Part shown: positions 1 to 64,000 of the stretch, in pieces
How positions within the stretch are numbered: the stretch's first letter is position 1
How the letters are laid out: the number at the start of each line of letters is the position of its first letter
From: Gemmatimonas sp.
GTDB taxonomy: Bacteria; Gemmatimonadota; Gemmatimonadetes; Gemmatimonadales; Gemmatimonadaceae
Reading direction: 5' to 3'
Length of the DNA stretch: 64,000 nt
Assembly: GCA_031414535.1 (NCBI GenBank)
Contig: JANNVQ010000055.1
Span: 15,592-79,591 of the forward strand
The notes under the pieces: generated by a model
The model's database searches: none
The model's input: the letters and a program-made list of their open reading frames with translations, nothing else
What the model was told of the DNA's origin: nothing
Program-made: the position numbers and the translations under genes

Positions 1-680
1 TTGAGGGTCTCATCGAAGCAGGCGGCACGGCCAAGGCCACGACGGACGTGCAGGCGCAGCTCGCGGCGCTCACGCCACCGGCGGGACTGACCTGGGCGGT
101 GACGGGCGCCGACGTCGAGCAACGGCGCACCACTGAGCAACTCGCGCTGGTGGCGATTCTCTCGGTGGCGCTGGTGTTCCTCGTGCTCGCTGGCGAGTTC
201 GCGTCGTTCACGATTCCGATGGTCGTCATGATCACGGTGCCGCTGACCGCCGCCGGTGGCTTCATCCTGCTCTGGATGACGGGCCAGAGCATCAATGCCG
301 TGTCGCTGATCGGCATCGTGGTGATGATTGGCATGGCCGACAACGAAGCGGTGGTGAAGCTCGACGCCATCCGGCGCTTCCGTGAGGAGGGGCACTCGAT
401 TCACGATGCGGTCTTGCTGGGCGGTCGCCAACGTCTGCGCGCAATCACCATGACTTCACTGACGACGATCTTCGGCGTGCTGCCGCTGATGCTCGGCATC
501 GGTAGCGGTGGCGCGCTGTATCAGCCGCTGGCAGCTGCCGTGATCGGTGGTGCCATCAGCGCGCAGCTCGTGACCTTCTTCTTGCTGCCGGTGGCCTACT
601 CGGAGCTGGAGAAGTGGCAGGAGCGTAAGGCCGCGCGCCACGCCGTGAACGCTCTCGTGGCGCCGGTGACCGACGCGTGA
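1..680 (+). CDS. RND efflux permease (AcrB/CusA family), C-terminal part; 5' end outside the window
   Basis: Frame open from base 3. Contains C-terminal RND TM motifs (LVFLVLAGEFAS..P.VVM.TVPL; GGRQRLRAITMTSLTTIFGVLPL; YQPLAAAVIGG). Confidence 0.9.
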   Translation, partial: EGLIEAGGTAKATTDVQAQLAALTPPAGLTWAVTGADVEQRRTTEQLALVAILSVALVFLVLAGEFASFTIPMVVMITVPLTAAGGFILLWMTGQSINAVSLIGIVVMIGMADNEAVVKLDAIRRFREEGHSIHDAVLLGGRQRLRAITMTSLTTIFGVLPLMLGIGSGGALYQPLAAAVIGGAISAQLVTFFLLPVAYSELEKWQERKAARHAVNALVAPVTDA

Positions 681-3600
681 TTCGCTGGGCGGTGAGCCGG
701 CCGGCCGTGGTCTGGGCGGCGTCCGTGGCCATCGTGCTGGGTGGCGCGGTGTCGTTCACGCGGCTCGCGCTCGCCACTCGTACAACAGTGGAGTTGCCGC
801 GTCTGCAGGTGAGCGCGAGCTGGACGGGAGTGTCCGCCGAGTTGGTGGAGATGTACATCTCCTCGCCGGTTGAGGCCGCAGTGCAGGGCGTGCGCGGGGT
901 GAAGCGCACGAGTTCCACGTCTCGCGACGGCACCTCGTCCATCAACATCGAGTTGGATCCGCAGGCGAACGTGCAGATGACGCGGCTCGCCATTTTGGAG
1001 CGACTCGAGTTGCTGCGTGGCGAGTTTCCGCTCGGCGCTACGCAACCAACCGTCGGCAATCTGGTGCCCGAGCAACTGGAAGAGCCGCCATTGTTGCGCG
1101 TGAACTTGAGCGGCCCGTATACGCCAGGTGCGCTGCAGCGTGTGGCGGATGAAGTACTCACGCCGCGCTTGAGCGCGGTGAACGGCGTCAGCGCCGTGTC
1201 GGTACAAGGCGGCACCGAGTTCGGTGCCAGCGTGGCCTACGATCCCCAGTTGCTGCGCCAAGTCGGCGTGGATCCGCAGACCTTGGCTACAGCGGTGCGT
1301 GAAGCGCGCGTCGTGGCGTCGTTGGGCACGGAGCGGCTTGGCGCGAGTAAGCGCGAAGTGGTGCTGCGCGATCAACCCGATGCGCTCGAGCAGCTCGAGG
1401 AGCTTCCGATTCGCGGACGTGGCGGTCGGGTGTTCAGGTTAGGCGAGCTCGCCGAGGTGCGCCCTGAGGAAGACACGCGTGGGATGTTCTTTCGTGTGAA
1501 CGGCAACACGGCACTGTCCCTCACCGTGACGCGCGAAGCGGGCTCCGATGCCATCAAGACGGCGCGAGCTGTGCGCGAGACGATGCGCGGCATGACGTCG
1601 GAACTTCCGGCGGGCATCAGTTGGCGCGTGACCGCCGATGAGTCCGTGGAGCTGGATCGTCAGCTCAACGATTTGTTTTTGCGCAGCGCGATTGCCTTTG
1701 CCGCCGTGGCACTGGTGCTGCTCATTGCCCTACGAAACGGCCGAGCCGTGTTGCTCGTGATGGGCTCCGCCGCGGTGGCCATCGCTGGCACGGCGCTCGG
1801 ACTCTTCTTGCTCGACATTCCATCCAACATGCTCACGCTGGCCGGTCTCGGGATGGGCATCGGCGTGCTGGTGCAGAACGGCCTCGTGGTCGTCGAGCGC
1901 CTGCGATCAGCGCCTGACACCGAGGAGGGTCGCGCCAGCGTGGCGCAGCGCATGCTGCCCGCCGTACTCGGCTCCACGCTCACAACGGCGGTGGTGCTGT
2001 TTCCATTTCTGTATCTGCAAGGCAACGCGCGAGCGGCGTTCTTTCCCTTTGCGGCGGCGTTCACGCTCGCGCTAGCGTGGTCAGTGTTGTCGGCGCTCGT
2101 GATGGTGCCGGCCCTCGCTGGAGGACACGGCCTCAAGGACACGCACTGGCCGCGCGCGCAACGCACGTACGGGTGGATGGTGAAGAAGACGCTGCGTTGG
2201 CGCTGGGTGACGATCCTCCTCACCACGGCGATGATCGGCGGACTGAGCTGGGTGTTCGTGAAGAAGATCCCGCGCTTCTCGTTCAGCGGCTTCGGCGTGC
2301 AGCGCAACACGGTGCAGGTCAGCATCAACTTCCCGCGCGGCTCCGATCCCGCGGGGCTCGATGCCGCGATGCGCGAGATGGAGGCGGTGGTCGTCGGTCG
2401 CGATGGCATCGAGGAGGTGGTGGCGCAGAGCTTCGGCGTATTCGGCGCGGGCATGCGCGTGTCGTTCACGTCCGCCGCCGAAGTGACCGCTATTCCACTC
2501 GAGGTGCAGGAAGCACTGACGGCGCGCGCCGTCTACGTGGGCGGCGCCAGCATCTTCGTGAGCGGCCAAGGCCCGGCGTTCAGCTCCGGCGGTGGCGGCG
2601 GCTCCAGTTCCAACTTCCGCATTCGCGTGCTCGGCTACTCCTACGCAGCCGTGGCGGAGCTCGCGGAGGATATCCGATTGCGCTTGGAGCGCATCACGCG
2701 TGTGCGCAACGCCACCGTCACGAGCGGCAGCTTCTTTGGCGGCGACAAGGCCTTCGCCGTAACGCTTGATCCCGACCGCGACGCGCTCGCGCGCTACGGC
2801 GTGACGGCAGCCGCATTCACGCAGGCGGTGGGCCGTGAAGTGCGCGGACCCGTGGGCGGTCAGCGCTTGGAGATTGGAGGCGAAGAGATCCCCGTCACGG
2901 TCAAAGCCAACGGCGCGCGCGAGCGTACGCTCGATCAGTTGCGCGACGCGCTGGTGCCCACCACGACGGGTACTCCGGCGCGCATCGCCGATCTCTCGCA
3001 GGTTGATGAGCGCGAACAGTTGGCCACGGTCACGCGAGAGGACCAGCAATACCTGCGCGTGGTGGCCTACGAGTTCCGAGGACCCAATCGCCTGGCCCAG
3101 CGCACGCACACGGCGTTCATGAACAGCATCAGCGTGCCGCCCGGGTTCACGGTTGAAGACCAAGCGCTCTTCCAACAGCGCGAGGATGAGAGCCAAAAGG
3201 GCCTCTGGCTCGTGTTCGCGATTGGCGTCGTGCTCGTGATTCTTAGCGTCGCGATGGTCTTCGACTCCACGTGGGGCGCCGCGATGGTGTTCCTCTCGTT
3301 GCCGGTCGCGCTCGCCGGTGTAGTGGCGGCGTTCTGGGCCGCCGATGCCGCGTTCACGCGCGAGGCCGCCGTGGGCGTGATTCTCGTGGTTGGCCTAGCA
3401 GTGAACCAGAGCATCCTGCTCGTGGACGCCGCGCTCGAACGCCGCAGAAAGTCGAGCGGCAGGCTCTCGGCCGCCCAAGTGTATCGCGCGGCACTGGACC
3501 GCTCGGGGATGATCGTGATGGTCACGCTGACCACCATCGCGTCGCTTATTCCGCTCGCTGTGGGAACGAGCGCGAATACGCTATTTGGCGCTATCGCGCT

Positions 3601-3688
3601 GGCCACAGCTGGTGGTACGGTGGCGGGTACCGTCGGTGCGACGCTGATCTTGCCGGCGTTGCTGGCGAGGTTGCGCCGCCGCGCCTAG
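677..3688 (+). CDS. RND efflux permease (AcrB/CusA/MdtC-like), second subunit
   Basis: 1003 aa with RND topology (LPRLQVSASWTGVSAELVE..ISSPVEAAVQGVRGV; two periplasmic domains; 12-TM pattern). GTG start overlaps the upstream stop (GTGA). Confidence 0.9.
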   Translation: MIRWAVSRPAVVWAASVAIVLGGAVSFTRLALATRTTVELPRLQVSASWTGVSAELVEMYISSPVEAAVQGVRGVKRTSSTSRDGTSSINIELDPQANVQMTRLAILERLELLRGEFPLGATQPTVGNLVPEQLEEPPLLRVNLSGPYTPGALQRVADEVLTPRLSAVNGVSAVSVQGGTEFGASVAYDPQLLRQVGVDPQTLATAVREARVVASLGTERLGASKREVVLRDQPDALEQLEELPIRGRGGRVFRLGELAEVRPEEDTRGMFFRVNGNTALSLTVTREAGSDAIKTARAVRETMRGMTSELPAGISWRVTADESVELDRQLNDLFLRSAIAFAAVALVLLIALRNGRAVLLVMGSAAVAIAGTALGLFLLDIPSNMLTLAGLGMGIGVLVQNGLVVVERLRSAPDTEEGRASVAQRMLPAVLGSTLTTAVVLFPFLYLQGNARAAFFPFAAAFTLALAWSVLSALVMVPALAGGHGLKDTHWPRAQRTYGWMVKKTLRWRWVTILLTTAMIGGLSWVFVKKIPRFSFSGFGVQRNTVQVSINFPRGSDPAGLDAAMREMEAVVVGRDGIEEVVAQSFGVFGAGMRVSFTSAAEVTAIPLEVQEALTARAVYVGGASIFVSGQGPAFSSGGGGGSSSNFRIRVLGYSYAAVAELAEDIRLRLERITRVRNATVTSGSFFGGDKAFAVTLDPDRDALARYGVTAAAFTQAVGREVRGPVGGQRLEIGGEEIPVTVKANGARERTLDQLRDALVPTTTGTPARIADLSQVDEREQLATVTREDQQYLRVVAYEFRGPNRLAQRTHTAFMNSISVPPGFTVEDQALFQQREDESQKGLWLVFAIGVVLVILSVAMVFDSTWGAAMVFLSLPVALAGVVAAFWAADAAFTREAAVGVILVVGLAVNQSILLVDAALERRRKSSGRLSAAQVYRAALDRSGMIVMVTLTTIASLIPLAVGTSANTLFGAIALATAGGTVAGTVGATLILPALLARLRRRA

Positions 3689-3735
3689 CGTTCGGGGTCA
3701 GCAATGCGGCAATCACACTCCAGCCTGACCTGAAC

Positions 3736-4344
3736 ATGCGCGTTCTGCTTCGTTCGCTTTTGCTCGTGTTTGTGCCGGCGGCACTCATCGCCCAGCAGCA
3801 CGATGCCTCGCACCACGCGCCCGCTGCGGCGGCTCCGCATCAAGAGCCCACGCTCGTGATTTTCGTGCGCCACGGCGAGCGCGGCACGACCCCGGCCGAC
3901 GATCCAGAACTCACGCCAGCTGGTCGCGAGCGGGCCCTCGCGCTCGTTCAGGCTGTGCGCGACGCCAAGGTGCAGGTCGTCATCCATACGCCACGCGTTC
4001 GCACTCGCGACACCGCGCTGCCGGTGGCACAGCACTTTGGTCTCACACCCGAGGTTGTGCCGCTCTCCGCTGGCGCCTCACACGTGGAGGCTATGGTTGC
4101 CGCCATTCAGAAGCATCACGGCAAAACCATCGTCGTCGTCGGACATTCCAACACCATCATGCAATACATCGCGGCGCTTGGCGGCCCGCGCCGAGCCGAC
4201 CTCTGCGACCACCAATACAACGGCCTCTACACGCTGGCGCTCATGCACAGCGAGGCCTTCCTGGTCGAGGGTCAGTACGGGGCCGCGAACCCGCCCGCCG
4301 CACCGGGTTGCGCCTCAATGACCGCCCCGACGATGCGCCCGTAG
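3736..4344 (+). CDS. Secreted histidine phosphatase family protein (SixA/PGM-like)
   Basis: Signal peptide MRVLLRSLLL..ALIA, then IFVRHGE (RHG), LTPAGRERA, RTRDTA and VVGHSNT. Start moved to ATG 3736 inside ORF 3271..4344. Confidence 0.85.
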   Translation: MRVLLRSLLLVFVPAALIAQQHDASHHAPAAAAPHQEPTLVIFVRHGERGTTPADDPELTPAGRERALALVQAVRDAKVQVVIHTPRVRTRDTALPVAQHFGLTPEVVPLSAGASHVEAMVAAIQKHHGKTIVVVGHSNTIMQYIAALGGPRRADLCDHQYNGLYTLALMHSEAFLVEGQYGAANPPAAPGCASMTAPTMRP

Positions 4345-4461
4345 CTTCGTCACTGCTTTTCGAGCGTTTTTCCCTCGCAAAACGAGGGTCCTCAAAGTTG
4401 CGGAAGTGTCGGCGGTGGAGCAGATTACCCCTCGTTCGCGCCCCTCTGGAGACCCTCCTCG

Positions 4462-5889
4462 ATGGTTCCGCACGTGACCCGCTTTTTCCTCGCCATTTCC
4501 GCCCTTGCCCTGATGGCAATGCCGGTGGCGGCTCAGCGCCCTGCACTCACGGGCGAAAAGGCCCAGGTCGCCGACGCGGTCAAGGCAGATCTCTCGCGGC
4601 TCTCCGACCTGCAGACGGCGCACCACAACCGCACCCGCGTCTACGCTGCGGATGCTCGCGACCTGAACTTCACGCCCACCTCGGGCGCCACAGTCAACAT
4701 CGCCTACGCGTCCATGAACGCGTGGGCGGCCAACGCCACGCACCCCACGCTGTCGCCGGTGGCCTGTTTCATCATCATCTCCTCGGCGGAGCCCACGGGC
4801 CCAGCCGCGCAGCCGTTCTGTCAGGAGGGTCGCCCTGGTTCTACCACGGTGGCCTCGGGACAGCCCAGCACGGGAGCGGCCACCACGCCGCGTAACGCGC
4901 CCACCGCCTCGCCAAACGCGCCGGCCACCACGCCCAACACGGCACCCTCGACGCAGACGACGCCCGCGCAGCCTTCGCGGTCGGGCACGCCGAGCGTCCC
5001 GGTCACACCCGTCCCGGCGCCGGGCGTTCCGGCAGTAACCACCTCGCCCTCGCAGCCGGCTCGCGACGCACAGCCGACGCGAACTGACGCTCCGGCCCAG
5101 ACCAGCACACCGCGTCCGGAAACAGGTATGTCGCCAGTGCAGCCGGCTCAGCCGCTGCGCCAGCCGGGTGCCATTCAGCAGACGGGCGGCCCCATCATCC
5201 GTCCGCAGCAGCCGAGCGCGCTCCCGTATAGCGACATCCCAGCCAGTGCCCGCGCCGGTACGCGCGACATTGACCCCGCTGGCATGACTGTCCCCAGCGC
5301 AACAGAGAACGTCACGCCGGCGCAGTTCTCGGCCAAGCTCAACGAGTTCGCACAGGGTGCCACCACGCTCCTCGCGCAGATTCCGGCCGATCTCGAGCGG
5401 ATTGTTCGCGATCCCTACGAGAGCACGGCGGAGTTCCAGGCACGTCGCGCCGCGGCCCTCGAGTCAGCGCAGCGCAAGGAACGCGAGTTCTTCCAGCAGA
5501 ACAGCAAGACGTACAACGTGGCCGTGCCGGTGCGCGAAGTGCGGTACGATCCTGATCGCGAGATTTTTGAGTTCACCGTGGATGGCATGGGCCTGCCCAT
5601 CACGCGCGGCGAAGGCACCGCGCCGGGTACGCTCACCTTCACTTGCTACTCGCGTCCCGTTTTCTGGTGCAGCACCGAGGCCGGCATAACGTACGAGGCC
5701 GGCGATATGTGGAAGATTCCGCGCGCCACGGCGCGCCAGTACGACATCCTCCGCACGCCGCTCACGCTGTACGCTCGCTTTGCCGTCGGTCGCCGCAACG
5801 ACGCTTCCGTACTGGCCATCGCGCTGGTCTCGATGGATCTTCAGGCGCGTGGGCAGTCGGTTTCGCGGTGGGACGGCACGTCGCGCTGA
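4462..5889 (+). CDS. Secreted hypothetical protein: pilin-head-like N-domain, long Pro/Thr/Gln linker, unknown C-terminal domain
   Basis: GGAGA upstream of ATG; Sec-type signal peptide (AMPVAA|Q); low-complexity P/T/A/Q region of about 150 aa; high-GC codon usage. Confidence 0.75.
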   Translation: MVPHVTRFFLAISALALMAMPVAAQRPALTGEKAQVADAVKADLSRLSDLQTAHHNRTRVYAADARDLNFTPTSGATVNIAYASMNAWAANATHPTLSPVACFIIISSAEPTGPAAQPFCQEGRPGSTTVASGQPSTGAATTPRNAPTASPNAPATTPNTAPSTQTTPAQPSRSGTPSVPVTPVPAPGVPAVTTSPSQPARDAQPTRTDAPAQTSTPRPETGMSPVQPAQPLRQPGAIQQTGGPIIRPQQPSALPYSDIPASARAGTRDIDPAGMTVPSATENVTPAQFSAKLNEFAQGATTLLAQIPADLERIVRDPYESTAEFQARRAAALESAQRKEREFFQQNSKTYNVAVPVREVRYDPDREIFEFTVDGMGLPITRGEGTAPGTLTFTCYSRPVFWCSTEAGITYEAGDMWKIPRATARQYDILRTPLTLYARFAVGRRNDASVLAIALVSMDLQARGQSVSRWDGTSR

Positions 5890-6869
5890 GCCCGCTCGTC
5901 GGGCTCAACGATTTCCGCGCCGCCGCTGACATTCTTCGCGGCGTCGCCGTTCGCACGCCGCTACTGCCCGACGACGCACTTTCCGAGCGACTCGGCGTAC
6001 CGATTCTATACAAGCCCGAAACCCTCCAGCGCGGTGGAGCCTTCAAGTTCCGCGGCGCCTACACCTACCTCGCGAAGCTCTCGCCCGAAGCGCGCGCACT
6101 CGGCGTGATTACGGCGAGTTCAGGCAATCACGGCCAAGGCGTGGCGTTGGCTGCCAAGATGTTCGGTGTGCGCGCCACGGTCGTCATGCCCACCACCGTG
6201 CCGCGCGCCAAACGCGATGGCGCCGAGCGCTTGGGCGCTCGTTGCTTCTACCATGGCGTGACCACGGCAGAGCGTATTGCGCGCGCCACCGAGATTCAGA
6301 ATGCCGAGGGACTGACCTTCGTGCCGCCGTTCGACGACGACACCATCATCGCGGGGCAGGGCACCTGCGGTTTGGAGATTGTCGAAGACCTTCCGAATGT
6401 CGGGACGGTGCTCGTGCCGATCGGTGGCGGTGGATTGAGTTCTGGCGTGGCCGCAGCGGTGAAGCTGCTCGCGCCCAATGCGAGAGTGATTGGCGTGGAG
6501 CCCGCGGGTTCTCCCAAGTACACGAAGGCCAAGACCGCCGGCGAACCGGTGACCATCCCCGCCAACCCTGACGGCCTCGCCGATGGCCTGCTCGCCGTGC
6601 GCATCGGTGCGCGCAATTTTGAGCATCTTCAGGCATACTTGGATGATGTGGTGACGATACCTGATTCAGTACTGCACTGCGCCATGCAGTACGCGCTCGA
6701 GCGGATGAAGTTGGTGTGCGAGCCCAGTGGTGCCATCACGCTGGCGGCCCTACTTGATGGCACGGTGAAGCCGACCGGCCCCACGGTCGCCGTATTGAGT
6801 GGCGGGAATATTGAATACGACGGCGTCCGCGCTCTCTTAGGTGATGGCGCAATGGGAGGAACCACCTGA
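5868..6869 (+). CDS. PLP-dependent threonine/serine dehydratase (no regulatory domain)
   Basis: KPETLQRGGAFKFRGA (PLP lysine), ASSGNHGQG, VPIGGGGL, CEPSGA, LSGGNI. Start uncertain; GTG 5868 chosen. Confidence 0.9.
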   Translation: MGRHVALSPLVGLNDFRAAADILRGVAVRTPLLPDDALSERLGVPILYKPETLQRGGAFKFRGAYTYLAKLSPEARALGVITASSGNHGQGVALAAKMFGVRATVVMPTTVPRAKRDGAERLGARCFYHGVTTAERIARATEIQNAEGLTFVPPFDDDTIIAGQGTCGLEIVEDLPNVGTVLVPIGGGGLSSGVAAAVKLLAPNARVIGVEPAGSPKYTKAKTAGEPVTIPANPDGLADGLLAVRIGARNFEHLQAYLDDVVTIPDSVLHCAMQYALERMKLVCEPSGAITLAALLDGTVKPTGPTVAVLSGGNIEYDGVRALLGDGAMGGTT

Positions 6870-7894
6870 TGGCAATGCGCTGCCCATCTTGCGGCACCGA
6901 GTACGCTGACGACGCGCGCTTTTGCACCAAGGACGGCACGCGCTTGGGCACGAGCGAAGGTCCTTCGGCACGCGCCACGGCCGTGCGTGCAAACGATGGT
7001 CCGTCGGCGGCGACGCTCGGTGCGCGTCCGGCCGCCACTAGCCATGCGAACATGGCCGGTCAGGTGCTGGATCGCCGCTACGCCATCGTGAAGAAAGTCG
7101 GCGAGGGTGGTATGAGCTATGTGTATCTCGCCCGCGACGTCTCGAGCGATACACGCTACGCCATCAAAATCCTTTCGCCCGCGCTCTCCAAAGACGAAAA
7201 CGCGATGGCCCGCCTGCGTCGTGAAGCGGCGCTCGGTATTCGCCTCGCGCATCCGAACGTCTGCCACATCGTGCGTATGGGCGAGACTGAGGATGGGCTC
7301 TGCTATGTGGTGATGCCCTTCGTGGAAGGCGAGATCCTCTCCGATCGCAATTATCGCGTGGGCAAGACGACGCTGGCCGACACGGGCAAGTTCATCTCGG
7401 AGATCGCCGACGGGCTGCATGTGGCGCATCAATTGGGCATAGTCCATCGTGACCTCAAGCCCGAGAACATCATGATCTGCAAGCGTCCCACGGGTGAGGA
7501 ATACGCCGTGGTGATGGACTTCGGTCTCGCCAAGGAGCGCAAAGCTGGTGGCGAACTCCAGAAGCTCACCGCCACGGGCATCATTCTTGGCACGCCGGAG
7601 TTCATGAGCCCCGAGCAACTGCGTGGAAGGCCGCTCGACCCGCGCACGGACATCTACTCGTTGGCGCTGATGACCTACGAGATGCTGACGTCCAAGCTGC
7701 CGTTCGAAGGTGGCAATCAGCAGGCGATGATGATTGCGCGTCTGCGCGCCGAGCCGATTCCGGCGCGGAGTCGCCTGCCAGAATTGCCGGAGGCGGTGGA
7801 CCGCGTGTTGCTCAAGGGTATGGCTCGCGAAGCGGCCGATCGCTACGTCACGGCACCGGAGTTTGCCGCCGCACTGCGCGCCGCAATCGGGTGA
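6869..7894 (+). CDS. Hanks-type Ser/Thr protein kinase with N-terminal zinc-ribbon
   Basis: CPSCG...FCTKDG; GEGGMSYVY, AIK, HRDLKPEN, DFG, GTPEFMSPEQ, DIYSL. ATG overlaps the upstream TGA. Confidence 0.93.
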   Translation: MAMRCPSCGTEYADDARFCTKDGTRLGTSEGPSARATAVRANDGPSAATLGARPAATSHANMAGQVLDRRYAIVKKVGEGGMSYVYLARDVSSDTRYAIKILSPALSKDENAMARLRREAALGIRLAHPNVCHIVRMGETEDGLCYVVMPFVEGEILSDRNYRVGKTTLADTGKFISEIADGLHVAHQLGIVHRDLKPENIMICKRPTGEEYAVVMDFGLAKERKAGGELQKLTATGIILGTPEFMSPEQLRGRPLDPRTDIYSLALMTYEMLTSKLPFEGGNQQAMMIARLRAEPIPARSRLPELPEAVDRVLLKGMAREAADRYVTAPEFAAALRAAIG

Positions 7895-8766
7895 GCGCCA
7901 GGCTCGCTGCCGCGCTCACAATCCTGCTGGCGGCACCGCTCGCCGCACAACCCGCAGCACGATCGGCAGTTCAGCAACCGCGGTTCGCGCAACCCGGCCG
8001 CGCGGATTCCCTCCTCGCACAAGGCCGGCTCGCCGCGGCGGAGGACGCGCTCTACGCGGCAGCGGATGCCAAGCCGCGTGATCCCGGGTCGCGGGGCGCG
8101 CTCGCGGCGTATCTCGCTTCGCGCGGGCGCTTCACCATCGCGCTGGTGTTGTTCGATGAAGCGCAGCGCTTCGGCGCGGACCCCGGGCGAGTTCAGCTCG
8201 CGCGGGCGTCAATTCTGCCGTACTTGAACGCCGCCGCTGCCGGCCCCGAAGTCAGCGTCCCGCTTACACCAGCACGGCAGCCTCGCACCCTTGGCCTCAT
8301 TCCAGTGCGTGCTGTGCGCGCTGCGCCGGCTACGCAGCTGGCCGCCATTGACCCCAACGTCGCCGGAGTGGTGATGGGGACTGATGCCGCACGGCGGTTC
8401 GAGATTCAACGCGGACGCCCGCTGCCCGAATTGTGGATTGGGGAGCGTCGTGTATTGCGCTTGTCCGTGCGCATCGACTCGACGTATTCGGCCGACGAAA
8501 TTCGGATTGGCCTCGACGTACTCTGGGGATTGCAGCCGCTGTTTGACGAGCGTGCCGGCACGCTCACACTCGGTCGGAGCATTCCCGCTGAGAGCGGCGT
8601 GCCTGAAATTCCTTGGATTCTGACCTTCCCCGGGCTCTTGCTGGTGCCCGACGTTGGCCAAGCTCCTGTACGCATCGAAAGCGCGCGCGGCCGTGCGTTG
8701 CTTCGTGGCGCGCGTTGGCAGATTGACACCCGCGCGGCCACCATCCGCGTCGAACGGCCGCAGTAG
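7891..8766 (+). CDS. Secreted hypothetical protein, TPR-like helices plus degenerate retropepsin-like region
   Basis: Signal peptide; TPR-like amphipathic helices; IGLDVLWGLQPLFDERAGTLTL resembles the retropepsin C-terminal motif. GTGA overlap with the kinase. Confidence 0.65.
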   Translation: MSARLAAALTILLAAPLAAQPAARSAVQQPRFAQPGRADSLLAQGRLAAAEDALYAAADAKPRDPGSRGALAAYLASRGRFTIALVLFDEAQRFGADPGRVQLARASILPYLNAAAAGPEVSVPLTPARQPRTLGLIPVRAVRAAPATQLAAIDPNVAGVVMGTDAARRFEIQRGRPLPELWIGERRVLRLSVRIDSTYSADEIRIGLDVLWGLQPLFDERAGTLTLGRSIPAESGVPEIPWILTFPGLLLVPDVGQAPVRIESARGRALLRGARWQIDTRAATIRVERPQ

Positions 8767-8796
8767 CGCGACCACAGCGCAATCACGCACTCGACT

Positions 8797-9693
8797 ATGC
8801 CGTCAATTCGCGCCCGCCTTGCCAACCTCGCCGCACGGCTTCTCGTGAAGCGTGTGCTCAACAAGCCGACGTTCAGTCTCGCCGAGACGCGTCGTGCGAT
8901 GGGTTCGCGCGGTACGATGCCGGCGTTCCTGCCTCGTGGTTTGCGCGTGGTCGCATCGACCGACGCTGCGCTGCCGGGTGAGTGGCAGCGCCCTGATGGC
9001 GCTGCTCACGATGCGGTGATTCTGTTTCTGCACGGCGGCGGCTACGTGGCTGGCTCTCCCAAGACGCATCGCTCATTCAGTAGCTGGCTGGCGGAGGAGG
9101 CGCAGGTGCCCGCGATGTCGCTGCGTTATCGTCTGGCACCGGAGCATCCGTTTCCCGCTGGGCTGGATGACGCCGTGCTCGCGGCACGGACTTTGGCGAA
9201 GCGGGGTAGTCGCGTTGTGATTGCGGGTGACTCCGCGGGTGCCGGTTTGGCGATTGCCACGGCGCTACGGCTCCGCGACGAGGGCGAGTCATTCGTGCGC
9301 GGACTGGTGCTCATTTGCCCGCTCACGGATCTCACCGAGACCTCGGAGTCACTGCGCTCTAATAAAAACTCTGAGCCTTTGCTCGGCTTGCGGCATCGCG
9401 AGCATGTACTCCGCAGTTATGCCGCAGAGACGGTGCTCACACACCCGTACCTATCACCCGTGTACGCCAATCTCGCGGGCCTGCCTCCGATGATCGTAGA
9501 GGCGAGCCGCATCGAAGTGCTTTGGGATGACGCGCGGCGTTTCGTGGAGGCCGCACAAGCGGCCGGCTGTGAGATTGCGTTTCATCCCCACGATGGCCTC
9601 GCGCACGACTGGCAGCTGATGGTGCCCATCACGCCGGAGTCTGTTGCCAGTACGCGACGGCTCGGCGCCTGGATCGCCGAGCGGATGCGCTAG
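8797..9693 (+). CDS. Alpha/beta hydrolase, HSL-family esterase
   Basis: LFLHGGGY, YRLAPEHPFPA, GDSAG nucleophile motif, C-terminal HDW. Confidence 0.92.
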   Translation: MPSIRARLANLAARLLVKRVLNKPTFSLAETRRAMGSRGTMPAFLPRGLRVVASTDAALPGEWQRPDGAAHDAVILFLHGGGYVAGSPKTHRSFSSWLAEEAQVPAMSLRYRLAPEHPFPAGLDDAVLAARTLAKRGSRVVIAGDSAGAGLAIATALRLRDEGESFVRGLVLICPLTDLTETSESLRSNKNSEPLLGLRHREHVLRSYAAETVLTHPYLSPVYANLAGLPPMIVEASRIEVLWDDARRFVEAAQAAGCEIAFHPHDGLAHDWQLMVPITPESVASTRRLGAWIAERMR

Positions 9694-10130
9694 CGACCGT
9701 TTCGCTTGAGCTCGACGAGCAGGCAACGATCCTGAACGACTTCGATGTCTGACCGCGCCAGCTCGGCGGCCACTTCGTCGTTGCGAATGCCTAACTGGAA
9801 CCACACCGCCCGCGGGCGTGCCGCCAGAAGGTCATCGAGGTGGCCGGGGATATCTGACGGCCTCCGAAAGACGTTCACCAAGTCCACGCGCTCACCAATT
9901 TCGCGGACGCTGCGGACGACGGGCTCGCCGAGGATTTCGGTCACGTCCGGGTAGTAGACTGGCACCGGATAGATCTTGAGGCCGGCGCGCTGGGCGTACT
10001 CCGGCACGTAGTAGGCCGGCGCTCCTGATTCCGCTGTCTTGATGCCCAGCACCGCCACGGTGCGCACGCGCGCGAGGAGGTCGTCAATCTGCGCCGAGCG
10101 TTCGAGGAGGCGGGACTGCCAATCGGTCAT
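9690..10130 (-). CDS. CoA-binding protein (YccU-like)
   Basis: TVAVLG, VDLVNVFRR, VWFQLGIRN, VVQDRCL. Start set at ATG 10130. Confidence 0.88.
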   Translation of the reverse strand: MTDWQSRLLERSAQIDDLLARVRTVAVLGIKTAESGAPAYYVPEYAQRAGLKIYPVPVYYPDVTEILGEPVVRSVREIGERVDLVNVFRRPSDIPGHLDDLLAARPRAVWFQLGIRNDEVAAELARSDIEVVQDRCLLVELKRNGR

Positions 10131-10219
10131 CGTCGGATGGAGGCGGGGTGAAAATCTGAGTGAAAATCCGGTAGATTTGGAGGCTGTCCAGAAAAGTACC
10201 CCCCGTCCGGAGCCATACA

Positions 10220-11371
10220 ATGCGGATGCTCGTCCTCGGTGCCGGCCTTCAAGGCTCGGCGTGCGCATATGACCTACTACAAAACGATTCCATCACCGAG
10301 GTGCGCCTCGCGGACAGAATCGTCGATCAGCTGCCAAAGTTCCTCCAGCCCTATGTGGGCGGGGAGCGCCTCAAGCTCATCACACTGGACGTGAAGGATT
10401 CCGCTGCCGTCGCCCAGGCGATGGACGGCGTGAAGTCCGTGATGTGCGCCCTGCCGTACTACTTCAACAAGCCGATGACCGAAGCGGCCATCGCCGCGGG
10501 TGCGCACTTCTGCGATCTCGGTGGCAACACGGAGATCGTTCAGGAGCAGAAGACGCTGAACGCGTCGGCGGCCGCGAAGGGCGTGACCGTCGTGCCCGAC
10601 TGCGGACTCGCGCCCGGCATGGTGAACATCCTCGCGCAACTCGGAATTGATCGCCTCGATGTCACGCAGTCGGTGCGCATCTATGTAGGAGGGCTCCCCC
10701 AGGAGCCCGTCGGTCCGCTCAAATATCAGATTGTCTACTCTATTGAAGGCGTGCTCGACTACTACACGACGCTCAGTTGGATTGTGCGCGACGGCAAGCG
10801 GATGGAAGTGAAGGCCCTGAGCGAGATTGAGCCAGTACACTTCGATTCGCCCGTGGGCGAGCTCGAGGCCTTCCACACGGCGGGCGGACTCTCGACGATG
10901 GCGCATCGTTACGAAGGGAAGATTCCGGAGCTTGAGTACAAGACACTACGGTATCCCGGCCACGCCAAGATCATGGAAGCCATTCGTGAACTCGGCTTGA
11001 TTGACTTGGCGCCCGTGGACGTGAAGGGCCACATGGTCTCGCCGCGCGATGTCGCGATTGCGCAGATGCATCCGCGCCTCTTTAAGAAAGAGAGCCCAGA
11101 TCTCGTGGCTCTGCGCGTAGTGGTGAAGGGCACGAAGGCCGGCAAGGCGCAGGCACACACGTTTGAGCTCGTGGACCGCTTCGACGCCGCCCACGGCATC
11201 AGCGCCATGATGCGTACGACGGGCTACTCGCTGTCCATCACCGGCCAGTTGCAGGCGATGGGCGATGTGAAGCCAGCTGGCGTGCACACACCGGACGAGT
11301 GTATGCCTGGCGAGCGCTATGTGACGGAGCTTGGCAAGCGTGGGATTCTGATTCGGCAGACGGTTTCGTAA
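10220..11371 (+). CDS. Saccharopine dehydrogenase family / lysine 6-dehydrogenase-like protein
   Basis: VLGAGLQG Rossmann motif, DCGLAPG, YVGGLP, YKTLRYPGH, AMMRTTG; GGAG RBS. Confidence 0.9.
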   Translation: MRMLVLGAGLQGSACAYDLLQNDSITEVRLADRIVDQLPKFLQPYVGGERLKLITLDVKDSAAVAQAMDGVKSVMCALPYYFNKPMTEAAIAAGAHFCDLGGNTEIVQEQKTLNASAAAKGVTVVPDCGLAPGMVNILAQLGIDRLDVTQSVRIYVGGLPQEPVGPLKYQIVYSIEGVLDYYTTLSWIVRDGKRMEVKALSEIEPVHFDSPVGELEAFHTAGGLSTMAHRYEGKIPELEYKTLRYPGHAKIMEAIRELGLIDLAPVDVKGHMVSPRDVAIAQMHPRLFKKESPDLVALRVVVKGTKAGKAQAHTFELVDRFDAAHGISAMMRTTGYSLSITGQLQAMGDVKPAGVHTPDECMPGERYVTELGKRGILIRQTVS

Positions 11372-11377
11372 GACGTG

Positions 11378-11505
11378 CACCACGAAGGCACGAAGGGCTC
11401 ACAGTAAACTCACGGCCCCGCAATCCTAAAGAAGAAGTGCTTCTTGGAATGGCGGGGCCGTCGGATTGTCGCAGCACCCTTGGTGCCTGCGTGGTGAAAG
11501 CAGTT
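11378..11505. repeat. Nested-hairpin intergenic element, family 1 copy A
   Basis: Left arm CACCACGAAGGCACGAAGGG 11378-11397; right arm 11477-11496 (2 mismatches) plus tail AAAGCAGTT; inner stem ACGGCCCCGC 11412-11421 / GCGGGGCCGT 11452-11461. Confidence 0.92.
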
Positions 11506-11527
11506 CACAAAACTTTGAGGTATCGCA

Positions 11528-12118
11528 ATGGTTCGCACCGCGAGCACGATGTTGGAACTGGGGACGCAGGCGCCGGAGTTCGCGCTCTCGCGCGTGGACA
11601 CCGGCCGAGTGCTTGCCTTACGCGATCTTGCAGGGGCGCCCGCCACACTGGTCATGTTCCTCTGCGCGCACTGCCCTTACGTGAAGCACGTCGCACCGGC
11701 GCTCGCGACGCTGACCTCCGAGTTCATTAAGCGCGGAGTGGCGGTCGTGGGCATCGCCTCAAACGATGCGACGGCGTATCCGGATGACGCGCCGGACGCC
11801 CTGGCGCGTGATGCCGCAGATCGCGGATACGAGTTCCCGTATCTCTACGATGAATCGCAGGCGGTGGCCAAAGCCTACCAAGCCGCCTGCACGCCGGACT
11901 TCTTCCTGTTTGATAAGGACCGTCGCCTCGCGTATCGTGGGCAGTTCGATGCCTCACGACCGCGCAACGACTTGCCAGTGACCGGCGCCGACCTCCGTGC
12001 GGCCCTGGAGGCTGTGCTCGCGGGCACGCCCGTGCCAAAGCCCCAGTACCCGAGCATCGGCTGCAACATCAAATGGAAGGACGCGCCGGAGTACTTCAAG
12101 CCTGAAGGCGTGAAGTAG
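11528..12118 (+). CDS. Thioredoxin-like / AhpC-TSA family protein
   Basis: MFLCAHCPYV, YPDD, YLYDESQAVAKAYQAACTPDFFLFD, SIGCNIKW; GAGG RBS. Confidence 0.92.
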   Translation: MVRTASTMLELGTQAPEFALSRVDTGRVLALRDLAGAPATLVMFLCAHCPYVKHVAPALATLTSEFIKRGVAVVGIASNDATAYPDDAPDALARDAADRGYEFPYLYDESQAVAKAYQAACTPDFFLFDKDRRLAYRGQFDASRPRNDLPVTGADLRAALEAVLAGTPVPKPQYPSIGCNIKWKDAPEYFKPEGVK

Positions 12119-12129
12119 CCTCAGACTGA

Positions 12130-12187
12130 GACGGATGACGAATGACGGATGCCGAAGCAGTAAAGCATCCGTCATCCGTCTTCCGCC
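12130..12187. repeat. Heptamer-repeat hairpin, family 2 copy 1
   Basis: GACGGAT-GACGAAT-GACGGAT-GC 12130-12152, 12-nt loop, GC-ATCCGTC-ATCCGTC-TTCCGCC 12165-12187. Confidence 0.88.
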
Positions 12188-12216
12188 CACCCTCTGGGCG
12201 CGGATAGCCCTCCCCC

Positions 12217-12262
12217 TTGCCATCCGCTCGGAGCGGCCCTAACCTACAACCGAATGGTTGCA
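12217..12262 (+). promoter_or_regulatory. Sigma70-type promoter and ArsR-type operator overlapping the start codon
   Basis: TTGCCA 12217-12222, 17-bp spacer, TAACCT 12240-12245; palindrome CAACC-GAAT-GGTTG 12247-12260 covers ATG 12254. Confidence 0.7.
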
Positions 12263-12619
12263 CGTTTTCCCCTCCCCGACGCGGACCTTGACCGCCTATT
12301 CCGCGCACTCGCCGATTCCACTCGGCGCGACATCGTTGCGCGGGTGCTCTCAGGCGAAGAGGCCTCGGTGTCTGCCCTCGCTGCGCGCTACGACATGTCC
12401 TTCGCAGCCGTACAGAAGCACGTGGCCGTGCTGGAGGATGCGGAACTCGTGACCAAGCGCCCCCAAGGCCGCGAGCGGATGGTGCGCGGCAATCCGGAGC
12501 GGCTCGCGCGGGCGCGCGCCGTGCTTCTTCAACTCGAGGGGCTCTGGATGTCCCGCTTCAGCCAGCTCGATGCGATCCTCGCCGAGCGGCGGCCCACGAA
12601 GGAGACGTCATGCCAATAA
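12254..12619 (+). CDS. ArsR/SmtB-family HTH transcriptional regulator
   Basis: LDRLFRALADSTRRDIV, SVSALAARYDMSFAAVQKHVAVLEDAELV, GRER; precedes an SRPBCC gene. Confidence 0.92.
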   Translation: MVARFPLPDADLDRLFRALADSTRRDIVARVLSGEEASVSALAARYDMSFAAVQKHVAVLEDAELVTKRPQGRERMVRGNPERLARARAVLLQLEGLWMSRFSQLDAILAERRPTKETSCQ

Positions 12620-13587
12620 CGGAGATCATCTCGAACGCCGCCGACTTCACACTGAAGATTGTCGCCGACTATCCCGTGTCGGTGGAGCGGCTCTGGGAGG
12701 CGTATTCTGATCCGCGGCAGATTGAACGCTTCTGGGGACCGGAGCAGTGGCCGGCGACGTTTACGCGGCACGACATGGCTGTAGGTGGCATGTCCACCTA
12801 TTACATGACCGGACCCGACGGCAATACGTCTGGCGGATACTGGCGCTTCCTGACGGTGGAGCCGTACAAGTCATTCGAAGTCCTCGACGGCTTCGCCGAT
12901 GCTAGCGGCGCACCCAACGATAGTATGCCGACCATGCGCATGGTCTTTCAGTTCTCCCAGACCGCGACGGGCTCGCGCTTCGAGATCGTGACTTACTTTC
13001 CCAGCCTCGAGGCCATGGAAGAGCTAGTGAAGATGGGCATGATGGAAGGCATGAAGTCGGCGATGGGGCAAATCGATGCCGTGTTGCTCGACTTGAAGAC
13101 CTTCGCGGCCACGATGCCGACCGAGGCGCAGATACTCAACGACACGCAGATTCGCGTGAGCCGCGTGATTCGCGGCCGCGTGGCAGACGTGTGGCGCGCC
13201 CATCACGATCCCGCTCTCATGAAGCGTTGGCTACTTGGTCCCGATGGCTGGACGATGCCCACCTGCGAGATCGCCACCACGGTTGGACAGCGCTATCGCT
13301 ACGAGTGGGAGACGCTCGATAAGTCACAGCGCTTTGGCTTCGAGGGCGAGTTGCTGGAGACGAACCCGCCGCATCGCGCAGTCACGAGCGAGCAGATGAT
13401 TGGGATGGACGGTCCCGGAACACGCAACGAGATGACGCTCACCGCGGTCCCGAGCGGGACACTGCTCAGCATCGTCATCACCTACCCGAGCAAGGACGTG
13501 CGCGACATGGTACTCGGCACCGGCATGACGGCCGGCATGGAAACCAGCTATGCGCGGCTTGAGCGTGAGATCCTTGTGAAGGCTTAA
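12610..13587 (+). CDS. Tandem SRPBCC (AHSA1-like) domain protein
   Basis: Two START-like repeats (VERLWEAYSDP..IERFWGP; VADVWRAHHDP..MKRWLLGPDGW..; GMTAGMETSYARLE); GGAG RBS; overlaps the ArsR gene. Confidence 0.9.
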   Translation: MPITEIISNAADFTLKIVADYPVSVERLWEAYSDPRQIERFWGPEQWPATFTRHDMAVGGMSTYYMTGPDGNTSGGYWRFLTVEPYKSFEVLDGFADASGAPNDSMPTMRMVFQFSQTATGSRFEIVTYFPSLEAMEELVKMGMMEGMKSAMGQIDAVLLDLKTFAATMPTEAQILNDTQIRVSRVIRGRVADVWRAHHDPALMKRWLLGPDGWTMPTCEIATTVGQRYRYEWETLDKSQRFGFEGELLETNPPHRAVTSEQMIGMDGPGTRNEMTLTAVPSGTLLSIVITYPSKDVRDMVLGTGMTAGMETSYARLEREILVKA

Positions 13588-13722
13588 CTGCTTTCACCAC
13601 GAAGGCACGAAGGGTGCCGCAATAATCTTTCGGCCCCGCAACCCCAAAAAGCATTCCTTTCTTAGGGTTGCGGGGCCGTCAGTTTGCAGGGAACCCTTCG
13701 TGCCTTCGTGGTGATTGCTGTT
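13586..13722. repeat. Nested-hairpin intergenic element, family 1 copy B
   Basis: Tail AACTGCTTT 13586-13594; perfect 20-bp arms 13595-13614 / 13694-13713; inner 14-bp stem CGGCCCCGCAACCC 13631-13644 / 13665-13678. Confidence 0.93.
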
Positions 13723-13752
13723 TCAGTGGCACGACGACGTTGAACCGCGACG

Positions 13753-16239
13753 TCACACGACGACGTTCAGCAACCGCCCCGGCACGAGGATGACCTTCTT
13801 GGGCTCACCGGTGATGAACTTGCCGATTACCGGATCAGCCTTTGCCGCCGCGAGCGCGGCGTCCTGCGTGATGTCCTTGGCCACCACGATCTTGCCGCGC
13901 GTCTTGCCGCCGACCTGCACAACCAGGTCAATCGTGTCGGAGGTCAGCAGCGAGGCATCGAACGCCGGCCAGCGCGACTGGAACACGCTCGTCTTGTGAC
14001 CGAGCATCTCCCACAGTTCTTCGGCGATGTGCGGTGCGAAAGGCGCCACCATTTGCACCATCGGCTCCACTTCGGCGCGCGCCGGGACGCGCTCGCCGCG
14101 ACGCAGCACGTTCATGTATTCCATCATCGCGGCGATGGCCGTGTTGTAGCTGAGCGCCGGCGTGTCCTCGCCCACCTTCTTGATCGTCGCGTGCAGCTTG
14201 CGCAGCACCTCATCATCCGCCGCGCCGGTACCGCAGTCACGAACCGAAGCCCAGAGACGATCCAAAAAGCGCTTGACGCCACTGATGCCCGAATCGCGGA
14301 AGTCACCGCCTTCTTCGAAGGGCCCGAGGAACATCAAGTAGGTGCGAAATGCGTCCGCGCCCCATTCATTGATGAAGTCGTCCGGATTCACCACGTTGCC
14401 CTTGGACTTCGACATCTTCGCGCCTTCCTTGATGATCAGGCCATGCGCGCGGAACTTCGTGAACGGCTCCTCGAAGTCGAGATGCCCGGCATCGTGAAGC
14501 ACCATCGTGATGAAGCGCGAGTACAGGAGGTGCAACACGGCGTGCTCGTTGCCACCGATGTAAGTGGTAACGGGCAACCACTTCTTCGTCGTTTCCCGAT
14601 CGAACGGCACGTCGTCGCGCCCCACGCTCGGGTAGCGCAGAAAGTACCAGGCGCTATCCAAGAACGTGTCGCTGACGTCCGTCTCGCGACGTGCCTGCTT
14701 GCCGCAGCTTGGGCAGGGCACGCGGTACCACTCTTGGTGACGAGCCAGCGGCGAGATGCCTGAGTCATCCGGCTTGAAGTCTGGGATGTTGGGCAGCAAC
14801 ACCGGCAGCTGGTCCTCAGGCACCGGCACGGTTCCGCAATCATCGCAGTAGATGATCGGGATTGGTGGGCCCCAGTAGCGCTGCCGCGAGATGCACCAAT
14901 CGTGCAGGCGATAATTGGTTACGCCCACTCCGGCGTGCTTACTCGCGAGCCACGCCGTGGCCTTCACCTTCCCCTCTTCCACGCCCAGTCCGTCGAACTG
15001 CTCCGAATTGACGAGCACGCCATCGCCCACGTAGGCGGCATCGCCCAGCGGAGTCTTGGCGTTGTCGCCGGGTCCCGCAACGACGCGCTGGATGGGCAGG
15101 TCAAACTTCTGCGCAAACTCAAAGTCGCGCTCGTCGTGGCCAGGCACAGCCATGATGGCGCCCGTGCCGTACTCCATCAGTACGTAGTCGGCAATCCAGA
15201 TCGGGATCATCTCGCCGGTAGCGGGATTCACAGCGTAGGAGCCAGTGAACTCGCCGGTCTTTTCTTTGGTCGTCTTCCGGCTCACTAAGTCCTGCTTGAC
15301 TGATGCTGCGAGATACTCGCGCACCACGCCTTCCTGCATCGGCGTCGTGAGCTGCTCCACCAACGGGTGCTCAGGCGCAAGCACCAAGTATGTGGCGCCA
15401 AAGATTGTGTCGGGGCGCGTGGTGAAGACTTCAATCTGCGTGCTGCCGCTGCGGACTTCCGTGGTCACGGACACCGCGGAGCTACCAGCATCGGTGAGCG
15501 GGTCGAGCACGGCAAAGCGCAGGCGCGCACCATCGGAGCGGCCAATCCAGTTGCGCTGGGCCTGCTTGGTGGTGGCGGACCAGTCGAGCGTGTTCAGATT
15601 CTCGAGCAGGCGCGGCGCGTACTTGGAGATGTTGAAGAACCACTGCTCCAGAAAGCGCTGCTCCACCACCGTGCCGCAGCGCTCGCAGGCACCGGCCACG
15701 ACCTGCTCGTTGGCGAGCACGGTCTTGCACGAGGGACACCAATTGACGGCTGCGGCCTTCTTATACGCTAGGCCGTGCTTGTGCAGCTGCAGAAACACCC
15801 ACTGCGTCCACTTGTAGTAGCTGGGGTCGGTGGTATCCACCGACTTGCTCCAGTCCACCATCAGACCGGCGCGGTCCAGCTGCCGACGGAAATTCCGGAT
15901 GTTGCTCGGAATCAGCTCCATCGGATGGCGGCCCACCTTGAGCGCAAAGTTCTCCGAGTGGATGCCAAAGGCGTCATATCCCAGCGGCTCGAAGACCGTA
16001 TGGCCTTGCAGGCGCTGGAAGCGCGCATAGATATCACAACCAGTGAACGCAAAGAGGTTTCCCACGTGCAGCCCTTCGGCTGACGGGTAGGGGAACATCA
16101 TCAAGGCGTAAAAGGGGCTCTCGCCCTGCGCGATGTCGGTGCGGTGTGTGCCAAGTTCGGCCCACCGCTCTCGCCATCTCGCTTCAATTGCTGCCGGATC
16201 GTAGGCGACCGGCTCTGGAACCGATGAAGTCATCGTCAT
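13753..16239 (-). CDS. leuS: Leucine--tRNA ligase
   Basis: [14 protein letters not shown] (HIGH-like), [10 protein letters not shown] and [16 protein letters not shown] editing motifs, [16 protein letters not shown]. Start 16239 or 16233. Confidence 0.98.
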
Positions 16240-16277
16240 TGGAAGGGAATCCGTTGAATCTAGCCCCCTCGCGAACC

Positions 16278-16313
16278 GCCTCCAACACGGCCTCCAACAC
16301 GGCCTCCAACACG
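16278..16313. repeat. Tandem repeat 3 x 12 bp (GCCTCCAACACG)
   Basis: Three exact copies between the divergent leuS and MCP genes. Confidence 0.9.
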
Positions 16314-16334
16314 GCGGGCGCGCCGGAACACGCC

Positions 16335-17615
16335 GTGCGCACGCACATCATAGATCGACTCGCTGACTGGGGTGCGCTGATTGGCTCCATCGCCGTGGTC
16401 GTGCTGCTGGCCGCCGGCTGGTCGAGCGTGGGCCGGCTGAACGCTGCCGGAGATTTCATCTGGTTCGTCGCGCTACTCCTTGCGGTGGCCGTGGCCTCGG
16501 CAGCCCTAGTGGTTCGCTTGGTGGTCTCTCCCATCGTGGGCGAGCAGCTGCGCGGGCTCGCCAATGTGGCCGAGGCGATTGCAGCAGGGGATCTGACGCA
16601 GACGCCGGCGGCGGCATCTGCGGGTGGCCAACTTGGCCGTCTAGGGCGCGCCATGGTGGAGATGGCGGGCACCCTCCGACACATGGCCGCGCTCGTGCGC
16701 GAGAACGCCACTGCCACGGCCACCCGCGCCACGGAGATCACCGCGAGCACGGAGCACATGGCGCAGGCCGCGTCGGGTATCGCGGAGACGGCGAGTACGC
16801 TCAGTGATGAAGCGGCGCAGATGGCCGAGACCATCCGCCTCTTGAACGCTGACGCAGCCCGGCTGGCAACCTTGGCCGGCAACGTCGCGGGTGGTGCCGC
16901 TGATGGCCTCGCACGCAATGATCGGCTCAAGGCGCTCGCCAACGAGAACGCCGGCATTCTCGACGAGAGTGCGCGGCGTCTCGACGAGCTCGCGATTGAC
17001 GTACAGGAAGGCGCTAGGGCTACGGAATCACTGGCCACCGCCTCCGATGAGATTCGCGCCTTCGTAGCGCTCGTGCAGAAGATTGCGCGGCAGTCTAAGC
17101 TGCTCGCCCTTAACGCCGCTATGGAGGCAGCTCGAGCCGGTGAGCACGGCGAGGGCTTTACCGTGGTCGCCAACGAGGTGCGCCGTTTGGCGCAGAGCAC
17201 GGCGGAGGCCGCAGAGCGCACAGATGAGTTGATGAAATCGCTCATCGCGCAGATGGAAACCGCAGGCGCCACGGGTGTACGTGCGCGCAGCACAGTGGAA
17301 GCCGTGCGCGGTGCCACCGCCCGCGGACGTCAGGCCTTTGCGCAGGTCGAACGCGCTGTCGGCGATGGTGAGCAATGGGTGGGGGCGATGTCCACTTCGG
17401 CCATCGCCGGTCAGACGCTCGCTGGCGAACTCACCGCAAAGCTCACGTCTCTCGCGCAGGGCACGCAGGCATTCGCGGACTCGATGCACGACGTCGCCGC
17501 CGCCAGCGAGGAGCAAAGTGCCAGCACCGAGGAGATTGCCGCCGCGGCCAATTCCTTAGTGCGAGCGGCGGATGGCGTGACGGAAACGGCGGGGCGTTTT
17601 AGGTCGGGTGGGTGA
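16335..17615 (+). CDS. Methyl-accepting chemotaxis protein (2 TM, HAMP, signalling domain)
   Basis: [37 protein letters not shown] hairpin-tip motif; HAMP ([22 protein letters not shown]). Start uncertain; GTG 16335 chosen to avoid overlap with leuS. Confidence 0.92.
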
Positions 17616-17717
17616 CGCTGGGCCGTTAGGCGAGCGGCAGTTCATCTAGCGGGCGCATGTCCCCCGTCCCATATTCGCCCCGTCGGTCCTGCCGCCACCA
17701 TACAACCCACGCTCCTC

Positions 17718-20700
17718 GTGCCCACCGCCGCAAGCGGCTCCGCTGACCGCCAACGCGAAGGCGCGTTGCTGCGCCTCTCGTCGGGCATTGCCGCTGCGGA
17801 ATCTGAGCAGGGCATCTGTCGTGCGGTGGTGGACGGGTTGCATGATCCCGCGCTGGGGTTCGACTTCGTGGCGATGCTGCTGGTGGACCACGCGAGCGGC
17901 GACCGTGTCGTGGTCGCGTCGCGCGGCGCCGCTGATATGCCCGACGGACATCGCGTGCCGCCGGGCTCGGGCCTCAGTGAGTTGCCGCTCCTCGATGGCC
18001 GCCTGCACTACACGCCGCAGGTGACCACCGAGACTCGCTACCTGCCCACGCGCAACGAAGGGTCGGAAGTGGATGTGCCCCTTCTCGTCAACAAACAGCT
18101 GGTCGGCGTGCTCGTCGTCGAGAGCAACAAGCACCACGCCTTCGGCACCGATGACTTCGAGGTGCTGCGCGCCGCCGCGCATCAGGCGGGCATCGCCATC
18201 GGCCGTGAGCGCCTGCTACGCGACGAGCGCCGCCGCGCCGACGAGCAGGAAGCGCTACGTGCGACCATCGCCGACCTCTCGGCCCGGCTCGAACTCTCCG
18301 ATCTGCTCCAGGCGGTGCTCGAGCGTGCCATCCAACTGCTCAAGGTGAGCCACGGCGAGCTGGCAATCTTCCACCGCGAGCGGGACGAGTTGGAAATCGT
18401 CGCCAGCTACAACCTCGGCCGCAAGGATACGACCGGCACGCGGATGAAGGTCGGCGAGGGCGCGATGGGCCATGTGGCGCTCACTCGCGAACCCTACATC
18501 ATCCCGGACTACCAAGCCTGGATGTCGCGCTCCGAGCAGTACGCGCAATCCGATTTCCACGCCGTGATGGTCGCGCCGCTGATGATGGGGCGACAGCTGG
18601 TCGGGGCCATCGCCTTCATGGATCGCGACAGCCGCCGCGCTTTCGGCCCCGAGGACCTGCGGCTGCTCGACCTCTTCGCGCCGCAGGCGGCCGTAGCGAT
18701 CGAGAACGCCCGGCTCTTCTCGGCGGAACGCCGCCGCGCTGAGGAGCAGCGGGCCCTGTTGGCCACGATGCAGGATCTCGCGGGCCAGCTGGAGCTGTCC
18801 ACGGTGCTGCAACGCGTGCTCGAGCGGGCGGTTGGCCTCTTGAGCGTGACGGGTGGAGAACTTGCCACCGTGGACGCGAGCACCGGCGAGTTGGTCATCG
18901 TGGCGAGCCACGACATGGGCGCCAATGCCGTCGGGACACGCATCGCGCTCGGCGACGGCGCAATGGGACGCGTTGCCCAGACCCTCGAGTCACTGATTAT
19001 CCCGCGCTATCAAGATTGGGATGGCCGCTCCGACAAGTACGGGCAGACCACGGTGCAGTCCGTGATGGCCACGCCTCTGATGATCGGAACCCGGCTCGTC
19101 GGCGCGATCGCCAGCGTGCACTCCGACCCGCAACGCGTCTTCGGCAACGAGGACCTGCGGCTGCTCGAGCTCTTCGCGCCGCAGGCGGCCATCGCCATCG
19201 AGAACGCGCGACTCTTCACCCAGGCGCAACACCAGCAACAGTATTTCAGCGAGCTGGTGGCGAACAGTCCCGTCGCCATCGTCACGCTAGATCGCAATCA
19301 CAACGTCGTCAGCTGCAATCCCGCCTTCCTCACACTCTACGGCTACGCCGAATCGGAGGTGATTGGGTACCAGCTCGACGCGCTCATCACGTCTGAACAG
19401 GATCGCGCCGAGGCCGTGCGCTACACCACGGAGGCGCTCGCCAGCCGTCCGGTGCGCGCGATCGCCCGTCGCAACCGCAAGGACGGCAGTCTCGTAGACG
19501 TCGAGGTCTTAGGCGTGCCGGTGGTGGTGGACGGCGAGCTCGTGGGCCTGATGGCGCTCTATCACGACGTCACCGCGCTGTTGCGGGCCCGTCGCGACGC
19601 CGAGGCGGCCAACGCGGCGAAGAGCGACTTCCTCGCCAACATGAGCCATGAGCTGCGCACGCCGCTTAACGCAATCATCGGCTATAGCGAGATGCTCGAG
19701 GAGGATGCGGTGGACCGCGAGGCTGCGGAGGCCATCACGGACCTCCGTCGCATTCGTTCGGCGGGGCATCACCTGCTCGCGCTCATCAACGACGTCCTCG
19801 ATCTCTCCAAGATTGAGGCGGGGAAGATGGAGCTGCACCTCGAGACCTTCGACCTCAGTGCGGCCGTGGATGCCGTGGCGTCCACGGTGGCACCGCTCAT
19901 TGAGAAGAACGGCAATGCGCTCGTGCTCGAGCTCGACGAACGCCTCGGCAGCATGCACGCGGACGTCACGCGGGTGCGGCAGGTGCTGTTCAACCTGCTC
20001 TCCAACGCGAGCAAGTTCACGGAGCGCGGGCGCATCACGCTCGGGGCGGTACGGCGCGACGAGGACGCGCGTGCGTGGATCGAGCTCACCGTGCGCGACA
20101 CGGGCATCGGCATGACGCCCGAACAGCTCGGGCGTCTGTTCAACGCGTTTGCGCAGGCCGAGTCGTCCACGGCCAAGAAGTACGGAGGCACGGGCCTCGG
20201 TCTCGTGATTAGCCGCATGTTCTGCGAGATGATGGGCGGCACCGTGACGGTGGCCAGCGAGGCCGGGGTGGGCACCACGTTCACGGTGCGCCTCCCGGTG
20301 GAAGTGGTTGACCCCGCAGCCGCGCCGGTGCCAGCGCTGGTCCATGAGGGCCAGGCAGGGGCCGGCTGCGTGCTCGTGATTGACGACGATCCGGCCACCC
20401 GCGACCTCCTCGCGCGCATGCTCGTGCGCGACGGGTACCGTGTGCTGCAGGCCGCGAACGGCGCGACCGGCCTCGCGCTGGCCCGCAGCGAACGTCCCGA
20501 CGTGATCACGCTCGATGTCGTGATGCCTGGGCTTGATGGATGGGAGGTCCTTTCGGCGCTTAAGGAGGATCCGGAGGTCGCGGCAATCCCCGTCGTCATG
20601 CTCACCATCACCGATGACCGAAACCTTGGCTTCTCGCTTGGCGCATCGGAGTATCTGACCAAGCCGATTGAGCGCGACCGACTCAGCGCCGTGCTCGCCC

Positions 20701-21086
20701 GCTACCGCAAGGGTCCCGATGCGCGCGTGCTGATTGTTGATGACGATACGGCGACGCGCACGATGTTGCGGCGCGCCTTGGAGAAGGATGGGTGGTCAAT
20801 CGCCGAGGCCGAGAACGGGCGCGTGGGGCTGGCTGCCGTCGGCGCCTCGGCGCCGCAGTTGATTCTGCTCGATCTCATGATGCCCGAGATGGATGGCTTC
20901 GAGTTCCTCGAGGCGCTTCGAGCCGACGCCGCCAACGCGTCGATTGAGGTTGTCGTGATGACAGCCAAAATCCTCACCGAAGACGACCGCCGGCAGCTTA
21001 GCAGCGGGGTGCAGCGGGTGCTGCACAAGGGTGAGCACAACGAGGCGGCCTTCCTCTCGGCCGTACGGTCGCACATGGTGCACTGA
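17718..21086 (+). CDS. Hybrid sensor histidine kinase (3 GAF, PAS, HisKA, HATPase, 2 REC)
   Basis: FLANMSHELRTPLN (H-box), NLLSNASKFT, DTGIG, GGTGLGL; two receiver domains (VIDDD..ITLDVVMP; IVDDD..ILLDLMMP); three GAF-like repeats. Confidence 0.95.
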   Translation: MPTAASGSADRQREGALLRLSSGIAAAESEQGICRAVVDGLHDPALGFDFVAMLLVDHASGDRVVVASRGAADMPDGHRVPPGSGLSELPLLDGRLHYTPQVTTETRYLPTRNEGSEVDVPLLVNKQLVGVLVVESNKHHAFGTDDFEVLRAAAHQAGIAIGRERLLRDERRRADEQEALRATIADLSARLELSDLLQAVLERAIQLLKVSHGELAIFHRERDELEIVASYNLGRKDTTGTRMKVGEGAMGHVALTREPYIIPDYQAWMSRSEQYAQSDFHAVMVAPLMMGRQLVGAIAFMDRDSRRAFGPEDLRLLDLFAPQAAVAIENARLFSAERRRAEEQRALLATMQDLAGQLELSTVLQRVLERAVGLLSVTGGELATVDASTGELVIVASHDMGANAVGTRIALGDGAMGRVAQTLESLIIPRYQDWDGRSDKYGQTTVQSVMATPLMIGTRLVGAIASVHSDPQRVFGNEDLRLLELFAPQAAIAIENARLFTQAQHQQQYFSELVANSPVAIVTLDRNHNVVSCNPAFLTLYGYAESEVIGYQLDALITSEQDRAEAVRYTTEALASRPVRAIARRNRKDGSLVDVEVLGVPVVVDGELVGLMALYHDVTALLRARRDAEAANAAKSDFLANMSHELRTPLNAIIGYSEMLEEDAVDREAAEAITDLRRIRSAGHHLLALINDVLDLSKIEAGKMELHLETFDLSAAVDAVASTVAPLIEKNGNALVLELDERLGSMHADVTRVRQVLFNLLSNASKFTERGRITLGAVRRDEDARAWIELTVRDTGIGMTPEQLGRLFNAFAQAESSTAKKYGGTGLGLVISRMFCEMMGGTVTVASEAGVGTTFTVRLPVEVVDPAAAPVPALVHEGQAGAGCVLVIDDDPATRDLLARMLVRDGYRVLQAANGATGLALARSERPDVITLDVVMPGLDGWEVLSALKEDPEVAAIPVVMLTITDDRNLGFSLGASEYLTKPIERDRLSAVLARYRKGPDARVLIVDDDTATRTMLRRALEKDGWSIAEAENGRVGLAAVGASAPQLILLDLMMPEMDGFEFLEALRADAANASIEVVVMTAKILTEDDRRQLSSGVQRVLHKGEHNEAAFLSAVRSHMVH

Positions 21087-21104
21087 GCGGCCGACCGCCG
21101 CGGT

Positions 21105-22172
21105 TCACCGCGGTTGCTCCGACCGCCGGAACAGGAATGCGCACTCCTCCACCCGCGGTCCGCGTTCATCACACACCGCGAACCCCGCGCCTTCGTACAT
21201 CGATGCCCCCGCGTAGCGCCCGTCCTTGTGGACCACGTAAAACTGCAGGTCGAACTTCGGACGCCCGCGCTCATCGAGTAATCGGCGCTCGGTCATCGCC
21301 ACGACGCGTTCGAGCGTCCGCAACGCCGCATCACGTGGCGAGAGGCCGTTGCGCATGAACTCCACGATCTGATACGAGGCACAGGTTTTGATGTTGGCCT
21401 CACCGCGTCCCGTGGAGCCGGCTGCACCCACCGTGTTGTCGCAGTACTGACCGGCGCCCACGATCGGCGAGTCGCCCACGCGACCAGGCACCTTCCACGC
21501 CATTCCACTCGTGGTGGTCACCGAGCTTAAGTCACCGGCGGCGTTCACGGCGTTCATGTTGATGGTACCAGTCGTGAACTTGATGGCCACGTTGCCGTCG
21601 TAGTCGAGGAAGCTATCGTTCGCATTCAGCCGCGCGCGCCAGCGGAGCCACTCTTGCCGTGTCTTCTCGGTGAGCAGGTTCTGGGTTTGAAAGCCCATCT
21701 CAATCGCGAAGCGCCGCGCGTCCTGCCCCACAAGCATGATGTGGTCGGTGTAGTCCATCACGGCCTTCGCCACCAAGCTGGGTGTCGCAATGTCCTCGAG
21801 GCAGCCGACGGCCCCCGCACGCTTGGTGGGGCCGTGCATGCAACTGGCATCGAGCTGCACCACGCCGTCACGATTGGGCAGGCCACCAAGTCCCACCGAA
21901 GTATCGTCGGGATCCAACTCCTGAATGTTCACGCCAGCGATGATGGCATCGAGCGCGTCGCCACCTGCGGTGATTTGGTCATAGGCCACCTTCACGCCGC
22001 GAATGCCATTGGCAGACGCGACCACACAAGGCCGCGCCCGGAGGGGGGAACCCCCGAGCCCGATGAGCGCCGGCGCACCCTCGAGTCGGCTGGCCTGAGC
22101 CTCGGTGGGAAGTGCGGCGGCCGCCACGGCGGCTGCGGAAGTGGCCAGAAAATCTCTACGGGAAGTGGACAC
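21105..22172 (-). CDS. Ntn-hydrolase asparaginase (glycosylasparaginase / isoaspartyl peptidase family), Tat-exported
   Basis: SRRDFL twin-arginine signal; SVGLGGLPN..QLDASCM; G|TI putative autocleavage site; TTTSG..KVPGRVGDSP; TGRGE. GTG 22172 has a GGAG RBS. Confidence 0.9.
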   Translation of the reverse strand: MSTSRRDFLATSAAAVAAAALPTEAQASRLEGAPALIGLGGSPLRARPCVVASANGIRGVKVAYDQITAGGDALDAIIAGVNIQELDPDDTSVGLGGLPNRDGVVQLDASCMHGPTKRAGAVGCLEDIATPSLVAKAVMDYTDHIMLVGQDARRFAIEMGFQTQNLLTEKTRQEWLRWRARLNANDSFLDYDGNVAIKFTTGTINMNAVNAAGDLSSVTTTSGMAWKVPGRVGDSPIVGAGQYCDNTVGAAGSTGRGEANIKTCASYQIVEFMRNGLSPRDAALRTLERVVAMTERRLLDERGRPKFDLQFYVVHKDGRYAGASMYEGAGFAVCDERGPRVEECAFLFRRSEQPR

Positions 22173-22181
22173 GAAGTCTCC

Positions 22182-22249
22182 GAAGGTGTGACGATGGTCT
22201 TGCATATCGTAGCCCGTTCCGGCGACGTTCACCACATCGTCACTCCTTC
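22182..22249. promoter_or_regulatory. 15-bp inverted repeat pair in the divergent intergenic region
   Basis: GAAGGTGTGACGATG 22182-22196 and CATCGTCACTCCTTC 22235-22249 (14/15 complementary). Confidence 0.6.
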
Positions 22250-22262
22250 ACCTGGATTCCTG

Positions 22263-23663
22263 ATGCGCTCTTTCCGCCTGTTCGCCGCACTGTTTCTGAC
22301 CCTCGTCGCCATCCCACTCACGGCCCAAGGCCGCCAACTCACACGCTGGGAGCAGCAGGCCCGCGCGCTGCTCAAGGAACTGGTCGAGATCAACACCTCG
22401 CATTCCGTGGGCAGCACCGTCACCGCCGCACAGGCGATGGCGAGGCACATGCTGGCGGCGGGATTCCCCGCTGAAGATGTGGTGGTGGTGGAGAACGCAC
22501 CGCGGAAGGGGAATCTCATTGTGCGATACCGCGGGCGCTCACGCACGCAGCGCCCCATCCTATTGCTCTCGCACATTGACGTGGTAGAAGCAAATCCTGC
22601 CGACTGGACTCTACCGCCGTTTGAGTTCATCGAGCGCGATGGAATGTTCTACGGCCGCGGCGTGGCCGACGACAAGGACGAGAGTGCCATCCATCTCACC
22701 CTCCTCCTGCGTATGAAGGCCGAGGGCATCGTGCCCGCCCGTGATATCATCGTGGCGCTTACCGCCGACGAGGAAGGCGGCCCCGAGAACGGCGTGGAGT
22801 ACCTGCTCGCGAATCGCCGTGAGCTGGTGGACGCAGCCTATGTGCTGAATGAAGGCGGCGGTGGCATCGTGGAGGGTAGCCGCAAGGTTTCCAATACCGT
22901 GCAGTCCGCCGAGAAGTACGTGGTGAACTTCAATGTTGAGGCCACGAACTCCGGCGGTCACAGCTCCGTGCCGCGTCCCGACAACGCCATCTACTCATTG
23001 GCCCGCGCGCTCGACCGCCTTTCGCAACTGCAGCAGCCGGTGAAGCTGAACGAGACAACCCGCGCCTACTTCACGCGCCAGGCCGACATCCTCGGCGGCG
23101 AAACTGGCGCGGCCATGCGTCGCCTCATCGCGAACGAGCGCGATGCCCAGGCCTCGGCAATCGTCTCGCGCGACTTCTCCAACAATTCCCGCCTGCGCAC
23201 CACCTGCGTGGCCACGATGCTTGAGGGCGGCCACGCAATGAACGCCCTGCCGCAGCGGGCCAAGGCCACGGTGAACTGCCGCATCCTTCCGGAAGAAACG
23301 CGCGCCGACGTACAGGCTCGCCTCGTCGCTGCCATCAATGACACGGGCGTGAAGGTCACGGTCGAGCGTGAGGATTCCAACTCGCCTGCCTCGCCCCTCA
23401 CACCCGAATTGCTGCGCGCCATCGAGGCCGCCACGCAGGAAGTCTTCCCCAACACGCCGGTGGTGCCGACCATGAGCACCGGTGCTACGGATGGGGCATA
23501 CTTCCGCGCCGCGGGTATACCCGTGTACGGCGTCAGCGGCTTGTTCTATTCCGCGCCCAACGCCCACGGAATGAATGAGAAAGTCGAGAGTGAGGCCTTC
23601 TACCAAGGCCTCGAGTTCATGTACCGTCTCGTGCGCCGGCTGACCACCGGCCCCGGGATGTAA
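22263..23663 (+). CDS. Secreted M20/M25/M40 family metallopeptidase / amidohydrolase
   Basis: Signal peptide; LLLSHIDVV, YGRGVADDK, TADEEGG, LNEGG, GGHSS, GATDG, AHGMNE. Start at ATG 22263. Confidence 0.92.
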   Translation: MRSFRLFAALFLTLVAIPLTAQGRQLTRWEQQARALLKELVEINTSHSVGSTVTAAQAMARHMLAAGFPAEDVVVVENAPRKGNLIVRYRGRSRTQRPILLLSHIDVVEANPADWTLPPFEFIERDGMFYGRGVADDKDESAIHLTLLLRMKAEGIVPARDIIVALTADEEGGPENGVEYLLANRRELVDAAYVLNEGGGGIVEGSRKVSNTVQSAEKYVVNFNVEATNSGGHSSVPRPDNAIYSLARALDRLSQLQQPVKLNETTRAYFTRQADILGGETGAAMRRLIANERDAQASAIVSRDFSNNSRLRTTCVATMLEGGHAMNALPQRAKATVNCRILPEETRADVQARLVAAINDTGVKVTVEREDSNSPASPLTPELLRAIEAATQEVFPNTPVVPTMSTGATDGAYFRAAGIPVYGVSGLFYSAPNAHGMNEKVESEAFYQGLEFMYRLVRRLTTGPGM

Positions 23664-23672
23664 GGAGAAACA

Positions 23673-25523
23673 ATGGCCGCTGACGACCTGAACAGCATCC
23701 CCTTCTTTGAGGGGCTGCCCGATCAACTCCGATGGCATCTCGCGCGCGCTGCCGAGCGTCGCGAGTATCCCGTGGGGGAGAAGCTTTTCGTGGATGGCGA
23801 CCAGCGCACCGGCCTGTGGACCATTCTCGAGGGCACACTCGCCATTGAAATCACGAGTGGTGGCGCCCCTCACCGCCTCGCCACGCTCGGCCCCGGCGAT
23901 GTGGTCGGTGAGTCCATCCTGCTTGGCGACGACACGCATCACACCGAAGGCCGGGTGCTCGCGCCGCTGGTGACCCTGCGATTCGGCAAGGACGTGCTCG
24001 AGCCCCTGCTCAAGGATCAGCCGCGGCTCCACGCTGCGCTACTCGGCAAGTCGGCACGCGTCCTCGCGGCGCGCCTCAAGGCCGCCGACGCCACGCTGTC
24101 TGGCCGTGATCGCGCGGCAGGATTTGGCGGGCCGACGCGCAAGGACAAGGATCTTCTCGGCGAGCGCGATGTGCCGCAGGCCGCGCTCTACGGCGTGCAG
24201 ACCCTGCGGGCCATCGAGAACTTCCCGATTACGGGCGTGACGCTGCAGAGCTTCCCCGAACTCATCGTGGCGCTGGCGCAGGTGAAGGAAGCCGCGGCCA
24301 AGGCCAATATGGAGATCGGCACGCTGCCCGCCGACGTGGGTGATGCCATTGTGCGTGCCTGTGCGGAAATCGAGGCGGGCACGCACCACGAGCACTTCCG
24401 CGTGGACATGATCCAAGGTGGCGCCGGTACCTCGACGAACATGAACGCCAACGAGGTGATTGCGAATCGTGCTTGCGAGTTGCTCGGCGTGCCTCGGGGA
24501 ACGTCTTCGCGCGTACACCCCAACGAGCACGTGAACCTCGCACAGAGCACCAACGATGTGTATCCGACGGCCGTGCGGCTCGCACTGCACGCCGCCATTG
24601 GAGATTTGCAGGCAGAGATGCGGAAGCTCGTCGAGTCGTTCCGCGACAAGGGCAGGGAATTTGCGCCGCATGTGAAGATGGGTCGCACACAGCTGCAGGA
24701 CGCCGTGCCCATGACCCTCGGCCAAGAGTTCCGGGCGTTTGGCAACACCATCGCCGAGGATGTGGACCGACTGGAAGAGGCCAAGGCCCTGTTACGCGAG
24801 ATCAACATGGGCGCGACGGCCATCGGCACCGGCATCACGGCGCCGCGCGGCTACACCGAGAAGGTGCGCGCCCAGTTGAGTGAAGTGACGGGCCTCGCCT
24901 TGATTACCGCACCGGATTTGGTGGAGGCCACGAGCGATACGGGCGGTTTCGTGCAACTCTCCGGCGTGCTCAAGCGCTGTGCGGTGAAGCTGAGCAAGGT
25001 TTGCAACGATCTGCGCTTGCTCTCCAGCGGCCCGCGCACGGGCTTCGCTGAGATTCGTTTGCCGGCTATGCAACCGGGCTCGAGCATCATGCCCGGCAAG
25101 GTGAATCCCGTGATCCCCGAAGCCGTCAATCAGGTTTGCTTCGATGTGATTGGCGGCGACGTGACGGTGACGATGGCGGCCGAGGCGGGGCAGCTACAGT
25201 TGAATGTGTTCGAGCCGATTATCGCGTATCGCTTGCTTCGCAACATCTCAGCGCTGGAAAATGCCTGCCGCATTTTACGCGAGAAGTGCATAGTAGGCAT
25301 CGAGGCCAACCCGCAGATAATGCGGGAGTATGTGGAACGGTCCATCGGCCTCGTGACGGCACTGCTCCCGGCGCTGGGTTACGAGAAGTGCAGCGCGTTG
25401 GCCAAGGAGGCGCTGGAGAGCGGCAGAGGCGTGGCGGAACTGGCGCTGGAGAAGAAGCTGCTGACTCGCAAGGAGCTTGATCAGATACTTGATCCCGAGC
25501 GGATGGTTGGGGGATCTCACTAG
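23673..25523 (+). CDS. aspA: Aspartate ammonia-lyase fused to an N-terminal cyclic-nucleotide-binding-like domain
   Basis: YGVQTLRAIENF, QGGAGTSTNMNANEV, KMGRTQLQDAVP, GSSIMPGKVNPVIPE. The first ~140 aa look cNMP/CRP-like (IPFFEGL..YPVGEKLF..LATLGPGDVVGE). AAGGAG RBS. Confidence 0.93.
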   Translation: MAADDLNSIPFFEGLPDQLRWHLARAAERREYPVGEKLFVDGDQRTGLWTILEGTLAIEITSGGAPHRLATLGPGDVVGESILLGDDTHHTEGRVLAPLVTLRFGKDVLEPLLKDQPRLHAALLGKSARVLAARLKAADATLSGRDRAAGFGGPTRKDKDLLGERDVPQAALYGVQTLRAIENFPITGVTLQSFPELIVALAQVKEAAAKANMEIGTLPADVGDAIVRACAEIEAGTHHEHFRVDMIQGGAGTSTNMNANEVIANRACELLGVPRGTSSRVHPNEHVNLAQSTNDVYPTAVRLALHAAIGDLQAEMRKLVESFRDKGREFAPHVKMGRTQLQDAVPMTLGQEFRAFGNTIAEDVDRLEEAKALLREINMGATAIGTGITAPRGYTEKVRAQLSEVTGLALITAPDLVEATSDTGGFVQLSGVLKRCAVKLSKVCNDLRLLSSGPRTGFAEIRLPAMQPGSSIMPGKVNPVIPEAVNQVCFDVIGGDVTVTMAAEAGQLQLNVFEPIIAYRLLRNISALENACRILREKCIVGIEANPQIMREYVERSIGLVTALLPALGYEKCSALAKEALESGRGVAELALEKKLLTRKELDQILDPERMVGGSH

Positions 25524-25526
25524 ATG

Positions 25527-25590
25527 GACGGATGACGGATGACGGATGCTGGGGCAGTTCGCTTGTGGCATCCGTTATCCGTCTTCCGTC
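25527..25590. repeat. Heptamer-repeat hairpin, family 2 copy 2
   Basis: (GACGGAT)3-GC 25527-25549, 18-nt loop, GC-ATCCGTT-ATCCGTC-TTCCGTC 25568-25590. Confidence 0.88.
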
Positions 25591-25608
25591 CCAATTGGAG
25601 TAGAGCGT

Positions 25609-25983
25609 ATGGCAGGAGTTAAGCTCGACGGCGCTGGCACGCAGAAGATGAAGACCTTGGAGGAAGCGCAGATTACCCTCCAGAAGATTCACGGGATTGT
25701 GGAGCGCATGGCACTCGACGTGAAGAATCAGCGCGGCGTCGGCCTCACGGTCGGGCAGATCAAGCGCACAGCCGAGCCGCTGCAGGGTCAGCTGAAGGGG
25801 CAGTTTGGCATTATTGCCGACCAGGTCACCGCGATGGTCTTGTCTATGGGCAGGGGTGGTGGCGAGCAGAGCAAGGTGCGGGTACTTCGCGAGTCCGTGG
25901 CACAATTGCGTACCGCAATGGAGATGGCCGCATCAAAGGTAAAGAAGGAGCACGCGGTGGAGATTGAGATTTCGCCGGACTGA
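25609..25983 (+). CDS. Hypothetical all-helical protein (124 aa)
   Basis: GGAG RBS 8 nt before ATG 25609; typical codon usage; amphipathic helices. Confidence 0.75.
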   Translation: MAGVKLDGAGTQKMKTLEEAQITLQKIHGIVERMALDVKNQRGVGLTVGQIKRTAEPLQGQLKGQFGIIADQVTAMVLSMGRGGGEQSKVRVLRESVAQLRTAMEMAASKVKKEHAVEIEISPD

Positions 25984-26050
25984 GGCTGGACCATTACAGG
26001 ACTGGGGTTCGGAACCCGTTCTGGCTCCACAACTTGCGAGAATCTCCCGC

Positions 26051-26079
26051 TTGCCCCACCCAATCGGGTGGGGTAGCTT
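26051..26079 (+). promoter_or_regulatory. Putative sigma70 promoter of the oxidase operon, with a palindromic spacer
   Basis: TTGCCC 26051-26056, 17 bp, TAGCTT 26074-26079; CCCCACCC-AATC-GGGTGGGG 26054-26073. Confidence 0.55.
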
Positions 26080-26140
26080 CCTCGGGTCGCAATCGTGGGC
26101 AGTTCCCGGTTCCGGTTTTGTTCCCCCAGCCTCAGAAAAA

Positions 26141-27415
26141 ATGTCGATGCTGCGCCTGCGCAAGGCAGCACCAGCCCTGCTTGCTGCAGTGGCTCTCCTG
26201 ACGCTTAACGCGTGTAGTGGAATGGAGTCCGCTCCGAATTCCACTTTTAATCACACCACTGATCTAAACACGTCCATCGACGGACTTTGGGATCTCCTGC
26301 TACTCTGGGGAACCATCGTCTTCGTTGTTGTGGAAGTGGCGTTGATTTTCACGATCTACCGCTTCCGGAAGCGGCCGGGTGGTGCGCCTGCCAAACAGAT
26401 TCACGGCAATGTTGCGCTTGAAATCACGTGGACGGTGATTCCGGCGGTGATTCTCGTGTTGATCGCCGTGCCGACGGTGAAGACCATCTTCCAGACGCAG
26501 GCGCCGGCTCCCGCTGGCGCGCTGACCATCGAAGTCACGGGCCATCAGTGGTGGTGGGAATTCCACTACCCCGAGTACGGCGTGACGACGGCCAACGAGG
26601 TGTACATCCCCGTCGGTCGCACGGCGAACTTCGTGCTCCGCACCAAGGACGTGTTGCACTCGTTCTGGGTTCCGCAGATGGGCGGCAAGCGCGACCTCAT
26701 CACTAATCGGACCAACACACTCTGGTTTACGCCGCGTGTGGATCTTGGGACTAACGCGTGGAACGGCTTCTGCACTGAGTACTGCGGCTCCAGCCATGCG
26801 AACATGAAGTTCCGGCTCTTTACGGTGCAGCCCGACGAGTTTGCCTCCTGGGCAGCGCACCAGGCACGCCCGGCACTTCCGCATGACACGGCCACTTCTA
26901 CCGCGGCGCCGGCAGTCCCCCCCGTGACGGTGGCTTCGGCCTCCGCCACGATGCCGGTGCCCGCGATGCAGGCGCCCGAGGCATCCGCAGCGGGCTACGT
27001 GTTCCCGGCGGCAAATCTTCCGGAACACGTTATTCCGCAGACGCCGATTCCGGCCTCGCTCAAGTTCGACGACGCTTTGCTCGCGCAGGGTGATGCCAAG
27101 CGCGGCGAGACCTCGTTCATGATGGGCGGCTGCATCGGTTGCCACGCTATCAGCGGCAACCCGATGGCCATGAGCAACGTCGGACCGAACCTCACGCACT
27201 TCGCTTCTCGCCACACGCTCGGCGGCGGACTCTTCCGCAACGACGACACGACGCTGGCACGCTGGATCAAGAACGCCCGCGCAATGAAGCCGGGCGCCTT
27301 GATGCTCGTCGTCGGCATTGGCGAGTACAGCCCCGACCTCAAGGGCCCCGTCACTGCGGGCCTCACCGATGCGCAGATCGCCGATGTCGTGGCGTACCTG
27401 CGGTCGCTCAAGTAA
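26141..27415 (+). CDS. ctaC: Cytochrome c oxidase subunit II with fused cytochrome c (caa3-type)
   Basis: Lipobox LNAC; LEITWTVIP; GHQWWW; CuA ligands DVLHSFW and CTEYCGSSHANM; heme c motif CIGCH and GPNLTH. Confidence 0.96.
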   Translation: MSMLRLRKAAPALLAAVALLTLNACSGMESAPNSTFNHTTDLNTSIDGLWDLLLLWGTIVFVVVEVALIFTIYRFRKRPGGAPAKQIHGNVALEITWTVIPAVILVLIAVPTVKTIFQTQAPAPAGALTIEVTGHQWWWEFHYPEYGVTTANEVYIPVGRTANFVLRTKDVLHSFWVPQMGGKRDLITNRTNTLWFTPRVDLGTNAWNGFCTEYCGSSHANMKFRLFTVQPDEFASWAAHQARPALPHDTATSTAAPAVPPVTVASASATMPVPAMQAPEASAAGYVFPAANLPEHVIPQTPIPASLKFDDALLAQGDAKRGETSFMMGGCIGCHAISGNPMAMSNVGPNLTHFASRHTLGGGLFRNDDTTLARWIKNARAMKPGALMLVVGIGEYSPDLKGPVTAGLTDAQIADVVAYLRSLK

Positions 27416-27432
27416 TCCGGAGACCCTGACTC

Positions 27433-29349
27433 ATGGCATCCATCGCTCACCCCACGACTGCGGCCCACGCGTCGGCGGAGAATGAGAACACCGGTATCTG
27501 GAGCTGGATCACAACGGTCGATCACAAGCGGATCGGCACCTTGTACCTCTGGACCGCGCTCTTCTTCTTCCTCGTCGGCGGCTTCGAGGCCACCCTAATC
27601 CGCACGCAGCTCATGAAGCCGAACATGGGCTTCGTGAGCGCCGAGACGTACAACCAGCTGTTCACGATGCATGGAACGACGATGGTGTTCCTTGCCGTGA
27701 TGCCGCTCTCGGCGGCGTTCTTCAACTATTTGATTCCGCTGCAGATTGGCGCGCGCGACGTGGCGTTCCCGCGTTTGAACGCGTTCTCGTACTGGGTGTA
27801 TTTACTCGGCGGCATCTTCATCACGCTGCCGATTCTGTTCCAGGTTGCGCCTGATGGCGGCTGGTTTGGCTACGCGCCGCTTACCACGCCACGCTTCTCG
27901 ACCGGACCGAATATCGACTTCTGGGTGCTCGGACTCCAGATCCTCGGCATCTCCTCGCTCGCGGCGGCGTTCAACTTCATCACCACCATCGTGAACCTCC
28001 GTGCGCCAGGCATGAGCCTGATGCGCATGCCGATGTTTACGTGGATGTCGTTTGTGGTGCAGTTCCTCATTATCCTCGCGTTCCCGCCGATCACGGTGGC
28101 GCTGTTCTTCCTCCTGATGGATCGTTTCTTCGGGACGAACTTCTACGCGATTGCCGCCGGCGCCGACCCGCTGCTGTGGCAGCACCTGTTCTGGGTCTTC
28201 GGTCACCCAGAGGTGTACATCCTGATTCTCCCGGCCTTCGGACTCGTGTCCGAAGTGCTGCCCACCTTCTCGAAGAAGCCGCTGTTCGGCTACAACGTGA
28301 TGGTGTACTCGGGCATCATGATCGGCTTCCTCGGCTTTGGCGTCTGGGCCCACCATATGTTCGCGGTGGGAATGGGCGCGGTCGCTGACTCGATATTCTC
28401 GCTGATGACGATGCTCATCGCGATTCCCACCGGCGTGAAGATTTTCAACTGGATTGCCACGATGTGGAGCGGCGAGGTCCGCTTCACGGTGCCGATGAAG
28501 TTTGCGATCGCGCTCATCGCGATGTTCACCATCGGTGGCATCTCCGGCGTGATGCACTCGTCGCCGCCGGCCGACCTGCAGCAGACGGACACCTACTTCG
28601 TGGTGGCGCACTTCCACTACGTGCTGTTCGGCGGCTCCATCATGGGCATCTTCGCCGGTATCTATTTCTATTATCCGAAGATGACGGGCCGGCATCTCAA
28701 CGAGACGCAAGGCAACTGGCATTTTTGGCTGAATTTCATCGGCATGAACCTCACGTTCTTTCCGATGCACTTCAGCGGCCTGATGGGTATGTCGCGCCGC
28801 ATCTATACGTATGACGCGGGGCAGGGCTTCGACCTGTTCAACATGATGGCGACCTACGGGACATACCTGCTCGTGGTGGCGACGGCAATTTTCGTCTGGA
28901 ACTTCGTGCGCAGCCACAAGCACGGCGAGATTGCCGGCAACGACCCCTGGGGAGGCGCCACGCTCGAGTGGTCCATTCCTTCGCCGCCGCCGGAGTACAA
29001 CTTCGCGCAGATTCCTGAGGTCACCTCACGCTATCCGCTGTGGGATCTGAAGGATCCGAAGATGACGGCGGGTATTGATCACTCGCACGCCGACGCGAAG
29101 GTCATCACCGACACGCACGCGGTTCCGGTGCACGAGGAGACGCAGCGTCACACGGCCAAGGAGCTCGGCATTCCAATGCCGCTGCCCACGGCCAAGCCAC
29201 TGTTCGTCGCCTTTTCGATGGTCGTGATGTTCTGCGGCCTGCTCTTCCTGCGCATAGATATGTTCGCCGTCGCGTTGACGGTAATGCTTGGCGGCGCCGC
29301 AGCCATGATCGCTGGGCTGTATCTGTGGCTCACCAGCCCCCTCGAGTAA
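27433..29349 (+). CDS. ctaD: Cytochrome c oxidase subunit I (A1 type)
   Basis: TVDHKRIG, FTMHGTTM, WVFGHPEVY, VWAHHMF, VAHFHYV; C-terminal extension with two extra TM helices. Confidence 0.98.
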   Translation: MASIAHPTTAAHASAENENTGIWSWITTVDHKRIGTLYLWTALFFFLVGGFEATLIRTQLMKPNMGFVSAETYNQLFTMHGTTMVFLAVMPLSAAFFNYLIPLQIGARDVAFPRLNAFSYWVYLLGGIFITLPILFQVAPDGGWFGYAPLTTPRFSTGPNIDFWVLGLQILGISSLAAAFNFITTIVNLRAPGMSLMRMPMFTWMSFVVQFLIILAFPPITVALFFLLMDRFFGTNFYAIAAGADPLLWQHLFWVFGHPEVYILILPAFGLVSEVLPTFSKKPLFGYNVMVYSGIMIGFLGFGVWAHHMFAVGMGAVADSIFSLMTMLIAIPTGVKIFNWIATMWSGEVRFTVPMKFAIALIAMFTIGGISGVMHSSPPADLQQTDTYFVVAHFHYVLFGGSIMGIFAGIYFYYPKMTGRHLNETQGNWHFWLNFIGMNLTFFPMHFSGLMGMSRRIYTYDAGQGFDLFNMMATYGTYLLVVATAIFVWNFVRSHKHGEIAGNDPWGGATLEWSIPSPPPEYNFAQIPEVTSRYPLWDLKDPKMTAGIDHSHADAKVITDTHAVPVHEETQRHTAKELGIPMPLPTAKPLFVAFSMVVMFCGLLFLRIDMFAVALTVMLGGAAAMIAGLYLWLTSPLE

Positions 29350-29355
29350 CCGACA

Positions 29356-30042
29356 ATGTCCGCACACGCAGACGGCGCAGCACACGCCGAACATCACACG
29401 CACTACACGACCACCGGTCTCGACAACCGGAAGATCGCCATCTGGGCGTTCATCGGGTCGGAGTGCATGCTCTTCGCTTCGCTCATCGCGACCTACCTGA
29501 TTTACAAGGGCAAGTCGCTGGTCGGTCCGTATCCGCACACCGAGTACATCGATGCCGCGGGCAAGGTGTTCAAGCCCATCCTCGACATCCCAGTCACCTC
29601 GGCGTCCACCTTCGTGCTCTTGGCGTCATCGTTCGCGATGGTGCTCGCCCTGCAGGCCGTGCAACTAAAGGGCGTCCCACTGCCCTCGGGCGCTGGCTGG
29701 TGGACGCGCGCGCAGCGCTCCTCGCAGCTCTGGCTCGCAGTGACCGCCGCACTGGGCACCACCTTTCTCGGCTTCCAGGCCTACGAGTTCACCGCATTCG
29801 TGAACGAAGGCCTGACCATCAAGACCAACCTGTTTGGCTCCACGTTCTTCACGCTGACCGGCTTCCACGGCGCGCACGTGACCGTGGGCGTGCTCTGGCT
29901 GATGTCGCTACTCTGGGTGGATCGCACCCGCGGCCTGGCCGGTCCGGGCGATGAGCTGCTCGTAGACATCACGGCGCTGTACTGGCACTTCGTGGACGTC
30001 GTCTGGATCGCGATCTTTACGCTCGTCTACCTCATTCAGTAA
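29356..30042 (+). CDS. ctaE: Cytochrome c oxidase subunit III
   Basis: WAFIGSECMLF, FFTLTGFHGAHV, LYWHFVDVVW. Confidence 0.96.
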   Translation: MSAHADGAAHAEHHTHYTTTGLDNRKIAIWAFIGSECMLFASLIATYLIYKGKSLVGPYPHTEYIDAAGKVFKPILDIPVTSASTFVLLASSFAMVLALQAVQLKGVPLPSGAGWWTRAQRSSQLWLAVTAALGTTFLGFQAYEFTAFVNEGLTIKTNLFGSTFFTLTGFHGAHVTVGVLWLMSLLWVDRTRGLAGPGDELLVDITALYWHFVDVVWIAIFTLVYLIQ

Positions 30043-30054
30043 CCGGGCACCGAA

Positions 30055-30378
30055 ATGGCACACGAATCCGCGCACGTCGACAAGCACGCCGCCCACGCGC
30101 ATCCGAACGGTGCGACCTACCTCAAGATCTTCGTCATCCTGACGCTGATTACGGTGGTCGAGGTCTGGGCGTACTACATCCCAGCCCTCGTTGCGTCCCC
30201 GCTGTTCAATCCGTCGCTCATCATCATGTCGGCGGTGAAGTTCGCCATCGTGGTGATGTTCTATATGCACCTGAAGTACGATCACAAGATTTTCAAAATG
30301 CTATTCAGCGGACCGCTCGTCATTGCCATGGCGACGATTGTGGCGCTGTTGTTCCTGTTCCGGCAGCTCAGCTTCTAG
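30055..30378 (+). CDS. ctaF: Cytochrome c oxidase subunit IV (caa3)
   Basis: YLKIFVILTLITVVEV, KFAIVVMFYMHLKYD; operon position. Confidence 0.9.
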   Translation: MAHESAHVDKHAAHAHPNGATYLKIFVILTLITVVEVWAYYIPALVASPLFNPSLIIMSAVKFAIVVMFYMHLKYDHKIFKMLFSGPLVIAMATIVALLFLFRQLSF

Positions 30379-30395
30379 AAAGAACGGCAGAGGCC

Positions 30396-30527
30396 TTTCA
30401 CCACGAAGGCACGAAGGGAATCGAAACACACTCACGGCCCCGCAACCCTAAAGAAGCTCTAGCTTCTTGGCGTAGCGGGGCCGAAAGTTTTCTGCAAACT
30501 CTTCGTGCCTTCGTGGTGAAAGCCGTT
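30396..30527. repeat. Nested-hairpin intergenic element, family 1 copy C
   Basis: Arms 30399-30418 / 30499-30518 (1 mismatch), tail AAAGCCGTT; inner stem CGGCCCCGC 30435-30443 / 30475-30483 with AAGAAGCT/AGCTTCTT apex. Confidence 0.93.
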
Positions 30528-30541
30528 AAATTTCCAGACGA

Positions 30542-31372
30542 ATGCGCATTCCACAGATATTCCTGCACCCCAACGTTGACCTGAGCCAAGGCGGATTCAC
30601 TACGCATTGGTCTACAGTCACGGGGTTGGTCGTATTGCAGGCGCTGTGGATTCTTCGTGCACGCGCGCATGCGCCCCACGAGAAGCCGAGCCCACTTCAG
30701 ACTTTCTGCTTCACCATCGGTCTCGTGGTGATGTTCTTCGCGTTGAATGGGCCGGTGCACGATATCTCCGACTTCTATTTGTTCAGCGGACACATGGTGC
30801 AGCATCTCGTGCTTACCATCGTCGTGCCGCCGCTGCTCCTGCTGGGCACGCCGGGCTGGATGCTGCGGCCTGCGCTCAAGAACGCCACCGTGAATCGCGT
30901 CGCGAAGATCATCACCGTCCCGACCGCGGCATTCACAATCTTCAATCTCGTCCTCGCTGGCTGGCACCTGCCGCCGATGTATAACGCGGCCATGTACTAC
31001 CATGCCGTGCACATCATTCAACACCTGATGTTCCTGGTGGCGGCAGTGCTCATGTGGTGGCCCATGCTGAGCCCGTTGCCGGAGTTGCCGCGCTTGAGCT
31101 ACCCGGGACAGATGCTGTACAGCTTCGTGATGACGCTACCGATGACCATCATATCAATCTTCATCGTCTATGCCGACCACGTGCTGTATCCCGCCTACGC
31201 GAGCTCGCCGCGGCTCTGGGGGCTGTCTCCACTGGAGGACCAGCGGCTTGGTGGACTCATCATGTGGATACCGGGCGGATTGTTCTTTTATCTACTGACT
31301 TCGGTGATTTTCTTCCGCTGGGTGACGGCCGAGCGCGACGATCAGGTCGGAGCTCAGGTCCGCGAGGCCTAG
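30542..31372 (+). CDS. ctaG: caa3 oxidase assembly factor CtaG family
   Basis: LFSGHMVQHL..PPLLLLGTP, WHLPP.Y, HIIQHL, LEDQRLGGLIMWIPG; directly after the oxidase operon. Confidence 0.9.
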   Translation: MRIPQIFLHPNVDLSQGGFTTHWSTVTGLVVLQALWILRARAHAPHEKPSPLQTFCFTIGLVVMFFALNGPVHDISDFYLFSGHMVQHLVLTIVVPPLLLLGTPGWMLRPALKNATVNRVAKIITVPTAAFTIFNLVLAGWHLPPMYNAAMYYHAVHIIQHLMFLVAAVLMWWPMLSPLPELPRLSYPGQMLYSFVMTLPMTIISIFIVYADHVLYPAYASSPRLWGLSPLEDQRLGGLIMWIPGGLFFYLLTSVIFFRWVTAERDDQVGAQVREA

Positions 31373-31406
31373 GAGCAACCCCTCCGGGGTGCTAACCTAC
31401 GAGGAG

Positions 31407-32963
31407 ATGCCACCGCGACCGCTACTTCTTCTGACCCTCTCTGCGGCCTTGCTGGCTGCTGAGGTTGGCGCGCAGGGCACGAGTCGGCCACCAGCACCAC
31501 GCCCCACCGGGCAGGTGGCCCGTCCCACGGTCTCCGCCGCTGCCCGCAGGCCCGCACCGAACCGCAGCGTGTTGCGCGCCACCACGCCCAGAGGTTTGGC
31601 CGCGCTCAAGCGCGACTTGGACTACCTCGTGAACTCGAGTACGAATCGAGGTGAATGGGGCGTCGCCGTCGTATCGCTCACGCGTGGAGACACGCTGTAC
31701 GCGCGCGAAGCGGATGAGATGCTGCTCCCCGCTTCGACGATGAAGCTCTTCACGGCCGCGATCGTTTTTGAGCGGTTTGGCCCGGCGCATCAGTTTCGCA
31801 CGGATATCCTTCGCGACGGAGAGTTGGGTCGCGATGGGACTTTGAGTGGGAACCTGTATCTCAAGGGTGCAGGCGATCCTTCGCTCGGGGCGCGGTATCG
31901 CGCCTGGCACGGCGGTGTGGCACCGATGGAAGCAATCGCCGACCTTGTCTATGCCTCGGGTGTGCGCCGCGTCTCCGGCGGCATCATTGGCGATGCGTCG
32001 GCGTTCGAGAGTCGTCGCGTGCCCGAAGGCTGGCGTACACGCTACCTGCAAGCTGGCTATGCAGCCCGAGTCTCGGCGCTCTCGGTCAATGAGAATGTCG
32101 CCAACATCGTGGTGCGCTCCACGGCCGGCGGCGCGACGGTGAGTTTCGACGAGCCCCTCATTGGCATACCCATCTATCCCACGGTGCAGGTGCGTCCCGG
32201 CCAGCGCGGCGCGCGCATCAGCGTGTGGCAAGACACGACGGCGGATCGCTTTCGCGTCACTGGATGGATTGGCGCCCTGAGTCCCGAGCGTACGTATCGC
32301 GTCGTGGTGGAACAGCCGGAGCGCTTCGCGGCGGCGGCGTTCCGCGCGGCGCTTGAGAAGCGAGGCATCGTGGTGGATGGCGAGACGTCCGCCTCCACCG
32401 CACCCGCGACTGCGGAGCGCCTCACAGCCTGGGCATCACCGCCACTCGCGCAACTCGTGGTGACCATGAACGGCGAGAGCAACAATCACTTTGCCGAATT
32501 ATTGTTCCGCAACGCCGCGCGCTCGGTGAGCGGAGTGGGGAGCGCCGAAGCGGCGAATGAGGCGCTCCGCACCTTCTTGTCGGAGCGGGTCGGCGTTCGG
32601 CGGGACGCCGTGTACGCCGCTGACGGCAGTGGTCTCTCGACGCTCGATCGCGTGACGGCGCGCTCAATGGTGCAACTGCTCGCCTACGCCGGCTCGGCGC
32701 CCTGGGGGCAGGTGTTTCAAGCCACGCTCCCGGTGGCGGGACGCAGCGAGACGCTCCGCACTCGCATGCGCCGCACGCCCGCCGCCGACAATCTGCGCGC
32801 CAAGACTGGCACCACCAACGACGTCACCTCGCTCGCCGGCTACGTGAGTACGCACGACGGCGAGCCACTAGCCTTCGCATTCATCTATAACGGTCGTGAT
32901 CCGTGGCGCGCACGCGCCGCGATTGACGCGATGGGTGTGACGCTCGCGGGATTCTCCCGCTAG
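31407..32963 (+). CDS. dacB: D-Ala-D-Ala carboxypeptidase/endopeptidase (PBP4, peptidase S13)
   Basis: PASTMK (SxxK), GAGDPSL, ESNNHFAE (SxN), DGSGLS, AKTGT. Start at ATG 31407 or GTG 31389. Confidence 0.94.
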   Translation: MPPRPLLLLTLSAALLAAEVGAQGTSRPPAPRPTGQVARPTVSAAARRPAPNRSVLRATTPRGLAALKRDLDYLVNSSTNRGEWGVAVVSLTRGDTLYAREADEMLLPASTMKLFTAAIVFERFGPAHQFRTDILRDGELGRDGTLSGNLYLKGAGDPSLGARYRAWHGGVAPMEAIADLVYASGVRRVSGGIIGDASAFESRRVPEGWRTRYLQAGYAARVSALSVNENVANIVVRSTAGGATVSFDEPLIGIPIYPTVQVRPGQRGARISVWQDTTADRFRVTGWIGALSPERTYRVVVEQPERFAAAAFRAALEKRGIVVDGETSASTAPATAERLTAWASPPLAQLVVTMNGESNNHFAELLFRNAARSVSGVGSAEAANEALRTFLSERVGVRRDAVYAADGSGLSTLDRVTARSMVQLLAYAGSAPWGQVFQATLPVAGRSETLRTRMRRTPAADNLRAKTGTTNDVTSLAGYVSTHDGEPLAFAFIYNGRDPWRARAAIDAMGVTLAGFSR

Positions 32964-32969
32964 AGCGGG

Positions 32970-33224
32970 CTAGCTGAGCAGCGGTCCTTCGGTGGCGCTC
33001 GGGTCCGTCGCCGCGGTGGCATCAAGAATTCGCACCGCAGTGTCCACGTCGCCCTGACGCACGACGAGGCGCACGGGGTTCAACACATTCAAGAACGGCA
33101 GCATCCCGCCAGCGTTGTCCTTCAAGAGCATGCTGACAATGCCGTTGGCATCGAGCACCGATTGCGCAAACTCGGCTTCGATGCTGTTCTGATACGACCG
33201 GACGACGAACGCATTCTCTGGCAT
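32970..33224 (-). CDS. DUF2007 / putative signal-transducing small protein
   Basis: YQNSIEAEFAQSVLDANGI..VRLVV...D...AVRIL; GGAGG RBS before ATG 33224. Confidence 0.8.
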   Translation of the reverse strand: MPENAFVVRSYQNSIEAEFAQSVLDANGIVSMLLKDNAGGMLPFLNVLNPVRLVVRQGDVDTAVRILDATAATDPSATEGPLLS

Positions 33225-33334
33225 CGTACCTCCGGAGGCCGTGTGGATGAGCGGGTATCGTAACCTTGGCGCCGAATGTTGGCTAGGCGCTCCCATGTGG
33301 GAAGATACCGTGCGGTGAGCGCAATAGTTCCCCG

Positions 33335-34534
33335 CTAGCCCTCGCGCATCCAGCGCAAGGTTTCACGAAGTGTCGGCTCCTTCCCGTACATCAACATGCC
33401 AGCGCCAAACACCTTGCCCGCTATGCGTCTGAAGAGCCAAGTGGTCGCGGAAAGCAGCAACAACGCCAATACTACCTCCCACCACGCGACCGTCGTCACC
33501 GCGAGACGCATCGGCATCATCGCGCTGGAGGTAAGGGGAAAGACGCCAAGCACTTGAGCCGCCGGCGAATCAAGCTTGGATGTCATGCCGAACGCCACGC
33601 CAATCGGCAGCATCGGCGCAAAGAGGAGCAGCGTGCGCGTCGAGCTGTTCGGATCGTCAATCGTCGCGGCGATTGCGGCCATCAGGCTGAACCACAGCAC
33701 CACGCCCAGTAGCGTGATGAGGGTAATGAGCGCGAGTACACCGAAGTCCCCGCCCAGTGACGGCATGGGCAATGCGCTGCGACCGAGCGCCAAGGGTAGC
33801 ACCTTCACCACGGCGTAGAGGCCGATGGTCGTGATGCCGGTTCCTACCAGCGCCGCACCGGTAAGTCCGATGATCTTGCCGTCCATCCACACCTGCGGCG
33901 GAACGATGGCAACCAACTGTTCCGTCACGCGCTGCTGCTTCTCACCCGTGATGCCCGTGAACAGCGTACCAAATCCGCCCATGACCAGCGTGAACCCGAT
34001 GAACAGGATGGCCAGCGCCGTGATGCGCGTCGAGAGTTCCGTACGCCTGGCGCCAGCATCTGTGAGTGTCTTGCGGAAGGCGAATGGCGTCACTAAGGCC
34101 GCGCCTTCCGGCGACGCGGCCACGACCCGTGCGAGCAACGCGGACTGCCGCGCTGCCGTCAGCGCACGCTCGAGAGTTTCCGCCCACTCGGCCTGTGATC
34201 GAATCATCAGTTCCGCCTCGAGGGCCGACGTCACCACGAGCACGCCGCTCAGTCTCTTCTCAGCGAGCGCCGCGCTTGCGGACGCCACCGTCCACGATTC
34301 GGAGCTATCCCAGGCCACGGGCTTGGCCTCGGGAAGCGGGAAGCCCAGCAAATCGCCGCCAATCACAGCAATCATCCTCGGCTTTTGCTCCGCCTTCGCA
34401 ACGGATCGTCCAACGAAGCCTCCGCCGAAGCCCATCACGAGCAAAATCGCGAAGCCAATGAGCTGCTGCTTCCACTTCACGAAGCGCATGAATTCCCAGC
34501 GCGCCACCTCCCACGTCTGTTGCCAGCGCGTCAC
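33335..34534 (-). CDS. ABC-2 type permease (NatB/YhaP-like)
   Basis: VARWEF, GITGEKQQRVTEQL...MDGKIIG, FPLTS..MMPMR, GMLMYGK. Confidence 0.88.
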   Translation of the reverse strand: MTRWQQTWEVARWEFMRFVKWKQQLIGFAILLVMGFGGGFVGRSVAKAEQKPRMIAVIGGDLLGFPLPEAKPVAWDSSESWTVASASAALAEKRLSGVLVVTSALEAELMIRSQAEWAETLERALTAARQSALLARVVAASPEGAALVTPFAFRKTLTDAGARRTELSTRITALAILFIGFTLVMGGFGTLFTGITGEKQQRVTEQLVAIVPPQVWMDGKIIGLTGAALVGTGITTIGLYAVVKVLPLALGRSALPMPSLGGDFGVLALITLITLLGVVLWFSLMAAIAATIDDPNSSTRTLLLFAPMLPIGVAFGMTSKLDSPAAQVLGVFPLTSSAMMPMRLAVTTVAWWEVVLALLLLSATTWLFRRIAGKVFGAGMLMYGKEPTLRETLRWMREG

Positions 34535-35274
34535 GCCGCCTCCCCATTGGTGATGCCAAGTTCCGCGTTGGCCGCTCCTACCTTTTCGACGTAGAGATCG
34601 TGCAGCGTCCCTCCGGCCACGAGCTCGCAGATACTCCCGTGCAGGAGTTCCTTGCCGCGATGTAGCACCATCACACGATCCGCCATTCGCTCTACCAGCG
34701 ACATCTGGTGCGCGCTGAACAGCAGCGTGGTGCCCGCCGCGCGAAGCTCACGCACAATCGAAAGGAATAACTCTTGATTGATCGGATCGAGGCCGCTGAA
34801 TGGTTCGTCCAGAATCGCGAAGCGTGGCGAATGCAGAATCGCTGCGGCCAGCTGCACCTTCTGCTGGTTGCCCTTTGACAAAGCGCTCAGCTTCTCCTTG
34901 GCGCGGTCGCCGAGTTCAAAGCGCTCAAGCCAAGTACTGGCGCGGCGTTCTGCCTCAGGGCCCGCTATGCCGCGCAGACGCGCGAAGTACGTGAGCGTGC
35001 GCTTGATGGGCATATCCTGATACAGGCCGCGATCCTCAGGCAGGTACCCCAGGTCGGCTGGTGGCAGCGATGAAGCGCCGCCCTGCCACACAATCCGTCC
35101 ACGGTCTGGCCGCGTGATGCCGACGAGCATGCGGAGCAGTGTGGTCTTGCCAGCGCCGTTGGGGCCGAGCAACGCGACGGCCTCGCCGGGCTGCACCTCG
35201 AGAGAAATGCCCGCGACGGCCTGCACCGTGCTGTAGCGCTTCTCGACGCGATCAATCGTGAGGAATGCTGTCAT
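34531..35274 (-). CDS. ABC transporter ATP-binding protein (NatA/YhaQ-like)
   Basis: GPNGAGKTT, GYLPEDRGLY, LSKGNQQK, ILDEPFSGLDP, SAH. Start at ATG 35274. Confidence 0.93.
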   Translation of the reverse strand: MTAFLTIDRVEKRYSTVQAVAGISLEVQPGEAVALLGPNGAGKTTLLRMLVGITRPDRGRIVWQGGASSLPPADLGYLPEDRGLYQDMPIKRTLTYFARLRGIAGPEAERRASTWLERFELGDRAKEKLSALSKGNQQKVQLAAAILHSPRFAILDEPFSGLDPINQELFLSIVRELRAAGTTLLFSAHQMSLVERMADRVMVLHRGKELLHGSICELVAGGTLHDLYVEKVGAANAELGITNGEAA

Positions 35275-35357
35275 GGTTCCCGATACGAAAGCGTGCGGGC
35301 TAACGTTTCGGCAAGAGCGCAACGATTTGCGTGATAGCTGGACAAGTACAAGGGCTA

Positions 35358-35490
35358 TTCACCACGAAGGCACGAAGGGCTCCCTGCAGCGTCCATCATC
35401 GACGCGCCCCCTAAAGTTCTTAGACTTTAGGGGGCGCGCTGAGTTACAGATCTGCTGGAAACCCTTCGTGCCTTCGTGGTGAAAGTCGTT
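35358..35490. repeat. Nested-hairpin intergenic element, family 1 copy D
   Basis: Perfect 20-bp arms 35360-35379 / 35462-35481, tail AAAGTCGTT; perfect 15-bp inner stem of different sequence, CGCGCCCCCTAAAGT 35403-35417 / 35424-35438. Confidence 0.93.
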
Positions 35491-37321
35491 ACCGCGAACG
35501 CAGCGTCGAACTCCCACCCTTCTGCGAATCAGCCGTCACGGTAAACGGCCCCGCTCCCTGCACAATCCACTTCACGCGCACGATGCCCTGACCGGGAATG
35601 TTGCCCACGCGAATCGTGCCTGGATTGTTCTTCTGCTCCGTGGCATCGCCATTGAGCGGATTGTCCACGATGAAGCCCGAGATTACACGCCCGCCCGACA
35701 GCGAAATCAGGTTTGGCCGTGAGATGCGATTCTCGATGTCCTGCTGCGTGTGCGTCGGCGCAACGCGGCGGTTCACCACCACCGCCGTGACTTCCGTGAG
35801 CCCGTTGCCCAGCGAGCGCGTCGTCACCGAGTCCACCTGTACCAGTGGCATCTGCGAGGTCTGGTAGAGCGTAAACATCATGTTGCGATGCCCGTCGCTC
35901 TGCAGCATGAAGCCTGGCTCCACGCGCCCGAAGTTCTTCTTGGTGCCGCCAACTTCCACGCGCCCGTACTGCGGGTGGCCTACTTCCGTCCACTCCACCA
36001 TCGCCTCGCCCATCAGCAGCAGGCGATTGAAGCGGGACTCCGTGGTCTGGTAGCGACGATTCTGCGCATTCCCGCCGCCAAAACCACCATCATCCTGCGC
36101 GTTCTTGTAGAAGTAGAGGAACGGCGTCCACAGCTCGTTGGAAAACGTCAGGATACCGCGCGCCCCATAAAACCAATCGAGTTCTCCACCCCACACCGTG
36201 TAGAGATCCTTCCACACAATCATGTAGCGGTAACCCGGCAGCACTTCCTCGCCAACGCGGCCGAGCTGGTCGAAGACCTGCACGTCCTGCGGGCGATACT
36301 CATCCTGAGGCACGCCCGGACCACGGAGCAGCATCCCGCCGCTGTTGTGGTAGCTCTGGGCGCCGGCAATGTTGGGATGCGCAATCACGAAATTCATGAT
36401 GTTGCGCGTCTCCATGAGCGAACCGGGATAGCGATCCGCGCCGCCCTGCACATACTGCGGCGCCCAACGCCAAGGCCAATTACGGTTCGGGTCGTAGACG
36501 CCGGGCCCGTCTTCGTTCACGACGCCGTCGCCGTCGTTGTCAAAGCCCTCGGCGCCGAGTAGGTCGTACTCGCCTTGTTCGCCGGGCAGCACCGGCACCA
36601 AGAGCCGCGGATCTTCCGGCGACACACGAAAGCGGCCGTTCGTATTGCGACGGCGCATCTGCGTGATGTGGCCGTCGCCATTCAGGTCATCCAAGCCGTC
36701 TTCGTCCACGCGCCCGTCGCCGTCCGTGTCGCGCGGCGCGAGACCGGTACGCGGCGAACTCGCGTTGTTGGGCTCGTGGATGTAATGGTCGCGTCCGTCC
36801 GGATTGATGCTGGGCACGATGTACAGCGTGTAATTGCGCAGCAGCGAATCCACGGCCGGCACGCGGTCCGCCATCTCCGCGAGGTACCACGCCGTGTACA
36901 GCGAGAACTCGGCGCCCTGTATCTCGTTGGCGTGGATGTTGCCGTCAATCCACATCGCCGGCTTCTTGTCTGCATCACCCACCGCGAAGTTGGTGACGGT
37001 GACCAGGAACATCTCACGGCCTTCTGTGCTCTTGCCAATCGTGCCAAGCTTCACGAAGCCCGGATGCGCCGTGGAGAGACGACGGGCAATCTCGTGCAGG
37101 CCGGCGTGATCGTAGAAGCGATCCCAGCTGACGGCCACCTTTGGGTTTGGGGGCGAGCCGAGTGCGGCCAGCGCACCAGCCACTGGTGGCTGCGTGGCGC
37201 GCGTGGCTGGTGGTGAGGTTCGGATTTGCGCACACAGCGCAACAGGTGTGGCCACGAGGGCCGCGAGCGTGAATAGCGCACCAATGCGTGGTGCGACGGA
37301 CTTCGTCAATGCAAATGGCAT
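35489..37321 (-). CDS. Secreted M14 family zinc carboxypeptidase
   Basis: IGKSTEGR, IDGNIHANE (HxxE), INPDG, DPNRNW, QSYHNSG; DxDxDG inserts. Confidence 0.9.
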   Translation of the reverse strand: MPFALTKSVAPRIGALFTLAALVATPVALCAQIRTSPPATRATQPPVAGALAALGSPPNPKVAVSWDRFYDHAGLHEIARRLSTAHPGFVKLGTIGKSTEGREMFLVTVTNFAVGDADKKPAMWIDGNIHANEIQGAEFSLYTAWYLAEMADRVPAVDSLLRNYTLYIVPSINPDGRDHYIHEPNNASSPRTGLAPRDTDGDGRVDEDGLDDLNGDGHITQMRRRNTNGRFRVSPEDPRLLVPVLPGEQGEYDLLGAEGFDNDGDGVVNEDGPGVYDPNRNWPWRWAPQYVQGGADRYPGSLMETRNIMNFVIAHPNIAGAQSYHNSGGMLLRGPGVPQDEYRPQDVQVFDQLGRVGEEVLPGYRYMIVWKDLYTVWGGELDWFYGARGILTFSNELWTPFLYFYKNAQDDGGFGGGNAQNRRYQTTESRFNRLLLMGEAMVEWTEVGHPQYGRVEVGGTKKNFGRVEPGFMLQSDGHRNMMFTLYQTSQMPLVQVDSVTTRSLGNGLTEVTAVVVNRRVAPTHTQQDIENRISRPNLISLSGGRVISGFIVDNPLNGDATEQKNNPGTIRVGNIPGQGIVRVKWIVQGAGPFTVTADSQKGGSSTLRSR

Positions 37322-37328
37322 TGGTCGC

Positions 37329-39017
37329 TTACCTCGCGCGGAGTGTGATGGTTTGCGTGCTGAGTCCCGCGTGCGGCGAGCCCACGTTGAGTGTCACGGT
37401 GGAGTTCGGCGCAGCGACGAGTACCCATTCAAAGGCCTCGGTTCCCCCGCTACCGGGAATCGCATTCACGTACTGCATCCTGCGGCCGCTGCTGAGCTGC
37501 TGGCCGTTACCGAGCACCAGTTCCACGCGCGCGCGCTGCGGCAACCGTGAGCGCACGCCGATGGCGGCGTTGCTCGGGAGAAAGCCGTTGTTCTGAATCA
37601 CCGCGCGCAGGCGATACACACGCGGCCCGACTTCCGTCACGGTGACGGTAGGCGTCGCGATGCGCGGCAGCATCTTCGCGAGGTCGGTCACGAAGGCTGT
37701 GTGCTTCATAGCCAGCGAGTCGAGCTGCGCGCCCGCTGGATTGAGCAGCGCGAAGGGTGCGAAACCACCAACCTCTACCTGTTCACCGTCAATCATCATC
37801 CCCTGCACGGGCGTCCATTCCACGAAGCCCGCCGGATTGTTGGCCTTCATCCAGCGATAGTCGTTGCGCTCGGCGGCAATCGGATCCACTGCCGGTGCAC
37901 GGCGCGCCGCGGCGGTGTCGGCCGTAGCCTTGCCCGGCCACCACACGCGCGAGCCGAACGCGAAGCGTCCCATGTGGAAGTAGGCCCATGAGAGCGGGTC
38001 ACCAACGTCCGCTGCAGTCGCCGGACCTTCGCTCCACCCTGTGCTCGCCTTGAAGCGGCGCGACACTTCGTTGAACCAGCCGTTGTCTTCCGGCAACGAG
38101 GCCGTAAACGGTCCGCCGGCCGAGGTGCCCTGCGGCGAGCCACCGATGCCCGGCACGCGTCGACCTTCCCAAGCCTTGATCAAGTTGTCCTGCATGCCGA
38201 GCACATACACGGCGGCGATGTTGTCGTGCGTACTGACGAACTCCGCGAGCCCGCGCGACTCGTCGGCCGAGAAGGGGTGCAGGCCGCTGTTCTCACCGAA
38301 GAAGCGAAAGTTGTTGCTGAAGTTGCGCGAGATGTCGGTGCCGCCGGGCGGGTCCTCGTTGTATTCGCTGTCGTTGTCATCGTCGCGGCCTTCCGTGAGC
38401 AGGCGATACACGCCCCGCTCACCCTTGGTGGCGTCGGCGCGACGCATTAGCGCGGGGTCCACGGCATCGGCAATCCATTCACCGCCCGCGGCCTTCACAC
38501 GCATCATCGTGATGAGGCCATCGCCGTTGAGGTCGTTTGGTGCGTCCTCATCATCCATCATGTCGCGATCGTCATCGAAGGCGCCGTCGTTTCCCTTCCG
38601 CTCCCAGCGCAGGGGGCCAAAGAAGGTCTCGCTCGCATCGGGGTTCAGGCGCGGCACGATGTAAATCGTATTCTCCTGCAACAGCGCCGCGGAGCCGTTG
38701 GAGCGCACGATGTCGCGAATCATGCGCAGCGCGACTTCTGAACTGCTGAGTTGCGGCCCGTAGGCACCGGCGAGGACGAGCACGGCGGGGCGCTCTTCGG
38801 GGCCGCCGAGGCGCACTACGTGGATTGTCCGACGGCCGGGCGAGGTGGCGAGAACCTCCAGGCGAACCAAGCTGGCGCTGCTGCGCGCAATGGAGTCGAG
38901 AGCCGCGGTCAGGCGGGCGGCGTTGTGGTACCCGTCGGTGGGGCGCCCTTGGGCGCCGGACGGGAAGGCGAGAGCCGCGACAAGGGCGACTGCGCCGAGC
39001 GAGCGAATCTGAGGCAT
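37329..39017 (-). CDS. Secreted M14 carboxypeptidase-like protein with degenerate zinc ligands
   Basis: Collinear with its neighbour (YIVPRLNPD, DISRNF, DLNGDGLITMMR, VEVGG) but has AGAYGPQ in place of HxxE. Start at ATG 39017. Confidence 0.85.
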   Translation of the reverse strand: MPQIRSLGAVALVAALAFPSGAQGRPTDGYHNAARLTAALDSIARSSASLVRLEVLATSPGRRTIHVVRLGGPEERPAVLVLAGAYGPQLSSSEVALRMIRDIVRSNGSAALLQENTIYIVPRLNPDASETFFGPLRWERKGNDGAFDDDRDMMDDEDAPNDLNGDGLITMMRVKAAGGEWIADAVDPALMRRADATKGERGVYRLLTEGRDDDNDSEYNEDPPGGTDISRNFSNNFRFFGENSGLHPFSADESRGLAEFVSTHDNIAAVYVLGMQDNLIKAWEGRRVPGIGGSPQGTSAGGPFTASLPEDNGWFNEVSRRFKASTGWSEGPATAADVGDPLSWAYFHMGRFAFGSRVWWPGKATADTAAARRAPAVDPIAAERNDYRWMKANNPAGFVEWTPVQGMMIDGEQVEVGGFAPFALLNPAGAQLDSLAMKHTAFVTDLAKMLPRIATPTVTVTEVGPRVYRLRAVIQNNGFLPSNAAIGVRSRLPQRARVELVLGNGQQLSSGRRMQYVNAIPGSGGTEAFEWVLVAAPNSTVTLNVGSPHAGLSTQTITLRAR

Positions 39018-39148
39018 CGTCTCGAGGGAAAAGGGGACAGCCAAGTCTACGCTTCGGGGGGCTGTGGCGTTGGGTCACAAAGGGTCTTGGTGAAACCTTA
39101 GCATCGGCGCGGGGCGTAGGCGGGGGAGCCACCCCTCTCGAGTACCCA

Positions 39149-41569
39149 ATGGATTCTTGGCTCCGCGACTTCAAGCTCGGCCTGCGCACGCTCCGCAAGA
39201 GCCCCGCACTGACTATCGTCTCGACCATCGCCTTGATGTTCGGTATCGGGTTGACGACGATGATGTTCAGCATCGTGTACGGTGCGATTCTCCGCGGCCT
39301 GCCCTTCGAGGGCGGCGATCGCATCATGGCGGTGTATCGCGAGAATCCGCGCACGAACATTACGCGACAGGGTCCCTCCATCCAGGACTTCGCGGATTTG
39401 AAGGGTCAGGTGAAGTCCTTCACGTATTTCGGTGCCTTCACCAGCGGCACGATGAACGTGGCTGGCACGGACCGCGCCGAGCGTTACTCCGGAACTTGGA
39501 TTACCCGCGATGGGCTGGCGATGAGCGGTGTACAGCCGATCCACGGACGCAGCTTCCGCGAGGGTGAAGACGCGCCTGGCGGCGCTAAGGTCGCAATCCT
39601 TGGCTACGCAATGTGGCGTGATCGGTTTGGCAGCGATGCGACGGTGCTTGGCCGCAGTATCCGCGTGAATAGCGAGCCCTACGAAATCATTGGCGTGATG
39701 CCAGAAGGATTCCGATTCCCTGACGGCGGCGAGTTGTACCTGCCGCTGCAGACCGACCCGCTGCTTGGCGTGCGTGGCGAAGGACAGTTCGTGCAAGTCA
39801 TGGGTCAGTTGGCACCGAGCGTAGACGTGGATCAAGCCTCCGCCGAACTCGCGACGATCTACAGCCGCCTGGCGGTGGACTATCCGGAGAGCAATAAGGA
39901 CTTCACGGCGTACGCGATTCCGTTCGTGGATGCGTACATCGGTCCTGAGCCGACACAGCTGCTCTACACGATGCTTGGCGCGGTGTTCTTTGTGCTGCTC
40001 ATTGCCTGCTCCAACGTCGCGAACCTGCTGCTCGACCGCGCCGCGCATCGTTCCAAGGAAGTGGGCGTACGCGCCGCACTCGGCGCGACGCGCGGGCAGA
40101 TCGTTCGCATCTTTCTTTCGGAAGCCTTGGTGCTTTCCGCTGGCGGTGCCGTGCTCGGTGTGATCCTCGCCAAGGTTGGGATGGACGCGTTCACGCGCGC
40201 CATCGTGAATACGAATCCGCCGTTTTTTATCAAGATTGACCTGTATCCGCCGGTGCTTGCGTTCTCCATCGGCGTCTCGTTTCTGGCGGCGCTGCTCGCC
40301 GGCTTGATTCCGGCGTTCCAGGCATCGCGGCCTGACGTCGCGGAGATCTTGAAGGATGAATCGCGTGGTGCCTCGAGCATGCGCATCGGAAAGCTCAGTA
40401 AGGCACTCGTCGTCTTCGAGATTGCGCTCTCCTGCGGATTGCTCGTCGCCGCGGGCTTGATGGTGAAGAGTGTGCTCAAGGCCAACACGCGCGACACGGG
40501 CTTCGCCACGGAGTCCGTATTCACCGCGCGCGTTGGGTTCCCCACGACGTATACCGACACCGTGGCGCAGAAACTGTTCTGGGATCAGTTGCCCGAGCGC
40601 TTGCGCGCCATTCCCGGCGTGCAGTCCGTCACGCTTGCCTCGTCACTGCCGGGTGCGCAGCAGGGCTTCAATCGCGAGTTGATCCAAGTGGACGGCCGGG
40701 TGTACGAGCGGCAAGACGATATGCCTCGGGTGCGCACCGGCGCCGTCTCGCCGGACTTCTTGCAGACCCTCGAGATTCCGCTGAAGCAGGGTCGGACGCT
40801 CGACGCCACCGATCGCGAGGGTGCCTTGCCGGTCATCATCGTGAACGAACGATTTGCTCGCGAGATGTTCCCTGATGGCAACGCGCTCGGACAGCGCATC
40901 AAGCCCGGCGGTCTTGAGAGCACAGCGGAGTACCTGACCATCGTCGGTATCTTCGGGGATCTCTTCGCCGGTGACGCGCAGGATCCGCGTCCACCCATTT
41001 TGCTGCGTCCGCTGGCACAGTCGCAGCCGGCGTTTGCCTACATCACGCTTCGCGGGGCAGGCGATCCCCTGTCGTATGTACCGCAGGTGCGCGCGGCTGT
41101 GGCCTCGCTCAATCCTGACCTGCCGATTTATTGGCCGATGACGTTGGCGCAGGCCATCTCCGAACCGCTGTGGTTCGTGCGCGTGTTCGGTACGATGTTC
41201 GCCATCTTCGGTGTCGTCGCGCTGTTCCTGGCCAGCATCGGTCTTTACGCCGTGATGAGCTTCGCGGTGAGCCGCCGTACGCGTGAGATGGGCATTCGCA
41301 TGGCGCTCGGCGCCACGCCCGGGCGCGTCGTGAAGCTGATCTTCAACAACGGTGCTTGGCAGCTTGGCATCGGAATGCTGATCGGACTCGGACTCGCTGC
41401 GGGCATCGCGCAGTTGCTGACCGTAGTGCTCTTCGATGTGCAGCCCCGCGATCCGCTCGTGTTTGGCGGCGTGGCGGCAATCTTACTGCTCACGGGAGCG
41501 ACGGCCTGCTTGATTCCCGCGTGGCGGGCGACGCGGGTGGATCCGGCCGAGGCGATGCGCGCCGAATGA
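39149..41569 (+). CDS. Duplicated MacB/FtsX-type ABC permease (ADOP-like orphan permease)
   Basis: LRDFKLGLRTLRKSP, VLLIACSNVANLLL..R.KEVGVRAALGA, RTREMGIRMALGA, PAWRATRVDPAEAMRAE. Start at ATG 39149. Confidence 0.93.
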   Translation: MDSWLRDFKLGLRTLRKSPALTIVSTIALMFGIGLTTMMFSIVYGAILRGLPFEGGDRIMAVYRENPRTNITRQGPSIQDFADLKGQVKSFTYFGAFTSGTMNVAGTDRAERYSGTWITRDGLAMSGVQPIHGRSFREGEDAPGGAKVAILGYAMWRDRFGSDATVLGRSIRVNSEPYEIIGVMPEGFRFPDGGELYLPLQTDPLLGVRGEGQFVQVMGQLAPSVDVDQASAELATIYSRLAVDYPESNKDFTAYAIPFVDAYIGPEPTQLLYTMLGAVFFVLLIACSNVANLLLDRAAHRSKEVGVRAALGATRGQIVRIFLSEALVLSAGGAVLGVILAKVGMDAFTRAIVNTNPPFFIKIDLYPPVLAFSIGVSFLAALLAGLIPAFQASRPDVAEILKDESRGASSMRIGKLSKALVVFEIALSCGLLVAAGLMVKSVLKANTRDTGFATESVFTARVGFPTTYTDTVAQKLFWDQLPERLRAIPGVQSVTLASSLPGAQQGFNRELIQVDGRVYERQDDMPRVRTGAVSPDFLQTLEIPLKQGRTLDATDREGALPVIIVNERFAREMFPDGNALGQRIKPGGLESTAEYLTIVGIFGDLFAGDAQDPRPPILLRPLAQSQPAFAYITLRGAGDPLSYVPQVRAAVASLNPDLPIYWPMTLAQAISEPLWFVRVFGTMFAIFGVVALFLASIGLYAVMSFAVSRRTREMGIRMALGATPGRVVKLIFNNGAWQLGIGMLIGLGLAAGIAQLLTVVLFDVQPRDPLVFGGVAAILLLTGATACLIPAWRATRVDPAEAMRAE

Positions 41570-41579
41570 GTGGGCCCGC

Positions 41580-42173
41580 TTAACGCCCGAGCGTGAGTCG
41601 TGCGCTGCGTGGGGCCAGCGCCCGCGCAGCGAGGATTCCACCAAGGAATCCCCCGAGGTGGGCCTGCCAGCTGATTCCTGGTTGGCCCGGCAGTACGCCA
41701 GCAACCACGCCACCCCACATCACGGTGACAGCTACGCTGAGCGCAATCGCGCCGAGTGAACGCGCGTACCAACCGGCAAGCATGAGAAACCCGAGGTAGC
41801 CAAATACCACGCCGCTCGCGCCGATGTGTACGCTGCCCGGTGCGCCGAGTGTCCACGCACAAAGGCCCGCCCCCAGCATTGAGAGCAGAGTGACGGGGAG
41901 AAAGTGCTTGGAGTCGCGAAGCATTACGAGCCAGCCCAGTATCACGAGCGGCACAGTATTGGCGACCAGATGCTCGACACTCCCGTGCAGGAAGGGCGCG
42001 AAGAAAATCCCCCAAAGCCCCTGCTTGGTGCGAGGGTGGATGCCCCAAGCAACGACGGCGTTGTTGGACACGATCTGGGCCGTGAAGCCCGCCCAGATGG
42101 CGGCTACGGAGCCGCCAATGGTGCTTGCTTGGGCCTTCAATGTGCGCGCTGTGGCTCGAACGACGGTTTTCAC
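41580..42173 (-). CDS. Rhomboid family intramembrane serine protease
   Basis: APFLHGSVEHLVAN, HIGASG (catalytic Ser), ISWQAHLGG (catalytic His). Confidence 0.92.
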   Translation of the reverse strand: MKTVVRATARTLKAQASTIGGSVAAIWAGFTAQIVSNNAVVAWGIHPRTKQGLWGIFFAPFLHGSVEHLVANTVPLVILGWLVMLRDSKHFLPVTLLSMLGAGLCAWTLGAPGSVHIGASGVVFGYLGFLMLAGWYARSLGAIALSVAVTVMWGGVVAGVLPGQPGISWQAHLGGFLGGILAARALAPRSARLTLGR

Positions 42174-42197
42174 AGTGTAAGTAGTGTATCTTTAGAG
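42174..42197. promoter_or_regulatory. 24-bp AT-rich divergent spacer with overlapping -10-like hexamers
   Basis: TATCTT (+, 42187-42192) lies 5 nt before ATG 42198; TACACT (-, 42188-42183) lies 9 nt before GTG 42173; no Shine-Dalgarno on either side. Confidence 0.5.
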
Positions 42198-43910
42198 ATG
42201 CCTTCCCGCTCGACCTCCGACTCGTCGCCATTGGGGTTTAGCGCCCTTGGCCTCCCTGAAAAGACCCTCGCCGCTCTGACGGCCCTCGGATACGAGGAGC
42301 CGACGCCCATCCAGCGGGCGGCCATTCCACCTCTGCTCGCCGGCCGAGACGTCCTCGCGCAGGCTGCGACGGGTACAGGAAAGACTGCGGCCTTCGCGCT
42401 GCCGCTGCTGGCGAATCTCCGGCCTGATGCCACTGCGCGCGAGCGGACCTCCGCGTTGGTGTTGGTGCCCACGCGTGAGCTGGCGATGCAGGTGGCTGAA
42501 GCCATCTACCGATACGGTCATTCGTCAGGCGCGGTTGCACTGCCCATCTACGGCGGCACGCCGATGGACGGGCAGATTCGCTCGCTGAAGCGTGGTGTGG
42601 ACGTTGTCATTGCGACGCCTGGACGCGCGCTCGACCACATTCGTCGCAAGACGATCTTCTTGGCGCACTTGGCAACCGTCGTGCTCGATGAGGCCGATGA
42701 GATGCTGGACATGGGCTTCGCCGAAGATCTTGAGGCGATTCTCGCTGCCACGCCCGCGGAAAAGCAGGTGGCGCTGTTTTCGGCCACGCTCGCACCGCGT
42801 ATCGCCGCGATTGCGCGCACACATTTGCGCGATCCCGAAGTCATCGCGATTGCCACAGAGAAGGTGAAAGCTGGAGCCGTTGCCAAGGTGCGCCAAGTTG
42901 CCTACGTGGTGCCGCGCGCGCACAAGACGGCCGCCTTGGGGCGCATCCTCGACGTCGAGCAGCCCAAGAGCGCCATCATCTTCTGCCGCACGCGGACGGA
43001 AGTGGATGAAGTGGCTGAGACCTTGAAGGCGCAGGGATACGGCGCCGAGGCGCTACACGGCGGCCTCTCGCAGGATCAGCGTGACCGCGTGATGAAGCGC
43101 TTCCGCGCCAAGAGTGCGGAGTTGCTCGTGGCGACTGACGTGGCCGCTCGCGGACTCGATGTACAGCATGTGTCGCACGTGGTGAACTACGACGTGCCCT
43201 CGGCGACGGAAGCCTATGTGCACCGCATTGGCCGCACCGGTCGTGCCGGTCGTGAGGGTGTGGCCATCACGCTCTGCGAGCCCCGCGAACAGCGATGGCT
43301 GCGCAACTTTGAGCGCGCCACGGGGCGACCAATCGAAGTTGCGCCGCTCCCGACAGTCGCCGATTTGAAGCAGCGTCGTGTGCAGCAGGCCACCGATGAT
43401 CTGCGTGAGGTGTTGCTCGAGGGCGGCTTTGAGGCTTGGCGTGAGGTTGTGGCGCCGCTCGTCGCCGACTTCGATCCACTCGATATCGCGGCGGCGGCCG
43501 TGAAGCAGGCCGCGCGGGCGCAGGGTGAGACAGAGGACGTAGCCGAGATTCCGTCGGCGGCGGCCCCCCGTGAGCGTCATCCCGCGCGTGAGCGCGAAGC
43601 GGATCGTAAGGAGCGGAAGTCCGCTCGTCCGGCGGCCAAGGGTGTGCAACGTGGCGGCGGTGAGATGGTGAAGCTGTATGTGGGAGCGGGGCGCAAGTTG
43701 AAGGTGCGTCCCGGAGATCTCGTTGGTGCGATTGCTAACGAGGCAGGCTTGGCCGCGACGAGCATCGGAACGATTACGGTGTTCGACCGGCATTCGATCG
43801 TGCAGGTCCCGGCGGATGCCGCGGATACCGTGTTGGCCGCGATGGCCAAGGCGACGATTAAGGGGAAGCGGATTCTTGTGCGGCGCGATCGCGCCGATGG
43901 AGCGAATTGA
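42198..43910 (+). CDS. deaD: DEAD-box RNA helicase with C-terminal DbpA-type RNA-binding domain (DeaD/CsdA-like)
   Basis: Q motif PTPIQ, ATGTGKT, PTRELA, DEAD, SAT, ARGLD, HRIGRTGR, RPGDLVGAIANEAG. Start at ATG 42198. Gene symbol tentative. Confidence 0.92.
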   Translation: MPSRSTSDSSPLGFSALGLPEKTLAALTALGYEEPTPIQRAAIPPLLAGRDVLAQAATGTGKTAAFALPLLANLRPDATARERTSALVLVPTRELAMQVAEAIYRYGHSSGAVALPIYGGTPMDGQIRSLKRGVDVVIATPGRALDHIRRKTIFLAHLATVVLDEADEMLDMGFAEDLEAILAATPAEKQVALFSATLAPRIAAIARTHLRDPEVIAIATEKVKAGAVAKVRQVAYVVPRAHKTAALGRILDVEQPKSAIIFCRTRTEVDEVAETLKAQGYGAEALHGGLSQDQRDRVMKRFRAKSAELLVATDVAARGLDVQHVSHVVNYDVPSATEAYVHRIGRTGRAGREGVAITLCEPREQRWLRNFERATGRPIEVAPLPTVADLKQRRVQQATDDLREVLLEGGFEAWREVVAPLVADFDPLDIAAAAVKQAARAQGETEDVAEIPSAAAPRERHPAREREADRKERKSARPAAKGVQRGGGEMVKLYVGAGRKLKVRPGDLVGAIANEAGLAATSIGTITVFDRHSIVQVPADAADTVLAAMAKATIKGKRILVRRDRADGAN

Positions 43911-44212
43911 TGATCAAGGGTTTTGAGTTCAAGGACGGCGACAAGTCTTACGTGTGCACCATCGAAGAGCTTCGTGGCCCGGTGGAGGAGTCGTGGTGGT
44001 GGTTCTCCGTGAGCGGAGATCCGCAGCGCTACGCGCCGTTCCGTGCGGCCTCTGGTGACACGCGCACGAGCGTGCAGGAGCGCATTATCGCCTTCTACAC
44101 GAACCGACTCTTCCAACTCGCGCAGCCGCGTGAGCGCGGTGGGCATTTCGGCAGCCGTAAGCGCCCCGTGACCCCGGTGGCCGCTCCGGTTGCGGACGCA
44201 CCGCCAGCGTAA
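43910..44212 (+). CDS. Hypothetical protein (100 aa, WWWF motif)
   Basis: ATG overlaps the helicase TGA; GGAG upstream; typical codon usage. Confidence 0.75.
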   Translation: MIKGFEFKDGDKSYVCTIEELRGPVEESWWWFSVSGDPQRYAPFRAASGDTRTSVQERIIAFYTNRLFQLAQPRERGGHFGSRKRPVTPVAAPVADAPPA

Positions 44213-44214
44213 GC

Positions 44215-44532
44215 ATGGTTGCGAACCTCGAGGCGGCGTTCGCGGCAATCAGGGAGCACTGGGCTCCGGTGGTGATTGGCGAACTGAACGGCCAAGAGGT
44301 GAAAGCCGTGAAGTTCCGTGGTGAGTTCCACTGGCACCAACACACGCACGAAGATGAAATGTTCCTCGTACATCGCGGTGAGTTCAGGATGGAATTCCGC
44401 GACCGTACGCTCACGCTGCGTGAGGGTGAGTTTCTGATTGTGCCACGTGGGACGGAGCATCGACCCGTCGCGGAGCGAGAGGTCGAGGTGATTCTCTTCG
44501 AGCCCGCGACGACCATTCGCACGGGTGACTGA
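44215..44532 (+). CDS. Cupin domain protein
   Basis: GEFHWHQHTHEDEMFLV and IVPRGTEHRP cupin motifs. Confidence 0.9.
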   Translation: MVANLEAAFAAIREHWAPVVIGELNGQEVKAVKFRGEFHWHQHTHEDEMFLVHRGEFRMEFRDRTLTLREGEFLIVPRGTEHRPVAEREVEVILFEPATTIRTGD

Positions 44533-44568
44533 GTCGCGAAAGAATCGATGTCGAACTGCCACAAACGA

Positions 44569-44602
44569 CGAAGGCGCGGACTCGAATGAGTCCGCGCCTT
44601 CG
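44569..44602 (-). terminator. Rho-independent terminator (possibly bidirectional)
   Basis: Perfect 15-bp stem CGAAGGCGCGGACTC-GAAT-GAGTCCGCGCCTTCG between convergent genes; followed by TCGTTTGT on the minus strand. Confidence 0.8.
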
Positions 44603-44623
44603 GTGCGTCAGGAGCGACGCAGC

Positions 44624-44806
44624 TTACATCGCCTTCGTGGCGGTCGAATCCATCTTCGTCGAATCCATCTTCGTCGAATCAGTCATCATTGCTGCGGAAT
44701 CAGCCATCGGAGCAGCCGGAGCGGCCATCTCGGACGAGGTCTCCTCGGCCTTGGGGGCGCAAGCAGCGAACAGCACAACGGCAGCGAGAAGAGCAAGGCG
44801 CTTCAT
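44624..44806 (-). CDS. Small Met-rich lipoprotein (60 aa) with DSTKM repeats
   Basis: MKRLALLAAVVLFAA-C lipobox; GGAGA RBS; flanked by its own promoter and terminator. Confidence 0.85.
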   Translation of the reverse strand: MKRLALLAAVVLFAACAPKAEETSSEMAAPAAPMADSAAMMTDSTKMDSTKMDSTATKAM

Positions 44807-44879
44807 ACTTGGTAAATCTCCAGATCGGTGAGGTAGTGCGGGAAGCGCGACCATTTCGCGCCCTGCGCACTGAGGACGA

Positions 44880-44908
44880 AATGTAGGGTTGTCTGGCAAC
44901 ATCGTCAA
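44880..44908 (-). promoter_or_regulatory. Near-consensus sigma70 promoter for the small lipoprotein
   Basis: TTGACG (44908-44903), 17 bp, TACATT (44885-44880). Confidence 0.75.
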
Positions 44909-44912
44909 CTGG

Positions 44913-45003
44913 CTAAGTCTATGATTAACAGGAGGTTACGCTCATTCCCCGGGACCTAGTTCTCACCACTAGCGACGTAACTCTAATTCTGACAACGACT
45001 TAG
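44913..45003. promoter_or_regulatory. Two inverted 28-bp TAA-N19-TTA boxes
   Basis: CTAAGTCTATGATTAACAGGAGGTTACG 44913-44940 and CGTAACTCTAATTCTGACAACGACTTAG 44976-45003; centres 63 bp apart. Confidence 0.6.
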
Positions 45004-45076
45004 GGGCTTCTGTCCATTTGTGGGAGGTCTTCTCCCAGAATCCCGTCCGAATACGCGCGCAGCGGCATATTTCAGC

Positions 45077-45181
45077 ATGACCGAACGCAATCGTTTGATT
45101 GATGCGTTACGCCGCGTGCATAACGGTGTGCCCTGGCACGGACCGTCATGCGCTGCTGCTGCAGCATCCCCCCACTCTTAG
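45077..45181 (+). pseudogene. Truncated DinB-family gene remnant (34 codons)
   Basis: MTERNRLIDALRRVHNGVPWHGPSCAAAAASPHS*; the L.R...G.PWHGPS motif resembles the N-terminus of a DinB/DUF664-like family. Confidence 0.6.
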
Positions 45182-45187
45182 GTCGCT

Positions 45188-47941
45188 GTGTCCTCTCTCC
45201 TCACGCCCCAACGCCGCGCGACGCTGATTTTCATCGTCGGCGTCATCCTGCTCCTCGCGATTCCCGCGCTCGCCACCGCCGTCACCGACTGGCTCTGGTT
45301 CCGCGAGATCGGATTCGAGCGCGTGTTCACGCTCAAGATCACCGCACAGTTATTTCTTGGCGGTACTGCCTTCGTACTTGGCTTCACGGCGCTCTACGGT
45401 TCGGCGCGTCTCGCGCTGCGGGGCCTTGAGCGTTCCGCGGAAAGTATTCTCGTGCTGGCTGAGGGCGGTGTGCAGATGCGCACCAAGTTCCTCGTGCGCG
45501 TGGCGCAGGCGCTCACGTTGCCGGCGACATTGTTGCTCTCGTTTTTACTCGCCTCGGGCCTGGCTTCGCGCTGGCGTACGCTGATTCAGTTCTGGTACCG
45601 TACGCCTTTCGGTGATACTGATCCAATCTTCGGGCGCGACATCGCGTACTACGTATTCACCTTGCCGGCGCTGCAAGTGGCATTGGATTGGATTTGGGGA
45701 TTGCTGTTTCTCTCGCTCATCCTTATTTCCATCCCGATCTATGTAGTGCGTGGTGACATCGGTCTGCGGTTGGGCCGCCTGCGCATCGATCAGCAGGCAG
45801 AGTGGCACCTAGCCGTTCTCGCGGCGCTGTGGCTCGTGCTGTCGGCGGTACGTTCCTGGTTGATTGGTATGCCAGGGGTGCTCTTTGGGACGCACGCGCC
45901 ACTCCAGGGTGCCAACTGGACCGACTTGCACGTGCGCCTGCCCGGCATGCAAGTGATGGCCGTGTTGTTGCTCGTTGGCGCGGTTGCGGTTCTGTGGGGT
46001 GCACGTCGCGGGATCTTGGCGCGCATCGCGGTAATTGTCGTGGTGGGAAACTTCCTGCTGACGGCGCTCGTGAACGGTGTGGTGCCAAGCGTGGTGCAGC
46101 GCCTCGTAGTGCAGCCCAACGAACTGGCTAAGGAATCGGCGCAGATCATCCATCACATCGCGGCCACGCGCCGCGCCTGGTCGCTTGACAGTGTGGAGCG
46201 TCGCGAGCTGGACGGCGACCAGCAACTCACGGCAGCAGACATCGCCGCAAACCGCTCGACCATTGATAACGTGCGGCTATGGGATCGCGAGCCGCTGCTA
46301 CAGACCTTCGGGCAGATTCAGTCCATCCGCACCTACTACGACTTCGTGGCGGTGGATGACGATCGCTATCGCGTGAACGGTGAATTGCGCCACGTGTTGC
46401 TCTCAGCGCGCGAACTCGATCCCGCGGCTTTGCCCACGCGCACCTTCGTGAATGAGCATCTGACCTTCACGCACGGTATGGGCCTTACGCTCAGCGCGTC
46501 GAACGAGGTCACGCCGGAAGGACTGCCGGTCTTGTGGATGAAGGATCTCCCGCCGACATCAACGATGACGCAGCAGGCTCGCGTGCCGCAGATCTACTTC
46601 GGCGAGTTGGCGCGCACCTGGGTGATGGCGCCGTCGCGGCAGCGCGAGTTCGATTTTCCATCCGCCGAGGGTGATGCCGCGGAGTATTCGACCTACACCG
46701 GCAAGGCCGGCGTGGCGCTCAATGCGTATTGGCGTCGCTTGGCCTTCGCCATCCGCTTCGGAAGCATCAACATCTTGCTGTCATCCGATCTCACCGACAG
46801 CACGCGCATCATCTTCAATCAGCAGGTGCGGACGCGGGCTCAACTCGCGCTGCCCTTCCTGACCTTTGACGGCGATCCATACCTCGTTGTCAGCGACAGT
46901 GGTCGCATGATCTGGATGCTCGACGCGTACACGGCCACAGACCGCTATCCGTACTCGGCGCGCACGGGCGAAGGCATCAACTACCTGCGTAACAGCGTGA
47001 AGGTGACCATTGACGCCTATGATGGTGACCTGAAGGCGTACTTGGCGGATCCGACAGATCCAATGATCAACACGCTGAGCCGCATTTATCCGGGCCTGCT
47101 ACGTCCGCTCGCCGAGATGCCGGAAGACCTGCGGGCGCACATGCGCTATCCGGAGGACCTCTTCCGCGCGCAGACGGGGCTCTACGCCACGTTTCATATG
47201 ACGGATCCCGAGACGTTCTACCACCGCGAGGACCAGTGGCAGATTCCTGAAGCGCAGCAGGGTGCGGTACGTAGCGGCTATGCGCGGCACATCGTGATGC
47301 GCCTGCCTGGGGAGAAGGGGGCGGAGTACCTGATGATGCGCCCCTTCACGCCGCGGCAGAAGGACAATCTCGCGGCCTGGATGGTGGCTCGAAACGACGG
47401 GGAGCACTACGGCAAACTGATTGCGTACCGCTTCCCGCGGCAAAGCTTGGTGTTTGGCCCGACGCAGATTGCGAACCGCATTAATCAAGACACCGAGGTG
47501 TCGCAGCAGGTGTCACTGTGGGACCAGGGTGGCTCGGAAGTGATTCGGGGCGAACTCTTGGTTATTCCGATTGAAGCGTCGCTGCTGTACGTGCAGCCGC
47601 TCTACTTGCGCGCGCAAGGCGGCAAGATTCCTGAGCTCAAGCGCGTGATCGTGGCGCACGAGGGGCGGGTGGTGATGGAAGAGACCTTCGAGCAGGGGTT
47701 GGAGGCTTTGTTTGGCGATGGTGCGGCCTCAAGCGCTCGTGGTGCCACGCGCCCGGCGCAGCGTACCGACTCCACCGCCACGCCGACGTCGCGCGCGGCC
47801 GATGCGGCCCGTGACGCACTCGTGCAGCAGGCCGTACAACTCTACGAGCGCGCCAAGACGGCCCAGCGCGCCGATGATTGGGCGGCGTACGGGGACGCGA
47901 TGCAGCGACTGGGTGAAGTGCTGCGGAGATTGCGGCAGTAA
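45188..47941 (+). CDS. UPF0182 family membrane protein
   Basis: TDWLWFREIGF, DPIFGRDIAYYVF.LP, NVRLWD, QIQSIRTYYDF..VDDDRY, NYLRNSVKVTIDAYDG, LLYVQPLYL...IPELKRVIV. Confidence 0.94.
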   Translation: MSSLLTPQRRATLIFIVGVILLLAIPALATAVTDWLWFREIGFERVFTLKITAQLFLGGTAFVLGFTALYGSARLALRGLERSAESILVLAEGGVQMRTKFLVRVAQALTLPATLLLSFLLASGLASRWRTLIQFWYRTPFGDTDPIFGRDIAYYVFTLPALQVALDWIWGLLFLSLILISIPIYVVRGDIGLRLGRLRIDQQAEWHLAVLAALWLVLSAVRSWLIGMPGVLFGTHAPLQGANWTDLHVRLPGMQVMAVLLLVGAVAVLWGARRGILARIAVIVVVGNFLLTALVNGVVPSVVQRLVVQPNELAKESAQIIHHIAATRRAWSLDSVERRELDGDQQLTAADIAANRSTIDNVRLWDREPLLQTFGQIQSIRTYYDFVAVDDDRYRVNGELRHVLLSARELDPAALPTRTFVNEHLTFTHGMGLTLSASNEVTPEGLPVLWMKDLPPTSTMTQQARVPQIYFGELARTWVMAPSRQREFDFPSAEGDAAEYSTYTGKAGVALNAYWRRLAFAIRFGSINILLSSDLTDSTRIIFNQQVRTRAQLALPFLTFDGDPYLVVSDSGRMIWMLDAYTATDRYPYSARTGEGINYLRNSVKVTIDAYDGDLKAYLADPTDPMINTLSRIYPGLLRPLAEMPEDLRAHMRYPEDLFRAQTGLYATFHMTDPETFYHREDQWQIPEAQQGAVRSGYARHIVMRLPGEKGAEYLMMRPFTPRQKDNLAAWMVARNDGEHYGKLIAYRFPRQSLVFGPTQIANRINQDTEVSQQVSLWDQGGSEVIRGELLVIPIEASLLYVQPLYLRAQGGKIPELKRVIVAHEGRVVMEETFEQGLEALFGDGAASSARGATRPAQRTDSTATPTSRAADAARDALVQQAVQLYERAKTAQRADDWAAYGDAMQRLGEVLRRLRQ

Positions 47942-47959
47942 TCGGCCACCGAAGGCGGC

Positions 47960-48046
47960 AACTGCTGATTCACCACGGAGACACGGAGGCCCGGAGACTG
48001 CTTGAGTAGTCTCCGGGCCTCCGCGCCTCTGTGGTGAAATGCAGGT
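47960..48046. repeat. Short hairpin variant of family 1 (copy E)
   Basis: AACTGCTGATT-CACCACGGAGACACGGAGGCCCGGAGACT 47960-47999 pairs with 48008-48036, followed by AAATGCAGGT; lies between convergent genes. Confidence 0.85.
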
Positions 48047-48061
48047 GTAGTTACTAATGCA

Positions 48062-51000
48062 CTAGCGTCGCCCCGGAGTCCACGGCGCGCCCTGCGCCTC
48101 GGCTTCACGTTCGAGCCGTGCCATATCGGTGGCGATGAAGGCGTCGAGCGCGGCCTTGATGGACGGGAACAGGTTCGCCACGATCACTAGCTGATCCTGC
48201 TGGGTCTTGGTTGGCACACCTAGCGATTCGCCGAAGCTTGCGGCGCGCTGCATGCGGCCAACAAGGGACGTGGCGACGGGCTCGGAGTAACGGCCCGGCG
48301 TGTTGTCGCCGTTCAACTGCTCGCGGATTCCGCGCAGCTTCACGATGGCCGCCCGCACGTCGGCGTCCAAAGTGGTTTGGCGCGTGATACGCTGCACGGC
48401 CTGCTGCAGGGCATCGAGACGCGTGCTGGTCTCCACCATGAGGGCATTCATCCCCAGCACCACGCGCTGGATGCTTTGCGCACGTTGCTGGTACTCCAGC
48501 GCCTCCTGACGCTGCGCCACGGTTACCTGTGCACTGGGCAGCAGGCGAACTTCAAACTCTGTTGGCTGGGTGATGGGGCTGCGTGCTCCAGCCACTCGCT
48601 TGAAGAGTTGCACCTTATATGTGCCTGGCACGACGTAGGGGCCGTTGCCGCCAAGGGCTCCGCCACCAGCTCCGCCACCAGCTCCGCCACCCTGCTGCGG
48701 GCCGCCCACTGGGGTCACCGCCGGCCAACGCAGATTCCAGGTTACGCGATTGCTGCCCGCGCTGTTGCCGCCGCTGAAGCGCGAAACCACAATGCCGCGA
48801 GCATCCGTAATCTCCACTTCGACGCTCGGTGCCTCCTCATCCTGCTCGGCCTTGAGCGCGTCATAGCCAGGGAAGGGAACGTCAGCCCCAGAACGATTGA
48901 GGCCCTGCTCGCGCTGTTCACGCTGCTGACGCGCCGAGCGATATTGCGCCCGCAGATGGTACGTGAACGTCGCGCCAACGGGTGGGTTGTTGGCAAAGTA
49001 GTGCGAGGCGCCTTGGAAACTCACGCCGTTGCCGCCGAGCGGTGAGTCTTGCATGAAAAGGTAGGCAGCGCGCGAGGGAAGCATGGTCGCTTCCGCGCGT
49101 AGCATCGGTGCGTCGATGGCCCGTAGTCCGGAGTAGTCGTCCAGCACGAAGATGCCGCGGCCAAAGGTGGCGAGCACGAGGTCGTCCATCTCCGGATGAA
49201 TGGCGATGTCGCGGATGGAGATGGGGGGCAGGCCACTCCGCATCGCCTGCCAACGCGCACCATCGTCGAACGAAACGAAGAGACCGAACTCCGTACCCGC
49301 GAAGAGCAGGCCCTTCATCTTCGGATCTTCCTTGACGACGTGCACGCTGCCGCGTGCCGGAAGGTTGGCCGTGATGCTGGTCCAGCTGCGGCCACGATCA
49401 TTGGAGCGTAGCAGGTAAGGCTTGAAGTCACCGCGCTGGTAGTTGATGACGCTGGCGTACACGACGTTGGCATCGTGCGCCGAGGGCAGAAGGGTCGCGA
49501 TGTAGCTGGTGTCTGGAACGCCGGGCAAGGCATCAATGCGCCGCCAGTTGGCACCGCCATCTTCGGTGACGTGAATCAGGCCATCGTCAGTGCCAGCGTA
49601 GATCAAGCCTTCGCTGAGCGGTGATTCGCCGACCGCCGAGAGATTACCGTAGAACGCGGTGGATGTGTTGCGCGAGACGGCGTCTACGCTCCAGAGGCGT
49701 CCCTGCATCTTGAGCTCAGGACGCGAGAGGTTGCGCGTGAGATCAGGCGAGATGGCCGTCCAGGAATCGCCGCGATCGTTGCTGCGCCACAGACGCTGCG
49801 AGCCGAGGTAGAGTCGCGTGCGGTTGTGCGACGAGATGAGCAGCGGCGAATCCCAGTTGAAGCGCGAGGCCGGCTCACCGGGCGCCGTCTGCGGCACGAT
49901 GCCTACGCCCTCGCCCGTACGCCGATCAAAGCGCACAAGGCCGCCGTTCTGCGACTCCGCATAAATCGTGTTGGGGTCCGCCGGGTCAACGCGGCTCTGG
50001 AATCCGTCACCACCGTTGGTGACGAACCAGTCGGAGTTGCGAATGCCGTTGTCGTTGTTGGTGCGCGTGGGGCCGCAGAAGGAATAGTTATCCTGCGTGC
50101 CGCCGCAGACGAGGTAGAAGGGCAGCTCGCGGCTGACGTCAATCTTATAGAACTGCGCGAGCGGCAGATTCGCGAAGAAATTGTAGTTGGCGCCGCCGTC
50201 AAAACTTTCATAGAGGCCGCCATCGGAGCCGATGAGGATGTGGTCGGTGTCGTCGGCATCCACCCACACGGCGTGATTGTCCACGTGCTTGCCGGACTCG
50301 CCGAGTGCCTCGAAGGTGCGGCCGCCATCGTTGGAGACCATGGTGCGCACGTCCACGGCGTACACGCGCTCAGGATTCACGGGATCAACGGTGATCTCGG
50401 AGTAGTAGAGGCCGATGTTCGCGTACGGACCTTGGCGGCGCCACGAGGCACCGCCATCATCAGAACGGAAGGTGCCGCCTCGAGCACCACCAGCCTCGAC
50501 GATGGCGTAGACGATATTCGGGTGCGAGGCCGAGCGCGCGAGGCCGATGCGACCTTCGCCATTGGGCACCACGCTCACTTGGCGCCAGGTCTTGCCGCCG
50601 TCCGTGGAGCGATGCAGCCCGCTCTCCGGACCACCGGCGAGATAGCCAAAGAAATGACGATGACGTTGCCAGGTTGAGGCCAGCAGCACATCGGGATTAC
50701 GTGGGTCAACGCTGACGTCGTTTACGCCGGCCCAGCGCGTGCCTTTTAGAATGTTGGTCCACGTCTCGCCGCCATCGGTGGACTTATAAAGACCGCGTTC
50801 GCCACCTTCGCTGAACAGCGGGCCCTGCGCGGCCACGTACATGGTCTTTGAATCGCGCGGATCGAACTCAATACGCCCGATGTGCTCGGATTCCTTGAGT
50901 CCCATGTTGCGCCACGTGCGGCCGCCATCTTCTGACTTGTAGATGCCGTTGCCGTAGCTCACGGAGCGCTGGGCGTTATTCTCGCCGGTACCCACCCATA

Positions 51001-51370
51001 CGATGTTGGGGTCGCGTGGGTCGAGTACCACGGTGCCCACCGAGTACACATCCTGCTGGCTATCAAAGATTGGTGCCCAAGTGGTGCCAGCGTTCTCGGT
51101 CTTCCACACGCCGCCCGAGGCGACTCCTACATACCACGTCTTCTTGTTGGGATGCACGGCGATGTCGCCGATGCGCCCCGAATATGTGGCGGGTCCAATC
51201 GCGCGGAAGCGGAAGGCACTGAGCGCTGAGCTAGGAAGTCCACCAGAGTCGGTTTGCGTCGCCGGAGTAGCCGTGCTGCCCGCAGCTCCTGCTGGGCGCG
51301 GAGCGGGACGCTGGGCCGAAAGGGCGAGCGGGAGCGCCAGGAGGAGGGCAAAGCTCGAGAACACGCGCAT
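48062..51370 (-). CDS. Secreted VPS10/sortilin-like BNR (Asp-box) beta-propeller protein
   Basis: Signal peptide; FRAIGPA.YSGRI; at least 10 S/TxDxGxxW Asp-boxes; GGTQDN, GGDGF; C-terminal coiled coil. Confidence 0.9.
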   Translation of the reverse strand: MRVFSSFALLLALPLALSAQRPAPRPAGAAGSTATPATQTDSGGLPSSALSAFRFRAIGPATYSGRIGDIAVHPNKKTWYVGVASGGVWKTENAGTTWAPIFDSQQDVYSVGTVVLDPRDPNIVWVGTGENNAQRSVSYGNGIYKSEDGGRTWRNMGLKESEHIGRIEFDPRDSKTMYVAAQGPLFSEGGERGLYKSTDGGETWTNILKGTRWAGVNDVSVDPRNPDVLLASTWQRHRHFFGYLAGGPESGLHRSTDGGKTWRQVSVVPNGEGRIGLARSASHPNIVYAIVEAGGARGGTFRSDDGGASWRRQGPYANIGLYYSEITVDPVNPERVYAVDVRTMVSNDGGRTFEALGESGKHVDNHAVWVDADDTDHILIGSDGGLYESFDGGANYNFFANLPLAQFYKIDVSRELPFYLVCGGTQDNYSFCGPTRTNNDNGIRNSDWFVTNGGDGFQSRVDPADPNTIYAESQNGGLVRFDRRTGEGVGIVPQTAPGEPASRFNWDSPLLISSHNRTRLYLGSQRLWRSNDRGDSWTAISPDLTRNLSRPELKMQGRLWSVDAVSRNTSTAFYGNLSAVGESPLSEGLIYAGTDDGLIHVTEDGGANWRRIDALPGVPDTSYIATLLPSAHDANVVYASVINYQRGDFKPYLLRSNDRGRSWTSITANLPARGSVHVVKEDPKMKGLLFAGTEFGLFVSFDDGARWQAMRSGLPPISIRDIAIHPEMDDLVLATFGRGIFVLDDYSGLRAIDAPMLRAEATMLPSRAAYLFMQDSPLGGNGVSFQGASHYFANNPPVGATFTYHLRAQYRSARQQREQREQGLNRSGADVPFPGYDALKAEQDEEAPSVEVEITDARGIVVSRFSGGNSAGSNRVTWNLRWPAVTPVGGPQQGGGAGGGAGGGALGGNGPYVVPGTYKVQLFKRVAGARSPITQPTEFEVRLLPSAQVTVAQRQEALEYQQRAQSIQRVVLGMNALMVETSTRLDALQQAVQRITRQTTLDADVRAAIVKLRGIREQLNGDNTPGRYSEPVATSLVGRMQRAASFGESLGVPTKTQQDQLVIVANLFPSIKAALDAFIATDMARLEREAEAQGAPWTPGRR

Positions 51371-51500
51371 ACGAGGCGTTGGGCGGTGGGAAGAGTGACG
51401 GGGCGGAAGTCCGACCTACAGGGATTCTACGCTCTGAGGCAACCCTCCGCTGAGTTGAGCGTGACGGAAGAGCAGAACCCTCGGACAAAAGGACGTATCT

Positions 51501-52436
51501 ATGACACAGAAGCTCGTTCTCATCGCTACCCTGTTTGCCGCTCTCCCCCTTGCCGCGGCACCTGCGCAGGACGTTCGAGTGTTCACCCTCGAACCCAACC
51601 GTATGGAGTTCGTGCGTACCCCGATGGCGAACCGCCCGATGCTCGGCGTGACGCTCATGGATGAGAGCGATCGCGCTGACACGCTTGGCTTGCTGGTATC
51701 GAGCGTGCAGGACCAATCACCGGCCGCCAAGGCGGGCATCAAGGGTGGAGACCGCTTGCAGTCCATCAACGGAGTGTCGCTGCGGGCCGACCGCGCCGAC
51801 GCCGGCGAGAGCGATTACGATGGCGTCTTGCTGCGCCGCCTGCAACGCGAGATGGCCAAGGTGGAAGAAGACGACACCGTGTCGTTGCGGGTCTTCAGCG
51901 AGGGACGCTCGCGCGAGGTGCGCGTCGTCACGGTGTCGCAAGCGGCGATGTATGGGAGCACTCGTGCCGGCACAATGCGTCGCCTGAGCAATGACCGCGC
52001 CGTGATCGGCGTGACCACATCCCCCGTTGGCAACGCGCGCGACACACTCGGCGTCTTCTTGAGCGCCGTGAATGACTCTGGTCCGGCCGCGAAGGCGGGC
52101 ATCGTGGAAGGCGATCGCATTGCCGCCATCAATGGCGTGAGCCTGCGTGTGGCACGCGAAGATGCCGGCGACGCACAGGTGGCGGAGGCGAGAGCCGAGC
52201 GCTTGCGTTCGGAGCTGGCAAAGGTGACGGCCGGCGCGACGGTTGAGCTCACCGTGGTTTCGGCCGGTCGCTCGCGCAACGTGCGCGTGACGACCGTGAA
52301 GGCGAGCGATCTGCCGATGACCGCGCCGTCAGCGTGGGGCTTCGCAATACCGGCTCCCCCAATCCCGCCGATGCCGCCGATTGCTCCAGCGGCACCGCGG
52401 GTACGGACCGTCCTTAGGGACGTACGAGTACTGTGA
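51501..52436 (+). CDS. Secreted protein with two PDZ domains and no protease domain
   Basis: Signal peptide; two copies of LGV..(S/G)PAAKAGI..GDR...INGVSL; Pro-rich tail; AAGGA RBS. Confidence 0.88.
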   Translation: MTQKLVLIATLFAALPLAAAPAQDVRVFTLEPNRMEFVRTPMANRPMLGVTLMDESDRADTLGLLVSSVQDQSPAAKAGIKGGDRLQSINGVSLRADRADAGESDYDGVLLRRLQREMAKVEEDDTVSLRVFSEGRSREVRVVTVSQAAMYGSTRAGTMRRLSNDRAVIGVTTSPVGNARDTLGVFLSAVNDSGPAAKAGIVEGDRIAAINGVSLRVAREDAGDAQVAEARAERLRSELAKVTAGATVELTVVSAGRSRNVRVTTVKASDLPMTAPSAWGFAIPAPPIPPMPPIAPAAPRVRTVLRDVRVL

Positions 52437-52995
52437 GCAACACCTGAGACTGGCTTGGGTCCACTCGAATTCGTGGATTCAGCATCACGCGGACCGCGAC
52501 CTCGCGGTCCGCGTCTGCTTTGATGGAATCCACCACCGTTCTTCCGACGTTGGAGCTGTCGGGGCGTGGCAGGGCCGGGTAGTCGAAGCTCAGCACCACA
52601 GGGGCGAGCTCTCCGCGCGCCCGCGCCACGAGCATCTGCCCCTTCTTCACCTGAACGCGATAGGTACGCGGCAGACGCGCGGCCATCATTACGAGCACGC
52701 TGGCGCGGGGGCACGCCGGGTCGAGCAGGATCTGGGTGTCTGGCAGGTCATTGCGATCCGGCTTTGCACCGGCAAGCTCGGCGATAGTGTCGGGCAGGGT
52801 GGCACAATTCGCGGCCGTGGTGGAATCCGCGGTCGCGACAATGCTGCGTACGGAGTTATCCGCCTTGTTCCCGTCCTCAACGCCGCAGGCCACGGCGAGA
52901 ATCACCGCAGCGAGGGGGAGGAAGAACCGCGCGGCCGAGGACTGAAGTCCTCGGCCGCGCGTCCCAACTGATGAAACTGGTGCAGCAAAAATCAC
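52414..52995 (-). CDS. Hypothetical lipoprotein
   Basis: RFFLPLAAVILAVA-C lipobox. The only plausible upstream start is GTG 52995, which overlaps the SusD-like stop. Start uncertain. Confidence 0.55.
   Translation of the reverse strand: MIFAAPVSSVGTRGRGLQSSAARFFLPLAAVILAVACGVEDGNKADNSVRSIVATADSTTAANCATLPDTIAELAGAKPDRNDLPDTQILLDPACPRASVLVMMAARLPRTYRVQVKKGQMLVARARGELAPVVLSFDYPALPRPDSSNVGRTVVDSIKADADREVAVRVMLNPRIRVDPSQSQVLLTVLVRP
52928..52961 (-). terminator. Terminator-like hairpin after the SusC/SusD pair
   Basis: Perfect 15-bp stem CGCGCGGCCGAGGAC / GTCCTCGGCCGCGCG with a 4-nt loop, followed by GTTCTTCC on the minus strand. Confidence 0.7.
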
Positions 52996-54554
52996 GGAGG
53001 GGTCGGCGAATTCGCGTTGCCCGAACCGCCCCAAGTGTAGAGGGCCTCGTTCTTCACGCCGAGCTCCTTGGCGGGAACGGGCATCTCACGCGGGGTACCG
53101 ACGAGGAGCCCGTTGGCTACGCGACGGCGATTGTAGAAGGTTGACGCGCCCATCGATAGCAACTCGATGTCGTTCTCGTAGTCGAGGCGGGTCAAGAGTA
53201 CCGTCGCACCGTCACCGGCAGCGGTAGCCGAGAGCCCTCCGCGAGTGACGCGGGTGTTGTTAATCAGGGTGGCAGCCAGCGCCAGGTTGGGTGCGGCCTG
53301 ACGAATGAGCGCCTCGGCCCTGATGAGGTCGTTCTGGGCCCGCATCATGAGCGGTACCGGACCGTACGCTGAGTAAATGGAATTCAGCGCCTGGGTGCCG
53401 GACGCGTCCCAACGAATGTGACCGATGGCCGACTGGTGGTAGCGGCCACGCGACTCGAAGAAGGCGTCGTAGCCCGACCACGCGAAGTCAGTGCCGGCGT
53501 TGACTGTCTTGCGGACCGTGCCGTAGTCACCTTCCATGCCTGCGTTGCCGAAGGAGCCATCGCCGAGGCGGCGATCGGCCGAGTTCGGCTGATTGTTGCC
53601 ACCGGGCGCTGCCGGGTACGGAGTAGCCTGCGTGGCCGCGTCGAGCATGTTGGCCACACGGGTGTGCACGCGAATGCCGAAGAGATCGTTGGTCCACGAC
53701 TGCATCTCGGGGCAAACGGCGGCGCAGCCGTCGCCGACGAACACGAAGTCAGCCGTCAGACCATTGGACGCAAAGGTCGCGACATTGGTCCAGTTGACGC
53801 TCGCGTTCTCGGCAGCGGTGCGGGGCCAGTACGCCAGCGTCATCGCGGCGAGGCTGTTGGCCAAGCGAGCGATTTCAACGTTGGTGTACGCGTTACCGCC
53901 CGTCCACGCCGTGGGAATGGTGAAGACGTTTGCGGTCGCAAGGGCTGCCGCACTCTGCAGCTTCACAATTGCAGAGTCACGCAGCGCCCTGCGGTCGATG
54001 TAGGCCAGCGTCGTGAGATTCGTTTCCTCGTCCACGAAGTAGCCCTTGTCGTAATTCAGGGCAATCTGGCCGAGTGCCGCACCGAGCATGAGCTCGGCGA
54101 TGGCTTCGGCGCGCTTGGTGCGGGCTGCGTCGCCGATGACGAGGCCGTTGGTCCGGATGGCCGTCAGTGCGTCACGCGAGGAAGACGCGACGCCATAGTA
54201 GCCCTGCCAGAACCACTCGACGCTCGTGCGGCCGGCGGCGGACGGACTGTTCTGCCACGGACGCGTGTTGCGCGTACCGTCGCCGTCCACCGACGAGTAG
54301 AAGTTCATGTTGAAGTTGTTCCAAGACGCCGTGTGCGCGCGCGCTTGGGTGGTCAGCGCACCGACGGCACCGAGGCCGTTGTACGTGTTGTAGAAGTTGA
54401 TGAGCGTACCGCCCGCGATCGCCTCAATGGCGTCGGGGTCGGTGAGCGCACGCGCCGCGTCTGGCGCGTTGGGGTTCTCAACCTCGAGAGAGTTACACCC
54501 GAGCGCGAACAGCGCGCTCAAGGTGAGGACTCCCTTACGAGTCAGGTTGCGCAT
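52992..54554 (-). CDS. SusD/RagB-like outer-membrane lipoprotein
   Basis: Lipobox LFALG-C then LEVENPNAPD; LIRAEAL..A..LIN.TR; directly downstream of SusC. Start 54554 or 54593. Confidence 0.85.
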   Translation of the reverse strand: MRNLTRKGVLTLSALFALGCNSLEVENPNAPDAARALTDPDAIEAIAGGTLINFYNTYNGLGAVGALTTQARAHTASWNNFNMNFYSSVDGDGTRNTRPWQNSPSAAGRTSVEWFWQGYYGVASSSRDALTAIRTNGLVIGDAARTKRAEAIAELMLGAALGQIALNYDKGYFVDEETNLTTLAYIDRRALRDSAIVKLQSAAALATANVFTIPTAWTGGNAYTNVEIARLANSLAAMTLAYWPRTAAENASVNWTNVATFASNGLTADFVFVGDGCAAVCPEMQSWTNDLFGIRVHTRVANMLDAATQATPYPAAPGGNNQPNSADRRLGDGSFGNAGMEGDYGTVRKTVNAGTDFAWSGYDAFFESRGRYHQSAIGHIRWDASGTQALNSIYSAYGPVPLMMRAQNDLIRAEALIRQAAPNLALAATLINNTRVTRGGLSATAAGDGATVLLTRLDYENDIELLSMGASTFYNRRRVANGLLVGTPREMPVPAKELGVKNEALYTWGGSGNANSPTPP

Positions 54555-54592
54555 GGCGCTGAGACTCCGGAGAGTGTGATGAGTGTTGGTCA

Positions 54593-57500
54593 TTAGAAGC
54601 CGATCTCCACCATGGCCGTCAGCGTACGGAAGACGGGGTACGTGAAGTAGTCCACGCGGTAGGCGAAGGGGTTGCCGCCACCGGGGCCGGATACGTCTGG
54701 GTCATACCCAGAGTAGTTGGTAAAGGTCAGCAGGTTACGGCCGACGAGTCCGAGACGAACCGAGCGACCGGCGAGACCCATACGCTCCGTGGCCAAGGCC
54801 GGCAGCGTGTAGTTGAGCGCCAGTTCGCGCAGACGGATGTACGAGCCGTCTTCCACGAAGAACGTGGACGGGTCAAAGTTGTTGTAGAAGGCCGAGTAGT
54901 AGCCGACCGGCTTCTTCTCGATCTCCGGCTTGCCGCGCTGGTCAATGACCGGGTCGCGGAGGTCGAAGATTGGCCATTGGCGGGTGTAGTTGTAGATCTC
55001 GCCGCCGCTGACCCAATTGATAACGGCGGAGAGCGAAAGGCCCTTCCACGTCATCTGGGTGTTGAAGGCCATCGTGAAGTCCGGATTGACGTCGGCGATC
55101 TGCATCACGTTCTGGCCGGCATCATTCACGAACTTGAGCGGGACTTCCGCGGTCGTGCGGTACTGCGACGTGCGGACGAAGTAGCCTTCTTCGTTGCGGA
55201 CGTAGTTCGTCGCCGGGCCCACGAGGCCACCGTTGGCGATGGTCGCCTCGAGCTCGGCCTGCGTGCGAATCCAGCGCGAGCCATACACCACGCCGAAGGG
55301 CTCGCCGGCCGCGATGCGGAAGATGGCCGTGTTGCCGTCGCCACCGTCCGGTCCCACCAGGAAGGGTCCGACGTTCAGGTCTTCGACGTTCTGGCGCGTG
55401 CGGTCCGCCGCGATGTTGAGGCGCCAGAAGAAATCACGCGTCTGCAGCAGGACGGCGCCGAACGCGACTTCGTGCGTCGTCGCCTTCAGCGAGCCTGCGT
55501 TGGCCCAGGTGTTGTCGGCGCCGGCAACTGACGACACCGGTACATTCAAGATCTGGTCCGTGGTGAGCTTATCTGAGAAGCTGTACTCAAGCGTGAAATT
55601 GCTGAGGAAGTCGATGTTGAAGCCGACTTCCAATTCACGCGACTGCGCCGGACGCAGGTCCGGATTACCGATGGTCACGCGGCGCGGGACACCGCCGACG
55701 AGCACATACTGCTCGTACTGGGCGTCAAACACCGGGCGCAAACCGGCCGTACCGAACGAGCCGCGGAGCTTGAACTCGTCCACGCCGGGAAGCGTGAAGT
55801 CTTCCGAGACGCGGTAGGCGATTGACGCGCGACCGTAGTTGGCCGAACGGGAATCCTTACCGAACAGCGAGGACTGGTCCTGACGAATCAAGCCGTCAAC
55901 GATGAGCTTCTCCTTCCAATCGAAGGTCGAGATCAGGAAGAGATTGTTGTTGCGGATGTCCTGCGTGAACGAACCCGGGGACACCGGGGAGGTGCTGGGC
56001 GGCACGATGCCCGAGAACTCCGGCACGCGCGGAACCGAGAATCCAGGCGAGAACGCCGAGAGACCGGTGTTGCGCTGGTCTTCATAGACCCAGGCAAACT
56101 TGGTGGTGTTGGTGATGTCGCCGAAGCGGCGGACCGAGGTAGCCGAGGCGCCGAAGTTGTAGGCGCGGGTTTCGCCAGTCGAGATGAAGAGCGAACCGTC
56201 GTCAATGTTGCCAGACGAGCTGGTGAACCCAAGCGGCGTGAAGTTCTTTGCGCGATTGGTACCCGAATCGAAGTTGGCGTTGCCCTCAAGGGTCAGCCAA
56301 TCGAGAACGCGGAAGGTCGCTTTGCCGAAGCCGGTGAAGCGGTTGCGGTCCACCGTGTTGTCGGTGAGGAAGGACGTGTACAGCGGGTTGGAGACGTTGC
56401 CCGTGCGGCCAGGCTGGCGGATGCGCGGGTCGTACTCTTCGCCGCTCGCACCGTCACGGGTGAGGTCCACGTTCGGCTCCAGCATGCGGAGGCCGAAGAA
56501 GGCCGAGCCGGCGCCTTCACCGTCCGTGTTGTCGGAATTGGAGGTGGCGAAGAACGCGCCAGTTTGCAAGTCGAGGCGGTCGTTCACCGCGACGTTGGCG
56601 TTGACGCGGAAGTTCCGGCGGGTGAAGCCATCCACCAAGTTGAGCACGCCCTGGTCACGCGAGTTCTGGAACGAGGCGTTGATGGTGGCGTTGCCGCGGC
56701 GCTGGCCGACCGAGATGTAGTTGGTCATGAACGTGCCCGGCTGGTAGATCTGGCCGAGCTGGTCGAAGTACTCTGGGTACGGATTGTCCGAGATGCCGTC
56801 CGCTTCGGCTACGCGGTTGCCGCCCGAGAGCAGGAACGAACCATCTGGGTTCAGACGGTAGTGGTGCGACAGGTTGTTCGGGATGGAACGCCGAATGCTG
56901 TTCTGGCCGAACTCATTGCGGAACGTCACTTCGGTGCGACCTTCGGAGAGCTGACGTCCGCTCTTGGTGAAGATCTGGATGACGCCGTTGGCGGCGTCAG
57001 AACCGTAGAGCGAGCTCGCGGCTGCACCCTTGATGACTTCGATGCGCTCGATGTCTTCGGAGTTGATGTCGGCGAGGGACACGCGGCTGATGGTTCCGTC
57101 AATGATGATGAGCGGATCCTGACGGCCGGTAAGCGACGTTGCGCCGCGGAGTCGAATCGCCGGGGCAGAGCCTGGCGCGCCCGACACCTGGGCGATGGAG
57201 GCACCCGCCACGCGGCCGGCAAGGCCACCGATGGCACTCGTCGCGGGGACTTCCTTCAGGTCTGCGGCGTCTACGACGCCAACGGAGAAGGCCGTCTTAC
57301 GCGTCGAGATGGCGTCCGAGGTGCCGGTCACGACCATGCGGTCGAGGTTGAGCACGTCGCGGTCGAGATTGAAGTTCGCGGTGCCAGCCCGACCGTTAAT
57401 CGTGATCGTGATGCGCACCGGCTTGTAGCCGACGGCGCGCGCCGATACGACGACGGACTGTCCGTCAGCCACGTTCGCGATAATGCGATAGTTGCCCTGC

Positions 57501-57682
57501 GTGTCCGTGCGCCCGCTGGCGCCTGGAACCGTGGGTAGCTCAACCAACGCATTCTCGAGCGGGCCTGTGCCGGTGGAAACTCGTCCGGTGATGGTGGTCT
57601 GTGCGGCCAATGCACTGCTGCCAAGCAGCAGTGTGGCAAGGGCGAACAAGGTTCGCTTCCAAGTGGGGGTGCGCCGATCCAT
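54593..57682 (-). CDS. SusC/RagA family TonB-dependent receptor
   Basis: Carboxypeptidase-regulatory-like N-domain; IRLRGATSL..PLIIIDG; DIERIEVIKGAAASSLYGSDAANGVIQIFTK; VEDGSYIRLREL; YSGYDPDV; C-terminal Phe. Start at ATG 57682. Confidence 0.95.
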   Translation of the reverse strand: MDRRTPTWKRTLFALATLLLGSSALAAQTTITGRVSTGTGPLENALVELPTVPGASGRTDTQGNYRIIANVADGQSVVVSARAVGYKPVRITITINGRAGTANFNLDRDVLNLDRMVVTGTSDAISTRKTAFSVGVVDAADLKEVPATSAIGGLAGRVAGASIAQVSGAPGSAPAIRLRGATSLTGRQDPLIIIDGTISRVSLADINSEDIERIEVIKGAAASSLYGSDAANGVIQIFTKSGRQLSEGRTEVTFRNEFGQNSIRRSIPNNLSHHYRLNPDGSFLLSGGNRVAEADGISDNPYPEYFDQLGQIYQPGTFMTNYISVGQRRGNATINASFQNSRDQGVLNLVDGFTRRNFRVNANVAVNDRLDLQTGAFFATSNSDNTDGEGAGSAFFGLRMLEPNVDLTRDGASGEEYDPRIRQPGRTGNVSNPLYTSFLTDNTVDRNRFTGFGKATFRVLDWLTLEGNANFDSGTNRAKNFTPLGFTSSSGNIDDGSLFISTGETRAYNFGASATSVRRFGDITNTTKFAWVYEDQRNTGLSAFSPGFSVPRVPEFSGIVPPSTSPVSPGSFTQDIRNNNLFLISTFDWKEKLIVDGLIRQDQSSLFGKDSRSANYGRASIAYRVSEDFTLPGVDEFKLRGSFGTAGLRPVFDAQYEQYVLVGGVPRRVTIGNPDLRPAQSRELEVGFNIDFLSNFTLEYSFSDKLTTDQILNVPVSSVAGADNTWANAGSLKATTHEVAFGAVLLQTRDFFWRLNIAADRTRQNVEDLNVGPFLVGPDGGDGNTAIFRIAAGEPFGVVYGSRWIRTQAELEATIANGGLVGPATNYVRNEEGYFVRTSQYRTTAEVPLKFVNDAGQNVMQIADVNPDFTMAFNTQMTWKGLSLSAVINWVSGGEIYNYTRQWPIFDLRDPVIDQRGKPEIEKKPVGYYSAFYNNFDPSTFFVEDGSYIRLRELALNYTLPALATERMGLAGRSVRLGLVGRNLLTFTNYSGYDPDVSGPGGGNPFAYRVDYFTYPVFRTLTAMVEIGF

Positions 57683-57901
57683 ACGGAGGGCCGCTCCTAG
57701 TGAAGGGTGGGATCTACTGCTGGCACTGCAAACAGCGGGCACAAACGGGGGAAACTCTGGGCGTCTGTGCGAGCGAGCAACAATGAGGTAAATAGGATGC
57801 GACCGCAAGAGTAAACTTCAACAAAAGCGCGACAAGGTCCAGTTCGTCCCAGCGCACTTGCGGGGGTACAACCTCGGGGACAACATCCATCTCTACCTAG
57901 A

Positions 57902-58753
57902 ATGGCCCCACTTCTGTCACTTTCCTCTCGAGCGGTCCTCACCTCCGCCTTCCTGTTGCTGGGTTCAGCCGCAGAGGCGCAGCGCGTGCCAGACCGTTCT
58001 GCCCTGCCCGCGGCCCCACAAGGTCCGCCCCCGCCGGCGCGCTTTTACGGCACGGTCCGCGACGCCTCGACCCAGCTGCCGATTGCCGGCGCGCGGCTCT
58101 CGTCGCCCAGCGTCACGGGCGTAACCGTCACCGATTCGGCGGGACGCTTTGACGTTCGCAACGTCCCGTCGGGTCTTGTTCGGTTTTTTGTGGTGGCCAC
58201 ACACTTCCCGCGAGCGAATGTCGTGTTGGCCTTCGCCGCCGGCGAGGAAATGGAGCGGGTGCTCGAACTCGATTCCTCGACCGTCGCGGCCGAGCCCGAA
58301 CCGCAGGCCCGCCCGATTCCTCAGGTGACCGTGGAGGCCACGCCGCTGGCTCCCCTCTGGATTCGCGACTTCGAACGCCGCCGCGGCACTGGGCGCGGCC
58401 AGTACGTGACCCGGGAGGAGATTGAGGCCCGCAATTACAATCGCCTCAGCGATGTGATGCAGGTGATGCGCGGCGTGACGCTCGATTGCGGCGGTGGCGG
58501 ATCAGGCTGCCAGGTGCGGATGGTGCGCGCACCGATGCAGTGCTATCCCGAGTACTGGGTGGACGGACAGCTCAATAACGCCTGGGGACCAGTGATCCCC
58601 GTGCGCGATATCGAGGCAATTGAGGTGTACACCGGCCCCTCAGACACGCCCGGGGAGTTTGCTGGACGTAATGCGGGCTGTGGAACCGTGGTCATCTGGA
58701 CACGCGGCGGCCTCACTCCTAGGCCGCCGCGTTCTTCTGGAAACCGACCTTAA
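57902..58753 (+). CDS. Secreted protein with carboxypeptidase-regulatory-like domain and TonB plug-like domain, no beta-barrel
   Basis: GTVRDASTQLPIAGA..TDSAGRF; FERRR..G.G.YVTREEIE; DIEAIEVY.G...P.EF...CGTVVIWTR; only 283 aa. Confidence 0.82.
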   Translation: MAPLLSLSSRAVLTSAFLLLGSAAEAQRVPDRSALPAAPQGPPPPARFYGTVRDASTQLPIAGARLSSPSVTGVTVTDSAGRFDVRNVPSGLVRFFVVATHFPRANVVLAFAAGEEMERVLELDSSTVAAEPEPQARPIPQVTVEATPLAPLWIRDFERRRGTGRGQYVTREEIEARNYNRLSDVMQVMRGVTLDCGGGGSGCQVRMVRAPMQCYPEYWVDGQLNNAWGPVIPVRDIEAIEVYTGPSDTPGEFAGRNAGCGTVVIWTRGGLTPRPPRSSGNRP

Positions 58754-58771
58754 TTTAAGCGCACAATTAAA

Positions 58772-58804
58772 GCAGTATCAGCGCAGTATTAGAGCAGTAT
58801 TGGG
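58772..58804. repeat. Three 11-bp direct repeats with GCAGTAT core
   Basis: GCAGTATCAGC, GCAGTATTAGA, GCAGTATTGGG in the AT-rich gap between convergent genes. Confidence 0.75.
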
Positions 58805-61534
58805 TCAGAACGTGCCGCCGAGTAGCACGGCGTTCAGCACCATGCGGTCCAGGGCGCGCCACCAACCGCGGAACATCGGATCGTTGGTGAACATTACCAC
58901 GTTGCCGCGCCCCACCTTTTCCTGCGCGATGAACGTCGAGCCGCGCAGCAGGCGCTCAGAGTTCTCCGGGAAGACGAAGCCGCCGCGACGGAGCGTACCG
59001 CCTGTGGGGAACACGGCGACGTTGCCGCCGTCCTTGGAGAGCGAGTACACCGTCCCGCCGCCCACGAGCACCGGCATGCGCTGACGCTCCATGCCGAGCG
59101 TCACCCAATTGGTGAGGTCGAGCACCACGTCAAAGTGTGAGCCCGGCAAATCCGCCAACTGTTCGGCGCAGGCATTTGGGCTCGCGGCACTGCGGATGGA
59201 ATCGATAGGCGCGACTTTGGCGCGGCCCGGCTCGTCCTTGTTCTCCTCGCACTCAATGCCACGCACCGACGTGAGGCCAACATCCTCGCGCGTGGCCCAG
59301 CGTGTGGCGCCTCCGAAGGTCACGAGCGCGCCGCCGCCCTCCACCCAACGCTTGAGGTTGGCTCCGTTGCCTGGCACGTTGCCGCTGGGAATGATGATGG
59401 CGGTGTAGGCGGAGAGATTGCCGTTCAGTGCAGCGTTACTGATGGGCGTGAAGCGAATGCCGTAGCGTTGCTCCAGCGACCACCACACCGCGCCGTAGCT
59501 CGTGTGCGAGGTGCCCTCGGCCACCACGGCGATGTTCGGCGTCTTCAAGTCAACTACCACGCCCGAGCCCGTGCCGTACTGCGCCTCGTCCGGGAAGGCC
59601 GTGTTCACGCCGCGGACTTCCACGCCGGAGAGCTTGGCGAGCGAATCGAGTTGCGCGGCGAGCGTGGGCTCGTTGCGCGAGGCGCGCACCACCCAAGTGC
59701 CACGTGGCCAAGTCACGCTGCCCGTCTGGATGGACTGCGCGGCGATGGCGACGCGGAATCCCTGCTGCATCAACTGCGCGGCGAGCTTGGCGCTGTTGTT
59801 GCGATCGTTGCGCCACAGGAATGCGGAGCGTGCGTCGCGGCCTTCGACGATGCCACCGGTGATGGCCACCGGGAGGACTTCGCCGTTCATCCGCGTGCCG
59901 TTCGTGAGCGAGAGCAGGCCGCCATTCACCGGAGCGGCGTCTTCCGTCCAATACGCTTCCACGCCGTAGGCGACGGGCAGGGCCCAAGCGGAGATGTCGT
60001 AGAACTCGTAGCCCTCGGTGTCGTTACCATCGCGCGAGCGCTGCTGGTTGCGCGAGAACTTGTCGAGCTGATTGCGCGCGAAGACGGGATCGAGCTCTGG
60101 GTCAGCTTCGAGCACGGCCTTGGCGACGCGGCCCTGCGGCTGGGCGAGATCCACCACGTACGAGCCTGCGGGGAAGGAGCGGGCGCGCGTGCCATCTTCC
60201 GTGTAGCTCGAAGCGCGCGCGGAGTTGAACGCGGCCGTTGTGCGCGTGACTTCCACGCCGGCGCGCAGGAGCGCTGCGGCAAGTTCCGCTGCGCGCACCG
60301 GGTCTGAGCCCGGCACAAATACTACGCGCTTCATCGTGCCGTTGCGGCCGTCGGTCACGGCGCGTGCACGGAAGCCGGCGTAGTCGCGGACCATCTCGCG
60401 TGCACGCGAGGCGCTCGTCTCGAAGGTCGCGATGGATGCTACGTAGTGCTTGCTGATGCCGTCGCGCAGGGAGAGAAGCGTGCCATCATCCCGCTTCTGC
60501 AGGAGGGCGGGACCACCATCCGTCTCGTAGGTGGTGCCCATCGCACCGTTCAGCGAGGGCCATGAGTCGTAGTAACCTGGGTAATACAGGTCGAAGGCAT
60601 CGCGCACGAAGTAGAGCCAGCCGTAGCGGTCAAAGGCGTCGGCGTTGCCGCGGCCGATAGCCTCGCTCCACTTGTAGGGCCAGCCCGAGATGTTGTTGTT
60701 GATGGGCCGTGCGGCCGGCGCCATGTAGTACGTGGATGTGTACCCATGGAGATCGGCTGTCACCATAGGATGCCAACGCAGCATCCCACCGACGATGTTC
60801 TGCACTTCACGCTGCGTCATCGCCATCAGGTCGCGGTTCATGTCGAACCGGTAGTGATTGAAGCGTCCGCGCGTGGCCCAGGGCTGGCCGCTCTGCTGCT
60901 CGAGCGCGTTGCCTTCCGGCGAGCCCACCGCGATGGAGTTGCTCCACACCGCGAAGCGCTCGTGACCATCCGGATTGGAGCTCGGATTGATGATGACAAT
61001 CGCGTTCTTGAGCCGCTCGAGCGTGGCGGGCTCTTCACTCGCGGCGAGGTGATACAGCAACTGCATCGAAGCCTCAAAGCCGGGCACTTCGTCGCCGTGC
61101 ACGGAGCCCGAGAACCAGACCACGGCCGGCGTGCGCGCAATCACCGCGTCAATCTGCGCCTGCGTGGCGCCGCGGGGATCGGCGATGCGGTCCAAGTCAG
61201 CGCGAATGGCATCTAGGCGCGCGATGTTCTCCGGCGAGCTCACGATGTAGATGCGCATCGTGCGGCGCTCGCTGCTCATGCCGATCTCTTCGACCCGGAC
61301 GCGGTCCCTGGCCGACTCAGCGATGGCCAGCAGCACGCGTTCCTGCAGGTGGTATTGCGTGTGCGAGCTACCGACGTTGTAGCCGAGGATGGACTCGGGG
61401 CGGGGAATGCCTTGGCGGTAGGGCCCCTTGTCGTAGAACGAGAAGCGAGCGTCGTCGCGGAGGGGGTTGTCCCAGGGATGCTGGGCGGCCAAGGAGGACG
61501 AGACGAGAAGGAGCGCGGCGAGGAGTAGACGCAT
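58805..61534 (-). CDS. Secreted M14 family zinc carboxypeptidase with C-terminal GATase-like domain
   Basis: Signal peptide; SVHGDE (HxxE), NPDGHER, NHYRFDMNRD, DLHG, FYDISAWALP, DPMFRGWW. Start at ATG 61534. Confidence 0.9.
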   Translation of the reverse strand: MRLLLAALLLVSSSLAAQHPWDNPLRDDARFSFYDKGPYRQGIPRPESILGYNVGSSHTQYHLQERVLLAIAESARDRVRVEEIGMSSERRTMRIYIVSSPENIARLDAIRADLDRIADPRGATQAQIDAVIARTPAVVWFSGSVHGDEVPGFEASMQLLYHLAASEEPATLERLKNAIVIINPSSNPDGHERFAVWSNSIAVGSPEGNALEQQSGQPWATRGRFNHYRFDMNRDLMAMTQREVQNIVGGMLRWHPMVTADLHGYTSTYYMAPAARPINNNISGWPYKWSEAIGRGNADAFDRYGWLYFVRDAFDLYYPGYYDSWPSLNGAMGTTYETDGGPALLQKRDDGTLLSLRDGISKHYVASIATFETSASRAREMVRDYAGFRARAVTDGRNGTMKRVVFVPGSDPVRAAELAAALLRAGVEVTRTTAAFNSARASSYTEDGTRARSFPAGSYVVDLAQPQGRVAKAVLEADPELDPVFARNQLDKFSRNQQRSRDGNDTEGYEFYDISAWALPVAYGVEAYWTEDAAPVNGGLLSLTNGTRMNGEVLPVAITGGIVEGRDARSAFLWRNDRNNSAKLAAQLMQQGFRVAIAAQSIQTGSVTWPRGTWVVRASRNEPTLAAQLDSLAKLSGVEVRGVNTAFPDEAQYGTGSGVVVDLKTPNIAVVAEGTSHTSYGAVWWSLEQRYGIRFTPISNAALNGNLSAYTAIIIPSGNVPGNGANLKRWVEGGGALVTFGGATRWATREDVGLTSVRGIECEENKDEPGRAKVAPIDSIRSAASPNACAEQLADLPGSHFDVVLDLTNWVTLGMERQRMPVLVGGGTVYSLSKDGGNVAVFPTGGTLRRGGFVFPENSERLLRGSTFIAQEKVGRGNVVMFTNDPMFRGWWRALDRMVLNAVLLGGTF

Positions 61535-61542
61535 AAGAGGAA

Positions 61543-61759
61543 CGAGGAGCGAAGAGCGACAAAGGAAAAGCGAGGACGGGAAGAGCGAGGGACGAAGGTG
61601 CCAAGGTCTGAGGGGGAAGACCCGAATTTTGCATCGGAAAGGTACGGCACGTGGGCACCGTACACCACACACTCTTCCCCTTCTTCCCCCTCTTGCCTTC
61701 GTGTCTTCACTCCTCGCTCTTCTATACCTCGATTTTCCCTTGTCGCTCTTCGCTCCTCG
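61543..61759. repeat. Long inverted repeat built from purine-rich heptamers (family 3)
   Basis: 78-bp arms 61543-61620 / 61682-61759; outer 20 bp perfectly complementary (CGAGGAGCGAAGAGCGACAA); units GAGGAGC/GAAGAGC. Confidence 0.88.
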
Positions 61760-61766
61760 CTCTTCG

Positions 61767-63749
61767 TCAGAACTCGATCTGCGTCCCGAGCTCCACAACT
61801 CGATTGGGCGGCAGCTGAAAGTACTCCGTGGCGCTGCGGGCATTTCGCGACATCACGGCGAAGATCTTTTTGCGCACGATGTTCATGGACAACCCGCCCT
61901 TCTTCCACGGGCCGCTGCGCGGAATCAACTGCTCACGACCCAAGTAGTAGCTGGTATCCAACGGACGCGCAGCGATGCCGGCATCGCGGCAGCGTTGAAG
62001 GATTTCTTTCACGTCCGGACTCTCCATGAAGCCGTAGGTGCCGATGACGCGGAAGAAGCCGTGGCCCAGCGCCTCGATGCTCACGCGCTCGTGTCGCTGC
62101 GTCTCGGGGAAGTCGGCGGTGCGAACGGACATGAGAATCACGGTCTCGTGCAGCACCTTGTTGTGCTTGAGGTGGTGCAGCAGCACCACCGGTACACCGA
62201 GGACCTCGGAGGTCATGAACACGGCGGTGCCCGGCACGCGGGTGCGCGGGTGGCTGCCGATGTCGTCCAGGAATTGGTCCATCGGCAGCGAGATGTCGGT
62301 CATGCGCTCGCTGAGGATGAGGCGTCCGCGCTTCCAGGTAGTCATCAGCGTGAAGATGGCGATGGCCACGACGACGGGTACCCAACCCCCGTGGACGAAC
62401 TTGGAGGCGCTGGCGCTGAAGAGCACGAGATCGATCATGCCGAAAACGCCGAGGAACGCGAGCACCTTCCACGTCGGCCAATGCCAGCGGCGCAGGGCGA
62501 TGATGCTGTAGAGCACCGTGCTGAGCACGAAGGTGCCAGTGACCGCGATGCCGTAGGCGGCACCCAGCGCCTCGGAACTACGGAAGCTGAAGACGATGAG
62601 CAGGCAACCCACCGCCAGTGCGGCGTTCACCTCGGGGATGTAGATCTGTCCGAATTCCTTGGCCGAGGTGTGCGTGATGGTCATGCGCGGCGAATAGCCA
62701 AGCTGGACGCACTGCTGCGTGATGGAGAATGCCCCCGAAATCATCGCTTGCGAAGCGATGACGGTCGCCATGGTGGCTAGCGCGACCATCGGGTATAGCA
62801 GGGCCCGCGGCGCGAGGAGGAAGAACGGATTCTCGATTGCCGTGGGGTCCGTCAGTAGCAGGGCCCCTTGGCCGAAATAGTTGATCAAGAGCGCCGGCAA
62901 GGCGACGCCAAGCCAGGCCACGCGGATAGGACGTTTGCCGAAGTGGCCCATGTCGGCGTAGAGCGCTTCGCCACCGGTGACGACGAGCACGACCGCACCC
63001 ATGAGAAAGAAGCCGGCCACCCCCACATCCTGAAAGAAGCGCACGGCGTACAAGGGATTCACGGCCGCGAGCACGCCCGGATGCTTGGCGATTGCAGGAA
63101 CGCCCAGTGCGGCGATGACGATGAACCAGAGCAGCGTGATGGGGCCGAAGAACTGACCGACCCGGTGCGTGCCGTAGCGCTGCGCGAGGAAGAGGCCGAT
63201 GAGGACGATGCTCGCCAAGGGTACCACCGCCGAGTGGAACGCCGGGGAGACCAACTCGAGCCCCTCCATCGCTGAGAGCACGGAGATGGCCGGGGTGATC
63301 ATGCCGTCGCCGTACAGCAGGGCAGCGCCCATCAGCCCCAGTGCGATGACCAGAAAGCGGTTAGATCCTTTGGTCGGTTCCTTCTGCAGGATGAGGGCGA
63401 GCATGGCGAGAATGCCGCCTTCGCCGCGGTTGTCCGCGCGCAGGATGAACACGATGTACTTCACCGTGATCACGAGCACGAAGGCCCAGAAGACCAGCGA
63501 GAGGACGCCGAGCACGTGCTCAGGCGTGGGGCTGATGCCATACTTGACGCTGAAGACCTCGCGCAGCGCGTACAGCGGCGAGGTGCCGATGTCCCCATAG
63601 ACGACGCCGAGCGCGCCGAGGGAGAGCACGGCGAGGCGTCTCCCCGTGGGGTGCGCCTCCACATGTTGCCGTTCAGGTGGCCGATACTCGGCAGTCATCC
63701 TCACCGAGGGTTTCGGTGTGGGTGTCGCCCCGGAATTTTCGTCCGACAT
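61767..63749 (-). CDS. kup: Potassium transporter Kup
   Basis: LGVVYGDIGTSPLYA, RADNRGEGG, GDGMITPAISVLSA, TGGEALYADMGHFG, GQIYIPEVN, HNKVLHE, RVVELGTQIEF. Start 63749 or 63764. Confidence 0.97.
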   Translation of the reverse strand: MSDENSGATPTPKPSVRMTAEYRPPERQHVEAHPTGRRLAVLSLGALGVVYGDIGTSPLYALREVFSVKYGISPTPEHVLGVLSLVFWAFVLVITVKYIVFILRADNRGEGGILAMLALILQKEPTKGSNRFLVIALGLMGAALLYGDGMITPAISVLSAMEGLELVSPAFHSAVVPLASIVLIGLFLAQRYGTHRVGQFFGPITLLWFIVIAALGVPAIAKHPGVLAAVNPLYAVRFFQDVGVAGFFLMGAVVLVVTGGEALYADMGHFGKRPIRVAWLGVALPALLINYFGQGALLLTDPTAIENPFFLLAPRALLYPMVALATMATVIASQAMISGAFSITQQCVQLGYSPRMTITHTSAKEFGQIYIPEVNAALAVGCLLIVFSFRSSEALGAAYGIAVTGTFVLSTVLYSIIALRRWHWPTWKVLAFLGVFGMIDLVLFSASASKFVHGGWVPVVVAIAIFTLMTTWKRGRLILSERMTDISLPMDQFLDDIGSHPRTRVPGTAVFMTSEVLGVPVVLLHHLKHNKVLHETVILMSVRTADFPETQRHERVSIEALGHGFFRVIGTYGFMESPDVKEILQRCRDAGIAARPLDTSYYLGREQLIPRSGPWKKGGLSMNIVRKKIFAVMSRNARSATEYFQLPPNRVVELGTQIEF

Positions 63750-63876
63750 ATCTCGAGGGGCCATTGGTGCGCCCCGATGTTTGCAGCAAGGTGGGCGCGC
63801 CGATCGTCGGCGCGCGCCGCGACGTGGGCTGCCCACATCGCGAGGATGAATGTAGTGAGTACTCCCAAGGACGAAA

Positions 63877-63909
63877 GAGAGGGCGCCGCGAAAAACGCGG
63901 CGCCCGCTC
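63877..63909 (-). terminator. Terminator-like hairpin upstream of kup
   Basis: Minus strand GAGCGGGCGCCGCG-TTTTT-CGCGGCGCCCTCTC followed by TTTCGT. Confidence 0.65.
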
Positions 63910-63936
63910 GTAAATACATATAAAGCAATGAATTAG
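63909..63936. promoter_or_regulatory. Third TAA-N19-TTA box
   Basis: CGTAAATACATATAAAGCAATGAATTAG; 17/28 identical to the box at 44976-45003 by manual alignment. Confidence 0.5.
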
Positions 63937-64000
63937 GCTAAACGTAGCGGAGCGCAGGGATTGGATCCAAGCATGCAGCGCGCCTCGCCGGATACCCGCC

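Follow-up and report, generated by a model that had tools for sequence, protein, structure and literature searches.

IS-derived MITEs are short, carry terminal inverted repeats and have an autonomous form in which a gene lies between the same ends. REPINs are doublets of REP sequences, accompanied by a single-copy REP-associated tyrosine transposase (RAYT) that, in the accounts we drew on, is mostly vertically inherited (PMC3116915, PMC5581495). Multi-copy extragenic palindromes of the GTAG- and CGTC-tagged REP superfamilies are described from many phyla, and Gemmatimonas goes unmentioned in the main text of that survey (PMC3733652). IS110 elements which target REPs, such as ISPpu9, are also described (PMC8450116, PMC12288879). 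The PF13366/GxxExxY family, which enters this comparison below, is listed with its function as “Unknown” in PMC3424549.

The window analyzed here is a 64,000-nucleotide stretch of a Gemmatimonas sp. genome, and it contains five hairpin elements.

Element A, 11378..11496: 119 bp, GAAG-type arms with two changes in the right arm, interior family F1; 6 nt downstream of a stop codon, with + strand genes on both sides.
Element B, 13595..13713: 119 bp, arms perfect over 21 bp, interior F1; between convergent genes, next to the leuS 3' end.
Element C, 30399..30518: 120 bp, interior F1; in a caa3-type oxidase gene run, between subunit IV-like and CtaG-like genes.
Element D, 35360..35481: 122 bp, arms of the GAAG type, interior from family F2.
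Element E, 47971..48036: a 66-bp short hairpin with GGAG-type arms; at a convergent junction.

The first four had been listed in a preliminary description of this DNA, and their coordinates and folding were confirmed; element E had been overlooked. These four elements outperformed 200 of 200 shuffles when folded as DNA (z −6.6 to −12.3) and as RNA (z −6.0 to −13.2). Their arms, CACCACGAAGGCACGAAGG(G), are built of tandem 8–9-nt units and constitute terminal inverted repeats, with no coding capacity between the arms in the window. The 20-bp repeats originally reported are perfect in B and D (over 20–21 bp), while C has one mismatch in 20 and A departs from the pattern in its right arm. The spacers, reported as unpaired, are partly paired in the predicted DNA and RNA folds. 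Element D had been taken to keep the same fold through compensatory change in its core; it belongs instead to a separate interior subfamily, which accounts for four nearly identical members of the genome's 50 paired elements, and a structured-RNA reading built on “same fold, different core” is therefore unsupported. Palindromic DNA by itself also gives paired columns in covariance models. As the preliminary description had proposed checking, we searched Rfam, and the window contains no match at gathering score.

The idea that these hairpins belong to a multi-copy, non-autonomous palindrome family was borne out. The genome holds about 60 elements of two arm types (GAAG and GGAG), nearly all directly after stop codons, with 39 exact arms of the GAAG type. 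Fifty are paired, forming inverted doublets capable of hairpin formation, and none of these lies within a called gene. The outer tail AAC[TG]GC is present at 54 of 100 arm flanks genome-wide, and tails frequently overlap the stop codon. These features resemble the dispersed extragenic hairpin doublets described for REPIN-RAYT (PMC3116915, PMC5581495) and the multi-copy, multi-phylum palindromes of the tagged superfamilies as surveyed in PMC3733652. However, a GTAG or CGTC tag is found within 8 nt of 0/100 arms, in line with the earlier remark that classic REP ends are absent, and the tandem units of the arms differ from the short GTAG- or CGTC-bearing palindromes that REPs are described to be. 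A search for RAYT (Y1 HUH, PF01797) returned no candidates in this genome (98.4% complete), with the search control positive in 6 of 14 genomes. A multi-copy IS110 inserts into the arms at one position with a CT core. Repeats thus serve as IS110 targets here as they do in the described REPIN-RAYT systems, and the insertion mode is like that reported for ISPpu9, although the target is this arm family and not a classic REP.

In this genome, the sole inward-facing arm pair 250–3000 bp apart encloses a single PF13366/TIGR04256 gene (C24:46967–47400), which is present in single copy on a contig other than that of the window. A single pair of arms brackets the gene closely at start and stop, and no other gene in the genome is enclosed by such a pair. 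The cassette arms are GGAG-type, whereas the four window copies A–D and the 39 exact arms are GAAG-type, a mismatch that counts against the partnership proposed below. Among the partner genes named as candidates in the preliminary description, the GxxExxY gene is thus enclosed by arms and RAYT is absent; four-helix-bundle proteins (two genes in this genome) are flanked by different repeats. Wide arm pairs in the complete genome of a relative, G078, were rejected as further cassettes: one encloses an unrelated IS and the other is two separate elements. Like IS-derived MITEs, the family combines ~120-bp units and terminal inverted repeats with an autonomous-looking one-gene form bearing the same ends. 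Unlike them, it has no cognate multi-copy IS with a transposase and these ends in this genome, the enclosed gene being a single-copy PF13366 gene, and its full form occupies fixed loci without a DDE or other transposase domain. Very probably, the hairpins belong to a repeat family of which the GxxExxY cassette is the complete form, and they themselves lack the gene.

The cassette protein (123 aa) matches PF13366 and TIGR04256 with E values of 1.1e-39 and 1.7e-40, and so belongs to the PDDEXK_3/GxxExxY family, for which we confirmed at least 593 matches. A PD-(D/E)xK fold is predicted (model pLDDT 96.7), the E..D..ExK residues are present, and E27, D67, E77 and K79 are invariant in 25 of 25 sequences. 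On the family match and these residues, the protein is a predicted PD-(D/E)xK nuclease. Structure searches pointed weakly to Cas4, restriction enzymes and Hjc without singling out one family (the best Foldseek E was 1.7e-3 and the best Z 7.9, with the top rows tied), and a PDB sequence search gave no matches at E up to 1. The 26 cassettes of the genus lie mostly at two chromosomal loci (13 and 11), and dN/dS for the two closest pairs is 0.04 and 0.21, which indicates purifying selection on a gene held at fixed loci.

Gene and arms co-occur across the genus. Of 19 genomes with at least 18 arms, 17 yielded the GxxExxY gene, compared with 3 of the 18 that have three or fewer; G019, one of these three, has 96 arms matching the type of its own cassette. 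The cassette class is the majority free-arm class in 13 of the 14 genomes in which one cassette class was seen, a match that covers few independent events because the cassettes cluster at two loci. In G078, the single gene has GAAG arms as in the window, and nearly all of the genome's 65 arms are GAAG. By eye, about 25 of 28 GxxExxY genes of relatives are flanked by inward arms that vary in concert on the two sides. Across about a dozen GTDB phyla, 55 of 79 GxxExxY loci have inverted flanks; the figure is 4 of 287 for shifted controls and 22% for cross-locus pairs, and 24 of the 79 loci scored under 24. There are exceptions: the gene was not found in G004 and G012 (26 and 66 arms; genomes 82% and 85% complete), free and cassette arms are of different type in G024, and two of four cassettes whose arms were chosen in advance lack a dispersed family: G047 yielded 4 hits, and G055, where the gene contains a stop codon, yielded 2.

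The elements have a pronounced placement bias. A stop codon lies within 20 nt of 42 of 47 elements, and junctions are 25 tandem, 22 convergent and 3 divergent, against a background of 510, 81 and 282 among gaps at least 100 nt long. Such enrichment at convergent junctions, together with conserved positions, is what ordinary terminators or stabilizer stems homogenized by RecA gene conversion would give, with GxxExxY a passenger once captured between arms. The preliminary description had associated such terminators with few, positionally fixed copies; many sites are indeed shared with another species, but copies are many, their sequence changes in place, just 3 of 100 stem ends have a U-tract (T-tract) 3' of them, and neither A nor B has a terminator-like call. 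In addition, arms enclose the GxxExxY family in about a dozen phyla and nothing else in this genome, and gene and repeats co-occur, making this explanation very unlikely.

The same placement would also suit a host RNA-level system in which GxxExxY binds or cleaves mRNA hairpins to set transcript ends or stability, its own arms providing feedback and turnover being secondary gene conversion. The sites kept between species, the gene under purifying selection at fixed loci, and the predicted pairing of the cassette arms across the gene's start region agree with such a system. However, fully palindromic arms lack strand polarity, many congeners lack both the family and the gene, and selection against promoter insertions would produce the same bias. 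Moreover, whole interiors have been swapped and old and new arms are interleaved at some sites, which calls for copying at the DNA level. We consider an RNA-level system unlikely.

Comparison with relatives revealed sites that are kept and sequences that are not. At site A, five relatives have both genes adjacent; three are filled and two, G003 and G004, are empty (3-bp and 36-bp gaps). Among 11 relatives at site B, eight have elements with other arms or interiors, one an IS-interrupted arm, one a remnant and one no element. Site D has arms of different sequence at the same gene end in 4/4 relatives. Site C has arms in 0/3 relatives, where a different hairpin occurs instead, and sequence comparison indicates that element C is a lineage-specific gain. 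None of the empty sites came out cleanly at base level. Contigs from three DNA runs over 11001–31000 were too noisy to show an empty allele. G078 and this genome both have an element at 18 of 22 syntenic sites, with core identities of 0.42–0.79; identity is lower than to the best own-genome paralog at 18 of 18, the paralog being the best of many and the comparison lacking an ordinary-intergenic control. Thus, sites persist while the arms, and in many cases the entire interior, have changed, which means that replacement occurs in place.

These data also bear on true REPIN-like transposition, in which the nuclease would excise or copy the hairpin into a few stop-codon targets and shared sites would be repeated independent insertions. 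The gain at site C, the two empty alleles at site A, the four G078 sites, out of 22, that lack arms in this genome, and the overlap of tails with stop codons would all follow. Yet 18 of 22 sites shared among ~3,100 junctions are too many to have been hit independently, unless the pool of targets is very small, and in the predicted nuclease fold of 123 aa no strand-transfer domain is evident. Target duplication was not found either: the longest word common to the 30-nt flanks averaged 4.38, versus 4.53 when the pairing of flanks was shuffled, a measure blind to duplications of 2–3 nt. This too sets the family apart from IS-derived MITEs. Transposition as the explanation is quite improbable, and free MITE-like spread, as first envisaged, does not emerge as the main process.

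The best reading, by analogy, is a REPIN/RAYT-like partnership, but around an unrelated predicted nuclease. As the REPIN-RAYT sources describe, a single-copy partner gene, here GxxExxY, sits at conserved loci flanked by cognate repeats, and repeat type tracks the partner. The partner, though, is a predicted PD-(D/E)xK protein and not an HUH tyrosine transposase; the gene lies inside a single arm pair, unlike the described RAYT arrangement; and in-place replacement dominates the hairpin family, again unlike those accounts. We found no published description of the arm family or of any link between GxxExxY and repeats in mostly non-subscription main texts; the supplement tables of PMC3733652 and PMC5581495 could list the arms.

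The GxxExxY protein probably drives element turnover. It would recognize the arms by binding their tandem 8–9-nt units and may cut them; repair from another copy, via host recombination, would overwrite existing elements and, by the same route, occasionally found new ones at gene ends. The two cassette arms may pair over the ribosome-binding site of the gene, damping its expression, and the host may tolerate the hairpins or use them as mRNA 3' stems. We propose cut-and-copy-over as the exact route only tentatively. As a whole, we lean toward gene-less hairpins and an arm-recognizing putative nuclease that overwrites elements at gene ends. Speculatively, this may be a second, independent domesticated nuclease-repeat system spanning many phyla: a minimal PD-(D/E)xK protein in its own arms, with a homing-like drive that works without a transposase and rewrites gene-end hairpins from sister copies, abundant and stable enough to sustain an IS110 parasite.

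If this reading is true, the widespread orphan GxxExxY family gains a testable role, and because the likely substrate can be read off the cassette, a direct assay is straightforward. A nuclease of 123 aa with a co-varying target would be a compact model of specificity that is programmable by evolution. The finding bears on how genomes that lack RAYT keep their palindromic repeats, for which the site data point to in-place rewriting as a route.

The four hairpins claimed in the preliminary description are all present in the window, with common arms (terminal inverted repeats) CACCACGAAGGCACGAAGG, and each folds far better than its 200 shuffled versions. A fifth element, E, carries sister arms. 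The element family is real, and there was no match to an Rfam family in the window.

Hairpin elements of the window
11378–11496, element A
13595–13713, element B
30399–30518, element C
35360–35481, element D
47971–48036, element E, 66 bp, sister arms

The source genome (G000; 3.7 Mb, 64% GC, 98.4% complete), in which the window spans C55:15592–79591, contains 38 exact 19-mer arms. A broader pattern found 127, of which 100 form 50 inward pairs of 66–199 bp; the 27 unpaired arms include chance matches, decayed partners and IS-broken copies. Two arm types, GAAG and GGAG, are distinguished by a single base in each 8-nt unit, and the interiors fall into several classes. The preliminary description had read D as a conserved fold with a changed core; the core differs because D belongs to another subfamily, F2, and the change is therefore not covariation.

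Interior classes of the 50 paired elements
F1: 16 elements, including copies A–C
F2: 4 elements, including copy D
F3: 18 elements
Short: 5 elements
Other: 7 elements

None of the 50 elements lies inside a called gene, a placement that, like the other gene placement counts in this genome, rests on a simple purpose-written gene caller. Their junctions are 25 tandem, 22 convergent and 3 divergent, against a background (gaps of at least 100 nt) of 510, 81 and 282, and in 42 of 47 cases the element starts no more than 20 nt from a stop codon. In this genome we found no target duplication at element flanks and no GTAG or CGTC tag at the arms, and a 3′ T-tract at 3 of 100 stem ends. Membership tests placed the elements neither among MITEs nor among terminators. 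The intergenic rule may have an exception: at position 38913 of contig C46, a decayed single arm falls within or beside the variable linker in a reading frame resembling FtsK. On the same contig (40965–41660), an element on one side and an IS-broken array of five arm units on the other flank two small genes that by eye resemble a pair of RelE/phage-Gp49-like toxin and HTH antitoxin.

The only inward arm pair 250–3000 bp apart in the source genome (C24:46967–47400, GGAG-type) tightly encloses a 123-aa GxxExxY gene, the single PF13366 match there; a RAYT gene, another suggested partner, was not found in this genome. PF13366 was present in 25 of 61 genomes searched, and inward arms, the two of a locus changing together, were seen by eye at about 25 of 28 loci (of 29 submitted to the script, one gave no result; one fragment was omitted). 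Among 37 genomes of the genus, 17 of 19 arm-rich ones (at least 18 arms) yielded the gene, as did 3 of 18 arm-poor ones (three or fewer), and the majority free-arm class, defined by the base after CACCAC, was the cassette class in 13 of 14 genomes with one cassette class seen (G024 being the exception), counts that stand for few events because kin are not independent and 24 of 26 genus cassettes lie at two conserved loci. The complete genome G078 carries the gene once, between arms of the window's GAAG type, and almost all of its 65 arms are GAAG as well. Four cassette arms were chosen in advance and searched in five genomes: that of G062 had 19 matches, all in G062; that of G019 had 96 in its own genome and 41 in G047, where it flanks a gene; one G047 arm had 4; and that of G055, whose gene carries a stop, had 2. 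Beyond the order, 80 GTDB loci from about a dozen phyla (judged by record title) were fetched and 79 scored; 55 of the 79 have inverted flanks, the corresponding figures being 4 of 287 for shifted controls and 22% for cross-locus pairs.

The four-helix-bundle proteins had also been suggested as partners. Repeats of a GATGACG-type 7-mer family (132 overlapping matches of a 14-mer in the source genome) lie upstream of a PF05635 four-helix-bundle gene, and inverted purine-rich repeats of another kind flank a second PF05635 gene. These observations come from the source genome as a whole, from window relatives at site C, and from loci L003 and L004. The genes and repeats are possibly a parallel gene-plus-repeat system.

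In 25 GxxExxY sequences, E27, D67, E77 and K79 are invariant, residues which we take to be a PD-(D/E)xK active site, and QxxxY is near-invariant. The predicted structure (pLDDT 96.7) weakly resembles Cas4, restriction enzymes, lambda exonuclease and Hjc in a structure search. The dN/dS of the gene was 0.04 and 0.21 for the two closest pairs, with a median of 0.38 over 44 pairs, partly saturated. Pairing between the two cassette arms is predicted to extend as far as the start codon.

Element sites persist, their content changes, and elements have been both gained and lost. Script searches of 20 fetched G078 regions found 25 elements, 22 with syntenic flanks, and the source-genome site was also filled in 18 of the 22. 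Between orthologous copies, arm type often differs, and the interior is of another family in about half (by eye). Core identity was 0.42–0.79, and in all 18 cases the copy had a closer paralog within its own genome, a comparison with best-of-many bias and no intergenic control. Old and new arms are interleaved at some sites. At site A, 6 of 19 relatives have arms and one a remnant, and two that keep the gene order have an empty site; site B is filled in 8 of 11, mostly with an F3 interior versus F1 in the source genome; at site D all 4 relatives carry arms. At site C (window 30379–30541) the element occurs in 0 of 3 relatives, and all three (L157–L159) carry a different GC-rich hairpin, which element C replaced rather than entering a bare junction. 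At site A the right flank of G027 matches that of G023, and at site B that of G000; the elements nevertheless differ. Within the interior of one G078 element sits an unrelated IS with an integrase core (L062:1226–2453), similar to IS481 by eye.

A multi-copy IS110 (PF01548, PF02371) occupies one position in the arms, with a CT core, and its junctions with arms lie at source-genome contig ends (6 left, 5 right).

IS110 features
C8:87976, contig end
C12:158, contig end
C24:49683, contig end
C43:129, contig end
C46:41709, contig end
C57:228, contig end
Start of C35, IS110 ORF
G078 locus L054, IS110 location

In G078 the upstream arm of the cassette is broken by a related copy, and at site B in G024 an IS end abuts an arm. 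The left end of the IS110, ∼240 nt and non-coding, includes a segment that corresponds to the right half of the target in reverse complement, and may encode a bridge RNA. This IS110 is a parasite of the arm family; ISPpu9, which inserts in REPs, offers a parallel, as far as excerpted accounts describe it.

In excerpts of two papers (PMC3116915, PMC5581495), REPIN-RAYT works similarly, as a hairpin family with a gene partner, but it differs in tag and enzyme, and the present elements fall outside it. An excerpt of PMC3424549 gives PF13366 as ‘Unknown’, and the part consulted of a bioRxiv paper names GxxExxY in passing; no published description of a GxxExxY–repeat link was found in the literature searched.

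We propose that the GxxExxY protein would bind the tandem units of the arms and cut them, and that host recombination would repair the cut element from a sister copy, giving replacement with no duplication. Rivals to this reading are an RNA-level function of the hairpins, their precise transposition, and passive homogenisation. The window's GAAG copies may be processed by the same enzyme, if relaxed in its specificity, or may be remnants of an earlier state of the arms at the cassette locus, at which GAAG-type cassette arms are still seen in G078 and G020.
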